A stretch of 32,000 nucleotides of DNA, taken from the NCBI GenBank assembly GCA_937907055.1, contig CALCTW010000107.1, positions 4,985 through 36,984 of the forward strand, in the 5' to 3' direction. Both the position numbers and the translations under genes were made by a program. Positions 1-32,000 of this stretch are shown here, piece after piece. How positions within the stretch are numbered: the stretch's first letter is position 1; the number at the start of each line of letters is the position of its first letter. The notes under the pieces were generated by a model. It made no database searches and was not told the origin of the DNA. It worked only from the letters and a program-made list of their open reading frames with translations. Source of the DNA: an uncultured Clostridia bacterium. GTDB taxonomy: Bacteria > Bacillota > Clostridia > Christensenellales > Aristaeellaceae.

Positions 1-105
1 TTCCGCCCGTTCGGCGGACAGAACGCGAGAAAAACATCAAAACGCCCTTCTAAAAGTGATCTTCTCTTCAAAGATCAGGCATAGAAGGAACTTGAAAGGA
101 TCATT

Positions 106-834
106 ATGCAAGTCGAACAAACTTATTTCATCGGCAGCGAGGACACCGGCGCGGACAACGCCATGTCCGATAAATTCATTCTGGAAGCGCTCGGCAATAC
201 CGCCTGCAAGCATGCCACACTCTCCGGCCAGGGCGTGGACGACCGCGATCAGAACCATCTTGCCTGGGTCGTCACCAACTGGAAGATCGAGGTCCTTTCC
301 CGTCCCCGTATGTGTGAGACGGTCAAGGTACGCACCTGGATCCAGCAGAGCGACCGTCTGCTCTCCAAACGCGATTTTGAACTCTATAATGATAAAGATT
401 AGCTGATCGCCCGCGCCTCCTCTGTCTGGATGGCGATCAATCTGAACACCCAGTTCCTCACGCGCATCACCCCGGCGCTTCTGGCTCCCTACGAGCCCGA
501 ACCGGAGCATACCGTATTCCCCGCGGATGCTGTGTTCACCGATCTGAACACGCTTTCCCTTCCGGCGGAAAACTTCGATATCTACACCATTCCCAAGGCC
601 ATGATCGACTGCAACGCCCATGTGCACAACTCCTCTTATCTGGACATTGCCATGCAGGTGCTGCCGGAGGGGCCGGATACTCTTCCCTTCGATCATCTTC
701 AGATCTCCTACAAGAAGGAGATCAAGCCCCGCGCGACCATCAAGCTGGAATACGCGCGGAGCGAAGGCCGCCATTATGTCTTCTTCAAGGGTCTTGCGGA
801 TGATACCCTGCACGCCGTGCTGGAGCTGTATTGA
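106..834 (+). pseudogene. Acyl-ACP thioesterase (double hotdog, FatA/B-like), 242 codons, interrupted by one in-frame TAG at 400-402 (pseudogene under the standard bacterial code, or read-through/recoded)
   Basis: ORFs 106-402 and 430-834 share one frame, and the frame is open from 403 onward. The joined product MQVEQTYF..HLAWVVTNWKIEV..YNDKD*LIARASSVWMAINL..CNAHVHNSSYLD..LELY has the length and both hotdog halves of bacterial acyl-ACP thioesterases. RBS GAAAGGA lies 6 nt before ATG 106; terminal TGA at 832-834. Confidence 0.8.
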
Positions 835-866
835 CCTTTACAGCCTGTTCTCTTTATAAGCATCAT

Positions 867-902
867 AAAACAACTGCCGCCCGATCACGGACGGCAGTTT
901 TC
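867..902. terminator. Bidirectional intrinsic terminator between convergent thioesterase and permease genes
   Basis: Stem AACTGCCG (872-879) / CGGCAGTT (892-899), flanked by AAAA upstream and TTTT downstream. Confidence 0.7.
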
Positions 903-915
903 GTATTGATTGGGT

Positions 916-2091
916 TTACAGCGCCTTCAAAAGCATCATGAAGGCCACCAGGATGATCAGGAACGCGAAGTTGAACGCCGAGAACAGCAGCACATAGCGG
1001 CCGCCCTTCCCGGGATTGTGCTTCCTGTATTCGCGGAAGGTGATCAGGCTGGCCAGCGAGGCGATCAGTGTACCGACACCGCCGATATTGACACCCACCA
1101 GCAGATCGGCGTAATTCTCCGTGAACTGTGAAAGCAGGATGGCGCTGGGCACGTTACTGATGCACTGGCAGGAAAGCACGGAGGAAAGCAGCGTGGAGTT
1201 CTCCATCAGCCCTCTGAAAAGCTCCTGCACAGCGCCGATCCGCGCCATGTTGCCGGCAAAGACGAAGAAGAACACGAAGGTGAACAGCAGCGTGTAGTCC
1301 ACCATCTTCAGAGCCTTGCGGTCCATCACGAACAGCACAGGCGGGATGACGATGAGGCCGATCCAGTACGGAATGAAACGGAAAACGATGACGATCGCCA
1401 GCGTGAAGAGCAGCAGATAGATGACCGCGCGGCCGCGGTTGAAATCGATCCGCTCATCCGGCAGCTCAAGCGGTTCGTTTTTCACAAATACCAGACAACA
1501 GACGGTGATCAGCGTCACGCTGAGCAGAAACGGCGGCGCCATGATGCTGACGAACTCTGCCGTGGGGATATTGAAATGCGAATACAGATACAGGTTCTGC
1601 GGATTGCCGAACGGCGTGAGCATGCCGCCCAGATTGGCCGCGATATTCTGCATGATAAAGGTAAAGGCCATGTATTTTTCTTTTTTTGTGGTGGTCAGTA
1701 CCAGAAATCCCAGCGGCAGGAAGGTGAGCAGCGCCATATCATTGGCGATCAGCATGCTGCCGATGAAGGTGATATACACCAGCGCCAGCACAGCCATCCG
1801 CGCGTTCCGGAACAGCTGGATCACCTTTCTGGCCAGCATGAAGAAGAAATTGATATTCTTCAGCGCGCACACCACCGCCAGCACACAGAAAAGGCAGGTG
1901 AGGGTCTTGTAATCAAAGTAATCGATGTACTTTTCATCCGGCGGAATGATGAACGCGGTGATGACCGCCGCGCACAGCGCGATGCACATGACCACATTCC
2001 GCTTGACGAAGCCGAACGCCCGCTTCAAAAAGGGTTTCCCCTGCTTCGCCGGAGCGGCTGTCAAAGCCCCTTCTGTATTCTCTTCCTTCAT
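916..2091 (-). CDS. Multi-pass membrane permease, ArsB/NhaD/citrate-transporter superfamily (YbiR-like)
   Basis: Long hydrophobic ORF with about 10 predicted TM segments and a GGMLTPFGNPQNL motif typical of this permease superfamily. I trimmed the ORF-track start (2184) to ATG 2091 (MKEENTEG..) because the upstream part overlaps a leader downstream of a consensus promoter. Stop is TAA. Confidence 0.6.
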   Translation of the reverse strand: MKEENTEGALTAAPAKQGKPFLKRAFGFVKRNVVMCIALCAAVITAFIIPPDEKYIDYFDYKTLTCLFCVLAVVCALKNINFFFMLARKVIQLFRNARMAVLALVYITFIGSMLIANDMALLTFLPLGFLVLTTTKKEKYMAFTFIMQNIAANLGGMLTPFGNPQNLYLYSHFNIPTAEFVSIMAPPFLLSVTLITVCCLVFVKNEPLELPDERIDFNRGRAVIYLLLFTLAIVIVFRFIPYWIGLIVIPPVLFVMDRKALKMVDYTLLFTFVFFFVFAGNMARIGAVQELFRGLMENSTLLSSVLSCQCISNVPSAILLSQFTENYADLLVGVNIGGVGTLIASLASLITFREYRKHNPGKGGRYVLLFSAFNFAFLIILVAFMMLLKAL

Positions 2092-2276
2092 ATACCGTTC
2101 ATCTCTTTCTTTACTGATCTCCGGCCTTCCGGAGGAACTGATAGATCCCGATCGGCGTATATCCTTGAACACGCGGCCCGGCAATCCGTCAGATCCTCAG
2201 CAGAATATGCTTCTCCGCCGGCACTGCAAAGCCCAAGCCCTGTCCTGCAGGGCTTTCCGGGCGCAAAGCCCACACG
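2092..2276 (-). promoter_or_regulatory. About 185-nt GC-rich structured 5' leader of the permease gene (unclassified; riboswitch-like alternative pairings)
   Basis: On the minus-strand RNA, GGGCUUUGC occurs twice. AAAGCCC can pair with GGGCUUU, while the overlapping AAGCCCUG pairs with CAGGGCUU. There is also a CUCCGG-AAGG-CCGGAG hairpin just before the RBS region. Confidence 0.35.
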
Positions 2277-2305
2277 ATTTTACCGCCTGTCCCCCCCTTT
2301 GTCAA
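2277..2305 (-). promoter_or_regulatory. Sigma-A type promoter of the permease gene
   Basis: Minus strand reads TTGACA (2305-2300), a 17-nt spacer, then TAAAAT (2282-2277). Confidence 0.6.
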
Positions 2306-2371
2306 TCATTATTGCTCTGCCTTATGTCTATCACTTTTGTAGATAAATACAATCCGAATACAATTAACCTA

Positions 2372-2400
2372 TTGACTCGGTAGGTATTTGATGATAAAGT
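2372..2400 (+). promoter_or_regulatory. Sigma-A type promoter of the Met/Cys leader ORF - metY unit
   Basis: TTGACT (2372-2377), a 17-nt spacer, then TAAAGT (2395-2400). Confidence 0.6.
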
Positions 2401-2431
2401 AAAGACACTTCAAAGAAAGGAGGCAGACACC

Positions 2432-2526
2432 ATGAAGAAGAGCACCTTCACCCGTGAGAGCATGATGATGCGAATGGACATGTGCATGTGCATGTGTCTT
2501 CATTTCGTGTGTGTCTGCAGCCGTTG
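2432..2526 (+). CDS. 31-aa Met/Cys-rich small ORF, candidate regulatory leader peptide for metY
   Basis: RBS AAAGGAGG ends 8 nt before ATG 2432. Translation is MKKSTFTRESMMMRMDMCMCMCLHFVCVCSR, with stop TGA at 2524-2526. The ORF is below the length cutoff of the supplied ORF track. Confidence 0.55.
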
Positions 2527-2550
2527 ATCTGTAACGGTATCTCTCCTGAC

Positions 2551-2581
2551 AGGGGCAGCACACGCTGCCCCTCTTTTATTT
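2551..2581 (+). terminator. Intrinsic terminator (attenuator) between the leader ORF and metY
   Basis: AGGGGCAGC (2551-2559), ACAC loop, GCTGCCCCT (2564-2572), followed by CTTTTATTT. Confidence 0.7.
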
Positions 2582-2722
2582 GAAAGGATGTATGTTTTAT
2601 GAGAAAGCTTCTCCCGAACCGCGTGACAGACCGAATGTAACGATCCGCTGTAAACGATCCCCGGAAACCTCTTCATCAAATATCACCATCCCAACTAAAA
2701 GAAAGATAAAGGAGATTAAACC

Positions 2723-4003
2723 ATGAGTCAGTATAAATTTGAAACCCTGCAGCTTCACGTCGGTCAGGAAACTCCCGATCCCGCCTCTGATGCCCGCGCC
2801 GTACCGATCTACGCCACCACCTCCTATGTGTTCCACAACAGCCAGCACGCGGCGGACCGCTTCGGTCTGGCCGATGCCGGTAACATCTACGGCCGTCTGA
2901 CCAATTCCACGCAGGGCGTGTTTGAACAGCGCATCGCCGCGCTGGAAGGCGGCACGGCCGGCCTGGCAGTCGCCTCCGGCGCCGCGGCCATCACCTACAC
3001 GCTGCAGGCGCTGGCCAGGCAGGGCGAGCATATCGTCGCGCAGAAGACCATCTACGGCGGCACCTCCAACCTGCTGGCGCACACGCTGCCGCTGTACGGC
3101 ATCACGGCTTCCTTCGTGGATGCCCATAACCTTGCCGAAGTCGAGAGCGCCATTCAGCCCAACACCAAGGCCATCTATATCGAAACACTGGGCAATCCCA
3201 ATTCCGATATTCCGGATATCGACGCCATCGCGGAGATCGCCCACAAGCATGGCCTGCCGCTGGTGATCGATAACACCTTCGGCACCCCCTACCTGATCCG
3301 CCCCATCGAACACGGCGCGGATGTCGTGATCCATTCCGCCACCAAATTCATCGGCGGCCATGGCACCACGCTGGGCGGTGTGATCGTCGACGGCGGCACC
3401 TTCGACTGGGCGGCTTCCGGCCGTTATCCCTGGATCTCCGAGCCCAACCCCAGTTATCACGGTGTCCGCTTCACCGCGGCTGCCGGTGCCGCTGCCTTTG
3501 TCACCTACATCCGCGCCATTCTGCTGCGCGATGAAGGTGCCTGCATCTCCCCCTTCGCGGCCTTCCTGCTGCTGCAGGGCACGGAAACGCTTTCCCTTCG
3601 TCTGGAACGCCATGCCGAAAATGCCAAAAAGGTGGTCGATTTCCTGGTCAGGCATCCCAAGGTCGCCAAGGTGAATCATCCCAGTCTGCCCGATCATCCC
3701 GATCACAAGCTGTATGAAAAGTATTTCCCGAACGGCGGCGCCTCCATCTTTACCTTTGAGGTCAAGGGCGGTCAGGCGGAAGCCTTCAAATTCATTGACA
3801 GCCTGAAGATCTTCTCCCTGCTGGCCAATGTGGCGGATGTCAAATCGCTGGTGATCCACCCTGCCACCACCACGCACTCCCAGCTGACGGATGAAGAACT
3901 GGCGGATGTCGGCATCTCCCGCAGCACCGTCCGCCTTTCCATCGGCACAGAACATATCGATGATATCCTTGCTGATCTGGATCAGGCGCTGGCGCAGATC
4001 TGA
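2723..4003 (+). CDS. metY: O-acetylhomoserine sulfhydrylase / aminocarboxypropyltransferase (PLP-dependent, Cys/Met metabolism family)
   Basis: 426 aa. N-terminus is FETLQLHVGQ; the PLP-lysine region is HSATKFIGGHG; the C-terminus is HPATTTHSQL..RLSIGTEHIDDI. RBS AAAGGAG precedes the start; stop is TGA. Confidence 0.9.
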   Translation: MSQYKFETLQLHVGQETPDPASDARAVPIYATTSYVFHNSQHAADRFGLADAGNIYGRLTNSTQGVFEQRIAALEGGTAGLAVASGAAAITYTLQALARQGEHIVAQKTIYGGTSNLLAHTLPLYGITASFVDAHNLAEVESAIQPNTKAIYIETLGNPNSDIPDIDAIAEIAHKHGLPLVIDNTFGTPYLIRPIEHGADVVIHSATKFIGGHGTTLGGVIVDGGTFDWAASGRYPWISEPNPSYHGVRFTAAAGAAAFVTYIRAILLRDEGACISPFAAFLLLQGTETLSLRLERHAENAKKVVDFLVRHPKVAKVNHPSLPDHPDHKLYEKYFPNGGASIFTFEVKGGQAEAFKFIDSLKIFSLLANVADVKSLVIHPATTTHSQLTDEELADVGISRSTVRLSIGTEHIDDILADLDQALAQI

Positions 4004-4028
4004 TCATCTGAATATTCCTTTTATTGCA

Positions 4029-4064
4029 GCGGAACGGGTTCCTCCCCCGTTCCGCTCTTTATTT
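4029..4064 (+). terminator. Intrinsic terminator after metY
   Basis: GCGGAACGGG (4029-4038) / CCCGTTCCGC (4046-4055), followed by TCTTTATTT. Confidence 0.8.
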
Positions 4065-4154
4065 GACGGCATCACGGTCCTTTCGTGAAATCGCCCTTTT
4101 CTCGCATTCCGCTTTATGGTATAATCCTTTCATCTGAGCATGGGAGGTACGCGT

Positions 4155-6479
4155 ATGCGTTTATGGTATCAGCAGCCCGCTGCCGCGTGGGTGGAAGCGC
4201 TTCCGCTGGGGAACGGCCGTCTGGGCGCCATGGTATTCGGTGATCCGCTGCACGAAAGGTTTGCCCTCAATGAGGATTCCCTCTGGAGCGGGATCCCCAC
4301 CGATCACAACCTGAAGGATGTCTATCCGCATTTCCTGAAGGCGCAGGAGCTGATGCTCTCCGGCGATGCCGCTGCCGCGCAGCGTGAGACCGAAAAGCAT
4401 ATCCTGGGGCCCTTCACGGAGGCCTATGAGCCTTACGGCGATCTGTATCTGGATATCACAGGCGCGTGCGATACCTGCACCGGCTACACCCGGGAGCTGG
4501 ATCTGGACCGCGCTGTCTGCACTGCGCAATATGTCCTCGGCAATGAACAGGTCCGCGTGGAAAGCTTTATTTCCGCGCCCGAACAGGTGATGGTCATCCG
4601 TCTTGCGGCATCAGACCGCGGCGTCACCGCCCGTGCGCGTCTTGACAGCCCTCTGAAGCACAGCTGCCGCACGGAAGAGGGCAATACCCTGCTCATGGCC
4701 GTGCAGTGCCCCACCGGTTCTGTACCCAGTTATGTGCCCGGTGTGCCGGATCCGGTGACCTACGCGGAGGACCAAGAAAAGCGCGGCCTTTCCGCCGTCG
4801 GCATCCTGAAGGCTGTCTGCGACGGCACCTGCGCGGTCTGTGAAAATACCCTCATCCTGTCCGGCTTCAGCGAGGCCGTTCTTGTATTTGCCTGCCGCAG
4901 TGATTACGCCGATTTTAATATCCTGCCCTCCAGGACCGGCATCGATCCCGAAGCGCTCAGCCGCGCCGATCTTGAAAAAGCCGGTCTTTCATTCGAACCG
5001 CTCCTGAAAGCGCACGAGCAGGATCATGCCGCTCTTTATCAGCGCCAGTCCATTCAGGTGGAAGGCAACGAACGCGAAACGCTTCCCACGGATGAACGGC
5101 TGCGCCTTTTCCGGGAAGACGGCAATGATCCCTCCCTGCCCGTGCTGCTGTATCAGTTCGGACGCTATCTGATGATCAGCGCGTCCCGCCCGGGTACCCG
5201 CGCCATGAACCTGCAGGGCATCTGGAACGATATGGTGCGTCCGCCATGGAGCTGCAACTACACCACCAATATCAATGTGGAAATGAACTACTGGCCGGCC
5301 GAGATCTGCAATCTGTCCGAGCTGCACGAGCCCTTCTTTACTCAGCTGCAGCACATGATGGAGACCGGCGCGCGCACAGCCAGAAATATCTTTAACGCGC
5401 GCGGAAGCTGCGCCAATCATAACTCCGACCTTTGGGCGCACACCACCCCGGTGGGCGAGCACGGCATCGGCAACGGTCTGTGGGGCTGGTGGCCGATGGG
5501 CTTTGGCTGGATGTGTGAGCATCTGTGGGAGCATTTCATCTACACCGATGATACCGTCTTCCTGAAGGAGACCGCGCTTCCCCTGCTGCGCGCCGCGGCG
5601 CAGTTCTTCATCGATACCTGCGCGGAAGGGCCGGACGGCTATAAGGCATTCCGGCTTGCCACCTCTCCCGAGAACCGCTACCTGCTGAACGGTGAGGAGA
5701 TCGCCTTTGCCGGTCATACCACCATGAGCGACAGCATCGTGCGCGAGGTGCTTTCCAACTACCTTTCCGCGCTGGATGCGCTGGGCATCACGGAGGATGA
5801 CGAAAATGACGCCCGTGATCTGCTGCTTCGTCTGCCTCCGCCGCGCGTCCTGCCGGATGGAAGGCTGGCGGAATGGGACGGGGAAAAACAGGAGGTGGAA
5901 CCGCAGCACCGCCATATCTCCCACCTTTACGGGCTTTTCCCGGCGCATGAATTCAAGGATGAGGACACCGCCCTTCGCGACGCCTGCAAAGCCTCGCTGG
6001 CTGTGCGCGGCGATGACGGCACGGGCTGGAGCCTGGGCTGGAAGATCAACGTGTGGGCGCGCCTGCGCGACGGCGATCACGCGCTGAAGCTGATCCATCG
6101 TCAGCTTCGTCTGGTGGAACCGGGCAAGGAGCAGTTCGAAGGCGGCGGCACATTCCCCAATCTCTTCGACGCGCATCCCCCGTTCCAGATCGACGGCAAC
6201 TTCGCGGCAGCCAGCGGTCTCGCCCGTCTGCTGATCGACAGCGACCGTGATGACATCCGCATCCTCCCGGCCCTGCCTTCCGCGTGGAAGAATCTGCAGG
6301 CGACCGGGCTTCGCGGCGCGAACGGCTTCACCTTCGATCTGAAGGTGGAAAACGGCAAACTGACCTCGCTGGTGGCGCACAGCGTTTCCGCGCGCCGCAC
6401 AAGGATCCATGTCAACGGCATCATCGGGGAACTGACCATACAGCCCGGCGATTCCATGGAAATGGCCTATATCTTCTGA
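4155..6479 (+). CDS. Glycoside hydrolase family 95 (alpha-L-fucosidase-like)
   Basis: The N-terminus MRLWYQQPAAAWVEALPLGNGRLGAMVFG and the roughly 775-aa length are typical of GH95. I chose the start at the second ATG (4155) because GGGAGG lies 8 nt upstream. An extended -10 TGGTATAAT lies upstream. Stop is TGA. Confidence 0.8.
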   Translation: MRLWYQQPAAAWVEALPLGNGRLGAMVFGDPLHERFALNEDSLWSGIPTDHNLKDVYPHFLKAQELMLSGDAAAAQRETEKHILGPFTEAYEPYGDLYLDITGACDTCTGYTRELDLDRAVCTAQYVLGNEQVRVESFISAPEQVMVIRLAASDRGVTARARLDSPLKHSCRTEEGNTLLMAVQCPTGSVPSYVPGVPDPVTYAEDQEKRGLSAVGILKAVCDGTCAVCENTLILSGFSEAVLVFACRSDYADFNILPSRTGIDPEALSRADLEKAGLSFEPLLKAHEQDHAALYQRQSIQVEGNERETLPTDERLRLFREDGNDPSLPVLLYQFGRYLMISASRPGTRAMNLQGIWNDMVRPPWSCNYTTNINVEMNYWPAEICNLSELHEPFFTQLQHMMETGARTARNIFNARGSCANHNSDLWAHTTPVGEHGIGNGLWGWWPMGFGWMCEHLWEHFIYTDDTVFLKETALPLLRAAAQFFIDTCAEGPDGYKAFRLATSPENRYLLNGEEIAFAGHTTMSDSIVREVLSNYLSALDALGITEDDENDARDLLLRLPPPRVLPDGRLAEWDGEKQEVEPQHRHISHLYGLFPAHEFKDEDTALRDACKASLAVRGDDGTGWSLGWKINVWARLRDGDHALKLIHRQLRLVEPGKEQFEGGGTFPNLFDAHPPFQIDGNFAAASGLARLLIDSDRDDIRILPALPSAWKNLQATGLRGANGFTFDLKVENGKLTSLVAHSVSARRTRIHVNGIIGELTIQPGDSMEMAYIF

Positions 6480-6494
6480 TCTCTTTATTCTTTC

Positions 6495-6520
6495 AGGCGG
6501 CACGCTGTGCTGCCTTTTTT
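6495..6520 (+). terminator. Intrinsic terminator after the GH95 gene
   Basis: AGGCGGCA (6495-6502) / TGCTGCCT (6508-6515) with one G-U pair, followed by a T-run. Confidence 0.75.
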
Positions 6521-6617
6521 GATACGAAGCTCAGGGCTCACCCGGATCTCTCTCCGTCATTTATATGATCAAAAGCGCGACAGGTTATGAAAATTTGCGT
6601 GTTTTTAGCAATTTCTA

Positions 6618-6646
6618 TTGAATGTAATCGTTTACGGTGCTATAAT
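6618..6646 (+). promoter_or_regulatory. Sigma-A type promoter of the GH5 gene
   Basis: TTGAAT (6618-6623), a 17-nt spacer, then TATAAT (6641-6646). Confidence 0.65.
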
Positions 6647-6682
6647 ACAATCATCAAACAACTTTTTGAAAGGATGCCAACG

Positions 6683-8476
6683 ATGAAAAACATGATGATC
6701 CTCGCTCTGTGCCTGATCATGTTGCTCGGCTGCTTTAACTTTGTCCGGGCTGAAGGCACCGCCGATGACGGTGTGATGCGTGAAGGCCTGACTTCCGTTG
6801 AGCTGACCCGTCTGATGGGCAACGGAACCAATCTGGGCAACACCATGGAAGCCTGTGACACCTCCAAAATGAACTGGTCCGCCGATCCCTCCGCCTATGA
6901 GGTCACCTGGGGCCAGCCCATCACAACGCCCGAGATGCTTCAGGGCCTGAAGGATGCCGGTTTTGACACCATCCGCATCCCGGTCGCATGGATGACCAAT
7001 GCCACTTCGATGTATCTGGATCATGATTACACCATCGCGCCCGCCTTTATGGCCCGCGTGAAGGAGATCGTGGATATGGCCCGCGCCGCCGGCATGTATG
7101 TCATCATCAATGATCATTGGGACGGCGGCTGGTGGGGCATGTTCGGCTCTGATACCCCGGAGACCGTTGCCCTCGCCAAGGAAGCCTATGCCGGCATGTG
7201 GACGCAGATCGCCGAGACCTTCAAGGATTATTCCGATTACGTGATCTTTGAAGGCGCGAATGAAGAGATCGGCGCGCGCTTTGACGAAAACAGCAAATAC
7301 TGCTCCGATTCCGTGACGCACTACCTCACCGATAATCAGCGTTACGCGCTGGCCAATGAAGTGAACCAGCTGTTCGTAGACACCATCCGTGCCACCGGCG
7401 GCAACAACGCGCAGCGTTTCCTGCTGATCCCCGGTTACGGCACCAACATCGATAACACCTGTGACGCCCGCTTCAAGATGCCCGCGGACACCGCTGAAAA
7501 CAAGCTGCTGATCTCCGTGCATTTCTATGATCCCTGGTCCTACTGCGGCGCCTCCGATGCTGCCGGCGCTACCGCCTGGGGCACAAAGAAGGATCTGAAG
7601 ACTGTTCAGAGCACTTTGGCCAAGATGCAGTCCTTTGTCAGCCGCGGCTACGGCGTTGTGATCGGCGAATACGGCGCGCTGCCCGGCAATGACCGCGTGC
7701 TGAAGACCAATTCCGTCACCTACCACACCTTCTTCCTTGATTGCTGCGATCTGTTCGATTACACCGCCTGCCTGTGGGATACAAGCGGCTTCTATGTCCG
7801 CACGAATCTGGCTTTCGCGCATCAGGAGATGGGCGACGTGTACCTGAACCGCAACGCCGCCTCCGAAGCCGGCGCTGAACTCAGCGAGATCAAGGCCGCT
7901 GCCTCCGCGCGTATCGATGCCATGATCGAATCCGCGCCCGAAACGCTCCGCGCCGAGGTCGTGACTGCCGGCAATGATACCGCGGTCGCGTGGATCATGT
8001 GGAATGACGGCGGCTGGAGTCTCAGTTATTCCGTGGGCGATACCTACAGCCCCGATACCATCAGCCCCGGTATCAAGACAGTGGATCCCGTCATCACGGG
8101 CGAAGGCACCTACACTGTGTCGCTCGATTTCACCGGCACCCAGCAGGGCTTCAGCGCTAGCACCGCGTTCTCCGCGCTGGCCATCGCCAACGGCGAGACC
8201 CTCTTCCCCGGCTACGTGGTGGATATCACCGAATGCCGCATCAACGGTGAAGTGTATAAGTTCAAGGGACGTCCCTACACCACCTCCGATAACGGCGTGA
8301 CCACCCGTGTCAACCTGTTCAATGAATGGGTCACCACCGTACCCCGTGACAAGGCCCGTGTCCGCTTCGGCGATCTCACCGGCACCACCGCCACTCCCAT
8401 CAACCGCAATGATGAGGTGATCAATCATATCGAAACGATCGAGATCACCTTCTGGTACGGCCTGAGGACCAAATAA
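6683..8476 (+). CDS. Secreted glycoside hydrolase family 5 (cellulase/endoglucanase-like) with an uncharacterised C-terminal beta-rich module of about 190 aa
   Basis: Signal peptide MKNMMILALCLIMLLGCFNFVRA. GH5 motifs are GFDTIRIPV, INDHWDGGWW, FEGANEE (acid/base Glu) and VIGEYG (nucleophile Glu). I trimmed the start from ORF-track 6587 to ATG 6683. Stop is TAA. Confidence 0.8.
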   Translation: MKNMMILALCLIMLLGCFNFVRAEGTADDGVMREGLTSVELTRLMGNGTNLGNTMEACDTSKMNWSADPSAYEVTWGQPITTPEMLQGLKDAGFDTIRIPVAWMTNATSMYLDHDYTIAPAFMARVKEIVDMARAAGMYVIINDHWDGGWWGMFGSDTPETVALAKEAYAGMWTQIAETFKDYSDYVIFEGANEEIGARFDENSKYCSDSVTHYLTDNQRYALANEVNQLFVDTIRATGGNNAQRFLLIPGYGTNIDNTCDARFKMPADTAENKLLISVHFYDPWSYCGASDAAGATAWGTKKDLKTVQSTLAKMQSFVSRGYGVVIGEYGALPGNDRVLKTNSVTYHTFFLDCCDLFDYTACLWDTSGFYVRTNLAFAHQEMGDVYLNRNAASEAGAELSEIKAAASARIDAMIESAPETLRAEVVTAGNDTAVAWIMWNDGGWSLSYSVGDTYSPDTISPGIKTVDPVITGEGTYTVSLDFTGTQQGFSASTAFSALAIANGETLFPGYVVDITECRINGEVYKFKGRPYTTSDNGVTTRVNLFNEWVTTVPRDKARVRFGDLTGTTATPINRNDEVINHIETIEITFWYGLRTK

Positions 8477-8518
8477 TCCTTAAAAACAATGACTGCATTC
8501 CTTCCGGAACAGCAGCAC

Positions 8519-8563
8519 AACAAACAAAGGGACATCGCGGCAACGCGGTGCCCTTTGTTTGTT
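8519..8563 (+). terminator. Long hairpin terminator after the GH5 gene
   Basis: AACAAACAAAGGG..(inner CGCG-GCAA-CGCG)..CCCTTTGTTTGTT. Confidence 0.65.
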
Positions 8564-8567
8564 TGCC

Positions 8568-8596
8568 TTGGTTTTTACTTCAAAGCATGTTATAAT
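8568..8596 (+). promoter_or_regulatory. Promoter of the amidase gene (extended -10)
   Basis: TTGGTT (8568-8573), a 17-nt spacer, then TGTTATAAT with -10 at 8591-8596. Confidence 0.5.
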
Positions 8597-8717
8597 CTTT
8601 TTGAATTACCATGACACGATATCCCACTGTCAATGATAACCCGTATATATCCGGCGTGCCGGAAAACAGGATCAGACAAGCGTCTCTGACGATGACCGTT
8701 TAAAGGAGAAACACCGC

Positions 8718-10154
8718 ATGTATAATGTACTGGAAAAGAGCATCCTGCAGCTGCAATCCGATATGGCCGCGGGTGTTACCACCTCCGAGGAGATCACCTT
8801 GGGCTACCTGCAGCGCATTGCCGCACTGGATCAGGACGGGCCGAAGCTGAACTCCGTGCTGGAGATCAATCCGGATGCCGTTTTTACGGCGCGGGCGATG
8901 GACCGTGAACGCCGTCTGACCGGCGCGAGAGGTTCTTTGCACGGCATTCCCGTGCTGCTGAAGGATAATATCTCTACCGGCGACAAGCAGCACACCACCG
9001 CGGGGGCCGAAGCGCTGGCTGATCATTTCGCACTGGCGGACGCGCCGGTCGTAAAACAACTGCGCGCCGCCGGAGCAGTCCTCTTGGGCAAGACCAATCT
9101 TTCCGAGCTCGCGCGTTTTCTGAATACCCAAATCCCCAATGGTTACAGCGCGGTCGGCGGACAGACCCTGAACCCCTACGGCAAAGAGATCGATCCGTTG
9201 GGCAGCAGCACCGGTTCAGCCGTCGCGGCCGCCATGTGCTTCTGCGCGGCCGCTGTAGGCACAGAGACCTCCGGCTCCATCATCTCCCCGGCCAGCGCGA
9301 ACGGCATCGTCGGCTTGAAGCCGACGGTCGGTGTTGTCAGTCGTTCGGGTATCGTGCCCATCAATTCACAGGATACCGCGGGGCCGATGGGGCGCACAGT
9401 CGAGGATGTAGCCGTGCTGCTGAACGCGCTGAAGGGACAGGACACAGACGATCCGGCCACCCTGTGCACGGATGCGGAAGTACCGGAGGATTACACCGCT
9501 TTCCTGAACAGCGGCGCGCTCCGGGGCGCAAGGCTGGGCATCCTGATGCCGCAGGCCGGGTGGTTGAGCCGGGAACAGCTGGATCAGTACACCTCCGCGC
9601 TGCAATACCTCACCGAAGCCGGCGCTTCGATCATGACCGCTGAACTTTCGCCCGTACGCCCGGAAGCGGAGTACCTCACCGCGCCCGTCATGCAGTATGA
9701 ATTCAAGCGCTACATGGATGCCTATCTGGCCCGGTATTGCTCTCTGCCTCAGATCCGCACGCTGCATGATATCGTGTGCTATAACAACGCGCACGCCGCT
9801 ACCGCCATCCGCTACGGCCAGGATATTCTGGAGGAATGCGATCTGCGTACCACAGGCCGCATGACCGAACCGCAGTATCTGCTATAGAAGCATCGCGCGC
9901 TTACCGAAGCAGGGCCTCAGGGCATCGATCGGGTCCTGCGTGAGAATGCGCTGGACGCGCTGGTATGCCCGGCTGCCAACGCGGTGGCCGCCATGGCCGG
10001 ATACCCCATCCTGACCGTGCCCGCCGGTGTCGCGGCGGACGGCAAGCCCATCGGGCTCTCCTTCATCGGCAGCGCCTTTGAAGAAGGAAAGCTCTTAGGC
10101 TATGGCTACGCCTTTGAACAGGCTTCACGCCTTCGTGTCCTCCCCTGCCCCTGA
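8718..10154 (+). pseudogene. Amidase-signature family amidase, 478 codons, interrupted by one in-frame TAG at 9885-9887 (pseudogene under the standard code, or read-through/recoded)
   Basis: ORF 8718-9887 carries the catalytic Lys region GIPVLLKDNI and the Ser-cisSer region GSSTGSAVAAA. After the TAG the same frame stays open for 88 more codons to TGA 10152-10154. That stretch encodes the usual amidase C-terminus (..GYPILTVPAGVAADGKPIGLSFIGSAFEEGKLLGYGYAFEQA..). Confidence 0.85.
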
Positions 10155-10251
10155 CACGGTCAGGAAAAACAACATTTTGCTTGCCGTTCACCCGTGATCA
10201 CGGATATCGCGTTCTCTTCCCCATATAAAACATTATGATAAGATCATATAA

Positions 10252-10298
10252 AAAGATCCGTCTGAGATCCCGGTGTCAACCGGTCCGGACGGATCTTT
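10252..10298. terminator. Bidirectional terminator between the convergent amidase and NUDIX genes
   Basis: AAAGATCCGTC (10252-10262) / GACGGATCTTT (10288-10298) with an inner CCGGT/ACCGG stem. Confidence 0.65.
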
Positions 10299-10315
10299 GC
10301 TTGTGATTCTGTTTT

Positions 10316-10954
10316 TTACACGCGGCTCAGGAAGGTCAGCAGCGCCACCTGCGTATAGATGGAATAGAAAACACCCTGATCATCGCAGCCGTTCTTCAAG
10401 ATCCGCTGCGCGTCCGCCTTTTCCAGCAGCACAAAGCCGTCAAACAGCTCACTGCCCTCCGCGCCGCTCTGCGAAAGCGCGGACAGGTCGTGATCCCGCA
10501 GGGTGATCAGCACCATGGCGTTGCTTTCATCTGTCATGCCGGGGGTGGAAAAGAGGCAGGGGCTGATCATCTCGATGCTGTCGTTTTCCCCCACGGTCAC
10601 GCCGGTTTCCTCTTTCATCTCGCGTACCGCGGTCGCGAAGATCGCCTGTTCGCGCGGCAGCGTTTTATCCTCCGGATCGATCAGCCCGGCCGGTACGCTG
10701 AGCAGGAACTGCCACACCGGATAGCGCCATTCCCGGCTGAGCAGCAACCGCGGCGCTTCTCCGGCGTTTTCCACGATCACCACGCAGCTCACCGCGTCCG
10801 GAAGCATGGCGCGGAAAGCCGCGTCATCCTTCAGCGCCACAAGTTCCTGTTCATCCCGGCGGGTGGCGTCGTAATAATGTCTGCCCTCGCGATACTGAAT
10901 ATCAAATACACGAATAAACTTTTTATCAAACAGCTTTTCCACTTTTGTGTCCAT
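10316..10954 (-). CDS. NUDIX hydrolase (ADP-ribose pyrophosphatase-like)
   Basis: Nudix box region GLIDPED..AVREMKEETGV. I chose the start at ATG 10954 (MDTKVEKLF..) because GAGGAG lies 7 nt upstream and a terminator-like hairpin occupies the longer ORF's 5' end. Stop is TAA. Confidence 0.75.
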   Translation of the reverse strand: MDTKVEKLFDKKFIRVFDIQYREGRHYYDATRRDEQELVALKDDAAFRAMLPDAVSCVVIVENAGEAPRLLLSREWRYPVWQFLLSVPAGLIDPEDKTLPREQAIFATAVREMKEETGVTVGENDSIEMISPCLFSTPGMTDESNAMVLITLRDHDLSALSQSGAEGSELFDGFVLLEKADAQRILKNGCDDQGVFYSIYTQVALLTFLSRV

Positions 10955-10990
10955 CTTGTACTCCTCTTCCATCATCCGCAATCCGGAATG

Positions 10991-11029
10991 ATAAAAGCCG
11001 CGCGCCTCCATCGGAAGTACACGGCTTTT
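10991..11029 (-). terminator. Terminator-like hairpin after the 238-aa secreted protein gene
   Basis: On the minus strand, AAAAGCCG...CGGCTTTT is followed by TTTTAT. The loop is large (21 nt), so it may be leaky. Confidence 0.4.
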
Positions 11030-11044
11030 CATTTTCTGCTCCGA

Positions 11045-11761
11045 TCAGTGTGCTTCCGCGAAAATAATGTCATCCCGCAGACGGTACAGCGTAGCACCGT
11101 ACTTCTTGCGGCAGAATGCTTCCACGAACCAGTCGATATCCTTGTTGGCATTGAACTGCACATTCCCGTAACGGATGCCGTCGCGGCGTTCACCCTTCAT
11201 GTTGCTGTCGCACCAGGTAACGGTATCCGTGGCAGGATCGTAATCCGCAATGAAGACCAGGCTGTGCGCGCCGGTGCCGTAGTAGTAATTCGCCGCCATC
11301 TGGAAATAATCGCCCTTCTGCACCTGCATGAGGAACGCGCGGGCGTTTTCCTGATTGGCCGCCTTGCTGATGGAGGGATCATAGCGGAATTCCGCTGCCG
11401 CGTAGAAGGGATTCCCTTCCGCCGCGCTCACATCCTTCCAGCAAACGCCGTACACATAATCCTTGCACTCCGCCTTGGGCAGGTTATCCGGGATCACAAG
11501 CTGCTTATCCGGGTATTCCGCCATGCGGTAACGGCTGCGGTTCTCATTGAAGAGATACACCGTAAAATTCTTGCACACATAGATGTCCCCGGCATAATGC
11601 GCGCGCTGGGCGCGTCCGCCGGTCTCAATGTACTTCTTTTCCGCCAGATCGATAATATCCTGAATGAACTGATCACGCGCGCTCAGCGTTTCCTCCTGCG
11701 CCAAAGCCACGAAGGGCAGAAGCAGCGCCGCGATCAGCAGTAGAGAAATAACTTTTTTCAT
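11045..11761 (-). CDS. Secreted hypothetical protein, possible papain-like (NlpC/P60- or CHAP-like) Cys/His hydrolase
   Basis: Signal peptide MKKVISLLLIAALLLPFVALA; RBS GGGAGG 8 nt upstream. Candidate catalytic Cys is in GDIYVCKNFT and candidate His is in GTGAHSLVFI. The fold assignment is only a guess. Confidence 0.6.
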   Translation of the reverse strand: MKKVISLLLIAALLLPFVALAQEETLSARDQFIQDIIDLAEKKYIETGGRAQRAHYAGDIYVCKNFTVYLFNENRSRYRMAEYPDKQLVIPDNLPKAECKDYVYGVCWKDVSAAEGNPFYAAAEFRYDPSISKAANQENARAFLMQVQKGDYFQMAANYYYGTGAHSLVFIADYDPATDTVTWCDSNMKGERRDGIRYGNVQFNANKDIDWFVEAFCRKKYGATLYRLRDDIIFAEAH

Positions 11762-11851
11762 TGCTGAATACCTCCCGAGTGATGTTATCATGAACCGAAT
11801 CGCCGGATTTGTAAATACTTCTCGCGAATTTTTACAATCATTCCGCCCGGT

Positions 11852-13348
11852 TCACTCAAAACACCAGGATTCCATTTCGCAGGAAGCGGAAAAAATGAAG
11901 TAAAGATCGTGCTGACCCGTTACCTCCGCCGGAACGGTATAAGCCTCAAAGCTTTCCCCGGCCGGTACCGTGATCTCGCACACCACCGTGCCGCGAACGC
12001 TGCCGTCCCGCGCAACGCGGATGACACACCCCTGTTCGCTGCGGGCGCGGATCGTCATCCGCGCGGAAGCGTGATCGAATGTCACACCGCTGACCTTGAT
12101 CCAGTCCCCGCGGTCGATCTCCGTCACGATGGTCTCACCGTATCCGCGCACATTCACACCGGCCTGATCGCTCATGGTGGCAGCACGTACCGCGGTGAAG
12201 GGATCCAGCCCCTTCAGTTGCGGCACACCGCGCATGGTACCGCTCACCTTCAGCACCTGCGCGTCCGCCGTCACAGTCAGCTTATTGACCATGGGGCTGC
12301 GATAGTTGCCGGTGATCTTCATGCGCTGCTCCACCGGACGGGCGTGATAGAACAGATACCATTGCCCGTTCAGGCTGACGATGCTGTGGTGGTTATTGCC
12401 GTACAGACCGAAGAAATTGCCGATATTCTTGAAGAACTCACCGCCGTAGGTGTAAGGGCCCATCGGATCATCCGCCACCATGTACTCGATCGCGCCGTTG
12501 GTAATGCCCAGCGTGTTGCCGGTGGTGTTCCAGTTACTGCAATAGCTGTACACATACTTGCCGTTGATCTTATTGATCCCGCTGTCCTCAAACACATAAG
12601 GCGCCTCGATGGCTACAGGATCGCAATCCAGCGAGATCATGTCCTCCCCCAGCCGCACAATGCGGGTGGTGCCTGGCATGGCGTCTTTGCCGTTCGGCAC
12701 ACCGCCGCCAAAGGCCAGATAACCGGTACCGTCTTCATCCACCATCACGGCAGGATCGAACAGCCACAGCACATTGGCGCAATTGGGTGTCTCACGGGTG
12801 ATGAGCAGGTGCCCCAGATCATCCCGGAAGGGGCCGGCCGGATCATCCGCCACCAGCACGCCGATGCCGTTTCCGCCGTTGCAGAAATACAGGAAGAACT
12901 GTTCCCTGCCGTTGATGGTCTTATGCGCGGCGCAGGGAGCCCAGGAGCAATTCGCCCATTTGGCGATCCCCTCCGGCCCTGCCACCGGAATGGCGCCGTG
13001 ATCCGTCCAGTTGACCAGATCATCGGAGGAAATGCAGTTGATCTTGTTGATCTTTCCGTAGGTGTTCTCGATCACATTGCCGTCCCTGTCATACTCCACC
13101 ACATCATTGGTGGTATACACATACACACGGCCGTTATACTCCATCACACCCGGATCCGCCCCGAAACGCTGCGTATAGAGCGGATTGTTCTCATTGGTGT
13201 TCTTATAGGACTTTGTCAGTTTGATATCATCAAAGTTCATCATATTCTCCGTTTTCTCCGCGCGGGCCGTGCACACACACAGCCCGGCCGCGATCAGAAA
13301 AGCCGCGAACCTTTTCAGGTTCCCCTTCAGACAGTGATTCATCATCAT
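11852..13348 (-). CDS. Secreted glycoside hydrolase family 43 with C-terminal CBM6-like module
   Basis: Signal peptide MMMNHCLKGNLKRFAAFLIAAGLCVCTARA. GH43 N-terminal motif is NPLYTQRFGADPGVMEYNGRVYVYTTND. The C-terminal CBM6-like region is RGYGETIVTEIDRGDWIKVSGVTFD. RBS AGGAGG overlaps the stop of the upstream ABC gene. The true start could be any of three consecutive ATGs (13348, 13345 or 13342). Confidence 0.8.
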   Translation of the reverse strand: MMMNHCLKGNLKRFAAFLIAAGLCVCTARAEKTENMMNFDDIKLTKSYKNTNENNPLYTQRFGADPGVMEYNGRVYVYTTNDVVEYDRDGNVIENTYGKINKINCISSDDLVNWTDHGAIPVAGPEGIAKWANCSWAPCAAHKTINGREQFFLYFCNGGNGIGVLVADDPAGPFRDDLGHLLITRETPNCANVLWLFDPAVMVDEDGTGYLAFGGGVPNGKDAMPGTTRIVRLGEDMISLDCDPVAIEAPYVFEDSGINKINGKYVYSYCSNWNTTGNTLGITNGAIEYMVADDPMGPYTYGGEFFKNIGNFFGLYGNNHHSIVSLNGQWYLFYHARPVEQRMKITGNYRSPMVNKLTVTADAQVLKVSGTMRGVPQLKGLDPFTAVRAATMSDQAGVNVRGYGETIVTEIDRGDWIKVSGVTFDHASARMTIRARSEQGCVIRVARDGSVRGTVVCEITVPAGESFEAYTVPAEVTGQHDLYFIFSASCEMESWCFE

Positions 13349-13358
13349 GATCCTCCTG

Positions 13359-15239
13359 TCAGGACAGCGCTTTCTTTTCCTTCTGCAGCATATACAGGCG
13401 ATAGTAACGTCCCTGCTGCTCCAGCAGCTGCACGTGCGTACCCTGTTCAATGATCTGTCCGTGAGAAAGCACGATGATGTTATCCGCGTGCTGCACAGTG
13501 GACAGGCGGTGCGCCACGATGAGCAGCGTGCCAATGTTCATCAGCTTTTCCAGACTGTCCTGGATCAGCACTTCGGTCTCGGTATCGATATTGGCGGTCG
13601 CTTCATCCAGGATCATGATCTCAGGCGCGTGGATCACGGTGCGGGCAAAGGAGAGCAGCTGGCGTTCACCGGCGCTGAAGTTGCTGCCGCGTTCACGCAC
13701 TTCCTCATCCAGCCCATGCTCCAGACGATTGATGATGCGGTCCGCGTTCACGTAATGCGCGGCCTTCATCACCTGTTCATCCGTCACATCCTCCATGCGC
13801 AGAATGATATTGCTGCGGATGGTGCCGCTGAACAGGAACACATCCTGCAGCATCTGGCCGAAATGACGGCGCAGAGAGGCGATCTTGATCCGGCGGATAT
13901 CGATGCCATCCACACGGATGGTGCCCTTCTGGATATCATAATTGCGGCACAGCAGGGAAAGGATGGTGGTCTTGCCGCTGCCGGTGGAACCGACAAAAGC
14001 GACCGTCTGCCCCGCCTCCACACGGAAGGAGACATCCTGCAGCACCCATTCACCGGGCTTGTAGGCAAACCATACATGATCGAACTCGATCTCGCCCTTC
14101 ACGTTCTCCAGCTCGATCGCGTCAGGCTCATCCACCACTTCGGGCTGCATATCAAAGATGGTGAAGATCTTTTCGGCGCTGGCAAAGGCGCTCTGCAGCC
14201 AGTTGAACTGTTCAGCCAGGTTCTGGATGGGGTTGAAGAACTTGTTGATGTACATGTAGAAGCTGACGATCGTGGAGGCCGGAACGAGGCCGATCAGGAA
14301 GGTATGATCCAGATAGCCCATCGCCGCCAGATAGAACAGGCACATGACGCTGGAGATATACAGCATATACACCAGCGGACGGAACACGCCGAAGACATAG
14401 ATCTGGCGGAACTTGGCCTTTTTCAGGCCCTGATTCTTGCTTTCAAACTCCTGCTGCTTGCGTTCTTCACGGTTGAAGATCTGGATGATCTTCATGCCGC
14501 TCAGGTTTTCGGAGAGGAAGGTATTGATATCCGTGGTGCCGTCCTTCACCTTGCGGAAAGCCTTGCGCAGGAACTTGCGGAAGATGACCGTGAAAAGAAT
14601 GATGAACGGAACGAAGCACAGGATCATCAGCGTGAGCTGGTAGTTCAGGATCAGCATCGCGGCCAGCACGCCGAAAACGATAAAGATGTTCTTGATCAGG
14701 TTGACCAGGATCTGTGTGAACATCAGGGAGATGGCGTTGGTATCGTTGGTCACACGGGTGACCAGCTTGCCCACAGGGATCTTGCTCAGCTGATCGTGGG
14801 ACAGGCTCTCGATATGATCGAACAGCTCCAGACGGATATTGGACAGGATCTTCTGACCGGTCTTCTGCAGAATGATCGCCTGACCGTAAGAAGAGATCAT
14901 GGAAACGATCAGCATACCGGCATAGATGCCCACATAGGTAAACAGCGTGGTAAGGGTGAAGGACTCGCTGACGACCACTTCCTCCACCTTGCCCACGATG
15001 ATGGGAGAAACGATATCATAGGCAATGGAGATGAGGATCAGCAGCAGCACCGCGACGAAATGCCACTTATAGGGCTTCGCGTAACGCAGAAGGCGCTTTG
15101 TGATCTCACTGTCCTTCATGTTGCGGTCAAAGCCGATGGCTTCTTTTTTATTTTTCATGCAGGCGTAGGCAATGATGAAAACAATGGAGAAGGCACCGAC
15201 TACACCGCCTACGAGCAGCAAAGGCAGATAACGTTCCAT
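13359..15239 (-). CDS. ABC transporter, fused permease/ATPase (type I exporter half-transporter)
   Basis: Six-TM N-terminal domain. Walker A is GSTGSGKTT, signature is FSAGERQLL, Walker B is MILDEAT. Start ATG 15239 follows the upstream TAA directly (TAAGATG). Confidence 0.85.
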   Translation of the reverse strand: MERYLPLLLVGGVVGAFSIVFIIAYACMKNKKEAIGFDRNMKDSEITKRLLRYAKPYKWHFVAVLLLILISIAYDIVSPIIVGKVEEVVVSESFTLTTLFTYVGIYAGMLIVSMISSYGQAIILQKTGQKILSNIRLELFDHIESLSHDQLSKIPVGKLVTRVTNDTNAISLMFTQILVNLIKNIFIVFGVLAAMLILNYQLTLMILCFVPFIILFTVIFRKFLRKAFRKVKDGTTDINTFLSENLSGMKIIQIFNREERKQQEFESKNQGLKKAKFRQIYVFGVFRPLVYMLYISSVMCLFYLAAMGYLDHTFLIGLVPASTIVSFYMYINKFFNPIQNLAEQFNWLQSAFASAEKIFTIFDMQPEVVDEPDAIELENVKGEIEFDHVWFAYKPGEWVLQDVSFRVEAGQTVAFVGSTGSGKTTILSLLCRNYDIQKGTIRVDGIDIRRIKIASLRRHFGQMLQDVFLFSGTIRSNIILRMEDVTDEQVMKAAHYVNADRIINRLEHGLDEEVRERGSNFSAGERQLLSFARTVIHAPEIMILDEATANIDTETEVLIQDSLEKLMNIGTLLIVAHRLSTVQHADNIIVLSHGQIIEQGTHVQLLEQQGRYYRLYMLQKEKKALS

Positions 15240-15240
15240 C

Positions 15241-17004
15241 TTACTCCGCCTCCTTTGACGCGTCGTCCAGTTTCTGCAGTTCCACCATCTTGCGGTATTC
15301 CTCGCTGCGGGCCAGCAGCTCGGCATGCGTACCGACATCCGCCACCGTGCCCTCATCCATGAACAGGATCTTGTCCATGTTCTGGATCGTGGAAATACGA
15401 TGCGCGATCAGGATGGTGGTCTTCCCCTTGCGCTCATTGCGCAGGTTCTCCAGGATCTTCTTTTCCGTGCTCACGTCCACCGCACTCACGCTGTCATCCA
15501 GGATCAGCACAGGCGCGTCCTTCATGATGGCGCGCGCGATGGAAATGCGCTGCTTCTGGCCGCCGGAAACGGTCAGGCCACGTTCGCCCAGCACCGTGCC
15601 GTACTGCTTGGAGAATTCCATGATGTTCTCATGCACATCACTCATCTCCGCGGCGCGCGTCACCTGCTGCATGTCATCGTTATCGGAAGCAAAGGCGATA
15701 TTGCCCGCGATGGTATCGCTGAACAGGAAGTTATCCTGCGGCACATAGGCGCAGTGCCTGCGCACCGTGCGGATGGGCACATCATTCACATCATGCCCGT
15801 CCATAAAGAGCGTGCCGTCCGGCACATTATAGGTACGCAGGATCAGGTCCACCAGAGTCGTCTTGCCGCAGCCGGTCTTACCCACGATGCCCACGTTCTC
15901 GCCGGCATTGATCGTGAAGGAAACATTCTTCAGCGTGTCGCGCTCCGCGCCGGGATAACGGAAGGTCAGATCCTTGAATTCGATCCGGCCGGTCAGCTTC
16001 TCCACATCGCGCACATCCGCGCGGTCCACCACATCGGCTTCCTGATCCAGCAGCTCGGTGATGCGGTTAAGGGAGGCGCGGCCGCGGGAACGCATTTCGA
16101 TCAGCTGGGTGACCGCCATGATGGGCCAGATGACCGCCGTGAAATAGCCGATGAACTCGACCAGCTTGCTGGCGGAGAACGTCTGGGCGCTGGTGGCGAC
16201 CAGATAACCGCCGTAGCCCAGGATAAGGCAGATGACGCTTTCCACCAGCAGGGTGACGACGATATTCATCTTGACGGACAGCTTCACATAATTGATGTTG
16301 GCGTCTTCGTTTTCTTCATTCAGCTTGCGGAAGGCCAGCAGTTCTCTGGATTCCTTCACGAAGGCCTTGATAACGGCGATGCCGGAGAAACTCTCCTGAC
16401 TGAAATCAGACAGCGCGCTGAAGGCCTCCTGACGGACCTGCCACCGCTTGGTCAGATAGCGGCTCAGGATCAGCGAGGAGCACAGCAGCAGCGTCAGCGG
16501 GATCATGGTAAAAAGGGTCATGGTCGCGTTCACGCGGAACATTTTCACCAGCGCCATCGCGCCCAGGAAAGCCGCGTCGCCCAGCATCAGGATACCGTTG
16601 CCGAAACAATCCTGTACGGTTTCAAGGTCGTTGGTGAACAGACTCATCAGGTCGCCCACCTTGCTCTTCTGGTAATAGTACTGGCTCAGCCCCTTTAACT
16701 TATCAAACATGCGGCTGCGCAGGTCGGTCTCCACACGGATGGCCGTACCGAAGAAGCAGATACGCCACAAAAAGCGCCCCGCGACCATGCAAAGGATGAT
16801 GCGGAACATGGGCAGACACACCTCATCCAGCAGCATTTTGCCGTCAAAGGCGGGCACCTGACCGTTCAGCACATCCACGATGAAGCCATAGATCTCGGGC
16901 ACCTTCAGCTGGATAAAGTCCACCATCACCAGCGCGAACAAACCAAAGATCAGCACAGGCAGATGGCGCAGATAGTATCGGTTGATCTGTTTTCCGAAAA
17001 GCAT
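15241..17004 (-). CDS. ABC transporter, fused permease/ATPase (type I exporter half-transporter, partner of 13359-15239)
   Basis: Walker A is GKTGCGKTT, signature is VSGGQKQRI, Walker B is LILDDSVSAVD. RBS is GGAGAGG; stop is TAA. Confidence 0.85.
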   Translation of the reverse strand: MLFGKQINRYYLRHLPVLIFGLFALVMVDFIQLKVPEIYGFIVDVLNGQVPAFDGKMLLDEVCLPMFRIILCMVAGRFLWRICFFGTAIRVETDLRSRMFDKLKGLSQYYYQKSKVGDLMSLFTNDLETVQDCFGNGILMLGDAAFLGAMALVKMFRVNATMTLFTMIPLTLLLCSSLILSRYLTKRWQVRQEAFSALSDFSQESFSGIAVIKAFVKESRELLAFRKLNEENEDANINYVKLSVKMNIVVTLLVESVICLILGYGGYLVATSAQTFSASKLVEFIGYFTAVIWPIMAVTQLIEMRSRGRASLNRITELLDQEADVVDRADVRDVEKLTGRIEFKDLTFRYPGAERDTLKNVSFTINAGENVGIVGKTGCGKTTLVDLILRTYNVPDGTLFMDGHDVNDVPIRTVRRHCAYVPQDNFLFSDTIAGNIAFASDNDDMQQVTRAAEMSDVHENIMEFSKQYGTVLGERGLTVSGGQKQRISIARAIMKDAPVLILDDSVSAVDVSTEKKILENLRNERKGKTTILIAHRISTIQNMDKILFMDEGTVADVGTHAELLARSEEYRKMVELQKLDDASKEAE

Positions 17005-17050
17005 TTTTTCCTCTCCAAATCTACAGAATGCGCAGAAAACCCATAATAGA

Positions 17051-17079
17051 ATTTTACATCATTATGCGCGCTGTTTCAA
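17051..17079 (-). promoter_or_regulatory. Promoter of the ABC-ABC-GH43 operon
   Basis: Minus strand reads TTGAAA (17079-17074), a 17-nt spacer, then TAAAAT (17056-17051). Confidence 0.55.
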
Positions 17080-17143
17080 TAGATTTTTCATATTCCTGTT
17101 CACGTTTTTGGAAGGCTGATCAACATCACTTATTACAATCAGC

Positions 17144-17180
17144 CGCGGATCCCTGTCAGCCCTGCCGGAGGATCCGCGGT
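17144..17180. repeat. Perfect 10-bp inverted repeat CCGCGGATCC-N17-GGATCCGCGG
   Basis: Read directly from the sequence. It lies between the divergent ABC-operon promoter and the tRNA promoter. Confidence 0.8.
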
Positions 17181-17190
17181 AATTTTCTGA

Positions 17191-17219
17191 TTGACAGAAG
17201 CGCCCTGTACAGATATAAT
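17191..17219 (+). promoter_or_regulatory. Consensus sigma-A promoter of tRNA-Leu
   Basis: TTGACA (17191-17196), a 17-nt spacer, then TATAAT (17214-17219), 12 nt before the tRNA 5' end. Confidence 0.8.
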
Positions 17220-17231
17220 AAATAATGATGT

Positions 17232-17318
17232 GCCGGTGTGATGGAATTGGCAGACGTAGTGGACTCAAAATCCACCGCTGGCGACAGCGTGCCGGTTCGA
17301 GTCCGGCCACCGGCACCA
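17232..17318 (+). tRNA. tRNA-Leu (anticodon CAA), class II with long variable arm, encoded CCA
   Basis: Acceptor stem GCCGGTG/CACCGGC. Anticodon stem GTGGA/TCCAC with loop CTCAAAA. T-arm GCCGGTTCGAGTCCGGC. Long variable arm; 3' ACCA. Confidence 0.9.
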
Positions 17319-17324
17319 TAACTT

Positions 17325-17356
17325 CCCCGTTCCCTCATCGGGTACGGGGTTTTTTT
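17325..17356 (+). terminator. Intrinsic terminator after tRNA-Leu
   Basis: CCCCGT (17325-17330) / ACGGGG (17344-17349), followed by TTTTTTT. Confidence 0.75.
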
Positions 17357-17447
17357 CATCATATTCCGTTTCTGTCTGATTCCGTTCTTATCCATGCGCC
17401 GATCCAAGTGCTTTTCTTCATGGATCCCATATCAGAAGGAGACCGTC

Positions 17448-18029
17448 ATGAACGCCTTAAAGAAGCAACAGTTGAAAACGCTGTTCCTTTCCACCTTCCG
17501 CCTCAGCGCCTGCACCTTCGGGGGCGGCTTTGTCATCATTCCGCTCATGAAAAAGCGGTTTGTGGATCAGCTGGGCTGGCTGGAAGAGCAGGAAATGCTG
17601 GATCTGACCGCCATCTCGCAGTCCGCGCCGGGGCCGATCGCCGTCAACGCCTCCATCCTGGTGGGCTATCGCATCGCGGGTGTCCCCGGCGCGCTGCTGT
17701 CCGTCCTCGGGTCGGTCCTGCCGCCGCTCATCATCATTACCGTCATCTCCGAGTTTTACCGCCAGTTCCGTGACGCGCCCATTGTCAATATGGCCATGGC
17801 CGGCATGCTGTGCGGTGTCGTCGCCGTGATCCTGGATGTGGTCATCAACATGATCCGCGCGCTGTTTAAGCAAAAACGTGTGCTCCCCTTCTTTGTACTG
17901 GTCTTCTCATTCATTGCCGCAAGGTATCTGAATATCAATATCATTCTCATCATCCTCATCTGCGGGTGCATCGGCGCGGCGGATGTTCTGCTCCGGCACG
18001 GACAGAAAAAGGAGGCAGATAAGCCATGA
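17448..18029 (+). CDS. Chromate transporter family protein (short-chain CHR, first half)
   Basis: MNALKKQQLKTLFLSTFRLSACTFGGGFVIIPLM.. is typical of ChrA/YwrB-like half proteins. RBS AAGGAG. The stop overlaps the next start (ATGA). Confidence 0.8.
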   Translation: MNALKKQQLKTLFLSTFRLSACTFGGGFVIIPLMKKRFVDQLGWLEEQEMLDLTAISQSAPGPIAVNASILVGYRIAGVPGALLSVLGSVLPPLIIITVISEFYRQFRDAPIVNMAMAGMLCGVVAVILDVVINMIRALFKQKRVLPFFVLVFSFIAARYLNINIILIILICGCIGAADVLLRHGQKKEADKP

Positions 18030-19228
18030 TCTATCTTGAGCTTCTCTGGTCCTTCCTGCAGATCGGTCTGTTCAGCATCGGCGGCGGCTACGCGGCCATG
18101 CCGCTCATCCAGACACAGGTCGTGGATCTGCATCCGTGGCTCACGATGTCGCAGTTTGCCGATATCATGACTGTCGCGGAAATGACCCCCGGTCCGATCG
18201 CCATCAATGCCGCCACCTTCGTGGGCATCCGCGTCGGGGGGATTCCGGGCGCGCTCATCGCCACCATCGGCTGTGTCATTCCCTCCTGCCTCATCGTCAT
18301 GCTGCTGGCCTTCATCTACTACCGGTTCCGCGGCCTTACGGTCGTCCGCGGCATACTGGCCGGGCTTCGTCCGGCTGTGATCGCCATGATCGCCTCCGCC
18401 GGCATCAGCCTGCTCATCACAGCGGTATGGGGACAGCGCTCACTGCCAAGCGATCTCACTTCCGCAGATCTGATCGCGGTCGGCATCTTCATCATCGCAT
18501 TTCTCCTGCTGCGCCTCCGCAAAACCAGCCCCATCGCTGTTATCTTCTTTTCCGGCCTGCTCGGTATCCTCTGCTATTCCGTCAGCCTGTATCCCGATGT
18601 GATTTTCCGTCCCGATCTTTTCCTGAAAGAAGACGATCATCTGCTCTTCACGATCCTTGCCCTTGTCATTCTGCTGCTGTTCTACGGCTGCTATTTCATA
18701 AAAATGTTCCTGCAGCGCAGACAGGGGGTCAGGACCGATCACCTCGGAAAAGGCAAGAAGGGCACGGAGCAGGTGATCGAGATCCTGCTCAAGATCACCT
18801 CTTATCTCCTGCCCGCGGCGGAGATCCTTTCCGTCATCCTGCATACCTCCATGCTCACCTTCCCCTTCCGTGCCGCGGGCGCGGCGCTGGGCGGCGCGGG
18901 TGCCGTGATCTTTATCATTTCTGTCTATACCATGAAGGATAACTGGCGCGCGGGCGTCAGTCCGGAGGAAAAAACCGATCTGGTCACCGGCGGCATCTTC
19001 CGCTTCAGCCGCAATCCCGCTTTCCTCGGTTTTGATCTGGTCTATATCGGCATCATGCTCCTGTTCAGCAACATACCCCTCATCATTCTCACACTCTTCA
19101 CCATTGTCATCTTCCATCTTCAGATCGTGAAGGTGGAGGAGCCCTTCCTTGAGAAGGCCTTCGGCGAACGTTATCAGGCTTACCGCAAAAAGACAGGGCG
19201 TTATCTGGGCAGAAGTCTTCGCAAGTGA
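18026..19228 (+). CDS. Chromate transporter half (about aa 1-185) fused to an ICMT/PEMT-like membrane methyltransferase domain (about aa 200-400)
   Basis: N-terminus LQIGLFSIGGGYAAMPLIQ..MTPGPIAINAATFVG is CHR family. C-terminus WRAGVSPEEKTDLVTGGIFRFSRNPAFLGFDLVYIG..VKVEEPFLEKAFGERYQAYRKKTGRYL matches the isoprenylcysteine carboxyl methyltransferase-like family signature. Confidence 0.7.
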   Translation: MIYLELLWSFLQIGLFSIGGGYAAMPLIQTQVVDLHPWLTMSQFADIMTVAEMTPGPIAINAATFVGIRVGGIPGALIATIGCVIPSCLIVMLLAFIYYRFRGLTVVRGILAGLRPAVIAMIASAGISLLITAVWGQRSLPSDLTSADLIAVGIFIIAFLLLRLRKTSPIAVIFFSGLLGILCYSVSLYPDVIFRPDLFLKEDDHLLFTILALVILLLFYGCYFIKMFLQRRQGVRTDHLGKGKKGTEQVIEILLKITSYLLPAAEILSVILHTSMLTFPFRAAGAALGGAGAVIFIISVYTMKDNWRAGVSPEEKTDLVTGGIFRFSRNPAFLGFDLVYIGIMLLFSNIPLIILTLFTIVIFHLQIVKVEEPFLEKAFGERYQAYRKKTGRYLGRSLRK

Positions 19229-19281
19229 TCCCATTCTGTCAGAAAAGGCGTTGATCCTTTCTTTCCCCATGATCGCCCGCG

Positions 19282-19323
19282 AATCACAAAAACACACCCC
19301 GAACCGGCCGTTCAGCATTGTTT
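19282..19323. terminator. Bidirectional terminator between convergent genes
   Basis: ACACACCCCGAA (19282-19293) / TTCGGGGTGTGT (19312-19323). Confidence 0.7.
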
Positions 19324-19413
19324 CGGGGTGTGTTGCATTTCAGGAATCTTAAAGAGCCGTTTTGCGTCGTCTCTCCGCGTTCTCTGTAAGCATCGTTTTT
19401 TGTTCTGATATCC

Positions 19414-19884
19414 TTAATCGAATACCAGATAACGGATCATGGTCAGGGCAAAGGCCTGCGCCGTCCGCTGATCCGTAATGGTGATCGGCTGGCTGTTCTC
19501 ATCCGCGCTCAGGATCATCGCGAGGGTTGTGCCCTCGTTCATCCAGGTCTCTACGGTCGGCCAGTTCTGGCAGAGGATCACCATGGCCTTCAGGACGGTC
19601 ATTTCCGGCAGATTATAAAAATCCACAGTCTCCGGCTCATCCGCGTCATTCAGGCCGATCAGGCGGCAGCCGCTGGCGTCTCCGCGCAGGTTGGCGATCA
19701 GCACCACCATATTGGGGTAAGCCTTTACGCCTTCGCCGCTTTTGATCGTCACCGCGTCCGTGCCCAGTACACTGTCCTGCGTCAGATAGCCCAGCAGATT
19801 CATATAGCCGTCCTCCGCCGCGCAGGGAAGCGCCGCGGCCAGGAGCAGAATCACACACAAAGTCAACGCAAAAAATCGTTTCAT
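19414..19884 (-). CDS. Small secreted hypothetical protein (156 aa)
   Basis: Signal peptide MKRFFALTLCVILLLAAALPCAA. RBS GAGGAA. It starts 33 nt after the stop of the upstream deacetylase gene. Stop is TAA. Confidence 0.6.
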   Translation of the reverse strand: MKRFFALTLCVILLLAAALPCAAEDGYMNLLGYLTQDSVLGTDAVTIKSGEGVKAYPNMVVLIANLRGDASGCRLIGLNDADEPETVDFYNLPEMTVLKAMVILCQNWPTVETWMNEGTTLAMILSADENSQPITITDQRTAQAFALTMIRYLVFD

Positions 19885-19917
19885 GCTTGTTTCCTCATCC
19901 GTTCATCCGAACCGGGA

Positions 19918-21129
19918 TCAGTCGATATGCTCAAAAAAGTCATTCTTCGCTTCATCCGCGCCGACAGCGGTATACACCAGGCCGAAACGGTAGCAGCTGT
20001 AATCGCTCTCCCGCGGCTCTACCACAAACACCTCAAACACGCCCTGCGCGTTCTTCTGGCCGGCGTTCTGCTGGCTGATGTGATGGGTATACGCTTCCGC
20101 GGCCACCTCATAGCCGGTCTTTCCGCCGAAGGCCTGAAGGGGCTGATCCCAATCCATCTCGATGGGAGCCTCCGCGTACAGATGGCTGTACAGCTTCTTC
20201 ACCTGCCATGTACCGTATTCCGACACGGACTCGGTATACTTTTCCGGGTCCGCCGCGTATTCCACACAGCGCTTGAGCGCGTCCAGGCAGGCACGATGCG
20301 CGCCGTGGCCGTACTCGCCGTTCTGATCGTGGGTCAGCACCACATCCGGCTGATAGCGGCGAAGCAGCGCGGTGACATACTTCCATGTCGTTGTTTTGCC
20401 CCAGGCCTCATACGCCGTATCCAGCTTCTTGGAATACTTATCCCACATATCGCCGATATTGGGATACAACGTGACACCGCAGGCCCACAGGCCGTCCAGC
20501 AGCTCGCTGCGGCGTTCAAAGGTGTTGCAGGTCATATAACAGACCAGCACGTCCTTCCCCTGCTCCCCCGCGTAGGTGGGCAGCGCGCCGCCGAAGAACA
20601 GCAGCTCGTCATCCGGATGCGCGGCCAGCAGCAGCAGATCCACCTTCTCCGGCGCGTCCTGCCAGCGCTGCACCCAGGAGGGCACTTCTCCCTCGCCGAA
20701 CACATAGATCTCATTGACGGACAGCGTGGCGCTCTTCTTGCTGGTGCCGCACACGCGCACAGCCTCATAGCCGCGATCCAGCTCGATGAACTCATGCGCG
20801 TAGCGGGCGCTGTATTCGCCATACAGCTGCCAGTTCCCGTTCACACGCACCTTCAGCTCCCAGTCCGTCAGCTTATCCCAGAAGCACACATACACCCCAT
20901 GGATCTGTTCACCGCCTTTGGTGTCCAGTTCGATGTAGGTATTCTTGGCTTTGTCAGAGACCCAGTACGTCTTGTACTGACGGTCATACACACGGGTGAT
21001 CTTATATTTTCCGGCAGAGGAGCTGACCTTGCAGTCCGCTGTCAGATCCGCCGCTTCCTGCGCGAGCCCCAAAGCCGGCAGAAGCAGCAGCACCATCGCG
21101 GCCAGTGCCGCAGTGATCCATTTTTTCAT
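19918..21129 (-). CDS. Secreted PIG-L/LmbE-family deacetylase with N-terminal discoidin-like (F5/8 type C-like) domain
   Basis: Signal peptide MKKWITAALAAMVLLLLPALGLA. PIG-L motif is LLLAAHPDDELLFFGG, with a later HDQNGEYGHGAH. I trimmed the start from ORF-track 21297 to ATG 21129. Confidence 0.7.
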   Translation of the reverse strand: MKKWITAALAAMVLLLLPALGLAQEAADLTADCKVSSSAGKYKITRVYDRQYKTYWVSDKAKNTYIELDTKGGEQIHGVYVCFWDKLTDWELKVRVNGNWQLYGEYSARYAHEFIELDRGYEAVRVCGTSKKSATLSVNEIYVFGEGEVPSWVQRWQDAPEKVDLLLLAAHPDDELLFFGGALPTYAGEQGKDVLVCYMTCNTFERRSELLDGLWACGVTLYPNIGDMWDKYSKKLDTAYEAWGKTTTWKYVTALLRRYQPDVVLTHDQNGEYGHGAHRACLDALKRCVEYAADPEKYTESVSEYGTWQVKKLYSHLYAEAPIEMDWDQPLQAFGGKTGYEVAAEAYTHHISQQNAGQKNAQGVFEVFVVEPRESDYSCYRFGLVYTAVGADEAKNDFFEHID

Positions 21130-21142
21130 TACAGTGTCTTTC

Positions 21143-21865
21143 TCAGGCGTTCCTGCCCTGTCCCAGAATGCGCGCGGCAAGCTCCATATAGCCCTCCTGC
21201 ACATCTCCCAGGTCATGACGGTACAAATCCATGTCCAGTGTTTCGCGGGTGACCGCGTCCCAGAAGCGGCAGCTGGCAGGCGTGATCTCATCGGCAACGA
21301 TCAGGCTGCCGTCGGAGGTGAGGCCGAATTCCAGCTTCATATCCACCAGATCCACCTTGGCCTCCTTCAGGAACGCGCGCAGCACTTCATTCACCTTCAG
21401 TGCCAGCTGATGCGCCTGATCCAGCGTTTCCAGATCCACGATGCCCAGACCGGCCAGCTGACTGCGGTTGACCAGCGGATGTTCAAAGTCGCCCTGCTTC
21501 AGGCGGAACTCCACCACGGTGCTCTTCAGCGGCGTGCCCTTCATGATCCCGAAGCGCTCGCACAGATTGCCGGCGGCAAAATTGCGCACAACGATCGTGA
21601 CCGGCAGCACATCCACCTTCCGCACCAGCATATCCACATCGCTGATCTGCTTCAGATAATGCGTGGGGATCCCGTTTTCTTCAAGCAGTTCAAAGAAACG
21701 CGCGCAGATATCATTGTGGATCTTCCCCTTTCCGGGAATGATACCGCGCTTCAGGCCCTCAAACGCCGCTGCCTCATCAATAAAATGCACACAGCAGACG
21801 CCTTCCTGATCAGTCAGATATACCTTCTTGCTCTTGCCGGAAGTCAGCAGTCCTTTAAGCTCCAT
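21143..21865 (-). CDS. purC: Phosphoribosylaminoimidazole-succinocarboxamide (SAICAR) synthase
   Basis: 240 aa with motifs GKSKKVY, IPGKGKIHN, VVRNFAAGN, DMKLEFG and ADEITPASCRFWD. Confidence 0.9.
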   Translation of the reverse strand: MELKGLLTSGKSKKVYLTDQEGVCCVHFIDEAAAFEGLKRGIIPGKGKIHNDICARFFELLEENGIPTHYLKQISDVDMLVRKVDVLPVTIVVRNFAAGNLCERFGIMKGTPLKSTVVEFRLKQGDFEHPLVNRSQLAGLGIVDLETLDQAHQLALKVNEVLRAFLKEAKVDLVDMKLEFGLTSDGSLIVADEITPASCRFWDAVTRETLDMDLYRHDLGDVQEGYMELAARILGQGRNA

Positions 21866-22045
21866 ACTTGACCCCTATCTTGCTCCGTGCGGAAAAGAAG
21901 AAGGGCTTCTTTCCGGTTGACGGTTGATCGATTTTCCGTTTCCGATATGCCGACCCCGGCAGAAGGGAATGTAACAGGATGGTAACCCCTGTCAGCAAAG
22001 CCCTTCTGTCGGGATTGACATAAAAATGCAATAGATACAGATGTT
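21866..22045 (-). promoter_or_regulatory. About 180-nt leader of purC with mutually exclusive pairings (unclassified)
   Basis: On the minus-strand RNA, AGAAGGGCUU (22007-21998) can pair either with CCCUUCUG (21967-21960) or with AAGCCCUUCU (21908-21899). The latter is itself part of a hairpin, CGGAAAGAAG-CCCUU-CUUCUUUUCCG. Confidence 0.35.
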
Positions 22046-22074
22046 AAAAAGCCGCCCATCTTTCAACGGGCGGC
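22046..22074 (-). terminator. Intrinsic terminator after ispH/rpsA
   Basis: On the minus strand, GCCGCCC (22074-22068) / GGGCGGC (22057-22051), followed by TTTTT. Confidence 0.8.
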
Positions 22075-22086
22075 TGAACGACGCGA

Positions 22087-24069
22087 TCAGGCTTCGTCTT
22101 CGCCGGGGATCACCATGTCGGCAACTTCCTCATCGGGAGCGCTCTGATCCGCCAGAGCTTCCTTCACGGAGAGGGTGATGCGCTTGGCTTCGGGATCCAC
22201 AGCCAGCACCTTGACGGTGACCATCTGACCGACAGTCAGAGCATCTTCCACCTTATCCACGTGGGTCAGAGCGCACTGGCTGATGTGGACCAGACCGTCG
22301 ACACCGGGCTCGAGAGCAACAAAGGCGCCGAATTCACGGATGCGGACGACCTTGCGCTCGATGATGCTGCCAACGGGGTACTTTTCTTCGATGTTATCCC
22401 AGGGCTTGGCCTGCAGATCCTTCAGGCTCAGCTGGATGCGCTCACGTTCACGATCCAGACCCTTCACCTTCACCTGCACTTCATCGCCGATCTTCAGCAC
22501 TTCTTCAGGCTTGTTCACGCGGTGCCAGGCCATATCGGTCACGTGGATCAGACCATCCACGCCGCCCAGGTCAACGAAAGCACCGAAGTCCGCGAAGCGG
22601 CGAACGATACCGGTAACAGTAGCGCCTTCCTCCAGCTTCTCCCACGCGGCAGCCTTCTTGGTGGCGTTTTCTTCAGCCACAACGACCTTGCGGGAAGCAA
22701 CGATGCGCTTTTTCTTTTCATCCACTTCGATGATCTTCAGCTTCATGGGCTGACCAACGAACTGGTCGATCTTTTCAACATAGCGCTGGGCCAGCTGAGA
22801 AGCGGGAACGAAGCAGCGGATGCCGCCGTCAACAGTAGCGATCAGGCCGCCCTTGACAGCTTCCTTACCGGTGGCTTCGATGTACTCGCCGGCCTGGTAC
22901 TTGGCCATGAGGTCTTCCCACACCTTCTTGTTGATGATGTTGCGCTGGCTGAGCAGAACGTTGCCTTCGCCGTCATTGACCTTGACGACTTCGACTTCGA
23001 TCGTGTCGCCGAGCTGCACGTCCTTGTCGACCAGATCTTCCTTCTTGATGATGCCATCAGCCTTATAGCCGATGTTGACGCAAACTTCGCTGTCGGTAAC
23101 CTGAACAACAGTGCCGGTCATTGTCTGACCATTGTGGATGCGGACCATGCTCGCTTCGATGTCAGCCATCAGCTGCTCTTCAAAACTGAGTTCCTCCTTA
23201 ACTTCCTGAGCCAGCTTCTCTTCCATGTCTGTCATGTGTGTAAAAACCTCCTTAAGTGACCAATCCGGTGTACTCGCACCGGCGGTTATTCCTAATAAAA
23301 TATTGTGGGTATCGATCAAGCGCGGCGGTATCTCCTCCGCGCGTTCCACCAGAATGGATTTGGGGCAGTTTTTGAGGCAGATGTCATAAAGCTTGCGCGT
23401 ATTGGCGCTCTGCCTGCCACCCACCACGATCATCGCCTGACAGCGCTTTGAAAGCTCCTCGGCTTCCTTCTGCCGCAGCGCCGTCGCGTTGCAGATGGTG
23501 TCCTTCACCGTCAGATCCGGGAAGCGTGCCGTCAGCGTGTCGCGGACAGATGTCCACAGCGCTCTTGAAAAAGTGGTCTGGCACACCAGCAGGGCATTTT
23601 GCATTTCCGGCAGCGCCTCGGCCTCCTCCACGGAGCCGATCCGCCAACACCGTCCCTTGCGGCACCAGCCGGCTGTAGCCACCACCTCGGGATGTCCTTC
23701 ATCCCCCACCAGGATCACGCTGTTCCCCTGCTCCGTATGCGCCCGCACCAGATCGTGCAGATGCTTGACGGAGGGACAGGTGCAATCGATGACACGCAGC
23801 CCGCGCGCGGCAGCCTTTTCATAGGTTTCCGGCGGTTCTCCGTGAGAGCGAAGGATCAGATATCCTGCCTCCGCCTCCTCAACGCTGTTCACCTGCCGTA
23901 TGCCGCGCGAACGCAGTTTTTTCAAGGCCTCATTGTTATGGATGAGCTCCCCCAGCGTACAGATCGGCATGCCTTCCGCCTGCGCGGTGCTGCCTGCTGC
24001 CAGCGCCAGATCCATCGCGCGCCTCACACCGTTGCAGAACCCGGCATGATCCGCAAGAATAACGGGCAT
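22087..24069 (-). CDS. ispH: Bifunctional 4-hydroxy-3-methylbut-2-enyl diphosphate reductase (IspH/LytB) fused to ribosomal protein S1 (four S1 domains)
   Basis: The N-terminus MPVILADHAGFCNGVRRA..LGELIHNN.. is IspH. From about aa 300 there are four repeats of the S1 OB-fold pattern (G.V..V....V.V..G..G.I). The ORF-track start is 24078 (GTG). The ATGs at 24075 and 24069 are also possible. Confidence 0.85.
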   Translation of the reverse strand: MPVILADHAGFCNGVRRAMDLALAAGSTAQAEGMPICTLGELIHNNEALKKLRSRGIRQVNSVEEAEAGYLILRSHGEPPETYEKAAARGLRVIDCTCPSVKHLHDLVRAHTEQGNSVILVGDEGHPEVVATAGWCRKGRCWRIGSVEEAEALPEMQNALLVCQTTFSRALWTSVRDTLTARFPDLTVKDTICNATALRQKEAEELSKRCQAMIVVGGRQSANTRKLYDICLKNCPKSILVERAEEIPPRLIDTHNILLGITAGASTPDWSLKEVFTHMTDMEEKLAQEVKEELSFEEQLMADIEASMVRIHNGQTMTGTVVQVTDSEVCVNIGYKADGIIKKEDLVDKDVQLGDTIEVEVVKVNDGEGNVLLSQRNIINKKVWEDLMAKYQAGEYIEATGKEAVKGGLIATVDGGIRCFVPASQLAQRYVEKIDQFVGQPMKLKIIEVDEKKKRIVASRKVVVAEENATKKAAAWEKLEEGATVTGIVRRFADFGAFVDLGGVDGLIHVTDMAWHRVNKPEEVLKIGDEVQVKVKGLDRERERIQLSLKDLQAKPWDNIEEKYPVGSIIERKVVRIREFGAFVALEPGVDGLVHISQCALTHVDKVEDALTVGQMVTVKVLAVDPEAKRITLSVKEALADQSAPDEEVADMVIPGEDEA

Positions 24070-24103
24070 TCTCATCACATCCTAAACAGGGCAATACTAC
24101 AAC

Positions 24104-24161
24104 ATTCTATATAAACCCTGTAATTCCTGCAATCCGAGAAAAAATTTTTAAAATTTTTTTA
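24104..24161 (-). promoter_or_regulatory. Internal promoter for ispH/rpsA with A/T-rich UP-like tract
   Basis: Minus strand reads TTGCAG (24132-24127), a 17-nt spacer, then TAGAAT (24109-24104). It is preceded by AAAAAAATTTTAAAAATTTTTT (24161-24140), which stands out in a GC-rich genome. Confidence 0.45.
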
Positions 24162-24851
24162 CTTTTTCCTGGCCAGTTCCTTTTCCGCCTGCTCACGCAG
24201 TTCCATAAAGGTGTCGCGGATCCGCTCGGAAAGCTCCTGGATCACCACATTATCCGTTCCCTGCGCCTGCAGATCGGAGATATCCATCTGCTTGCCGTAA
24301 AAAACATGCGTCCGCTTGAAGAAAGCCAGCTTACGGGAGATATACGCGGGCTGCAGCGGCACACCGGAGCGCAGCGCGATGATGGCGGTGCCGCTCATCA
24401 CGTTATCCATCATATGCTCCTGATAGCGGGTGCCCTCCGGGAAAATGCCCAGAATGCCGCCGTCCTTGACCACCTTGATGGTGCGGCGCATCAGATGCAG
24501 ATCGGGCTTTTCACGGTCCACCGGGATCATGCCCACGCGTTCCGTGAAGAATTTGCCGATCTTCGTTTCAGTCAGCTGCTTCTTGCCCACGAAGGTCACC
24601 TGATAGCGGCGCAGCTTATACACGATCGCGATCGGATCGAACGCGTGCTTGTGATTGGCGATCAGGATATACGGCGCTTTTTCATCCCGGATGTTTTCAA
24701 GATGGTGCACCTTTACCGGCATGACGGTATTGAACACGATGTAGGCCAGCACACGCACGGTGCCGTACCAGGGATTATGCCCCATCTTGGCCACGTAAGG
24801 CTTCTTGACTTTTTTCACTGCCTTATCCGGCTTCTTTTCCTCTTCAGGCAT
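24159..24851 (-). CDS. plsC: 1-acyl-sn-glycerol-3-phosphate acyltransferase
   Basis: HX4D motif is NHKHAFD, with FPEGTR downstream. Start ATG 24851 overlaps the cmk stop by 8 nt (ATGCCTGA). Stop is TAA. Confidence 0.8.
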   Translation of the reverse strand: MPEEEKKPDKAVKKVKKPYVAKMGHNPWYGTVRVLAYIVFNTVMPVKVHHLENIRDEKAPYILIANHKHAFDPIAIVYKLRRYQVTFVGKKQLTETKIGKFFTERVGMIPVDREKPDLHLMRRTIKVVKDGGILGIFPEGTRYQEHMMDNVMSGTAIIALRSGVPLQPAYISRKLAFFKRTHVFYGKQMDISDLQAQGTDNVVIQELSERIRDTFMELREQAEKELARKK

Positions 24852-25521
24852 TGCGCTTTTCCTCCACAAGACGGATGATCCTCTCGACAGATTCATCAAA
24901 GGTGTTCTCTGTCGTATCCACCACCACGGCGTCCTCCGCCACGCGGAGCGGATCGGCTTCTCGGTGCATATCCTGCCAGTCGCGGGCGTTGACTTCCTTC
25001 AGGATCTCTTCAAAGGGAATGTCCTCCCCCTTGGCCAGCAGCTGGTCTCTTCTGCGCTGCGCGCGGGCCTCGGCGGAAGCCGTCAGATAGATCTTGATCT
25101 TCGCGTTCGGCAGCACCACGGTGCAGATATCACGGCCGTCGATCAGGATATCCTGCTTGGTCGCGATCAGCTGCTGCTGCGCCACCAGCATCCTGCGCAC
25201 CTCTTTATAGCGGGACACGGTGCTGGCATAACCGCCGATCTCCTGCTCGCGGATCTTCGCGGAGACATCCGCTCCGTTCAGCAGCGTCACCTGTCTGCCG
25301 TCCCGGTAGGCCACATCCACCTCGGCCTTTCCTTCCGCGCACAGGGCGCACACTTTTTCCTCATCCTGCGGATCGATGCCGTTCAGCCGGACCGCGAGGC
25401 CAACCGCGCGGTACATCGCGCCGGTATCCAGATGGATGATATCCAGTTTTCCGGCGACCGCGTCACAGATGGTGGATTTTCCGGCGCCCACAGGGCCGTC
25501 CACCGCAATGGTAAGAGGCAT
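24844..25521 (-). CDS. cmk: Cytidylate kinase
   Basis: 225 aa. N-terminus MPLTIAVDGPVGAGKSTI (P-loop), then HLDTGAMYR and DGRDICTVV. Confidence 0.9.
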   Translation of the reverse strand: MPLTIAVDGPVGAGKSTICDAVAGKLDIIHLDTGAMYRAVGLAVRLNGIDPQDEEKVCALCAEGKAEVDVAYRDGRQVTLLNGADVSAKIREQEIGGYASTVSRYKEVRRMLVAQQQLIATKQDILIDGRDICTVVLPNAKIKIYLTASAEARAQRRRDQLLAKGEDIPFEEILKEVNARDWQDMHREADPLRVAEDAVVVDTTENTFDESVERIIRLVEEKRNA

Positions 25522-25562
25522 GTTCGTTTCCTCCGTCAGTTTTGTTCCGGCCCTGCCGTTGA

Positions 25563-26270
25563 TCAGGCGTCCTTACCCTCAAAGCGGCGGCACAGACAAT
25601 ATTTGCTCACTGCCTGCTGCACGGGTTCCGGGCAGGCAAAGGAGCACAGCTCCGCGATATAGGGCGGAAGCACACGGTTATACTTGATCTCCAGGATCAT
25701 CAGATCCTCATTATCCAGCGGGCTGATGGTCGGCACGGCAGGATTGAAGATATCGATGCTGTTCAGACCGCTGCGCAGCTGCATATCAAAGGTGATACGC
25801 ACCTCCTCCGCCGGATGCACATAGGCCTCGCGCAGATAGTCCACCAGCACCACAGGATGCAGCAGCTTGGTGCGCATCTCCTTGTACACATCGCGCAGCA
25901 GACCGTAGCGGGTGTTCTCCAGCCCGCTCGGATCCCCGGCGATCAGCTGATCCGCCAGGTCACGCGGGATCTTCAGGGAACGCTTGGAGATGAAGCTGCC
26001 GTACTTGGTCTTGCACTCCATGAAGATCTCCTTGGAGGAATAATTATAGATGCGCATACGGTACTTATCACGATCCTGGACACCGTCGATCTTATCATAC
26101 AGCGCGTCATCAAACACCGTATCGAAATAGAGGGAACGGATATGATAGTGTCCCCCGTTGCGCACGGCGTTCGCGTCCAGGTTCAGCACGCCCTTGAGAG
26201 AGCGGGACAGCACCTCATACTGCGTACGGCTGATCAGATATTTGTTTTCATGTCGAAGCGCTAAAGCCAT
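25563..26270 (-). CDS. VTC domain protein (polyphosphate polymerase-like, triphosphate tunnel fold)
   Basis: 235 aa. Strand motifs RHENKYLI, HIRSLYFD, KYRMRIYN, MECKTKYG, RITFD and LEIKYN match bacterial stand-alone VTC-domain proteins as I remember them. RBS AAAGGAG. Confidence 0.7.
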   Translation of the reverse strand: MALALRHENKYLISRTQYEVLSRSLKGVLNLDANAVRNGGHYHIRSLYFDTVFDDALYDKIDGVQDRDKYRMRIYNYSSKEIFMECKTKYGSFISKRSLKIPRDLADQLIAGDPSGLENTRYGLLRDVYKEMRTKLLHPVVLVDYLREAYVHPAEEVRITFDMQLRSGLNSIDIFNPAVPTISPLDNEDLMILEIKYNRVLPPYIAELCSFACPEPVQQAVSKYCLCRRFEGKDA

Positions 26271-26291
26271 CGCTTTGCTCCTTTATCAGGG

Positions 26292-27026
26292 TCAGGCGCC
26301 CTGTTCGGTCTGGCAGGCGACCAGCGTGGCGTCATGCACGCCGGGGATCTCCAGCATACGGGCCACGAGGGTGGTGTGCTGCGCCAGGCGGACTTCCACA
26401 GTCATTTCCACACCGTTGCGGGTCATGGTCTGGGAACGCATACGATGACGGGGCGCGATGGAATTCAGCTGACTTTCGATGGCAGGCTCGGCCACTTCAT
26501 CATAGTGCAGCACCAGCAGATAGCTGGAACCATTGGAGAACTTGACATAGTGCAGACCGACGACCACCGCGCACATGCACAGCACAACGATCAGCGCGAT
26601 CAGATAGTATTCAGCGCCCAGCAGGATGCCCATGGTGATGGACCAGAACATGTACACGGTATCCAGCGGATCCTTGACCGCGGTACGGAAACGCACGATG
26701 GACAGCGCGCCGACCATACCCATGGAAAGCGCCACATTGCTGCCGATGGCCATCACGACAGGCGCGGTCACGATGCAAAGCAGGATCAGTGTCATGGAGA
26801 AATTGGGGCTGTACAGCACACCGCGATAGGTCTTGCGGTACACGAAGGCGATCAGCAGACCGACGACCAACGCGGACAGGATGACTGCCACCGCGCTCAG
26901 GGGGCTGAAGTTGGCGAACTGCTGCGCGATCCAGCCCTGGAAGCCGGGCGCGGAGGGAGCGGAAGAGGAAGCGGCGGTGCCGGCAGCGGACGCGGCGGGG
27001 AAAATCGTTTCGATCAGTTCATTCAT
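26292..27026 (-). CDS. DUF4956-family integral membrane protein
   Basis: 244 aa with about four TM segments. The motif GALSIVRFRTAVKDPLDTVYMFWSI is characteristic of DUF4956. A soluble C-terminal tail of about 75 aa follows. RBS GGAGG. Confidence 0.7.
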   Translation of the reverse strand: MNELIETIFPAASAAGTAASSSAPSAPGFQGWIAQQFANFSPLSAVAVILSALVVGLLIAFVYRKTYRGVLYSPNFSMTLILLCIVTAPVVMAIGSNVALSMGMVGALSIVRFRTAVKDPLDTVYMFWSITMGILLGAEYYLIALIVVLCMCAVVVGLHYVKFSNGSSYLLVLHYDEVAEPAIESQLNSIAPRHRMRSQTMTRNGVEMTVEVRLAQHTTLVARMLEIPGVHDATLVACQTEQGA

Positions 27027-27113
27027 GGTTCATAACCTCCGGTGAATTTTCATTTTTTATCGTGCGAGGAAGCCGTGCGGCTCCTGTGATCAGGGGGTGA
27101 GGATCCGTCTGGA

Positions 27114-30100
27114 TCAATCCGCCGGCTTGGGCGGGCAGGGAGAACCGAAGTAGTATTCCATCTGCGCGTTGGACAGACCGAATTGTTTCTGGAACAGGGT
27201 GTAGATGTAATAGGGGCGTTTGTTGATAACATTCTGCAAACGACGGATACGGGTGTTCCAGTAACGGAGCAGACCATCGGCGGAGGAGGGAGAGTCACTG
27301 TTGACCAGCTTGGTCTCCTGCGTCCATTTGACCGCCCACAGCTTGAAGTGCCATTCCATTTCGGGCTCGATCAGCCGGTACAGTTCATCCAGCGTAGTCA
27401 TCATACGGTCGACAGTCAGGTTCTTATAGATGTTGCCGATCTTGGTGTAGAACAGCTCCTGATACTCCGGTACCTCCAGGATCTTGCGGAAGATGACATT
27501 GTTGATCTTCTGCTGACCCATGCCCTCCGGCTTCATGTAGGACCAGGGCGAATCGAAGGCGCTGTTGAACATGCCGTAGTCAAGGTCGAACAGCAGACAC
27601 TTCCATTTGGCGCCCGGGGTGGGCAGCCTGTAGAAGAGGATGTTACCGGGGTCGCTGTTGCCAAAGAACATTTCGATGGCGAACCAGTCCAGATAATTGT
27701 CGATGTCCACGTTCGCGTCCAGATAGGCGCGGTCCGAGGCATTGGTGCCGGGGTTCATGGTCTTGAGCGTGTTCACCATGGCGCGCCATTCGGTGTTGGT
27801 GCCCTGCACCACAGAACCGCTGGCGCGAAGGATGGTGATATCATCCACCTTCTCCAGATCCAGCCCTTCGTGCTGCGCGATACAGTAGCGGTCCTTGCGC
27901 TCACGCATGTTGTAATGGCCGTAGAACGCGCCGTTCAGATACACCACGGTGGGCTGCCAGGCCAGAGAGATGATATTCGTATCCACATAGCGCTCCACCA
28001 GCACGGTCTGGAAGCCGTCCACAAGGCGGGTCCACACACAGTCGTTGCCGGAGTTGCGCAGGGTGAAGCTCTTGTAGAAGCTGTAATCGCGCGGCGTCAG
28101 CGCGTCCTCAAACAGCGGATACTCAAAATACTTGTGACCGCTGCTGGCCTGCGCGCGGATCTTGAAGGACTTCTGCGGCATATCCAGCGAGTAGTCGCCC
28201 AGCAGCGACACCTTCACGCCCTGGCTGATGACGGCGGTCTTATCGCCGCTCTGCTCAAAGACCTCCACATAGCCGGGCCGCGCGATCTTGCCGAATTCGC
28301 GGTAGACCGTGTGCTTGAACGGCAGCTTGCCCGGCTCCTTCACGGCATCAGGACCGTCCGCCAGCATACCGGTGTTCTGATTCCACAGTTCATAGGGATC
28401 CACCACCAGCGAGACCACCCTTACCGTGTGATAGGTGTTCATAATGTAGGTAGCGGTGATGGGATCGGAGGCCTGCAGGCCGGTACGGTACGCCCTCGCC
28501 CGCAGCACCAGATTGTTCTGGATCAGGAACGGGGCGGTATAGACCTCGCTGTTTTCCAGCGTGGGGACGGAGCCGTCCGTGGTATAGCGCACGGTCGTTC
28601 CCTCCGGCACATTGATGCCGACGATGACCTCGCCGGTGTACAGACCGCTCTCAAGCGTGAAGGAAGGAGCCTGGGCATAGCCGACAAAACCGTCTCTGTT
28701 CGCCGCGCCGGGCGTGGCCGTACTATAATAAAAAAAACCGGCAGCGCCTTCGGTGCGCCCGTAGGACACGTCCGTCGGGAGCGCGGGGATGTAGATCCTG
28801 TCCAGCACATTGCCCTGCGGATCGGAAAGTGTCATCATTTCACCGCCTGCCCTTGAAAGAGCGAAAGACGCGTGCAGCTGCGACGCGTCTGTACCGGCGG
28901 ATGCGCTCTTATCCAGCAGCACCACTTTATATTCACCCGGCCAGATCTGCGTTCCCTGCGGGAACTGCCATTTTCGCGGCCAGTTGACATTATCACTCAG
29001 ACCCCACCCGGACAGATCCACCACGGCATCCGTCGGGTTATGGATCTCCACCCAGTCACAGGCAGCCAGCCCGCTGATCGCCTGGGTCTTATCCGCGCCG
29101 CTCATCAGCTCTGTGATGATGACGCGGGTCTTGTTGTTGGCCCGCATCACCTCGTCCGCCTTGGCAATGCCGGCAGAGGTGTTGGGCAGGGTGGGCGTCG
29201 GCATGGTGAAGATCTTCCACTGCAGCGTGTCATAATCGCGGCCGTAACTGACGTCCTTGCCCATGGTCTCGTAGGTGACCTGATCTACCAGCTCACCCGT
29301 GAGGGTGGAAAGGGTAATGGTCTCGCCGTCCGCGCGCAGGCTGAAGTTGGTGTGGGCGAAGTAGGTGCCCTCCTCCACCTTGTTCTTGCCGGAAGCAAAG
29401 ACCAGATAATAACCGTTCGCGGGGATGACCGCGTTTTCGGGGAAGGACCACTTGACGCGCTTGGCGGGATCATCGCTCAGCGCGTAATTTGCCAGGCTGA
29501 TCGGACGATCGGAAAGATTGCGGATCTCGATCCAGTCGCTCAGATCCCCGTCCGCGTCGGGCAGCAGATTGGCCCGGGGCGCGGCGCAGACCTCATTGAT
29601 GACCAGGCTGCTCACATCCACACGGAAGCTTTCAAGGAAAGCGGCGTGTCCGTCAAAGGTATTGGGGAAAAGCGGAGAATAATCATCCGTAACGGAGTAG
29701 GTATCCTCCGGGATGCCGTTCGCGGGATCGGCCAAAGTGAGGATGTAGCTTTCATCTTCATTTAAGATGGGCACATCCACATGCTCAAGCTCACGTCCGG
29801 AACTGTCAAACAGGAAGACCGAGCAGCCCATGGAGGAAAGATTGAACTTGGCATGGAAAACATCGCCCGCCTCACTGCGGTTGACATTATCGCAGAAGAC
29901 GATCACGCGGCCGCCGGCAGGCAGCACATAATCCGGGAAGAAAAACTTAAGACGGTCGCTGCGGTTGGAAAGGCCGGTATTCTGCAGGTTCATGTCGTGA
30001 TCCGTGGTGTTCCACAGCTCCACCCAGTCCACAAATTTGCCCTCTTCATTGGGATACGCGCCGGAATTGGAGGTCATGATCTCGCTGATGCGAAGACCGG

Positions 30101-30272
30101 CGTGATCACCGTCGCCGCCTGCCGCGTTATAGGCCACATTGGCCGGCAGACAGCCGAGACCGCTGATGGCGCTCAGCGCGGCCACCGCGGCGATCAGCGC
30201 GACGACAAGCAGAACAAACGCCACGCCGACGGATGTCTGTTTATGATATTCCCTTCGGGACATTCTATCCAT
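27114..30272 (-). CDS. Membrane-anchored extracytoplasmic CotH-family (atypical kinase) protein with three lamin-tail domains and a chitobiase/hexosaminidase-C-like Ig domain
   Basis: N-terminal signal-anchor VGVAFVLLVVALIAAVAALSAI. Three LTD repeats: LRISEIM..DWVELWN, LVINEV..DWIEIRN and VIITELM..DWVEIHN. Next comes TVRYTTDGSVPT, then the CotH region YSLDMPQKSFKIRA..FTLRNSGND..NYLDWFAIEMFFGNSDPGN. Confidence 0.75.
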   Translation of the reverse strand: MDRMSRREYHKQTSVGVAFVLLVVALIAAVAALSAISGLGCLPANVAYNAAGGDGDHAGLRISEIMTSNSGAYPNEEGKFVDWVELWNTTDHDMNLQNTGLSNRSDRLKFFFPDYVLPAGGRVIVFCDNVNRSEAGDVFHAKFNLSSMGCSVFLFDSSGRELEHVDVPILNEDESYILTLADPANGIPEDTYSVTDDYSPLFPNTFDGHAAFLESFRVDVSSLVINEVCAAPRANLLPDADGDLSDWIEIRNLSDRPISLANYALSDDPAKRVKWSFPENAVIPANGYYLVFASGKNKVEEGTYFAHTNFSLRADGETITLSTLTGELVDQVTYETMGKDVSYGRDYDTLQWKIFTMPTPTLPNTSAGIAKADEVMRANNKTRVIITELMSGADKTQAISGLAACDWVEIHNPTDAVVDLSGWGLSDNVNWPRKWQFPQGTQIWPGEYKVVLLDKSASAGTDASQLHASFALSRAGGEMMTLSDPQGNVLDRIYIPALPTDVSYGRTEGAAGFFYYSTATPGAANRDGFVGYAQAPSFTLESGLYTGEVIVGINVPEGTTVRYTTDGSVPTLENSEVYTAPFLIQNNLVLRARAYRTGLQASDPITATYIMNTYHTVRVVSLVVDPYELWNQNTGMLADGPDAVKEPGKLPFKHTVYREFGKIARPGYVEVFEQSGDKTAVISQGVKVSLLGDYSLDMPQKSFKIRAQASSGHKYFEYPLFEDALTPRDYSFYKSFTLRNSGNDCVWTRLVDGFQTVLVERYVDTNIISLAWQPTVVYLNGAFYGHYNMRERKDRYCIAQHEGLDLEKVDDITILRASGSVVQGTNTEWRAMVNTLKTMNPGTNASDRAYLDANVDIDNYLDWFAIEMFFGNSDPGNILFYRLPTPGAKWKCLLFDLDYGMFNSAFDSPWSYMKPEGMGQQKINNVIFRKILEVPEYQELFYTKIGNIYKNLTVDRMMTTLDELYRLIEPEMEWHFKLWAVKWTQETKLVNSDSPSSADGLLRYWNTRIRRLQNVINKRPYYIYTLFQKQFGLSNAQMEYYFGSPCPPKPAD

Positions 30273-30301
30273 ATATGAATACTCCTGAAATGTTGTTAAA
30301 A

Positions 30302-30334
30302 CAGGTACCGCACAAGTACCTGATCATTATAACA
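30302..30334 (-). promoter_or_regulatory. CotH operon promoter (extended -10) with a 7-bp inverted repeat at the expected transcription start
   Basis: Minus strand reads TGTTATAAT (30334-30326). CAGGTAC-N7-GTACCTG lies at 30322-30302, immediately downstream. Confidence 0.45.
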
Positions 30335-30472
30335 CAAAATACCGCCCAATAAAAGTGCTTCCGTTCGCATTTTCTTGTAAAATCGCCACATAAATATGAA
30401 TAAATGAAGTCAGAAAAACGGCATCCGCGCGCCCGCGGCGGATCAATGCCACATTTTGATCCGTTTTTCCCC

Positions 30473-30501
30473 TGTACAAGCCCACGACCCTTTGATATAA
30501 T
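30473..30501 (+). promoter_or_regulatory. Promoter of the 170-aa membrane protein gene (extended -10)
   Basis: TGTACA (30473-30478), a 17-nt spacer ending in TG, then TATAAT (30496-30501). Confidence 0.5.
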
Positions 30502-30538
30502 GAGATCATGAAAAACGATTCTGAAGGAGTGACGATCG

Positions 30539-31051
30539 TTGTTATATACAGAAAATGATCTGCAGGCTGTAACCGCGCAGATGAAAAAACGCCGTGCCGT
30601 GCTGCTCGCGGTGCTGGGGATCGCCCTGGTGCTGATGGTGCTCAACTATGTCGTGCTTCGCCTGCCTGTCCGCGCGGACATCAAGAGCGGCCACCAGAAT
30701 GATTATCTTTATCTTTATTATGTCATTGCCCTCGCGGCGCTTTTCTTCTCCATCTTCTGGACAGATCTGTTCATGCGCCCGGTCAAGGCCTATCAGAGGC
30801 TGCTCGCGCACGCGCTGCACGGCCGCACCCGTCAGTATGAATACACCTATCGGGATCGCGAGAGCGAGACCGTGATGCGGGACGCTGTCAAACTGGTGCC
30901 GCTCACGATGACCGAGGGCGATCCCAAGGATGAGAAAAACGAAAGACTGCTTTATTACGATGCTCTGCTTCCCTTCCCGGACTGGCAGACCGGCGAGACC
31001 TTGCGCCTCATCACGCATGATAAAGTCATCGTCGGCTGGGAACGGACTTAA
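30539..31051 (+). CDS. Hypothetical membrane protein (two TM segments), TTG start
   Basis: RBS GAAGGAG lies 9 nt before TTG 30539. TM segments are AVLLAVLGIALVLMVLNYVVL and YVIALAALFFSIFWTDLF. Stop is TAA. Confidence 0.55.
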   Translation: MLYTENDLQAVTAQMKKRRAVLLAVLGIALVLMVLNYVVLRLPVRADIKSGHQNDYLYLYYVIALAALFFSIFWTDLFMRPVKAYQRLLAHALHGRTRQYEYTYRDRESETVMRDAVKLVPLTMTEGDPKDEKNERLLYYDALLPFPDWQTGETLRLITHDKVIVGWERT

Positions 31052-31084
31052 AAAACATCGAACAGCACAGGAGGATGATCCCAT

Positions 31085-32000
31085 GGAGAATCAACCGAAT
31101 ATCGTGATTCTGAAGGAACAGCTGGCCGAACTGCAGCAGAAAATGAGCGCGTACAATCACGCGCTGAGCCTGCTCAGCTTTGACGGCGCCACCATCGCGC
31201 CTCGCGGCACCACATCAAACCGCGCGCGTACGCTGGGCGTGCTGAGCGGCGAAAGCTATAAGCTTTCCACCGGTGAAGAAACCATCGCCCTTCTCGAGGC
31301 GCTGGATGATCGCAGGGATGAACTGACCGCCCGTGAGCAGCGCCAGGTGGAAATGCTGCTCAAGGATATCCGCCGGATGCAGAAGATCCCCTTTGACGAG
31401 TATGTCGCCTATCAGGAGCTGCTCGCCGAGGCGGATGACATCTGGCATACCGCCAAGGAAAACAGTGATTTCGCGCTGTTTGAGCCCTATCTTGAAAAGA
31501 TCGTGGCCACCGTGCGCCGGATCGCGCAGCTGTGCGCGCCGGAGAAGGATCCCTATGATTACTGGCTGAACGAATACGAAGAAGGCCTTTCCGCCGAAAA
31601 GTGCGACGCCTTCTTTGCCACCGTGCGTGCCCGTCTGGTGCCGCTTCTGAAAAAGGTGGCGTCTGTTCCTCAGGTGGATGACGCCTGTGTGAAGGGCGCC
31701 TTCACCGATCAGCAGCAGGAGGCGTTCTCCCGCTTCCTGATGGAGCAGATGGGGCTGGACATGGATCATGTGACCCTCGCGACCACCGAACATCCCTTCA
31801 CCACCTCCCTGGGCTCTCATCTGGATGAGCGCATCACCACCCATTATATCTCCGAGGATCTTTCCTCCTCCATGTTCTCCGTCATCCATGAGGGCGGTCA
31901 TGCCCTGTATGACACCGGCAGCGACGACGAACTGGCCTACACCGTGCTGGACGGCGGCGTGAGCATGTCCATCCACGAGAGCCAGAGCCGTTTTTATGAG
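31085..32000 (+). CDS. Carboxypeptidase, M32 family (Taq-like metallocarboxypeptidase), 3'-truncated by the window edge
   Basis: I translated this by hand; it is absent from the ORF track because no stop lies in the window. RBS AGGAGG precedes it. The product is MENQPNIVILKEQLAELQQKM..EHPFTTS..VIHEGGHALYD (HEXXH)..IHESQSRFYE. Confidence 0.8.

What the first reader, a model, noticed from the sequence alone, without database searches (positions are those of the whole stretch)
1..32000. TAG is never used as a terminator in this window (17 TGA, 7 TAA, 0 TAG) yet occurs twice inside conserved genes: possible amber suppression or reassignment
I checked each inferred stop codon by hand. The thioesterase, leader ORF, metY, GH95, amidase, 238-aa protein, GH43, ABC-2, both chrA genes, PIG-L, purC, ispH, cmk, VTC, DUF4956 and CotH end in TGA. 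The permease, GH5, NUDIX, ABC-1, 156-aa protein, plsC and 170-aa protein end in TAA. None ends in TAG, while the only two broken genes are both broken by TAG. Established knowledge: amber reassignment is known in some phages and Pyl-decoding occurs in a few Firmicutes, but a general TAG sense reassignment in a free-living bacterium is not established. The sample is small and TAG is often the rarest stop, so this is only a hint. The tRNA in the window is Leu-CAA, not a CUA suppressor.
Basis: partly seen in the sequence, partly recalled or inferred. Interest (0 to 1): 0.7.

Follow-up and report, generated by a model that had tools for sequence, protein, structure and literature searches.

The report
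Amber codons inside working bacterial genes
Two genes here carry an in-frame TAG stop codon and no gene ends in TAG, which alone is within chance, but other strains of this gut bacterium carry three more in-frame TAGs and no other gene-breaking lesion, so TAG may be partly read through.

Summary
TAG interrupts the acyl-ACP thioesterase at 400-402 and the amidase at 9885-9887. The 24 complete ORFs end in 17 TGA and 7 TAA, none in TAG.

The window alone proves little. Related Christensenellales-like MAGs end only 4.0% of genes in TAG, so P(0 of 24) = 0.38. Given this codon usage (CAG 306, CAA 17, CGA 8) and a C>T-rich mutation spectrum, about 67% of nonsense mutations give TAG.

Other strains of the species (97-99% nucleotide identity) change the picture.
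- Five distinct in-frame TAG sites occur: three at Gln CAG, one at Glu GAG, one opposite Glu in an 84%-identical homologue.
- There are no in-frame TGA or TAA codons and no frameshifts.
- The TAG in a GGDEF gene is shared by three assemblies. Two of these alleles differ at pS 0.076 yet show pN/pS 0.13 downstream of the TAG, so that gene is not dead.

My best reading (about 0.45) is that UAG is translated at a useful level in this species, meaning natural amber suppression rather than full reassignment. Ordinary amber nonsense alleles are nearly as likely (about 0.40). No CUA tRNA, RF1 or pyl data could be obtained. Whole-genome analysis is decisive.

The parts
400..402 (+). In-frame TAG, codon 99 of the acyl-ACP thioesterase gene. 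Six other strains have CAG (Gln) here.
106..834 (+). Acyl-ACP thioesterase gene (242 codons). Apart from the TAG its protein is identical to P0138 of another strain.
   Evidence: Pfam PF01643/PF20791. The window-specific branch has 5 synonymous and 0 nonsynonymous changes.
9885..9887 (+). In-frame TAG, codon 390 of the amidase gene. The closest homologue (84% identity) has Glu here and the position varies across the family.
8718..10157 (+). Amidase gene (478 codons, final stop TGA). It lies in a 1.7-kb segment (about 8568-10248) that is absent from the 86-kb sister strain.
   Evidence: Pfam PF01425; insertion relative to L001
29082..29084 (-). CAG (Gln 397) of the CotH/LTD gene (27114-30272). 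The strain from SRR14246005 has TAG at this codon.
12644..12646 (-). GAG (Glu) of the GH43/CBM6 gene (11852-13348). The 86-kb contig of ERZ27247138 has TAG at this codon.
17232..17318 (+). tRNA-Leu with anticodon CAA. It is the only tRNA in the window and is not an amber suppressor.
1..32000 (.). 24 complete ORFs ending in 17 TGA and 7 TAA, none in TAG.

Best explanation
The window comes from an uncultured Christensenellales-like gut or rumen Clostridia species, about 57% G+C. TAG is a very rare terminator in its clade.

The in-frame TAGs are genuine single-base changes of sense codons (CAG>TAG, GAG>TAG) that vary between strains. I propose that they are not null alleles. UAG appears to be translated at a useful level in this species, that is, natural amber suppression or leaky UAG termination. 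The inserted residue is most simply Gln, from a CUA-anticodon or near-cognate tRNA-Gln, possibly helped by weak RF1 activity. Amber codons would then behave like mildly deleterious missense or synonymous variants.

This is an ambiguous or incipient state, not a completed TAG-to-sense reassignment.

Shown: the TAGs, their sense counterparts in sister strains, the absence of other lesion types, and continued purifying selection downstream of one old TAG.

Inferred: readthrough itself, its mechanism and the amino acid inserted.
For: 1. There are five distinct in-frame TAG sites in about 150 kb of this species, spread over at least four assemblies.
- Window thioesterase and window amidase.
- CotH in L007.
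- GH43 in L093.
- The GGDEF gene in L098 and L099, and protein P0304.
A junction-spanning homology test over 1.1 Mb of related species found no convincing in-frame stop there.

2. No other inactivating lesion was seen. Across 35 genes and up to 11 strains there are 858 synonymous, 222 missense and 4 nonsense variants, all TAG, with 0 TGA, 0 TAA and 0 frameshifts. Neutral expectation is TAG 47.8 and TAA+TGA 23.6.

3. Frameshifts serve as an internal control. Intergenic DNA between the window and the 86-kb strain has 25 indels in 2,775 sites. Coding DNA has 0 in 27,533 sites. If frameshift alleles survived like TAG alleles (0.084 of neutral), about 20 would be expected. Even with a five-fold lower indel rate in coding DNA, about 4 would be expected (P of seeing none is about 0.015).

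4. The GGDEF TAG is old and the gene is still constrained. Two TAG-bearing alleles from different samples differ by 18 synonymous and 10 nonsynonymous changes (pS 0.076, pN/pS 0.16). Downstream of the TAG there are 9 synonymous and 4 nonsynonymous changes (pN/pS 0.13), against about 30 nonsynonymous expected for a dead gene.

5. A split GGDEF gene is an awkward alternative.
- About 120 homologues are all single chains of 591-684 aa (one marked partial).
- The TAG sits at a variable residue just before invariant P446 and a conserved linker (W453, N454, A460, L461).
- The only possible restart, a TTG 24 codons downstream without a Shine-Dalgarno sequence, would omit that linker.
- The TAG alleles keep all these residues.

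6. TAG-bearing genes show no decay. The window thioesterase branch has 5 synonymous and 0 nonsynonymous changes. The CotH branch has 10 and 1. The amidase keeps all invariant residues after the TAG.

7. None of the 37 distinct genes of the species ends in TAG.
Against: - No suppressor tRNA, RF1 defect or pyl gene was seen. None could be looked for genome-wide. Scans of the window and 60 loci found no CUA tRNA and no release factor gene.
- Every statistic that rests on stop type alone is weak. P(0 TAG of 37 genes) = 0.22, and P(5 of 5 nonsense being TAG) is about 0.13.
- Nonsense variants are 1.8% of nonsynonymous variants. From my own knowledge, that is ordinary for bacterial populations.
- All five genes hit are accessory-type (thioesterase, amidase, CotH, GH43, GGDEF). 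No housekeeping gene is hit.
- Four of the five TAGs are private to one assembly (the GH43 break also appears in a short Logan contig of unknown sample), as expected of young deleterious alleles.
- CAG>TAG changes are about 10 times rarer than neutral expectation, so TAG is not a free synonym of CAG.
- Within the 24 codons between the GGDEF TAG and the TTG, the two TAG alleles differ by 2 nonsynonymous and 0 synonymous changes. This is too few to decide, but it does not favour constraint there.
- The frameshift expectation depends on an indel rate taken from intergenic DNA.
- No bacterium is known to decode UAG generally, so the prior is low (PMC8629427).
Confidence: 0.45

Rival explanations
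1. These are ordinary amber nonsense alleles. TAG is a normal but rarely used terminator. The in-frame TAGs are young loss-of-function point mutations in dispensable accessory genes. They are TAG because CAG is by far the commonest codon one transition away from a stop. The GGDEF gene survives as two separately useful pieces, or its loss is adaptive.
For: - Sister strains have CAG or GAG at the four comparable sites.
- 67% of nonsense mutations are expected to give TAG (codon counts).
- Relatives use TAG for only 4.0% of stops, and the sequence after those stops does not look coding.
- Four of the five TAGs are private to one assembly (one of them also in a short Logan contig of unknown sample).
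- Only accessory-type genes are hit.
- The amidase is absent from another strain, so it is dispensable.
- The GGDEF TAG lies at a domain boundary, and the TAG alleles carry a TTG where intact alleles have CTG.
- No suppressor component was seen.
Against: - There are no frameshifts and no TGA or TAA alleles, although loss of function by those routes should be equally tolerated.
- The genes hit are under strong purifying selection across the species. Thioesterase pN/pS is 0-0.03 and CotH 0.03-0.08.
- The GGDEF TAG allele is as old as the species' diversity and is still constrained on both sides.
- The GGDEF family is invariably a single chain, and a restart would drop a conserved linker.
- The density of TAGs is high. 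There are 3 in about 33 genes of what is probably the window's MAG, and 2 in 6.8 kb of the SRR14246005 strain.
Confidence: 0.4
2. Complete reassignment of TAG to Gln (a code-15-like code) with loss of RF1, either in this species or in the sub-lineage that holds the window strain.
For: - None of 37 genes of the species ends in TAG.
- Three of five in-frame TAGs replace Gln codons, one replaces Glu and one aligns to Glu in an 84% homologue.
- The GGDEF TAG is stable and the gene is under selection.
Against: - In-frame TAG makes up only about 0.02% of codons.
- CAG>TAG differences are about 10-fold rarer than neutral expectation: 3 CAG>TAG events observed, where the neutral model expects about 48 TAG-creating changes of which roughly half are CAG>TAG.
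- Several strains show no in-frame TAG in 15-23 kb.
- Relatives terminate at TAG.
Confidence: 0.08
3. Pyrrolysine decoding. A pylTSBCD system makes UAG ambiguous, and stray in-frame TAGs are tolerated as in Pyl-encoding methanogens.
For: - Low use of TAG as a terminator (about 4%) resembles Pyl-encoding archaea, which keep amber ambiguous (PMC12626013, found).
- TAGs are tolerated in unrelated genes.
Against: - None of the interrupted genes is a methylamine methyltransferase.
- No pyl gene lies in any retrieved locus, judged from the Pfam annotations.
- The sites are plain Gln or Glu codons in sister strains.
Confidence: 0.04
4. The in-frame TAGs are sequencing or assembly errors.
For: All the data come from short-read metagenome assemblies.
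Against: - The window's split thioesterase fragments are recorded from NCBI, Logan and ENA assemblies.
- The GGDEF TAG recurs in three assemblies from different samples, with other differences around it.
- There are no indel errors in 27.5 kb of coding sequence.
Confidence: 0.02

Closest known systems
Genetic code 15 (TAG read as Gln) in crAss-like, Lak and other gut phages
   Same: The same codon is involved, probably the same amino acid, and the same gut habitat. In-frame TAGs occur at Gln positions. Those phages rely on a suppressor tRNA(CUA) (PMC9523058; bioRxiv 10.1101/2021.08.26.457843).
   Different: Those are phages whose hosts use the standard code. Their recoded genes carry many TAGs. 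Here a cellular chromosome carries sparse, strain-variable TAGs, and no suppressor tRNA has been seen.
Ambiguous amber decoding in pyrrolysine-encoding methanogens and some bacteria
   Same: UAG serves both as a stop and as a sense codon. TAG terminators are depleted (PMC12626013; bioRxiv 10.1101/2024.09.30.615893).
   Different: That state requires pylTSBCD and centres on methylamine methyltransferases. Neither is seen here, and the sites here are Gln or Glu codons in sister strains.
Laboratory amber suppression: E. coli supE (tRNA-Gln CUA) and RF1-deleted recoded strains
   Same: This is the mechanistic model. A CUA or near-cognate tRNA-Gln reads UAG, and the cost is low when few genes end in TAG (PMC11903333; the supE and RF1-knockout behaviour is from my own knowledge).
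   Different: Those strains were engineered or selected in the laboratory. No natural free-living bacterium is known in this state.
Known bacterial stop-codon reassignments (UGA to Trp or Gly)
   Same: A stop codon is captured in a lineage where it had become rare.
   Different: All known bacterial cases involve UGA and RF2, never UAG (PMC8629427; PMC13462651).
Ordinary nonsense pseudogenes, including CAG>TAG amber mutations
   Same: Each TAG is one base from the sense codon in sister strains. The genes hit are accessory-type.
   Different: The expected companions are absent. There are no frameshifts, no TGA or TAA alleles and no downstream decay. One TAG allele is old and still constrained.

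Membership tests
Stop-codon reassignment, TAG to sense (code-15-like) | In-frame TAG occurs in many genes, including conserved core genes, at positions aligned to one amino acid. | tested here: not met
   The window has 2 TAGs in about 9,800 codons. The species has 5 sites in about 150 kb, all in accessory-type genes, aligned to Gln three times and Glu twice.
Stop-codon reassignment, TAG to sense (code-15-like) | TAG is not used as a terminator. | tested here: inconclusive
   0 of 24 genes in the window and 0 of 37 in the species end in TAG. The clade background is only 4.0%, so P = 0.38 and 0.22.
Stop-codon reassignment, TAG to sense (code-15-like) | A tRNA with anticodon CUA is present. | not testable with these tools
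   None was found in the window or in 60 loci. The rest of the genome could not be retrieved.
Stop-codon reassignment, TAG to sense (code-15-like) | RF1 (prfA) is lost or degenerate. | not testable with these tools
   No release-factor motif occurs in any retrieved locus. There is no access to the whole genome.
Pyrrolysine decoding | pylTSBCD is present and the in-frame TAG lies in methylamine methyltransferase genes. | tested here: not met
   The interrupted genes are a thioesterase, an amidase, CotH, GH43 and a GGDEF protein. No pyl gene lies in the retrieved loci. Genome-wide absence was not tested.
Nonsense pseudogene (null allele) | Close relatives carry a sense codon one mutation away. 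| tested here: met
   CAG three times and GAG once in sister strains.
Nonsense pseudogene (null allele) | Selection is relaxed (pN/pS near 1) or there is further decay after the stop. | tested here: not met
   The GGDEF TAG alleles show pN/pS 0.13 downstream, with 4 nonsynonymous changes against about 30 expected. The thioesterase and CotH branches show 0 and 1 nonsynonymous changes. For private TAGs, a very recent origin remains an alternative.
Nonsense pseudogene (null allele) | Other inactivating lesions (frameshifts, TGA or TAA) occur at comparable frequency in the same population. | tested here: not met
   There are 0 frameshifts in 35 genes across up to 11 strains and 0 TGA or TAA alleles. 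Intergenic DNA has 25 indels in 2.8 kb.
Natural amber suppression or leaky UAG termination | The protein is made through the UAG, shown by peptides spanning the site or by a reporter. | not testable with these tools
   This needs proteomics or an expression assay.
Natural amber suppression or leaky UAG termination | TAG-interrupted genes stay under purifying selection on both sides of the TAG. | tested here: met
   Met for the one shared allele, the GGDEF gene.

The most novel reading that the evidence does not exclude
A free-living gut Clostridia species (Christensenellales-like) decodes UAG as an amino acid, probably Gln. Decoding is at least partial and at least in the sub-lineage that holds this window. 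That would be the first bacterial case of amber suppression or incipient UAG reassignment outside pyrrolysine. It would be caught at the ambiguous-intermediate stage, in a clade where TAG terminators had already fallen to about 4%.
Probability: 0.45. Interest if true: 0.9.

Novelty: new variant of a known kind. Interest (0 to 1): 0.62.

Why it matters
All known bacterial stop-codon reassignments involve UGA. UAG reassignment is known in phages, eukaryotes, organelles and Pyl-encoding archaea, and in engineered E. coli.

A natural bacterium that tolerates or translates amber codons would have several consequences.
- It would show the ambiguous-intermediate route to codon capture in action, with TAG codons appearing and disappearing between strains.
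- It would bear on why gut phages use TAG-to-Gln recoding.
- It would offer natural parts, such as a suppressor tRNA or a weak RF1, for genetic code engineering.
- Gene callers using code 11 would split real genes in these MAGs.

If the TAGs are instead plain nonsense alleles, the finding is ordinary. It then illustrates that with CAG-rich codon usage most nonsense mutations are amber.

Tried and rejected
- **Retrieving the window's own contig or genome.** Exact-protein look-ups of window proteins and of P0304 found nothing on record, so a genome-wide search for tRNA, RF1 or pyl genes was impossible.
- **Walking along the 86-kb sister contig.** A chimeric query did not return the same-species proteins.
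- **Scan of genome contigs with the ispH-S1 protein.** It gave only other species, at most 75% identity. These were used as the clade background.
- **Scan of metagenome contigs.** No contig of the same species turned up (best 58% identity).
- **Search for release-factor motifs and CUA tRNAs in all loci.** Nothing was found.
- **Rfam scan of the window.** It found only the tRNA.
- **'Coding continues after the stop' as a test for readthrough.** This is uninformative, because neighbouring genes often share a frame.
- **5-methylcytosine hotspot.** The CotH change is CCAGG>CTAGG, a Dcm-type site. CCWGG sites are not hypermutable here, at 1 of 89 against a 7.1% baseline. Rejected.
- **Stop type alone as evidence.** All-TAG has P of about 0.13 to 0.45. 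Rejected as insufficient.
- **Literature searches.** No report of UAG reassignment in a bacterium was found.

Full report
**1. What is in the window**

The window is about 57% G+C. True genes show a clear GC3 > GC1 > GC2 pattern. Pfam scans and a small codon-usage gene finder give 24 complete ORFs plus a partial M32 peptidase.
- Plus strand, left part: acyl-ACP thioesterase, a 31-aa Met/Cys-rich leader ORF, O-acetylhomoserine sulfhydrylase, GH95, GH5 and an amidase. A CitMHS permease lies on the minus strand among them.
- Minus strand, middle: NUDIX, a hypothetical protein, GH43-CBM6 and two ABC exporters.
- tRNA-Leu(CAA), then two chromate-transporter genes.
- Minus strand, right part: a 156-aa protein, PIG-L, purC, an ispH-S1 fusion, plsC, cmk, VTC, DUF4956 and CotH/LTD.
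- A 170-aa protein on the plus strand.

Only the labels of the NUDIX protein and its hypothetical neighbour are swapped.

TAG lies in frame at 400-402 in the thioesterase and at 9885-9887 in the amidase. In both cases Pfam domains or full-length homologues run straight across the TAG.

**2. Is the window's pattern beyond chance? No.**

A scan of species-representative genomes with the ispH-S1 protein returned 80 loci. The best reach only 69-75% protein identity. They are 'Clostridia', 'Christensenellaceae' or 'Christensenella sp.' MAGs from rumen and gut.

In 65 loci of this clade (1.11 Mb) my gene finder gives TAA 402, TGA 393 and TAG 33, so TAG is 4.0% of stops. The sequence after those TAG stops does not look coding. 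TAG is therefore a real but rare terminator in the clade.
- P(0 TAG in 24 genes) = 0.38.
- For the 37 distinct genes I could collect for this species, P = 0.22.

Codon usage in the window is CAG 306, CAA 17, CGA 8, TGG 127 and GAG 300. With the mutation spectrum measured at four-fold sites (C<>T is dominant), 67% of nonsense mutations should produce TAG. Two breaks that are both TAG is therefore unremarkable (P about 0.45).

**3. Other strains of the same species**

Exact-protein look-ups gave contigs from about ten other samples that are 96-99% identical to the window in nucleotides. Between strains pS is about 0.07 and pN/pS 0.03-0.08. They show the following.
- **Thioesterase.** All six other strains have CAG (Gln) where the window has TAG. 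One strain's protein is otherwise identical.
- **Amidase.** It lies in a 1.7-kb segment absent from the 86-kb sister contig. The closest homologue, at 84% identity, has Glu at the TAG position.
- **CotH.** In SRR14246005 it has TAG where the window has CAG.
- **GH43.** In the 86-kb contig (ERZ27247138) it has TAG where the window has GAG.
- **Peripla_BP-GGDEF gene just beyond the window's right end.** It has TAG at a CAG codon in SRR14246005 (L098) and ERZ27247148 (L099). Protein P0304 ends at the same residue. P0304 sits on a 7,785-bp NCBI/ENA contig that is probably part of the window's own MAG. That is an inference, because its look-up fails just as it does for the window's contig.

That makes five distinct in-frame TAG sites. 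A homology test for in-frame stops over the 1.1 Mb of related species found none that is convincing.

**4. Population accounting**

Over 35 genes and up to 11 strains there are 858 synonymous, 222 missense and 4 nonsense variant sites. All four nonsense sites are TAG. The only indel inside a gene is one in-frame 3-bp deletion.

| Class | Observed | Neutral expectation | Survival |
|---|---|---|---|
| Synonymous | 858 | 836 | about 1 |
| Missense | 222 | 1,780 | 0.125 |
| Nonsense TAG | 4 | 47.8 | 0.084 |
| Nonsense TAA + TGA | 0 | 23.6 | 0 |

The neutral expectations are calibrated on four-fold sites, and the synonymous row shows the calibration holds.

Two readings follow.
- Against recoding: TAG is clearly not a free synonym of CAG. 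Nonsense variants are 1.8% of nonsynonymous variants, which is not extraordinary. Stop type alone is not significant (0.67^5 = 0.13).
- For recoding: if TAG alleles were null alleles that survive at about 8% of the neutral rate, other null alleles should survive equally well.

Intergenic DNA between the window and the 86-kb strain carries 25 indels and 139 substitutions in 2,775 sites. Coding DNA carries 599 substitutions and no indel in 27,533 sites. At the intergenic rate about 250 coding indels would arise, so about 20 should be seen at 8% survival. Even if the indel rate in coding DNA is five times lower, about 4 are expected, plus about 2 TGA or TAA alleles. None is seen.

A Dcm-type hotspot, suggested by the CotH change CCAGG>CTAGG, is not supported.

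**5. The shared GGDEF TAG is the strongest single result**

The two TAG-bearing alleles come from different samples. They share the TAG and its local haplotype (GAT TCA TAG, against GAC GCG CAG in intact alleles). Yet they differ at 2.7% of bases, including close to the TAG. The TAG is therefore as old as the species' diversity.

| Region compared between the two TAG alleles | Synonymous | Nonsynonymous | pN/pS | Nonsynonymous expected if the gene were dead |
|---|---|---|---|---|
| Whole overlap | 18 | 10 | 0.16 | about 61 |
| Downstream of the TAG | 9 | 4 | 0.13 | about 30 |

The gene is not a decaying pseudogene. Either ribosomes pass the TAG, or the GGDEF domain is made separately.

The evidence tells against a separate product.
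- About 120 homologues are all single chains of 591-684 aa (one marked partial).
- The only in-frame start is a TTG 24 codons downstream, with no Shine-Dalgarno sequence.
- Starting there would omit a family-conserved linker (P446, W453, N454, A460, L461), which the TAG alleles keep intact.

Some evidence points the other way. The TTG is specific to the TAG alleles (intact alleles have CTG). The two TAG alleles differ by 2 nonsynonymous and 0 synonymous changes in those 24 codons. That is too few to decide.

**6. The private TAGs**

On the branch leading to the window's thioesterase there are 5 synonymous and 0 nonsynonymous changes. On the CotH branch of SRR14246005 there are 10 and 1. The TAGs are either very young or the genes remain constrained. 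Both main hypotheses allow this.

**7. What could not be tested**

- No CUA tRNA and no release factor gene lies in any retrieved sequence.
- The window's own assembly cannot be retrieved.
- Walking along the sister contig failed.
- The metagenome scan found no contig of the same species.
- Literature searches found no bacterial UAG reassignment. All known bacterial cases involve UGA.

**8. Verdict**

Full TAG-to-sense reassignment is unlikely.

The data from several strains are not what simple gene death predicts. Lesions are exclusively TAG, there are no frameshifts, and one TAG allele is old yet still constrained. I put about 0.45 on UAG being translated at a useful level in this species, about 0.40 on ordinary amber nonsense alleles with a functional split GGDEF gene, and the remainder on full reassignment, Pyl or artefact.

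One afternoon of whole-genome work on the public MAGs (CUA tRNA, RF1, pyl genes, a genome-wide TAG tally) would settle it.

Noticed in passing
window 8568-10248: The amidase gene sits in a 1.7-kb segment present in the window strain but absent from the 86-kb sister contig. There, GH5 and NUDIX are about 210 bp apart. The nearest amidase homologue is only 84% identical, and the next ones are annotated Erysipelotrichaceae or Solobacterium. This suggests a strain-specific acquisition.
   Followed up: partly
window 2432-2527 (+): A 31-aa leader ORF, MKKSTFTRESMMMRMDMCMCMCLHFVCVCSR, is rich in Met and Cys. It lies just upstream of the O-acetylhomoserine sulfhydrylase gene and is conserved in sister strains. 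No Rfam riboswitch matches here. It looks like a peptide-leader attenuator for sulfur amino acids.
   Followed up: no
window, whole: The tetranucleotide CTAG occurs once in 32 kb. GATC occurs 381 times, about three times the number (about 125) expected if all four-base words were equally frequent.
   Followed up: no
window 10316-13537 (-): Three consecutive minus-strand genes (GH43-CBM6, a hypothetical protein, NUDIX) lie in the same reading frame. Their stop-to-stop reading frames abut, separated only by single TGA codons at 11852-11854 and 11045-11047. Homologous gene tables treat them as separate genes.
   Followed up: partly
window 18026-19228 (+) and 22087-24078 (-): Two fusion genes. The second chromate-transporter half is fused to a PEMT/ICMT-type methyltransferase domain. 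IspH (LytB) is fused to four S1 RNA-binding domains.
   Followed up: no
L006 1516-3456 (-), L098, L099: The TAG-bearing GGDEF alleles form a distinct allele class. They differ from intact alleles at pS 0.15-0.27, against about 0.07 genome-wide, with a cluster of eight amino-acid changes 30-50 residues upstream of the TAG. This may be an imported or long-maintained haplotype.
   Followed up: partly
clade loci L013-L085: The whole Christensenellales-like clade sampled uses TAG for only about 4% of stops, at 48-64% G+C. Two more distant Bacillota loci in the same scan use it far more, at 8 of 18 and 5 of 23 stops.
   Followed up: partly
window 25563-30272 (-): A conserved cluster of VTC domain protein, DUF4956 and a 1,052-aa CotH kinase-like protein with three lamin-tail domains. 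It is kept in all strains.
   Followed up: no

What the first reader, a model, noticed from the sequence alone, without database searches (positions are those of the whole stretch)
2372..2581. Met/Cys-codon-rich 31-aa leader ORF plus terminator/antiterminator upstream of metY: candidate ribosome-mediated methionine/cysteine attenuator
Seen directly: a promoter TTGACT-17-TAAAGT, a strong RBS AAAGGAGG, and ORF 2432-2526 = MKKSTFTRESMMMRMDMCMCMCLHFVCVCSR. Twelve of the 19 residues from 11 to 29 are Met (7) or Cys (5). A 9-bp GC hairpin (2551-2572) plus a U-tract follows the ORF. GUGUGUCUGC (2509-2518, the last Val/Cys codons) is complementary, with one bulged U, to GCAGCACAC (2555-2563), which is the 5' arm and loop of the terminator. 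These two structures are therefore mutually exclusive. A ribosome that reaches the stop codon (2524-2526) would cover 2509-2518 and let the terminator form. A ribosome stalled in the Met/Cys run (2462-2497) would leave 2509-2518 free to act as antiterminator. The Met-Cys codon repeat GACAUGUGCAUGUGCAUGUGUC (2477-2498) can also fold on itself. The next gene is O-acetylhomoserine sulfhydrylase, where sulfide/Cys and Met metabolism meet. Firmicute met genes are classically controlled by S-box (SAM-I) riboswitches or Met T-boxes, and I can recognise neither here. Methionine is not among the classic leader-peptide attenuators (trp, his, phe, leu, thr, ilv). An alternative reading is a stand-alone Met/Cys/His-rich metal-binding micropeptide with its own terminator.
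Basis: partly seen in the sequence, partly recalled or inferred. Interest (0 to 1): 0.8.

Follow-up and report, generated by a model that had tools for sequence, protein, structure and literature searches.

The report
Methionine/cysteine leader-peptide attenuator before metY
A 31-codon mini-gene packed with methionine and cysteine codons, followed by a transcription stop signal, sits in front of a methionine-synthesis gene; relatives across gut anaerobes show it is one member of a widespread switch, not found described, that most likely lets ribosomes report sulfur amino-acid supply.

Summary
Twelve of 19 residues are Met or Cys, unique in all six frames of the window. No Rfam family matches the leader.

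A frame-neutral DNA pattern recovered 35 distinct leaders in genomes and metagenomes. All 35 have an SD and start codon in the Met-Cys frame, and all have a terminator-like hairpin with a T-run downstream of the uORF stop. The genes behind them are metY, metQ, metN, metB/C-like genes and transporters. In two subfamilies the antiterminator pairing is kept by compensatory changes.

In the window itself the proposed antiterminator is not better than shuffles (z = -0.64). What stands out is pairing of the same segment with the uORF's own SD (z = -2.5).

- the SD/anti-SD helix;
- a second uORF (2599-2640) ending in CGA-AUG-UAA, where CGA-AUG is near-invariant across relatives although CGA is very rare in this genome;
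- a conserved operator-like promoter motif (2367-2385).

I found no published description. Nothing has been tested experimentally.

The parts
2367..2385 (+). Operator-like promoter motif ACCTATTGACTCGGTAGGT (palindrome ACCTA-N9-TAGGT around the -35).
   Evidence: It matches exactly once in the window. The same motif lies upstream of metY or neighbouring sulfur genes in 43 of 82 loci.
2372..2400 (+). Sigma-70-type promoter: -35 TTGACT (2372-2377), 17-nt spacer, TG, -10 TAAAGT (2395-2400).
   Evidence: Consensus scan. No other promoter-like site was found between 2401 and 2722.
2416..2423 (+). Shine-Dalgarno AAAGGAGG of uORF1.
   Evidence: Sequence. An SD plus start in the Met-Cys frame is present in 35/35 related leaders.
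2419..2440 (+). Region 1: SD, start codon and first codons (GGAGGCAGACACCAUGAAGAAG). It pairs with region 2.
   Evidence: MFE folds. The duplex is -22 to -24 kcal/mol, z = -2.49. The A2425G change in strains L081/L082 turns an A-U pair into G-U.
2432..2527 (+). uORF1, the 31-codon leader peptide MKKSTFTRESMMMRMDMCMCMCLHFVCVCSR, with stop TGA at 2525-2527.
   Evidence: The identical peptide is called on two other assemblies.
2462..2497 (+). Met/Cys sensor codons 11-22 (7 AUG, 3 UGY, including CGA-AUG at 2471-2476). Region 2477-2498 can also fold on itself.
   Evidence: The Met/Cys run is conserved in composition, not in order, across the family.
2499..2518 (+). Region 2 (UUCAUUUCGUGUGUGUCUGC). 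It pairs either with region 1 or, through 2509-2518, with region 3. CUCUCC at 2541-2546 extends both alternatives.
2520..2538 (+). Small hairpin GCCGUUGAUCUGUAACGGU that holds the uORF1 stop codon.
   Evidence: A comparable hairpin around the stop codon appears in the L150 fold, and L107 has a similar sequence there.
2551..2581 (+). Intrinsic terminator: hairpin 2551-2572 (region 3 = 2552-2563, region 4 = 2564-2572) plus T-tract 2573-2581.
   Evidence: -18.4 to -19 kcal/mol. Region 3 (GGGGCAGCACAC) resembles region 1 (GGAGGCAGACAC).
2599..2640 (+). uORF2, MRKLLPNRVTDRM, with SD-like AAAGGA at 2583-2588. It ends in CGA (2632-2634), AUG (2635-2637), UAA (2638-2640). It is a divergent member of the CGA-AUG uORF family.
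   Evidence: It shows no variation among three strains while the flanks vary.
2709..2714 (+). SD (AAGGAG) of metY.
   Evidence: It is predicted to be unpaired (0.85) with or without a ribosome on uORF2.
2723..4003 (+). metY, O-acetylhomoserine sulfhydrylase: the regulated gene.
   Evidence: TIGR01326 at 617 bits against a cutoff of 495. Pfam Cys_Met_Meta_PP.
4028..4056 (+). Terminator-like hairpin after metY, which makes the unit monocistronic.

Best explanation
The stretch 2367-2722 is the regulatory leader of metY. Its core, 2416-2581, is a ribosome-mediated transcription attenuator that reads the supply of charged Met- and Cys-tRNA.

Repressed state (inferred): when uORF1 is not translated, or is translated smoothly to its stop, region 2 is either held by region 1 (the uORF's own SD and start) or covered by the terminating ribosome. 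Regions 3 and 4 then form the terminator and transcription ends near 2581.

Induced state (inferred): when Met or Cys is scarce, the lead ribosome stalls in codons 11-22. Probably with a second ribosome queued on the start site, region 1 is then occupied and region 2 is left free. Region 2 pairs with the terminator's 5' arm as it emerges, and RNA polymerase reads on into metY.

Shown by sequence and comparison: the parts, their conservation, the gene association, and the alternative pairings.

Inferred: the stalling, the direction of the response, the kinetic competition, and the role of a queued ribosome.

Two further layers surround the attenuator: a conserved operator-like promoter, and a second uORF ending in the rare codon pair CGA-AUG. 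How these two work is not established.
For: Anatomy in the window:
- Promoter, SD, uORF and terminator are all present.
- The 12/19 Met/Cys stretch is unique in the window.
- Region 1 pairs with region 2 at -22 to -24 kcal/mol, z = -2.5.
- Constraint folds give the terminator when there is no ribosome or a ribosome at the stop. They give the 2:3 antiterminator when a stalled and a queued ribosome are both masked and region 4 is not yet made.

Family:
- Four metY loci from other genomes have the same layout.
- A pattern made only of the promoter motif, a gap and ATGTGCATG found 120 metagenome loci with 32 distinct Met/Cys-rich peptides.
- Of the 35 distinct leaders analysed (30 of these plus the window and the four metY loci), 35/35 have SD and start in the Met-Cys frame, against 1/35 in each other frame. 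The first Met/Cys cluster begins at a median of 9 codons from the start.
- 35/35 have a terminator-like hairpin (-9 to -27 kcal/mol), in 34 of them starting 7-48 nt past the uORF stop.
- Both UGC (84) and UGU (50) are used.
- Downstream genes are MetQ/NlpA, MetN (ABC+NIL), metY, other Cys_Met_Meta_PP enzymes, an SDF symporter and others.

Antiterminator covariation:
- In the L074-like subfamily, 95.4% of cells are paired and 5 of 12 pairs changed on both sides. 0/500 shuffles reach this, and slid registers reach at most 68%.
- In the B-type subfamily, 96.9% are paired and 3 pairs changed on both sides. 0/500 shuffles reach the covariation score.
- The 3' part of the uORF is conserved as RNA in different reading frames.

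Strain comparison: 1 variable site in the 166 nt of SD, uORF1 and terminator, against 17 in the 227 flanking nt.

No Rfam family covers the leader, in the window or in 40 related loci.
Against: - There are no expression, termination or translation data.
- The window's own 2:3 duplex is no better than shuffles (z = -0.64, p = 0.23). Its only close relatives are 99% identical, so they give no covariation.
- At equilibrium the terminator beats the antiterminator by about 6-10 kcal/mol, so kinetic trapping is required.
- With only one stalled ribosome masked, the model still folds 1:2 plus the terminator. The induced state therefore needs either steric exclusion or a queued ribosome, and neither is shown.
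- Two Cys codons (2510-2512 and 2516-2518) lie inside region 2, where a stall would favour termination.
- The conserved promoter motif could carry most of the methionine control.
- Family-wide duplex z-scores are modest (means -1.3 and -1.4), and the leaders are not independent of each other.
Confidence: 0.75

Rival explanations
1. Methionine control is exerted mainly by a transcription factor at the conserved promoter motif. On this view uORF1 plus terminator is a constitutive partial stop, or an independent small transcript, and the Met/Cys codons are a by-product of a self-complementary (AUGUGC)n RNA hairpin.
For: The motif ACCTATTGAC-N4-TRGG is found in 43/82 loci. This includes promoters of NifS-like genes and some metY genes that have no uORF at all. 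AUG/UGC runs are inherently self-complementary and do fold.
Against: - The Met-Cys reading frame always carries an SD and start (35/35, against 1/35 in the other frames).
- The order of Met and Cys varies while the composition is kept, and both Cys codons are used.
- Population variants of the commonest leader differ by whole codons.
- The terminator always comes with a covarying antiterminator, which a constitutive stop would not need.
- The two layers are not mutually exclusive.
Confidence: 0.12
2. uORF1 encodes a stand-alone functional micropeptide (a Met/Cys/His-rich metal or redox binder, or a RiPP precursor) with its own terminator. On this view it is unrelated to metY control.
For: The peptide is Cys/Met/His-rich. 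Gene callers called it as a gene on two assemblies. It has its own terminator.
Against: - Only the composition of the run is conserved, not the sequence.
- The C-terminal part is read in different frames in relatives while the RNA is conserved.
- It always lies directly upstream of Met/Cys genes on the same strand.
- Its neighbours are a CitMHS transporter, metY and a GH95 enzyme, with no maturation or export genes.
Confidence: 0.04
3. The leader senses a free metabolite (methionine or SAM) rather than tRNA charging. The sensor would be either an undescribed riboswitch fold or a nascent-peptide arrest of the TnaC/SpeFL type, most plausibly at uORF2.
For: - The leader is strongly structured (z = -5.5).
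- In many relatives uORF2 encodes a peptide conserved at the amino-acid level, FEKLVRxNFRFGRM. Several of these, and the window's uORF2, stop right after the Met.
Against: - There is no Rfam match.
- The conserved RNA segments are all accounted for by the SD/anti-SD, antiterminator and terminator pairings.
- The codon after CGA-AUG is variable (Cys, stop, Arg, Leu). This fits a hungry-codon stall better than a termination arrest.
- The window's uORF2 peptide shares only the last residues with the conserved family.
Confidence: 0.09

Closest known systems
Classical leader-peptide transcription attenuators (trpL, hisL, pheL, leuL, thrL, ilv leaders)
   Same: A short ORF with its own SD. Regulatory codons start around codon 9-11. 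An intrinsic terminator is followed by the biosynthetic gene. Pairings 1:2, 2:3 and 3:4 are mutually exclusive. Termination is the default when there is no ribosome.
   Different: - The sensed amino acids are Met and Cys together, which is not among the classical set.
- Region 1 is the SD and start of the leader ORF itself, and the stall site lies in the loop between regions 1 and 2 rather than inside region 1.
- The terminator's 5' arm mimics the SD.
- A second uORF and an operator-like promoter flank the attenuator.
Polycysteine leaderless short ORFs of mycobacteria (the 'Cys ribulon', bioRxiv 10.1101/834739), and predicted Cys-run leader peptides of Actinobacteria (PMC1262725)
   Same: Ribosome stalling at sulfur amino-acid codons in a small upstream ORF controls Cys-related operons. 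Many loci share the device, which amounts to a regulon without a dedicated regulator.
   Different: The mycobacterial ORFs are leaderless, use runs of Cys only, have no intrinsic terminator, and act by unmasking the RBS of the next gene. Here there is an SD, mixed Met/Cys codons and a terminator/antiterminator pair, and the metY SD is predicted to be open.
S-box (SAM-I) riboswitch and Met-specific T-box leaders of Firmicutes
   Same: The same gene set is controlled (metY, metQ/N, metB/C). The read-out is the same: terminator against antiterminator in the 5' leader.
   Different: There is no match to either covariance model. The sensor proposed here is a translating ribosome, not an RNA aptamer or a tRNA-binding RNA.
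Tandem short-ORF leaders such as Salmonella mgtCBR (PMC3641672)
   Same: Two short ORFs in one leader, each thought to couple translation to downstream expression.
   Different: Different signals (Pro/ATP/Mg2+ there). Here the second uORF has no terminator after it, and it carries an invariant CGA-AUG pair.
Metabolite-sensing arrest peptides TnaC and SpeFL (for uORF2 only)
   Same: A conserved short peptide upstream of a metabolic gene, ending in a stop codon right after the critical residue in some members. The spacer downstream is unstructured and G-poor.
   Different: The codon after the Met is not always a stop. What is invariant is a codon pair, not only a peptide. No ligand or Rho dependence is known.

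Membership tests
Leader-peptide (ribosome-mediated) transcription attenuator | Short ORF with ribosome-binding site and start codon in the 5' leader, on the strand of the regulated gene | tested here: met
   SD at 2416-2423 and ATG at 2432. 35/35 related leaders have SD and start in the same frame.
Leader-peptide (ribosome-mediated) transcription attenuator | Clustered codons for the amino acid made or imported by the regulated genes | tested here: met
   12/19 Met/Cys, P about 3e-13, unique in the window. The family shares the run. The regulated genes are metY, metQ, metN and metB/C-like.
Leader-peptide (ribosome-mediated) transcription attenuator | Intrinsic terminator between leader ORF and structural gene | tested here: met
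   Hairpin 2551-2572 plus T-tract. Present in 35/35 distinct leaders.
Leader-peptide (ribosome-mediated) transcription attenuator | Antiterminator that competes with the terminator and whose availability depends on ribosome position | tested here: inconclusive
   In the window the pairing 2509-2518 with 2555-2563 exists (-15 to -19 kcal/mol) but has z = -0.64. It forms in constraint folds only when region 1 is also masked. In relatives the feature is met, with compensatory changes.
Leader-peptide (ribosome-mediated) transcription attenuator | Read-through rises when the cognate aminoacyl-tRNA is limiting | not testable with these tools
   This needs Term-seq or reporter assays under Met/Cys limitation.
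SAM-I (S-box) and other SAM riboswitches; T-box leaders | Match to the family's covariance model (conserved aptamer or Stem I/T-box sequence) | tested here: not met
   No hit at gathering threshold, and only noise at E<=10 in 2250-2800. None upstream of metY in 40 related loci.
Mycobacterial polycysteine leaderless sORF attenuators | Leaderless start (the transcript begins at the AUG), and consecutive Cys codons | tested here: not met
   uORF1 has a 5' UTR of about 25 nt with a strong SD, and alternating Met/Cys codons.
Mycobacterial polycysteine leaderless sORF attenuators | A stalled ribosome unmasks a sequestered RBS of the downstream gene | tested here: not met
   The window's metY SD is predicted 0.85 unpaired regardless. 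Region 2582-2730 is unstructured (z = +0.8). Some A-type relatives do show this behaviour at uORF2.
Metabolite-sensing arrest peptides (TnaC/SpeFL type), considered for uORF2 | Peptide sequence conserved at the amino-acid level | tested here: inconclusive
   In A-type relatives the feature is met: Arg at -8 and -4 use 5-6 codons and Leu at -10 uses 6. The window's MRKLLPNRVTDRM keeps only the C-terminal R-M.
Metabolite-sensing arrest peptides (TnaC/SpeFL type), considered for uORF2 | Arrest at a fixed codon, depending on a free small molecule | not testable with these tools
   This needs toeprinting in a defined translation system.
RiPP precursor or metal-binding micropeptide | Conserved core peptide, and neighbouring maturation, transport or immunity genes | tested here: not met
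   Only composition is conserved. The reading frame of the C-terminal part differs between relatives. Neighbours are CitMHS, metY and GH95.

The most novel reading that the evidence does not exclude
The window shows one copy of an undescribed, widespread sulfur amino-acid 'ribulon' of anaerobes from human and animal guts. It is found in Clostridia, Negativicutes and Treponema. Met and Cys supply would be read by ribosomes at two tandem uORFs behind a shared operator-bearing promoter. The second uORF would be a new kind of sensor. It carries a single AUG (often followed by UGY) made rate-limiting by an invariant, otherwise avoided CGA codon in the P site (I:A wobble). In many lineages it also carries a conserved nascent peptide, FEKLVRxNFRFGR-M.
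Probability: 0.3. Interest if true: 0.9.

Novelty: new variant of a known kind. Interest (0 to 1): 0.75.

Why it matters
Methionine has been the odd one out among amino-acid pathways. In Firmicutes its genes are textbook examples of riboswitch (S-box) and T-box control, and no methionine leader-peptide attenuator is among the classical attenuators.

If this reading is right, many anaerobes from human and animal guts control methionine uptake and synthesis by ribosome stalling on mixed Met/Cys codons. This includes a very common human-gut organism whose metQ carries such a leader. It would add a new specificity to attenuation. It would explain how metY is regulated in genomes where no riboswitch is found. 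It would also assign a function to a set of small ORFs that gene callers sometimes report as hypothetical proteins.

The near-invariant CGA-AUG pair offers a directly testable case of a rare codon pair used as a regulatory device in bacteria.

Tried and rejected
- An exact look-up of the window's MetY found nothing.
- Rfam found nothing relevant: the whole window, a permissive scan of 2250-2800, and 40 related loci. The one T-box, in L034, is on the other strand about 0.8 kb upstream of metY.
- My first regular expressions split the upstream ORFs into three 'families'. Bridging sequences (L027, L038, L168) and the shared CGA-AUG core showed that B and C are one class, and that A is the second uORF.
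- My first terminator finder missed obvious hairpins and was replaced.
- I tested whether uORF2 hides the metY SD in the window or lies in a structured region. It does neither: the SD is 0.85 unpaired, and the region has z = +0.8.
- I tested a single stalled ribosome as sufficient for antitermination. It is not sufficient in a thermodynamic model.
- I considered that CGAAUG might pair with a downstream ACAUUC near the gene's SD. That pairing is seen in a few loci only, so I dropped it.
- I considered a T-box-like specifier reading of CGA-AUG-U. I rejected it because there is no T-box match and no purine after the codon.
- Eight literature searches for a Met or Met/Cys leader peptide found no description.
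Full report
**What is in the window.**
uORF1 runs 2432-2527 and its stop is TGA 2525-2527.
- A promoter-like site TTGACT-17-TG-TAAAGT lies at 2372-2400. It is the only one on the + strand between 1800 and 4300.
- AAAGGAGG (2416-2423) lies 8 nt before the ATG.
- Codons 11-29 hold 7 Met and 5 Cys.
- A 9-pair hairpin (2551-2572, about -19 kcal/mol) followed by CUUUUAUUU lies 24 nt after the stop.
- The next gene (2723-4003) is an O-acetylhomoserine sulfhydrylase. It scores 617 bits on TIGR01326 against a cutoff of 495, and it has its own terminator at 4028-4056.
- No other stop-free 19-residue stretch in any frame of the 32 kb has more than 8 Met/Cys. Shuffled windows reach 5-8.
- The binomial probability at the window's own amino-acid frequencies is about 3e-13.
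- Rfam finds nothing at its gathering scores, and only noise at E<=10 in 2250-2800.

- The MFE fold of 2400-2600 (z = -5.5) pairs the SD, start and first codons of uORF1 (region 1, 2419-2440) with the last part of the uORF (region 2, 2499-2518) and with CUCUCC at 2541-2546.
- This duplex is -22 to -24 kcal/mol, with z = -2.5 against dinucleotide shuffles.
- Region 3, the terminator's 5' arm and loop (GGGGCAGCACAC), is a near copy of region 1 (GGAGGCAGACAC). Region 2 can therefore pair with either.
- Constraint folds give these outcomes:
  - With no ribosome, or a ribosome at the stop, the terminator forms.
  - With one ribosome parked on the Met/Cys run, 1:2 plus the terminator still form.
  - With a stalled ribosome and a second one on the start site, and region 4 not yet transcribed, 2509-2518 pairs with 2555-2563.
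  - Once region 4 exists the terminator is more stable, as it is in the trp attenuator (my knowledge). Read-through must therefore rest on kinetics.

**Relatives show this is a family.**
- Eighty metY loci from other genomes were fetched. Four of them (L022, L028, L063, L074) have the same order: promoter, Met/Cys-rich uORF, small hairpin, terminator, second uORF, metY.
- The exact window peptide is also called on two other assemblies, whose leaders are 99% identical. Among the three strains there is 1 variable site in the 166 nt from SD to T-tract. That site is A2425G, which keeps the 1:2 pair as G-U. The flanks have 17 variable sites in 227 nt.
- A metagenome scan used only the promoter motif, a gap of 85-115 nt and ATGTGCATG. 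It returned 120 loci with 32 distinct peptides, such as MKKFDSNIMMMEMCMFSMRMCMCMPF..., MFASSSSTTMCMCMCIM... and MKQQTATLKVNTMCMCMCMMCCC....
- The pattern does not fix a reading frame. Thirty of these peptides were on contigs long enough for the later tests; with the window and the four metY loci they make 35 distinct leaders. All 35 have an SD and start in the Met-Cys-Met frame, against one each in the other frames. The Met/Cys cluster begins at a median of 9 codons from the start, much as in classical leader peptides.
- Apart from the forced MCM, Met and Cys make up 22% of residues, and both Cys codons are used.
- All 35 have a terminator-like hairpin with a T-run. In 34 it starts 7-48 nt after the stop; in L107 it overlaps the stop.
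- The genes behind these leaders are MetQ/NlpA lipoproteins, MetN (ABC+NIL), metY, other Cys_Met_Meta_PP enzymes, an SDF symporter, a YeiH-like protein and a GDSL protein.

**Covariation supports the antiterminator in relatives.**
- In the L074-like subfamily, region 2 (UCCGAUA-N3-UCUCC) pairs with the terminator arm and loop (GGAGA-N3-UAUCGGA).
  - Across nine sequences 95.4% of cells are paired, and 5 of 12 pairs changed on both sides.
  - No shuffle of 500 reaches this, and slid registers give at most 68%.
  - I concatenated the two blocks of this alignment myself, and I derived the structure from these same sequences.
- In this subfamily the same RNA stretch is read in different frames in L074 and L022. 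The 3' part of the uORF is therefore conserved as RNA, not as peptide.
- In the 'B-type' metY leaders (MMCCRMLxSRAxxMAG...), region 2 (CUCCCGGGCA) pairs with UGCCCGGGAG of the terminator at -15 to -32 kcal/mol.
  - 96.9% of cells are paired, and three pairs changed on both sides.
- Family-wide, duplex z-scores are modest (mean -1.3 for 2:3 and -1.4 for 1:2).

**Most likely mechanism.**
- I take uORF1 plus terminator to be a ribosome-mediated attenuator that responds to Met- and Cys-tRNA charging (confidence 0.75).
- Shown: all the parts, their conservation, the gene association, and the mutually exclusive pairings.
- Inferred: stalling at the AUG/UGY run, induction on starvation, and the way region 2 is freed.
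- The conserved 8-12 codon spacer before the run would let a second ribosome sit on the start site behind a stalled one and so occupy region 1. This fits but is not proven.

**A second uORF.**
- Downstream of the terminator lies uORF2 (2599-2640, MRKLLPNRVTDRM), ending in CGA-AUG-UAA.
- In relatives the corresponding uORF often encodes (Y)FEKLVRxNFRFGRM.
  - There, Arg at -8 and -4 and Leu at -10 use five or six codons each, which indicates peptide-level selection.
  - The Arg just before the Met is CGA in 38 of 40.
- Other flavours are IHLNYSTR-MC and YLKLFSPFDIRHWR-MC, and all keep CGA-AUG.
- CGAATG occurs upstream of 51/79 metY genes on the coding strand, against 4 on the reverse strand.
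- An in-frame CGA-AUG uORF is present in 71/107 distinct leaders, where about 8 hexamers would be expected by chance.
- In the window's long ORFs (a rough set that includes some spurious ones), CGA is 6 of 410 Arg codons. Yet both uORFs carry CGA-AUG (2471-2476 and 2632-2637).
- No terminator follows the A-type and other gene-proximal uORF2s, and the spacer is A-rich and G-poor.
- In several A-type leaders, a ribosome parked on CGA-AUG is predicted to open the metY SD. Examples are 0.13 to 0.75 in L035 and 0.04 to 0.47 in L059.
- In the window the SD is already open at 0.85.
- A plausible but untested idea is that an I:A wobble in the P site slows decoding of the next codon, as described for CGA pairs in yeast (bioRxiv 10.1101/755652).

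**A conserved promoter motif.**
- ACCTATTGAC-N4-TAGGT (window 2367-2385) is found in 43/82 loci.
- It also occurs in front of NifS-like genes without any uORF.
- This points to an unidentified transcription factor as a further layer of control.

**Comparison with what is known.**
- The device works like the trp/his/leu attenuators and passes their sequence-level tests. The exception is that the antiterminator is inconclusive in the window alone.
- It is not an S-box or T-box element.
- The nearest sulfur-related precedent is the mycobacterial polycysteine short ORFs (bioRxiv 10.1101/834739), together with predicted Cys leader peptides in Actinobacteria (PMC1262725). Those are leaderless or lack terminators, and they use Cys only.
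- Eight full-text searches found no Met or Met/Cys leader peptide described. The searched library omits most subscription journals, so this is absence of evidence only.

**Verdict.** I rate it a new variant of a known kind, with interest 0.75.

Noticed in passing
window 2599-2640 (+): Second small ORF, MRKLLPNRVTDRM, ending in CGA-AUG-UAA. The CGA-AUG codon pair is near-invariant in the uORF next to metY/metQ in relatives (38/40), while other Arg codons in the same peptides vary freely. CGA is about 1.5% of Arg codons in the window's genes.
   Followed up: partly
window 2367-2385 (+); also L003:955, L045:522, L050:971, L057:988, L078:918: Operator-like motif ACCTATTGAC-N4-TAGGT overlapping the -35, often with a third TAGGT before the -10. 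It is shared by metY leaders of Lachnospiraceae, Oscillospiraceae, Treponema and Anaerovibrio, and by NifS-like genes that have no uORF. It is probably the site of an unidentified regulator.
   Followed up: partly
L016, L040, L060 (Treponema MAGs); L004 (Anaerovibrio lipolyticus DSM 3074); many Clostridia loci: The conserved uORF peptide (Y)FEKLVRxNFRFGRM, and the Met/Cys-run leaders, occur in three phyla together with a highly similar metY (75-88% identity). This suggests that gene and leader move together.
   Followed up: no
L083 and about 90 further loci (human gut assemblies): The most frequent leader, MKKFDSNIMMMEMCMFSMRMCMCMPFS[ND]ELPSNE, precedes a MetQ/NlpA lipoprotein gene. It is followed by its own uORF2, (V/M)QYLKLFSPFDIRHWR-MC. 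Population variants differ by whole Met/Cys codons.
   Followed up: partly
window 2520-2538 (+); L150: The uORF1 stop codon sits inside a small hairpin (GCCGUUGAUCUGUAACGGU). The L150 fold shows a comparable hairpin around its stop codon, and L107 has a similar sequence.
   Followed up: no
window 2277-2305 (-) and 916-2184 (-): A strong promoter-like site (TTGACA-17-TAAAAT, 11/12) points away from metY, toward a CitMHS-family transporter gene. The intergenic region therefore holds divergent promoters.
   Followed up: no
L001-L080 upstream regions: No SAM riboswitch or T-box was found upstream of metY in any of 40 related loci scanned. About a third of the loci have neither the promoter motif nor a uORF. 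In L001, for example, metY follows a cysK-like gene.
   Followed up: partly
window 17232-17318 (+): tRNA-Leu (anticodon CAA), the only RNA gene detected in the window.
   Followed up: no
window 2597-3955 (-): A 452-codon ORF lies antisense to metY. It is most likely a spurious open frame of the kind common in G+C-rich coding DNA, not a gene.
   Followed up: no

What the first reader, a model, noticed from the sequence alone, without database searches (positions are those of the whole stretch)
25563..30272. CotH kinase - DUF4956 membrane protein - VTC polyphosphate-polymerase-like operon: candidate uncharacterised polyphosphate synthesis/translocation system coupled to an extracellular kinase
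Seen: three consecutive minus-strand genes with short gaps (87 and 21 nt), each with its own RBS and with no terminators between them. Established: the VTC domain is the catalytic tunnel of the yeast vacuolar polyphosphate polymerase Vtc4, which makes polyP from ATP and threads it through an associated membrane channel. CotH family proteins are atypical protein kinases (B. subtilis spore coat CotH). Inference: here the VTC protein is soluble and cytosolic, with no signal peptide or TM segment, while DUF4956 is a polytopic membrane protein that could play the channel role of the yeast Vtc TM subunits. The CotH protein has an N-terminal signal-anchor, so nearly all of it lies outside the cell, where ATP is scarce. 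Exporting polyP as a phospho-donor or substrate for an extracellular CotH enzyme would link the three genes. To my recollection this trio recurs in Clostridia and Bacteroidota genomes, and no function has been shown experimentally.
Basis: partly seen in the sequence, partly recalled or inferred. Interest (0 to 1): 0.8.

Follow-up and report, generated by a model that had tools for sequence, protein, structure and literature searches.

The report
Bacterial VTC polyphosphate polymerase–membrane–CotH module
Three tightly linked genes in a gut or rumen Clostridia genome encode a cytoplasmic yeast-type polyphosphate polymerase, a membrane protein that almost always sits beside it, and a cell-surface kinase, which suggests (without proving) that some bacteria make polyphosphate at the membrane and use it outside the cell.

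Summary
Three minus-strand genes, cotH 27114-30272, DUF4956 26292-27026 and VTC 25563-26270, are separated by 87 and 21 nt. All the domain calls hold.

The VTC protein matches yeast Vtc4 best, by sequence profile and by predicted fold, and keeps the Vtc4 tunnel and catalytic residues. The CotH domain matches B. cereus CotH and keeps both catalytic aspartates. DUF4956 is predicted as five membrane helices plus an ACT-like domain. That resembles MgtC, not the Vtc channel.

Across 80 species, VTC and DUF4956 are adjacent in 78 loci (median gap 13 nt). CotH is present in 68. Every VTC lacks a hydrophobic segment, and every N-terminally complete CotH carries an export signal. pelF/pelG lie nearby in only 7 of 80, and not in this window.

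The trio is already published as unexplained accessory genes of Gram-positive pel operons and of C. perfringens NELoc-2. Knockouts in S. intermedius gave almost no phenotype.

Best reading: VTC and DUF4956 form a membrane-docked polyphosphate synthase that feeds an extracytoplasmic CotH/LTD protein. Polyphosphate export and its use as phosphate donor are inference only. I rate it a new variant of a known kind, interest about 0.6.

The parts
27114..30272 (-). cotH-family gene (1052 aa): N-terminal signal-anchor, three LTD domains, an Fn3_assoc/CHB_HEX_C_1 domain and a C-terminal CotH kinase-like domain
   Evidence: ORF; Pfam; the identical gene is called on the source contig L001
30162..30230 (-). 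N-terminal hydrophobic segment of CotH (residues ~15-37), preceded by R/K residues. It is a signal-anchor or a signal peptide, so the rest of the protein is predicted to be extracytoplasmic
   Evidence: Hydropathy peak 3.06. All 64 N-terminally complete CotH ORFs in other species have an equivalent segment or a lipoprotein signal
28794..30110 (-). Array of three lamin-tail domains (residues ~55-493; only the third, 379-493, has coordinates reported by Pfam; the outer limits are approximate)
   Evidence: Pfam LTD E=1.2e-49, 3 stretches. ISEI/INEV/ITEL motif starts at residues 62, 225 and 386
28446..28652 (-). Fn3_assoc / CHB_HEX_C_1 beta-sandwich domain (residues 541-609)
   Evidence: Pfam E=1e-12 and 1.9e-12
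27207..28199 (-). CotH kinase-like catalytic domain (residues 692-1022). It includes the QKSFK lysine motif (residue 700), D874 in GNSD (codon 27651-27653) and D896 in FDLD (codon 27585-27587)
   Evidence: Pfam CotH 5.3e-32. Family profile against B. cereus CotH 5jd9, E=7.4e-38. Residue positions. D228Q and D251A are the known inactive CotH mutants (PMC7821199)
27027..27113 (-). 87-nt cotH-DUF4956 spacer with a GGAGG ribosome-binding site and no terminator-like site
26292..27026 (-). DUF4956 membrane protein gene (244 aa)
   Evidence: ORF; Pfam DUF4956 4.5e-12 with MgtC 7e-4 below threshold; adjacent to VTC in 78 of 80 species
26541..26903 (-). Predicted five-helix membrane domain of DUF4956 (residues 42-162). 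The family-invariant core LSxGMVGALSIVRFRTxxKxPxD (residues 100-123, 26658-26729) places R112, R114 and K118 at the predicted cytoplasmic face
   Evidence: AlphaFold2 model, mean pLDDT 78.8; conservation across 78 homologues of 31-64% identity; hydropathy
26316..26525 (-). C-terminal ACT-like (beta-alpha-beta-beta-alpha-beta) domain of DUF4956 (residues 168-237), predicted cytoplasmic
   Evidence: AlphaFold2 secondary structure. Foldseek matches ACT domains and the MgtC C-terminal domain 7qa5, but all with E>0.01
26271..26291 (-). 21-nt DUF4956-VTC spacer with an AAGGAG ribosome-binding site
   Evidence: the median gap for this gene pair in 78 species is 13 nt
25563..26270 (-). VTC-domain (Vtc4-type triphosphate tunnel) protein gene (235 aa), soluble. 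Family-invariant residues are E8, K10, R71, R73, E85, K87, K96, Y145, R147, R158, E194, K196 and K223; S222 is nearly invariant (at least 90%)
   Evidence: Pfam VTC 2.8e-39; invariant columns; profile against Vtc4 3g3q, E=3.1e-11; AlphaFold2 plus Foldseek best match Vtc4 3g3r, E=4.8e-12, TM-score 0.66-0.68; no hydrophobic segment

Best explanation
The three genes form a self-contained cell-envelope module that does not depend on pel.

Step 1 (well supported, activity inferred): the 235-aa VTC protein is a cytoplasmic polyphosphate polymerase of the Vtc4 type. It would add the gamma-phosphate of ATP to a growing polyphosphate chain inside a basic beta-barrel tunnel.

Step 2 (partnership strongly supported by genomics, contact inferred): the polymerase works docked on the DUF4956 protein. 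This is an MgtC-like five-helix membrane protein with conserved basic residues (R112, R114, K118) on its cytoplasmic face. Its cytoplasmic ACT-like domain could act as docking site or ligand sensor, the role the SPX domain has in yeast.

Step 3 (inferred): an oligomer of DUF4956 passes the nascent chain across the membrane, or at least holds synthesis at the membrane. That would make it a non-homologous analogue of the Vtc1/3/4 channel.

Step 4 (inferred, weakest): outside the cell, the membrane-anchored CotH protein captures the polymer. Its kinase-like site is intact and it carries three LTD domains. It then uses polyphosphate as phosphate donor, or attaches it to surface proteins or glycans.

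The invariant core is VTC plus DUF4956. CotH, or an LTD-only protein, is the usual extracytoplasmic partner.
For: Domains and folds:
- Pfam hits for all three proteins.
- The VTC family profile hits Vtc4 at E=3.1e-11, against 1e-5 for the catalytically inactive Vtc2.
- The predicted VTC structure matches Vtc4 at E=4.8e-12 and TM-score 0.66-0.68. That is about 5 orders of magnitude better than the best other triphosphate-tunnel enzyme, ygiF at 5.7e-7.

Catalytic residues:
- Residues invariant in 48 diverse bacterial VTC proteins align to Vtc4 K200, R264/R266, K281, K294, Y359/R361 and R373, and with lower confidence to E426/K428 and S457/K458.
- R264A/R266A/E426N is the catalytically dead Vtc4 used for cryo-EM (PMC9911596).

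Linkage across 80 species:
- DUF4956 is adjacent to VTC on the same strand in 78. The other two loci end near a contig edge.
- The median gap is 13 nt, and 58 of 78 gaps are 30 nt or less.
- Adjacency holds through three different gene orders.
- CotH is present in 68 of 80. LTD-only secreted proteins occur as an extra or substitute gene in 7 loci.

Topology: 80 of 80 VTC proteins have no hydrophobic segment, 78 of 78 DUF4956 proteins are membrane proteins, and 64 of 64 N-terminally complete CotH proteins have an export signal.

Other points:
- The CotH family profile hits B. cereus CotH 5jd9 at E=7.4e-38, and both catalytic aspartates are kept.
- In the yeast channel, basic residues line the cytoplasmic entrance (PMC9911596). 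DUF4956 has invariant R/R/K at the equivalent face.
- The flanking genes differ between lineages and pelF/pelG are nearby in only 7 of 80, so the module is autonomous.
- It recurs inside surface-glycan clusters on two plasmids and in C. perfringens NELoc-2.
- In C. perfringens, one of the two NELoc-2 VTC genes and its adjacent membrane partner change expression together (PMC4983038).
Against: - There is no biochemical evidence for any step in any bacterium.
- The DUF4956 membrane domain has no detectable similarity to the Vtc channel or to any solved transporter. Its nearest relative, MgtC, is known as a regulator, not a channel.
- No DUF4956-VTC fusion was found among 270 VTC proteins.
- 12 of 80 loci have no CotH within 10 kb.
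- Single deletions of each trio gene in S. intermedius left Pel production and aggregation essentially intact.
- To my knowledge, no protein-kinase-like enzyme is known to use polyphosphate as donor.
- Bacterial VTC proteins keep a glutamate (E8) of the ExExK metal motif where Vtc4 has threonine. This is compatible with a hydrolase-like site.
- The alignment of the C-terminal residues (E194/K196, S222/K223) to Vtc4 comes from an HMMER segment that is not significant on its own.
- Both AlphaFold2 models are of only moderate confidence (pLDDT 77-79).
Confidence: 0.45

Rival explanations
1. A membrane-tethered synthase that keeps polyphosphate inside the cell. VTC makes polyphosphate that stays in the cytoplasm, as the S. 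intermedius authors suggested. DUF4956 is an MgtC-like anchor or regulator that ties synthesis to membrane energetics or phosphate status through its ACT-like domain. CotH is an ordinary ATP-dependent secreted kinase that is merely co-regulated with them.
For: DUF4956 resembles MgtC (sub-threshold Pfam hit; ACT-like C-terminal domain and MgtC 7qa5 among the fold matches). There is no similarity to the Vtc channel. 12 of 80 loci lack CotH. The preprint authors propose cytoplasmic retention.
Against: 85% of loci pair this cytoplasmic enzyme with an exported CotH, and others with an exported LTD-only protein, through three different gene orders. A soluble polymerase would not need a dedicated polytopic partner in 78 of 80 species. 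An exported kinase has little ATP available (general knowledge).
Confidence: 0.27
2. The VTC protein is not a polymerase. It is a tunnel triphosphatase, or another triphosphate-tunnel enzyme acting on tripolyphosphate or a nucleotide, and with DUF4956 and CotH it forms a signalling or regulatory module.
For: Triphosphate-tunnel enzymes are functionally diverse (PMC4641920, listed). The bacterial proteins keep E8 of the ExExK metal motif, which Vtc4 lacks. Hydrolase-type tunnel enzymes (ygiF, AtTTM3) are the next-best fold matches.
Against: Profile and fold matches favour Vtc4 by about 5 orders of magnitude. The lysine equivalent to Vtc4 K200, and the basic residues that bind the polymer along the tunnel, are invariant. 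From my own knowledge of Hothorn et al. 2009, K200 is what separates active Vtc4 from inactive Vtc2/3.
Confidence: 0.13
3. The module is a dedicated accessory of Pel exopolysaccharide biosynthesis, as the published association implies. In this window it would be a relic, or would act on a pel operon located elsewhere in the genome.
For: The trio is contiguous with pelDEADAFG in streptococci, some clostridia and bifidobacteria (PMC7112168). The 2024 preprint did not find it outside pel operons. 7 of 80 loci here carry pelF/pelG.
Against: 73 of 80 loci, including the window and its 86-kb source contig within 10 kb either side, have no pelF/pelG nearby. The flanking genes are housekeeping genes and vary between lineages. 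Two plasmids place the trio in non-pel glycan clusters. The S. intermedius knockouts keep Pel.
Confidence: 0.08
4. It is a sporulation function. As in Bacillus, CotH would phosphorylate spore-coat proteins, and the other two genes would support spore assembly.
For: CotH is a spore-coat kinase in B. subtilis (PMC7821199). Many carriers are Clostridia or Bacilli.
Against: CotH here, and in 64 of 64 relatives, has an export signal and extracellular-type domains. The trio also occurs in streptococci and bifidobacteria, which do not sporulate. No sporulation genes flank it.
Confidence: 0.04

Closest known systems
Yeast/eukaryotic VTC complex (Vtc4 polymerase with the Vtc1/Vtc3/Vtc4 channel; PDB 3G3Q, 7YTJ, 8I6V)
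   Same: The catalytic domain is the same Pfam family and the best fold match, and the tunnel and catalytic residues are conserved. As in yeast, a cytoplasmic polymerase is obligatorily paired with a polytopic membrane protein that has basic residues at its cytoplasmic face (PMC9911596).
   Different: There is no SPX domain, and no DUF202/Vtc1-type membrane domain fused or nearby. The membrane partner is a separate, unrelated MgtC-like protein with an ACT-like domain. The target compartment would be the cell exterior, not a vacuole. There is an additional exported CotH partner. E8 is kept where Vtc4 has threonine.
Accessory genes of Gram-positive pel operons (S. intermedius SIR_1592-1594; Whitfield et al. 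2020, PMC7112168; bioRxiv 10.1101/2024.04.20.589940)
   Same: The same three families are contiguous: a secreted CotH-like protein, a cytoplasmic VTC-like polymerase and a 4-5-helix membrane protein with an ACT domain.
   Different: Here there is no pel operon within reach. The gene order is cotH-DUF4956-VTC. CotH is twice as long, with three LTDs instead of an FN3 tail. There is no DUF4832 glycosidase.
C. perfringens NELoc-2 (Lepp et al. 2010, PMC2879425)
   Same: VTC-domain genes are each followed by a ~225-aa cytoplasmic-membrane protein, next to CotH. One VTC gene (CP4_0460) and its adjacent membrane partner (CP4_0461) change expression together in vivo. The Planococcus plasmid shows the same VTC-DUF4956-CotH-HEAT-glycosyltransferase arrangement.
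   Different: NELoc-2 is a mobile island with two VTC/membrane pairs, a resolvase, a sigma factor and a chitin-synthase-like glycosyltransferase. Its membrane partners were annotated 'tubulin/FtsZ'; that they are DUF4956 proteins is my inference and was not tested.
B. subtilis / B. cereus spore-coat kinase CotH (PDB 5JD9/5JDA)
   Same: The kinase-like domain matches at E=7.4e-38, and the aspartates equivalent to D228 and D251 are conserved.
   Different: The spore CotH is a ~360-aa protein without a signal sequence that acts in the mother cell, where ATP is available. The window protein is 1052 aa, exported or anchored, and carries LTD and Fn3-associated domains.
MgtC/SapB/YhiD family membrane proteins
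   Same: The architecture is the same: about five membrane helices plus a cytoplasmic ACT-like domain. There is a weak Pfam MgtC hit, one source names a homologue 'YhiD', and the MgtC C-terminal domain 7qa5 is among the fold matches.
   Different: The MgtC score is below the Pfam threshold (20.4 against 31.4 bits). The DUF4956 signature motif GALSIVRFRTxxKxPxD is its own. MgtC is not known to pair with a polymerase.
Bacterial polyphosphate kinases PPK1/PPK2
   Same: The presumed product is the same: polyphosphate made from a nucleoside triphosphate.
   Different: The folds are unrelated and PPK has no dedicated membrane partner. PPK1/PPK2 are generally taken to be the bacterial route, and a recent review surveys the distribution of Vtc4 only across eukaryotes (PMC10657179).

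Membership tests
VTC / Vtc4-type polyphosphate polymerase (triphosphate tunnel enzyme) | Sequence membership in Pfam PF09359 above the gathering score | tested here: met
   135.5 bits against a cut-off of 23, E=2.8e-39, model positions 2-230 of 235
VTC / Vtc4-type polyphosphate polymerase (triphosphate tunnel enzyme) | Closed beta-barrel tunnel fold closest to Vtc4 rather than to hydrolase-type tunnel enzymes | tested here: met
   AlphaFold2 model with pLDDT 76.8. Foldseek gives Vtc4 3g3r/3g3q at E=5e-12 to 1e-11 and TM-score 0.66-0.68, against ygiF 5.7e-7 and AtTTM3 1.2e-5
VTC / Vtc4-type polyphosphate polymerase (triphosphate tunnel enzyme) | Catalytic lysine (Vtc4 K200) and the tunnel residues R264, R266, K281, K294, Y359, R361, R373, E426 and K458 | tested here: met
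   K10, R71, R73, K87, K96, Y145, R147, R158, E194, K196 and K223 are invariant in 48 sequences. The profile alignment to 3g3q/5iiq is significant up to R373. The E426 and K458 equivalents come from a weak second segment
VTC / Vtc4-type polyphosphate polymerase (triphosphate tunnel enzyme) | ATP-dependent polyphosphate synthesis | not testable with these tools
   Needs an enzyme assay. No bacterial VTC protein has been assayed in the papers searched
Eukaryotic VTC complex (polymerase plus channel plus sensor) | SPX sensor domain and a Vtc1-type (DUF202) three-helix membrane domain forming the channel | tested here: not met
   No SPX or DUF202 hit in any of the three proteins. The fold search with DUF4956 returned no Vtc chain among its matches, although 7ytj and 8i6v are in the library
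CotH kinase family | Pfam PF08757 domain and similarity to the solved CotH structure | tested here: met
   112 bits against a cut-off of 23.8; profile against 5jd9, E=7.4e-38 over 342 positions
CotH kinase family | Catalytic Asp (B. subtilis D228) and metal-binding Asp (D251) | tested here: met
   D874 (GNSD) and D896 (FDLD) align to the NFD and WDYD aspartates of 5jd9 and are at least 90% conserved in 48 domains. Mutant data are in PMC7821199. The numbering match between B. cereus and B. subtilis is my inference
CotH kinase family | Spore-coat localisation and action on coat proteins with ATP | tested here: not met
   N-terminal signal-anchor and extracellular-type domains. The substrate and the phosphate donor cannot be tested here
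MgtC/SapB/YhiD family | Pfam PF02308 above the gathering score | tested here: not met
   20.4 bits against a cut-off of 31.4, E=7e-4
MgtC/SapB/YhiD family | About five membrane helices followed by a cytoplasmic ACT-like domain | tested here: inconclusive
   AlphaFold2 predicts 5 helices plus a beta-alpha-beta-beta-alpha-beta domain. Foldseek matches to ACT domains and MgtC 7qa5 have probability 1.0 but E of only 0.01-0.07
Gram-positive pel operon accessory set | Contiguity with pelDEADAFG | tested here: not met
   No pel gene in the window or within 10 kb on the source contig. pelF/pelG are present in 7 of 80 related loci only
Known anti-phage defence systems | Match to a PADLOC model | tested here: not met
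   No hit for any of the three proteins or for the divergent neighbour

The most novel reading that the evidence does not exclude
Bacteria would have their own machine for making and exporting polyphosphate. A Vtc4-type polymerase threads polyphosphate through an oligomer of the unrelated DUF4956 membrane protein. The exported polymer then serves as energy and phosphate source for an extracellular CotH kinase that phosphorylates surface proteins or glycans, or anchors polyphosphate to them. This would solve the question of how a kinase can work outside the cell where ATP is scarce, and would give a genetic basis for surface and secreted polyphosphate.
Probability: 0.2. Interest if true: 0.9.

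Novelty: new variant of a known kind. Interest (0 to 1): 0.62.

Why it matters
Polyphosphate synthesis in bacteria is normally attributed to PPK1/PPK2. A recent review surveys the distribution of the VTC polymerase only across eukaryotes and traces it to the first eukaryotic common ancestor (PMC10657179).

A large bacterial VTC family exists. Phmmer found 4523 clusters (at 50% identity) with E up to 1e-3, a count that may include eukaryotic Vtc proteins, and at least 597 species matched in one pattern scan. In the bacterial members compared (48 sequences) the catalytic residues are intact. Among the 80 loci most similar to the window gene (mostly Bacillota), the VTC gene is paired with a dedicated membrane partner in 78. 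This points to a second bacterial route that works at the membrane, and it bears on where the eukaryotic enzyme came from.

If the polymer is exported, three things follow. It would give a mechanism for cell-surface or secreted bacterial polyphosphate, which affects host defence (PMC7423913 and PMC10653871, listed). It would give a possible anionic partner for cationic matrix polymers such as Pel. And it would provide a phosphate donor for extracellular kinases.

The module also sits in a locus associated with C. perfringens necrotic enteritis, and it is common in gut and rumen Clostridia. It is small (three genes, about 4.7 kb), so it can be tested directly by heterologous expression.

Tried and rejected
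1. DUF4956-VTC fusions as direct evidence of contact. Many close VTC relatives are 365-620 aa long, but their N-terminal extensions are basic low-complexity sequence with no Pfam hit. My DUF4956 and CotH models found nothing in 270 VTC-family proteins.
2. Sequence similarity of DUF4956 to any solved structure: none, best E=0.5. The fold search matched only the C-terminal ACT-like domain.
3. NCBIfam: no model matches any of the three proteins.
4. A regulatory RNA upstream or between the genes: no Rfam match at E up to 1 in 25000-31200.
5. Anti-phage defence: no PADLOC hit.
6. Other conserved neighbours. The 109 same-strand flanking ORFs from 80 loci hit 118 different Pfam families, and none occurs in more than 7 of them. 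They include SNF2 helicases, tRNA methyltransferases, MatE and gyrase. The divergent 170-aa gene next to cotH is not found beside the trio elsewhere.
7. Single-sequence search of CotH against solved structures found nothing. A family profile was needed.
8. Nguyen et al. 2016 (PNAS), the original CotH kinase paper, is not held in the library. The D228/D251 facts were taken from PMC7821199 instead.
9. My first-round CotH and LTD models were built from full-length ORFs and mixed the two domains. I rebuilt them from domain envelopes and checked doubtful cases with Pfam.
10. Plasmids: only two records carry the VTC gene, so the module is not mainly plasmid-borne.

Full report
**1. What is in the window**

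The ORF list shows three consecutive minus-strand ORFs. They are cotH-like (27114-30272, 1052 aa), DUF4956 (26292-27026, 244 aa) and VTC (25563-26270, 235 aa). The gaps are 87 and 21 nt. Each has a Shine-Dalgarno-like sequence: AGGAG, GGAGG and AAGGAG. Neither gap holds a terminator-like site, and terminator and promoter hits over the whole region are at the level of shuffled sequence.

The same strand continues after 41 nt into cmk, plsC and an ispH-rpsA fusion. Upstream of cotH there is a 265-nt spacer, then a divergent 170-aa membrane ORF with no family hit, then an M32 carboxypeptidase gene.

The window is part of an 86-kb metagenome contig (ENA ERZ27247138; the same protein is also in NCBI assembly GCA_045628485.1). 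The public gene calls there are identical to mine. The closest named relatives are uncultured Oscillospiraceae and other Clostridia from gut and rumen samples.

**2. The domains**

- VTC at 2.8e-39, nearly full length.
- DUF4956 at 4.5e-12, with a sub-threshold MgtC hit.
- Three LTDs at 1.2e-49.
- CotH at 5.3e-32.
- An additional Fn3_assoc/CHB_HEX_C_1 domain at residues 541-609.

NCBIfam has no model for any of the three. Hydropathy shows that VTC is soluble, DUF4956 is polytopic, and CotH has a single N-terminal hydrophobic segment after a positively charged start.

**3. The VTC protein looks like an active Vtc4-type polymerase**

The family is large. Phmmer against 1.84 billion cluster representatives finds 4523 clusters at E up to 1e-3 and 257 at E up to 1e-30.

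An alignment of 48 bacterial members, 34-79% identical to the window protein, has 22 invariant columns. A profile of that alignment hits the yeast Vtc4 catalytic domain at E=3.1e-11. It hits the inactive paralogue Vtc2 only at 1e-5.

In that alignment the invariant residues fall on the following Vtc4 residues:
- K10 on K200.
- R71/R73 on R264/R266.
- K87 on K281.
- K96 on K294.
- Y145/R147 on Y359/R361.
- R158 on R373.

A weaker second segment puts E194/K196 on E426/K428 and S222/K223 on S457/K458. R264A/R266A/E426N is the dead mutant used for the cryo-EM structure (PMC9911596). That K200 separates active Vtc4 from Vtc2/3 is my recollection of Hothorn et al. 2009.

An AlphaFold2 model (pLDDT 76.8) matches Vtc4 structures best, at E=4.8e-12 and TM-score 0.66-0.68. 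The other triphosphate-tunnel enzymes follow at E=5.7e-7 or worse.

One difference from Vtc4 is that the bacterial proteins keep a glutamate (E8, in RHExK) where Vtc4 has threonine.

**4. DUF4956 is MgtC-like, not Vtc-channel-like**

The AlphaFold2 model (pLDDT 78.8) has five long helices (42-66, 74-94, 97-115, 120-137, 141-162) and a C-terminal beta-alpha-beta-beta-alpha-beta domain (168-237).

Foldseek against the PDB matches only that C-terminal domain. The matches are ACT domains and the C-terminal domain of P. aeruginosa MgtC, all with E above 0.01. No Vtc chain appears. A sequence profile finds no solved relative.

Across 78 homologues of 31-64% identity, the core LSxGMVGALSIVRFRTxxKxPxD..FW..GI..G is at least 90% conserved. 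By the positive-inside rule, the loop YRKTYRG, the residues R112/R114/K118 and the ACT-like domain all lie on the cytoplasmic side. That is where a cytoplasmic polymerase would dock. This topology is an inference from the model.

**5. The CotH domain looks catalytically competent**

A profile of 48 CotH domains from the related loci hits B. cereus CotH (5jd9) at E=7.4e-38. D874 (GNSD) and D896 (FDLD) align with the two aspartates whose B. subtilis mutants D228Q and D251A are inactive (PMC7821199; positions). Both are at least 90% conserved, and the QKSFK lysine motif is in the family consensus.

**6. Conservation of the gene neighbourhood**

A pattern scan of one genome per species, using the VTC alignment, returned at least 597 relatives. 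I analysed the 80 best loci, from 80 species. They are mostly Clostridia. They also include Cytobacillus, Lysinibacillus, Paenibacillus and Desulfosporosinus, and metagenome-assembled genomes labelled Sphaerochaetaceae, Udaeobacter, Sulfurovum and Bathyarchaeia.

With iterated domain models:
- DUF4956 is adjacent to VTC on the same strand in 78 of 80. The other two loci end near the contig edge.
- The median gap is 13 nt, and 58 of 78 gaps are 30 nt or less.
- CotH is present in 68 of 80.

The gene orders are:

| Order | Loci |
|---|---|
| cotH-VTC-DUF4956 | 32, plus 3 loci with an extra cotH copy and 2 loci cut after VTC |
| cotH-DUF4956-VTC (the window type, closest relatives) | 23 |
| VTC-DUF4956-cotH (Paenibacillus and others) | 8 |
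| The pair alone | 12 |

The adjacency therefore survives rearrangement.

Secreted proteins consisting only of LTDs follow DUF4956 in six loci, and one such protein replaces CotH in L048.

The topological split holds throughout. No VTC (0 of 80) has a hydrophobic segment, all 78 DUF4956 proteins are membrane proteins, and all 64 CotH ORFs with a complete N-terminus have an export signal.

**7. Relation to pel and to published work**

The trio is not new to the literature.
- Whitfield et al. 2020 (PMC7112168) list cotH, a polyphosphate polymerase gene, DUF4956 and DUF4832 as accessory genes contiguous with pelDEADAFG in streptococci, clostridia and bifidobacteria.
- A 2024 preprint on S. intermedius models the three proteins. 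It suggests that the polyphosphate stays cytoplasmic because the other VTC subunits are missing. It states that the trio was not found outside pel operons. It also shows that deleting each gene leaves Pel and aggregation essentially intact.
- Lepp et al. 2010 (PMC2879425) describe two pairs of VTC gene plus ~225-aa membrane protein next to CotH in C. perfringens NELoc-2.
- One such pair is co-regulated in vivo.

My data change this picture in one respect. pelF/pelG lie within 10 kb in only 7 of 80 loci, all of them distant relatives. The flanking genes are otherwise housekeeping genes that vary between lineages. The window has no pel gene.

Two plasmids place the trio in other surface-glycan contexts. 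One is a Pseudobutyrivibrio exopolysaccharide cluster. The other is a Planococcus VTC-DUF4956-CotH-HEAT-glycosyltransferase set.

So the module is autonomous and repeatedly recruited to cell-surface polymer loci.

**8. Mechanism**

Shown here:
- The three families, their conserved catalytic residues and their predicted locations.
- The near-obligate VTC-DUF4956 linkage.
- The frequent linkage to CotH or LTD proteins.

Inferred:
- VTC makes polyphosphate from ATP while docked on DUF4956.
- DUF4956 passes or presents the chain to the outside.
- CotH and its LTDs bind or use it there.

The main argument for export is the pattern itself. A soluble cytoplasmic enzyme, a dedicated membrane protein and an exported enzyme stay together through three gene orders and several phyla.

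The arguments against are:
- DUF4956 has no resemblance to a known channel.
- There are no fusion proteins.
- Some loci lack CotH.
- The S. intermedius knockouts show almost no phenotype.
- No kinase-fold enzyme is known to use polyphosphate.

LTDs accompany extracellular phosphoesterases and nucleases in bacteria and their role is unknown (PMC6085458). That they bind polyanions is speculation on my part.

I put the full model at about 0.45, a non-exporting membrane synthase at about 0.27, and a non-polymerase tunnel enzyme at about 0.13.

**9. Other checks**

There is no Rfam element and no defence-system match.

**10. Verdict**

What is new here:
- The invariant VTC-DUF4956 core.
- Its independence from pel.
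- The conserved catalytic residues on both enzymes.
- The universal split between cytoplasm, membrane and outside.

I rate it a new variant of a known kind, a VTC-type polyphosphate system with a non-homologous membrane partner. It is of real interest because a 4.7-kb, three-gene test could establish a second, membrane-coupled route of bacterial polyphosphate synthesis.

Noticed in passing
P0126, P0130, P0134, P0139, P0141, P0146, P0155, P0192 (VTC-family cluster representatives); VTC ORFs L048:9539-10684 and L065:3238-4458: Many VTC proteins closest to the window's (41-48% identity) carry an N-terminal extension of about 140-400 aa. In the four extensions I read in full (P0126, P0130, P0141, P0155) it is low-complexity sequence rich in K/R/P/E/A, and none of the eight has any Pfam hit outside the VTC domain. 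It could bind polyphosphate or the membrane, or act as an acceptor. It is not a DUF4956 fusion.
   Followed up: partly
L036:11439-12725, L037:2948-4195, L038:4803-6155, L041:11498-12649, L043:8877-9998, L053:7069-8190, L048:8365-9441: ORFs made only of lamin-tail domains (two LTDs, 358-450 aa) follow DUF4956 as a fourth gene in six loci. In L048 such a protein stands in place of CotH. This suggests the LTD itself is tied to the product of VTC and DUF4956 (five of the six, not L037, and L048 were confirmed by Pfam).
   Followed up: partly
window 22087-24078 (-): A single 663-aa ORF fuses IspH/LytB (isoprenoid synthesis) to four S1 RNA-binding domains (ribosomal protein S1-like). It lies downstream of cmk and plsC on the same strand as the trio.
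   Followed up: no
window 19918-21297 (-): A 459-aa ORF (called as 403 aa on the source contig) has a PIG-L GlcNAc-deacetylase domain only at residues 222-343. Its N-terminal half has no family hit. It lies next to purC.
   Followed up: no
window 18026-19228 (+) and 17394-18029 (+): Split chromate-transporter genes. The second half is fused to a membrane methyltransferase domain of the PEMT/ICMT type.
   Followed up: no
window 30539-31051 (+): A 170-aa ORF with one hydrophobic segment, transcribed divergently from cotH. It has no Pfam or PADLOC hit and is not found beside the trio in other species.
   Followed up: partly
window 4140-8476 (+) and 11852-13534 (-): Plant-polysaccharide degradation genes (GH95, GH5 cellulase, GH43 with CBM6) fit a fibre-degrading gut or rumen Clostridia host.
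   Followed up: no
L001:1516-3456 (source contig, beyond the window end): A GGDEF diguanylate cyclase with a periplasmic-binding-protein sensor lies about 2.5 kb upstream of cotH, on the strand opposite to cotH. Pel systems are regulated by c-di-GMP, but this proximity may be coincidence.
   Followed up: no
C. perfringens NELoc-2, CP4_0460-CP4_0465 (literature, PMC2879425): The two ~225-aa cytoplasmic-membrane proteins annotated 'tubulin/FtsZ GTPase', each following a VTC gene, are probably misannotated DUF4956 proteins. This is inferred from their size, location and gene order, and was not checked by sequence.
   Followed up: no
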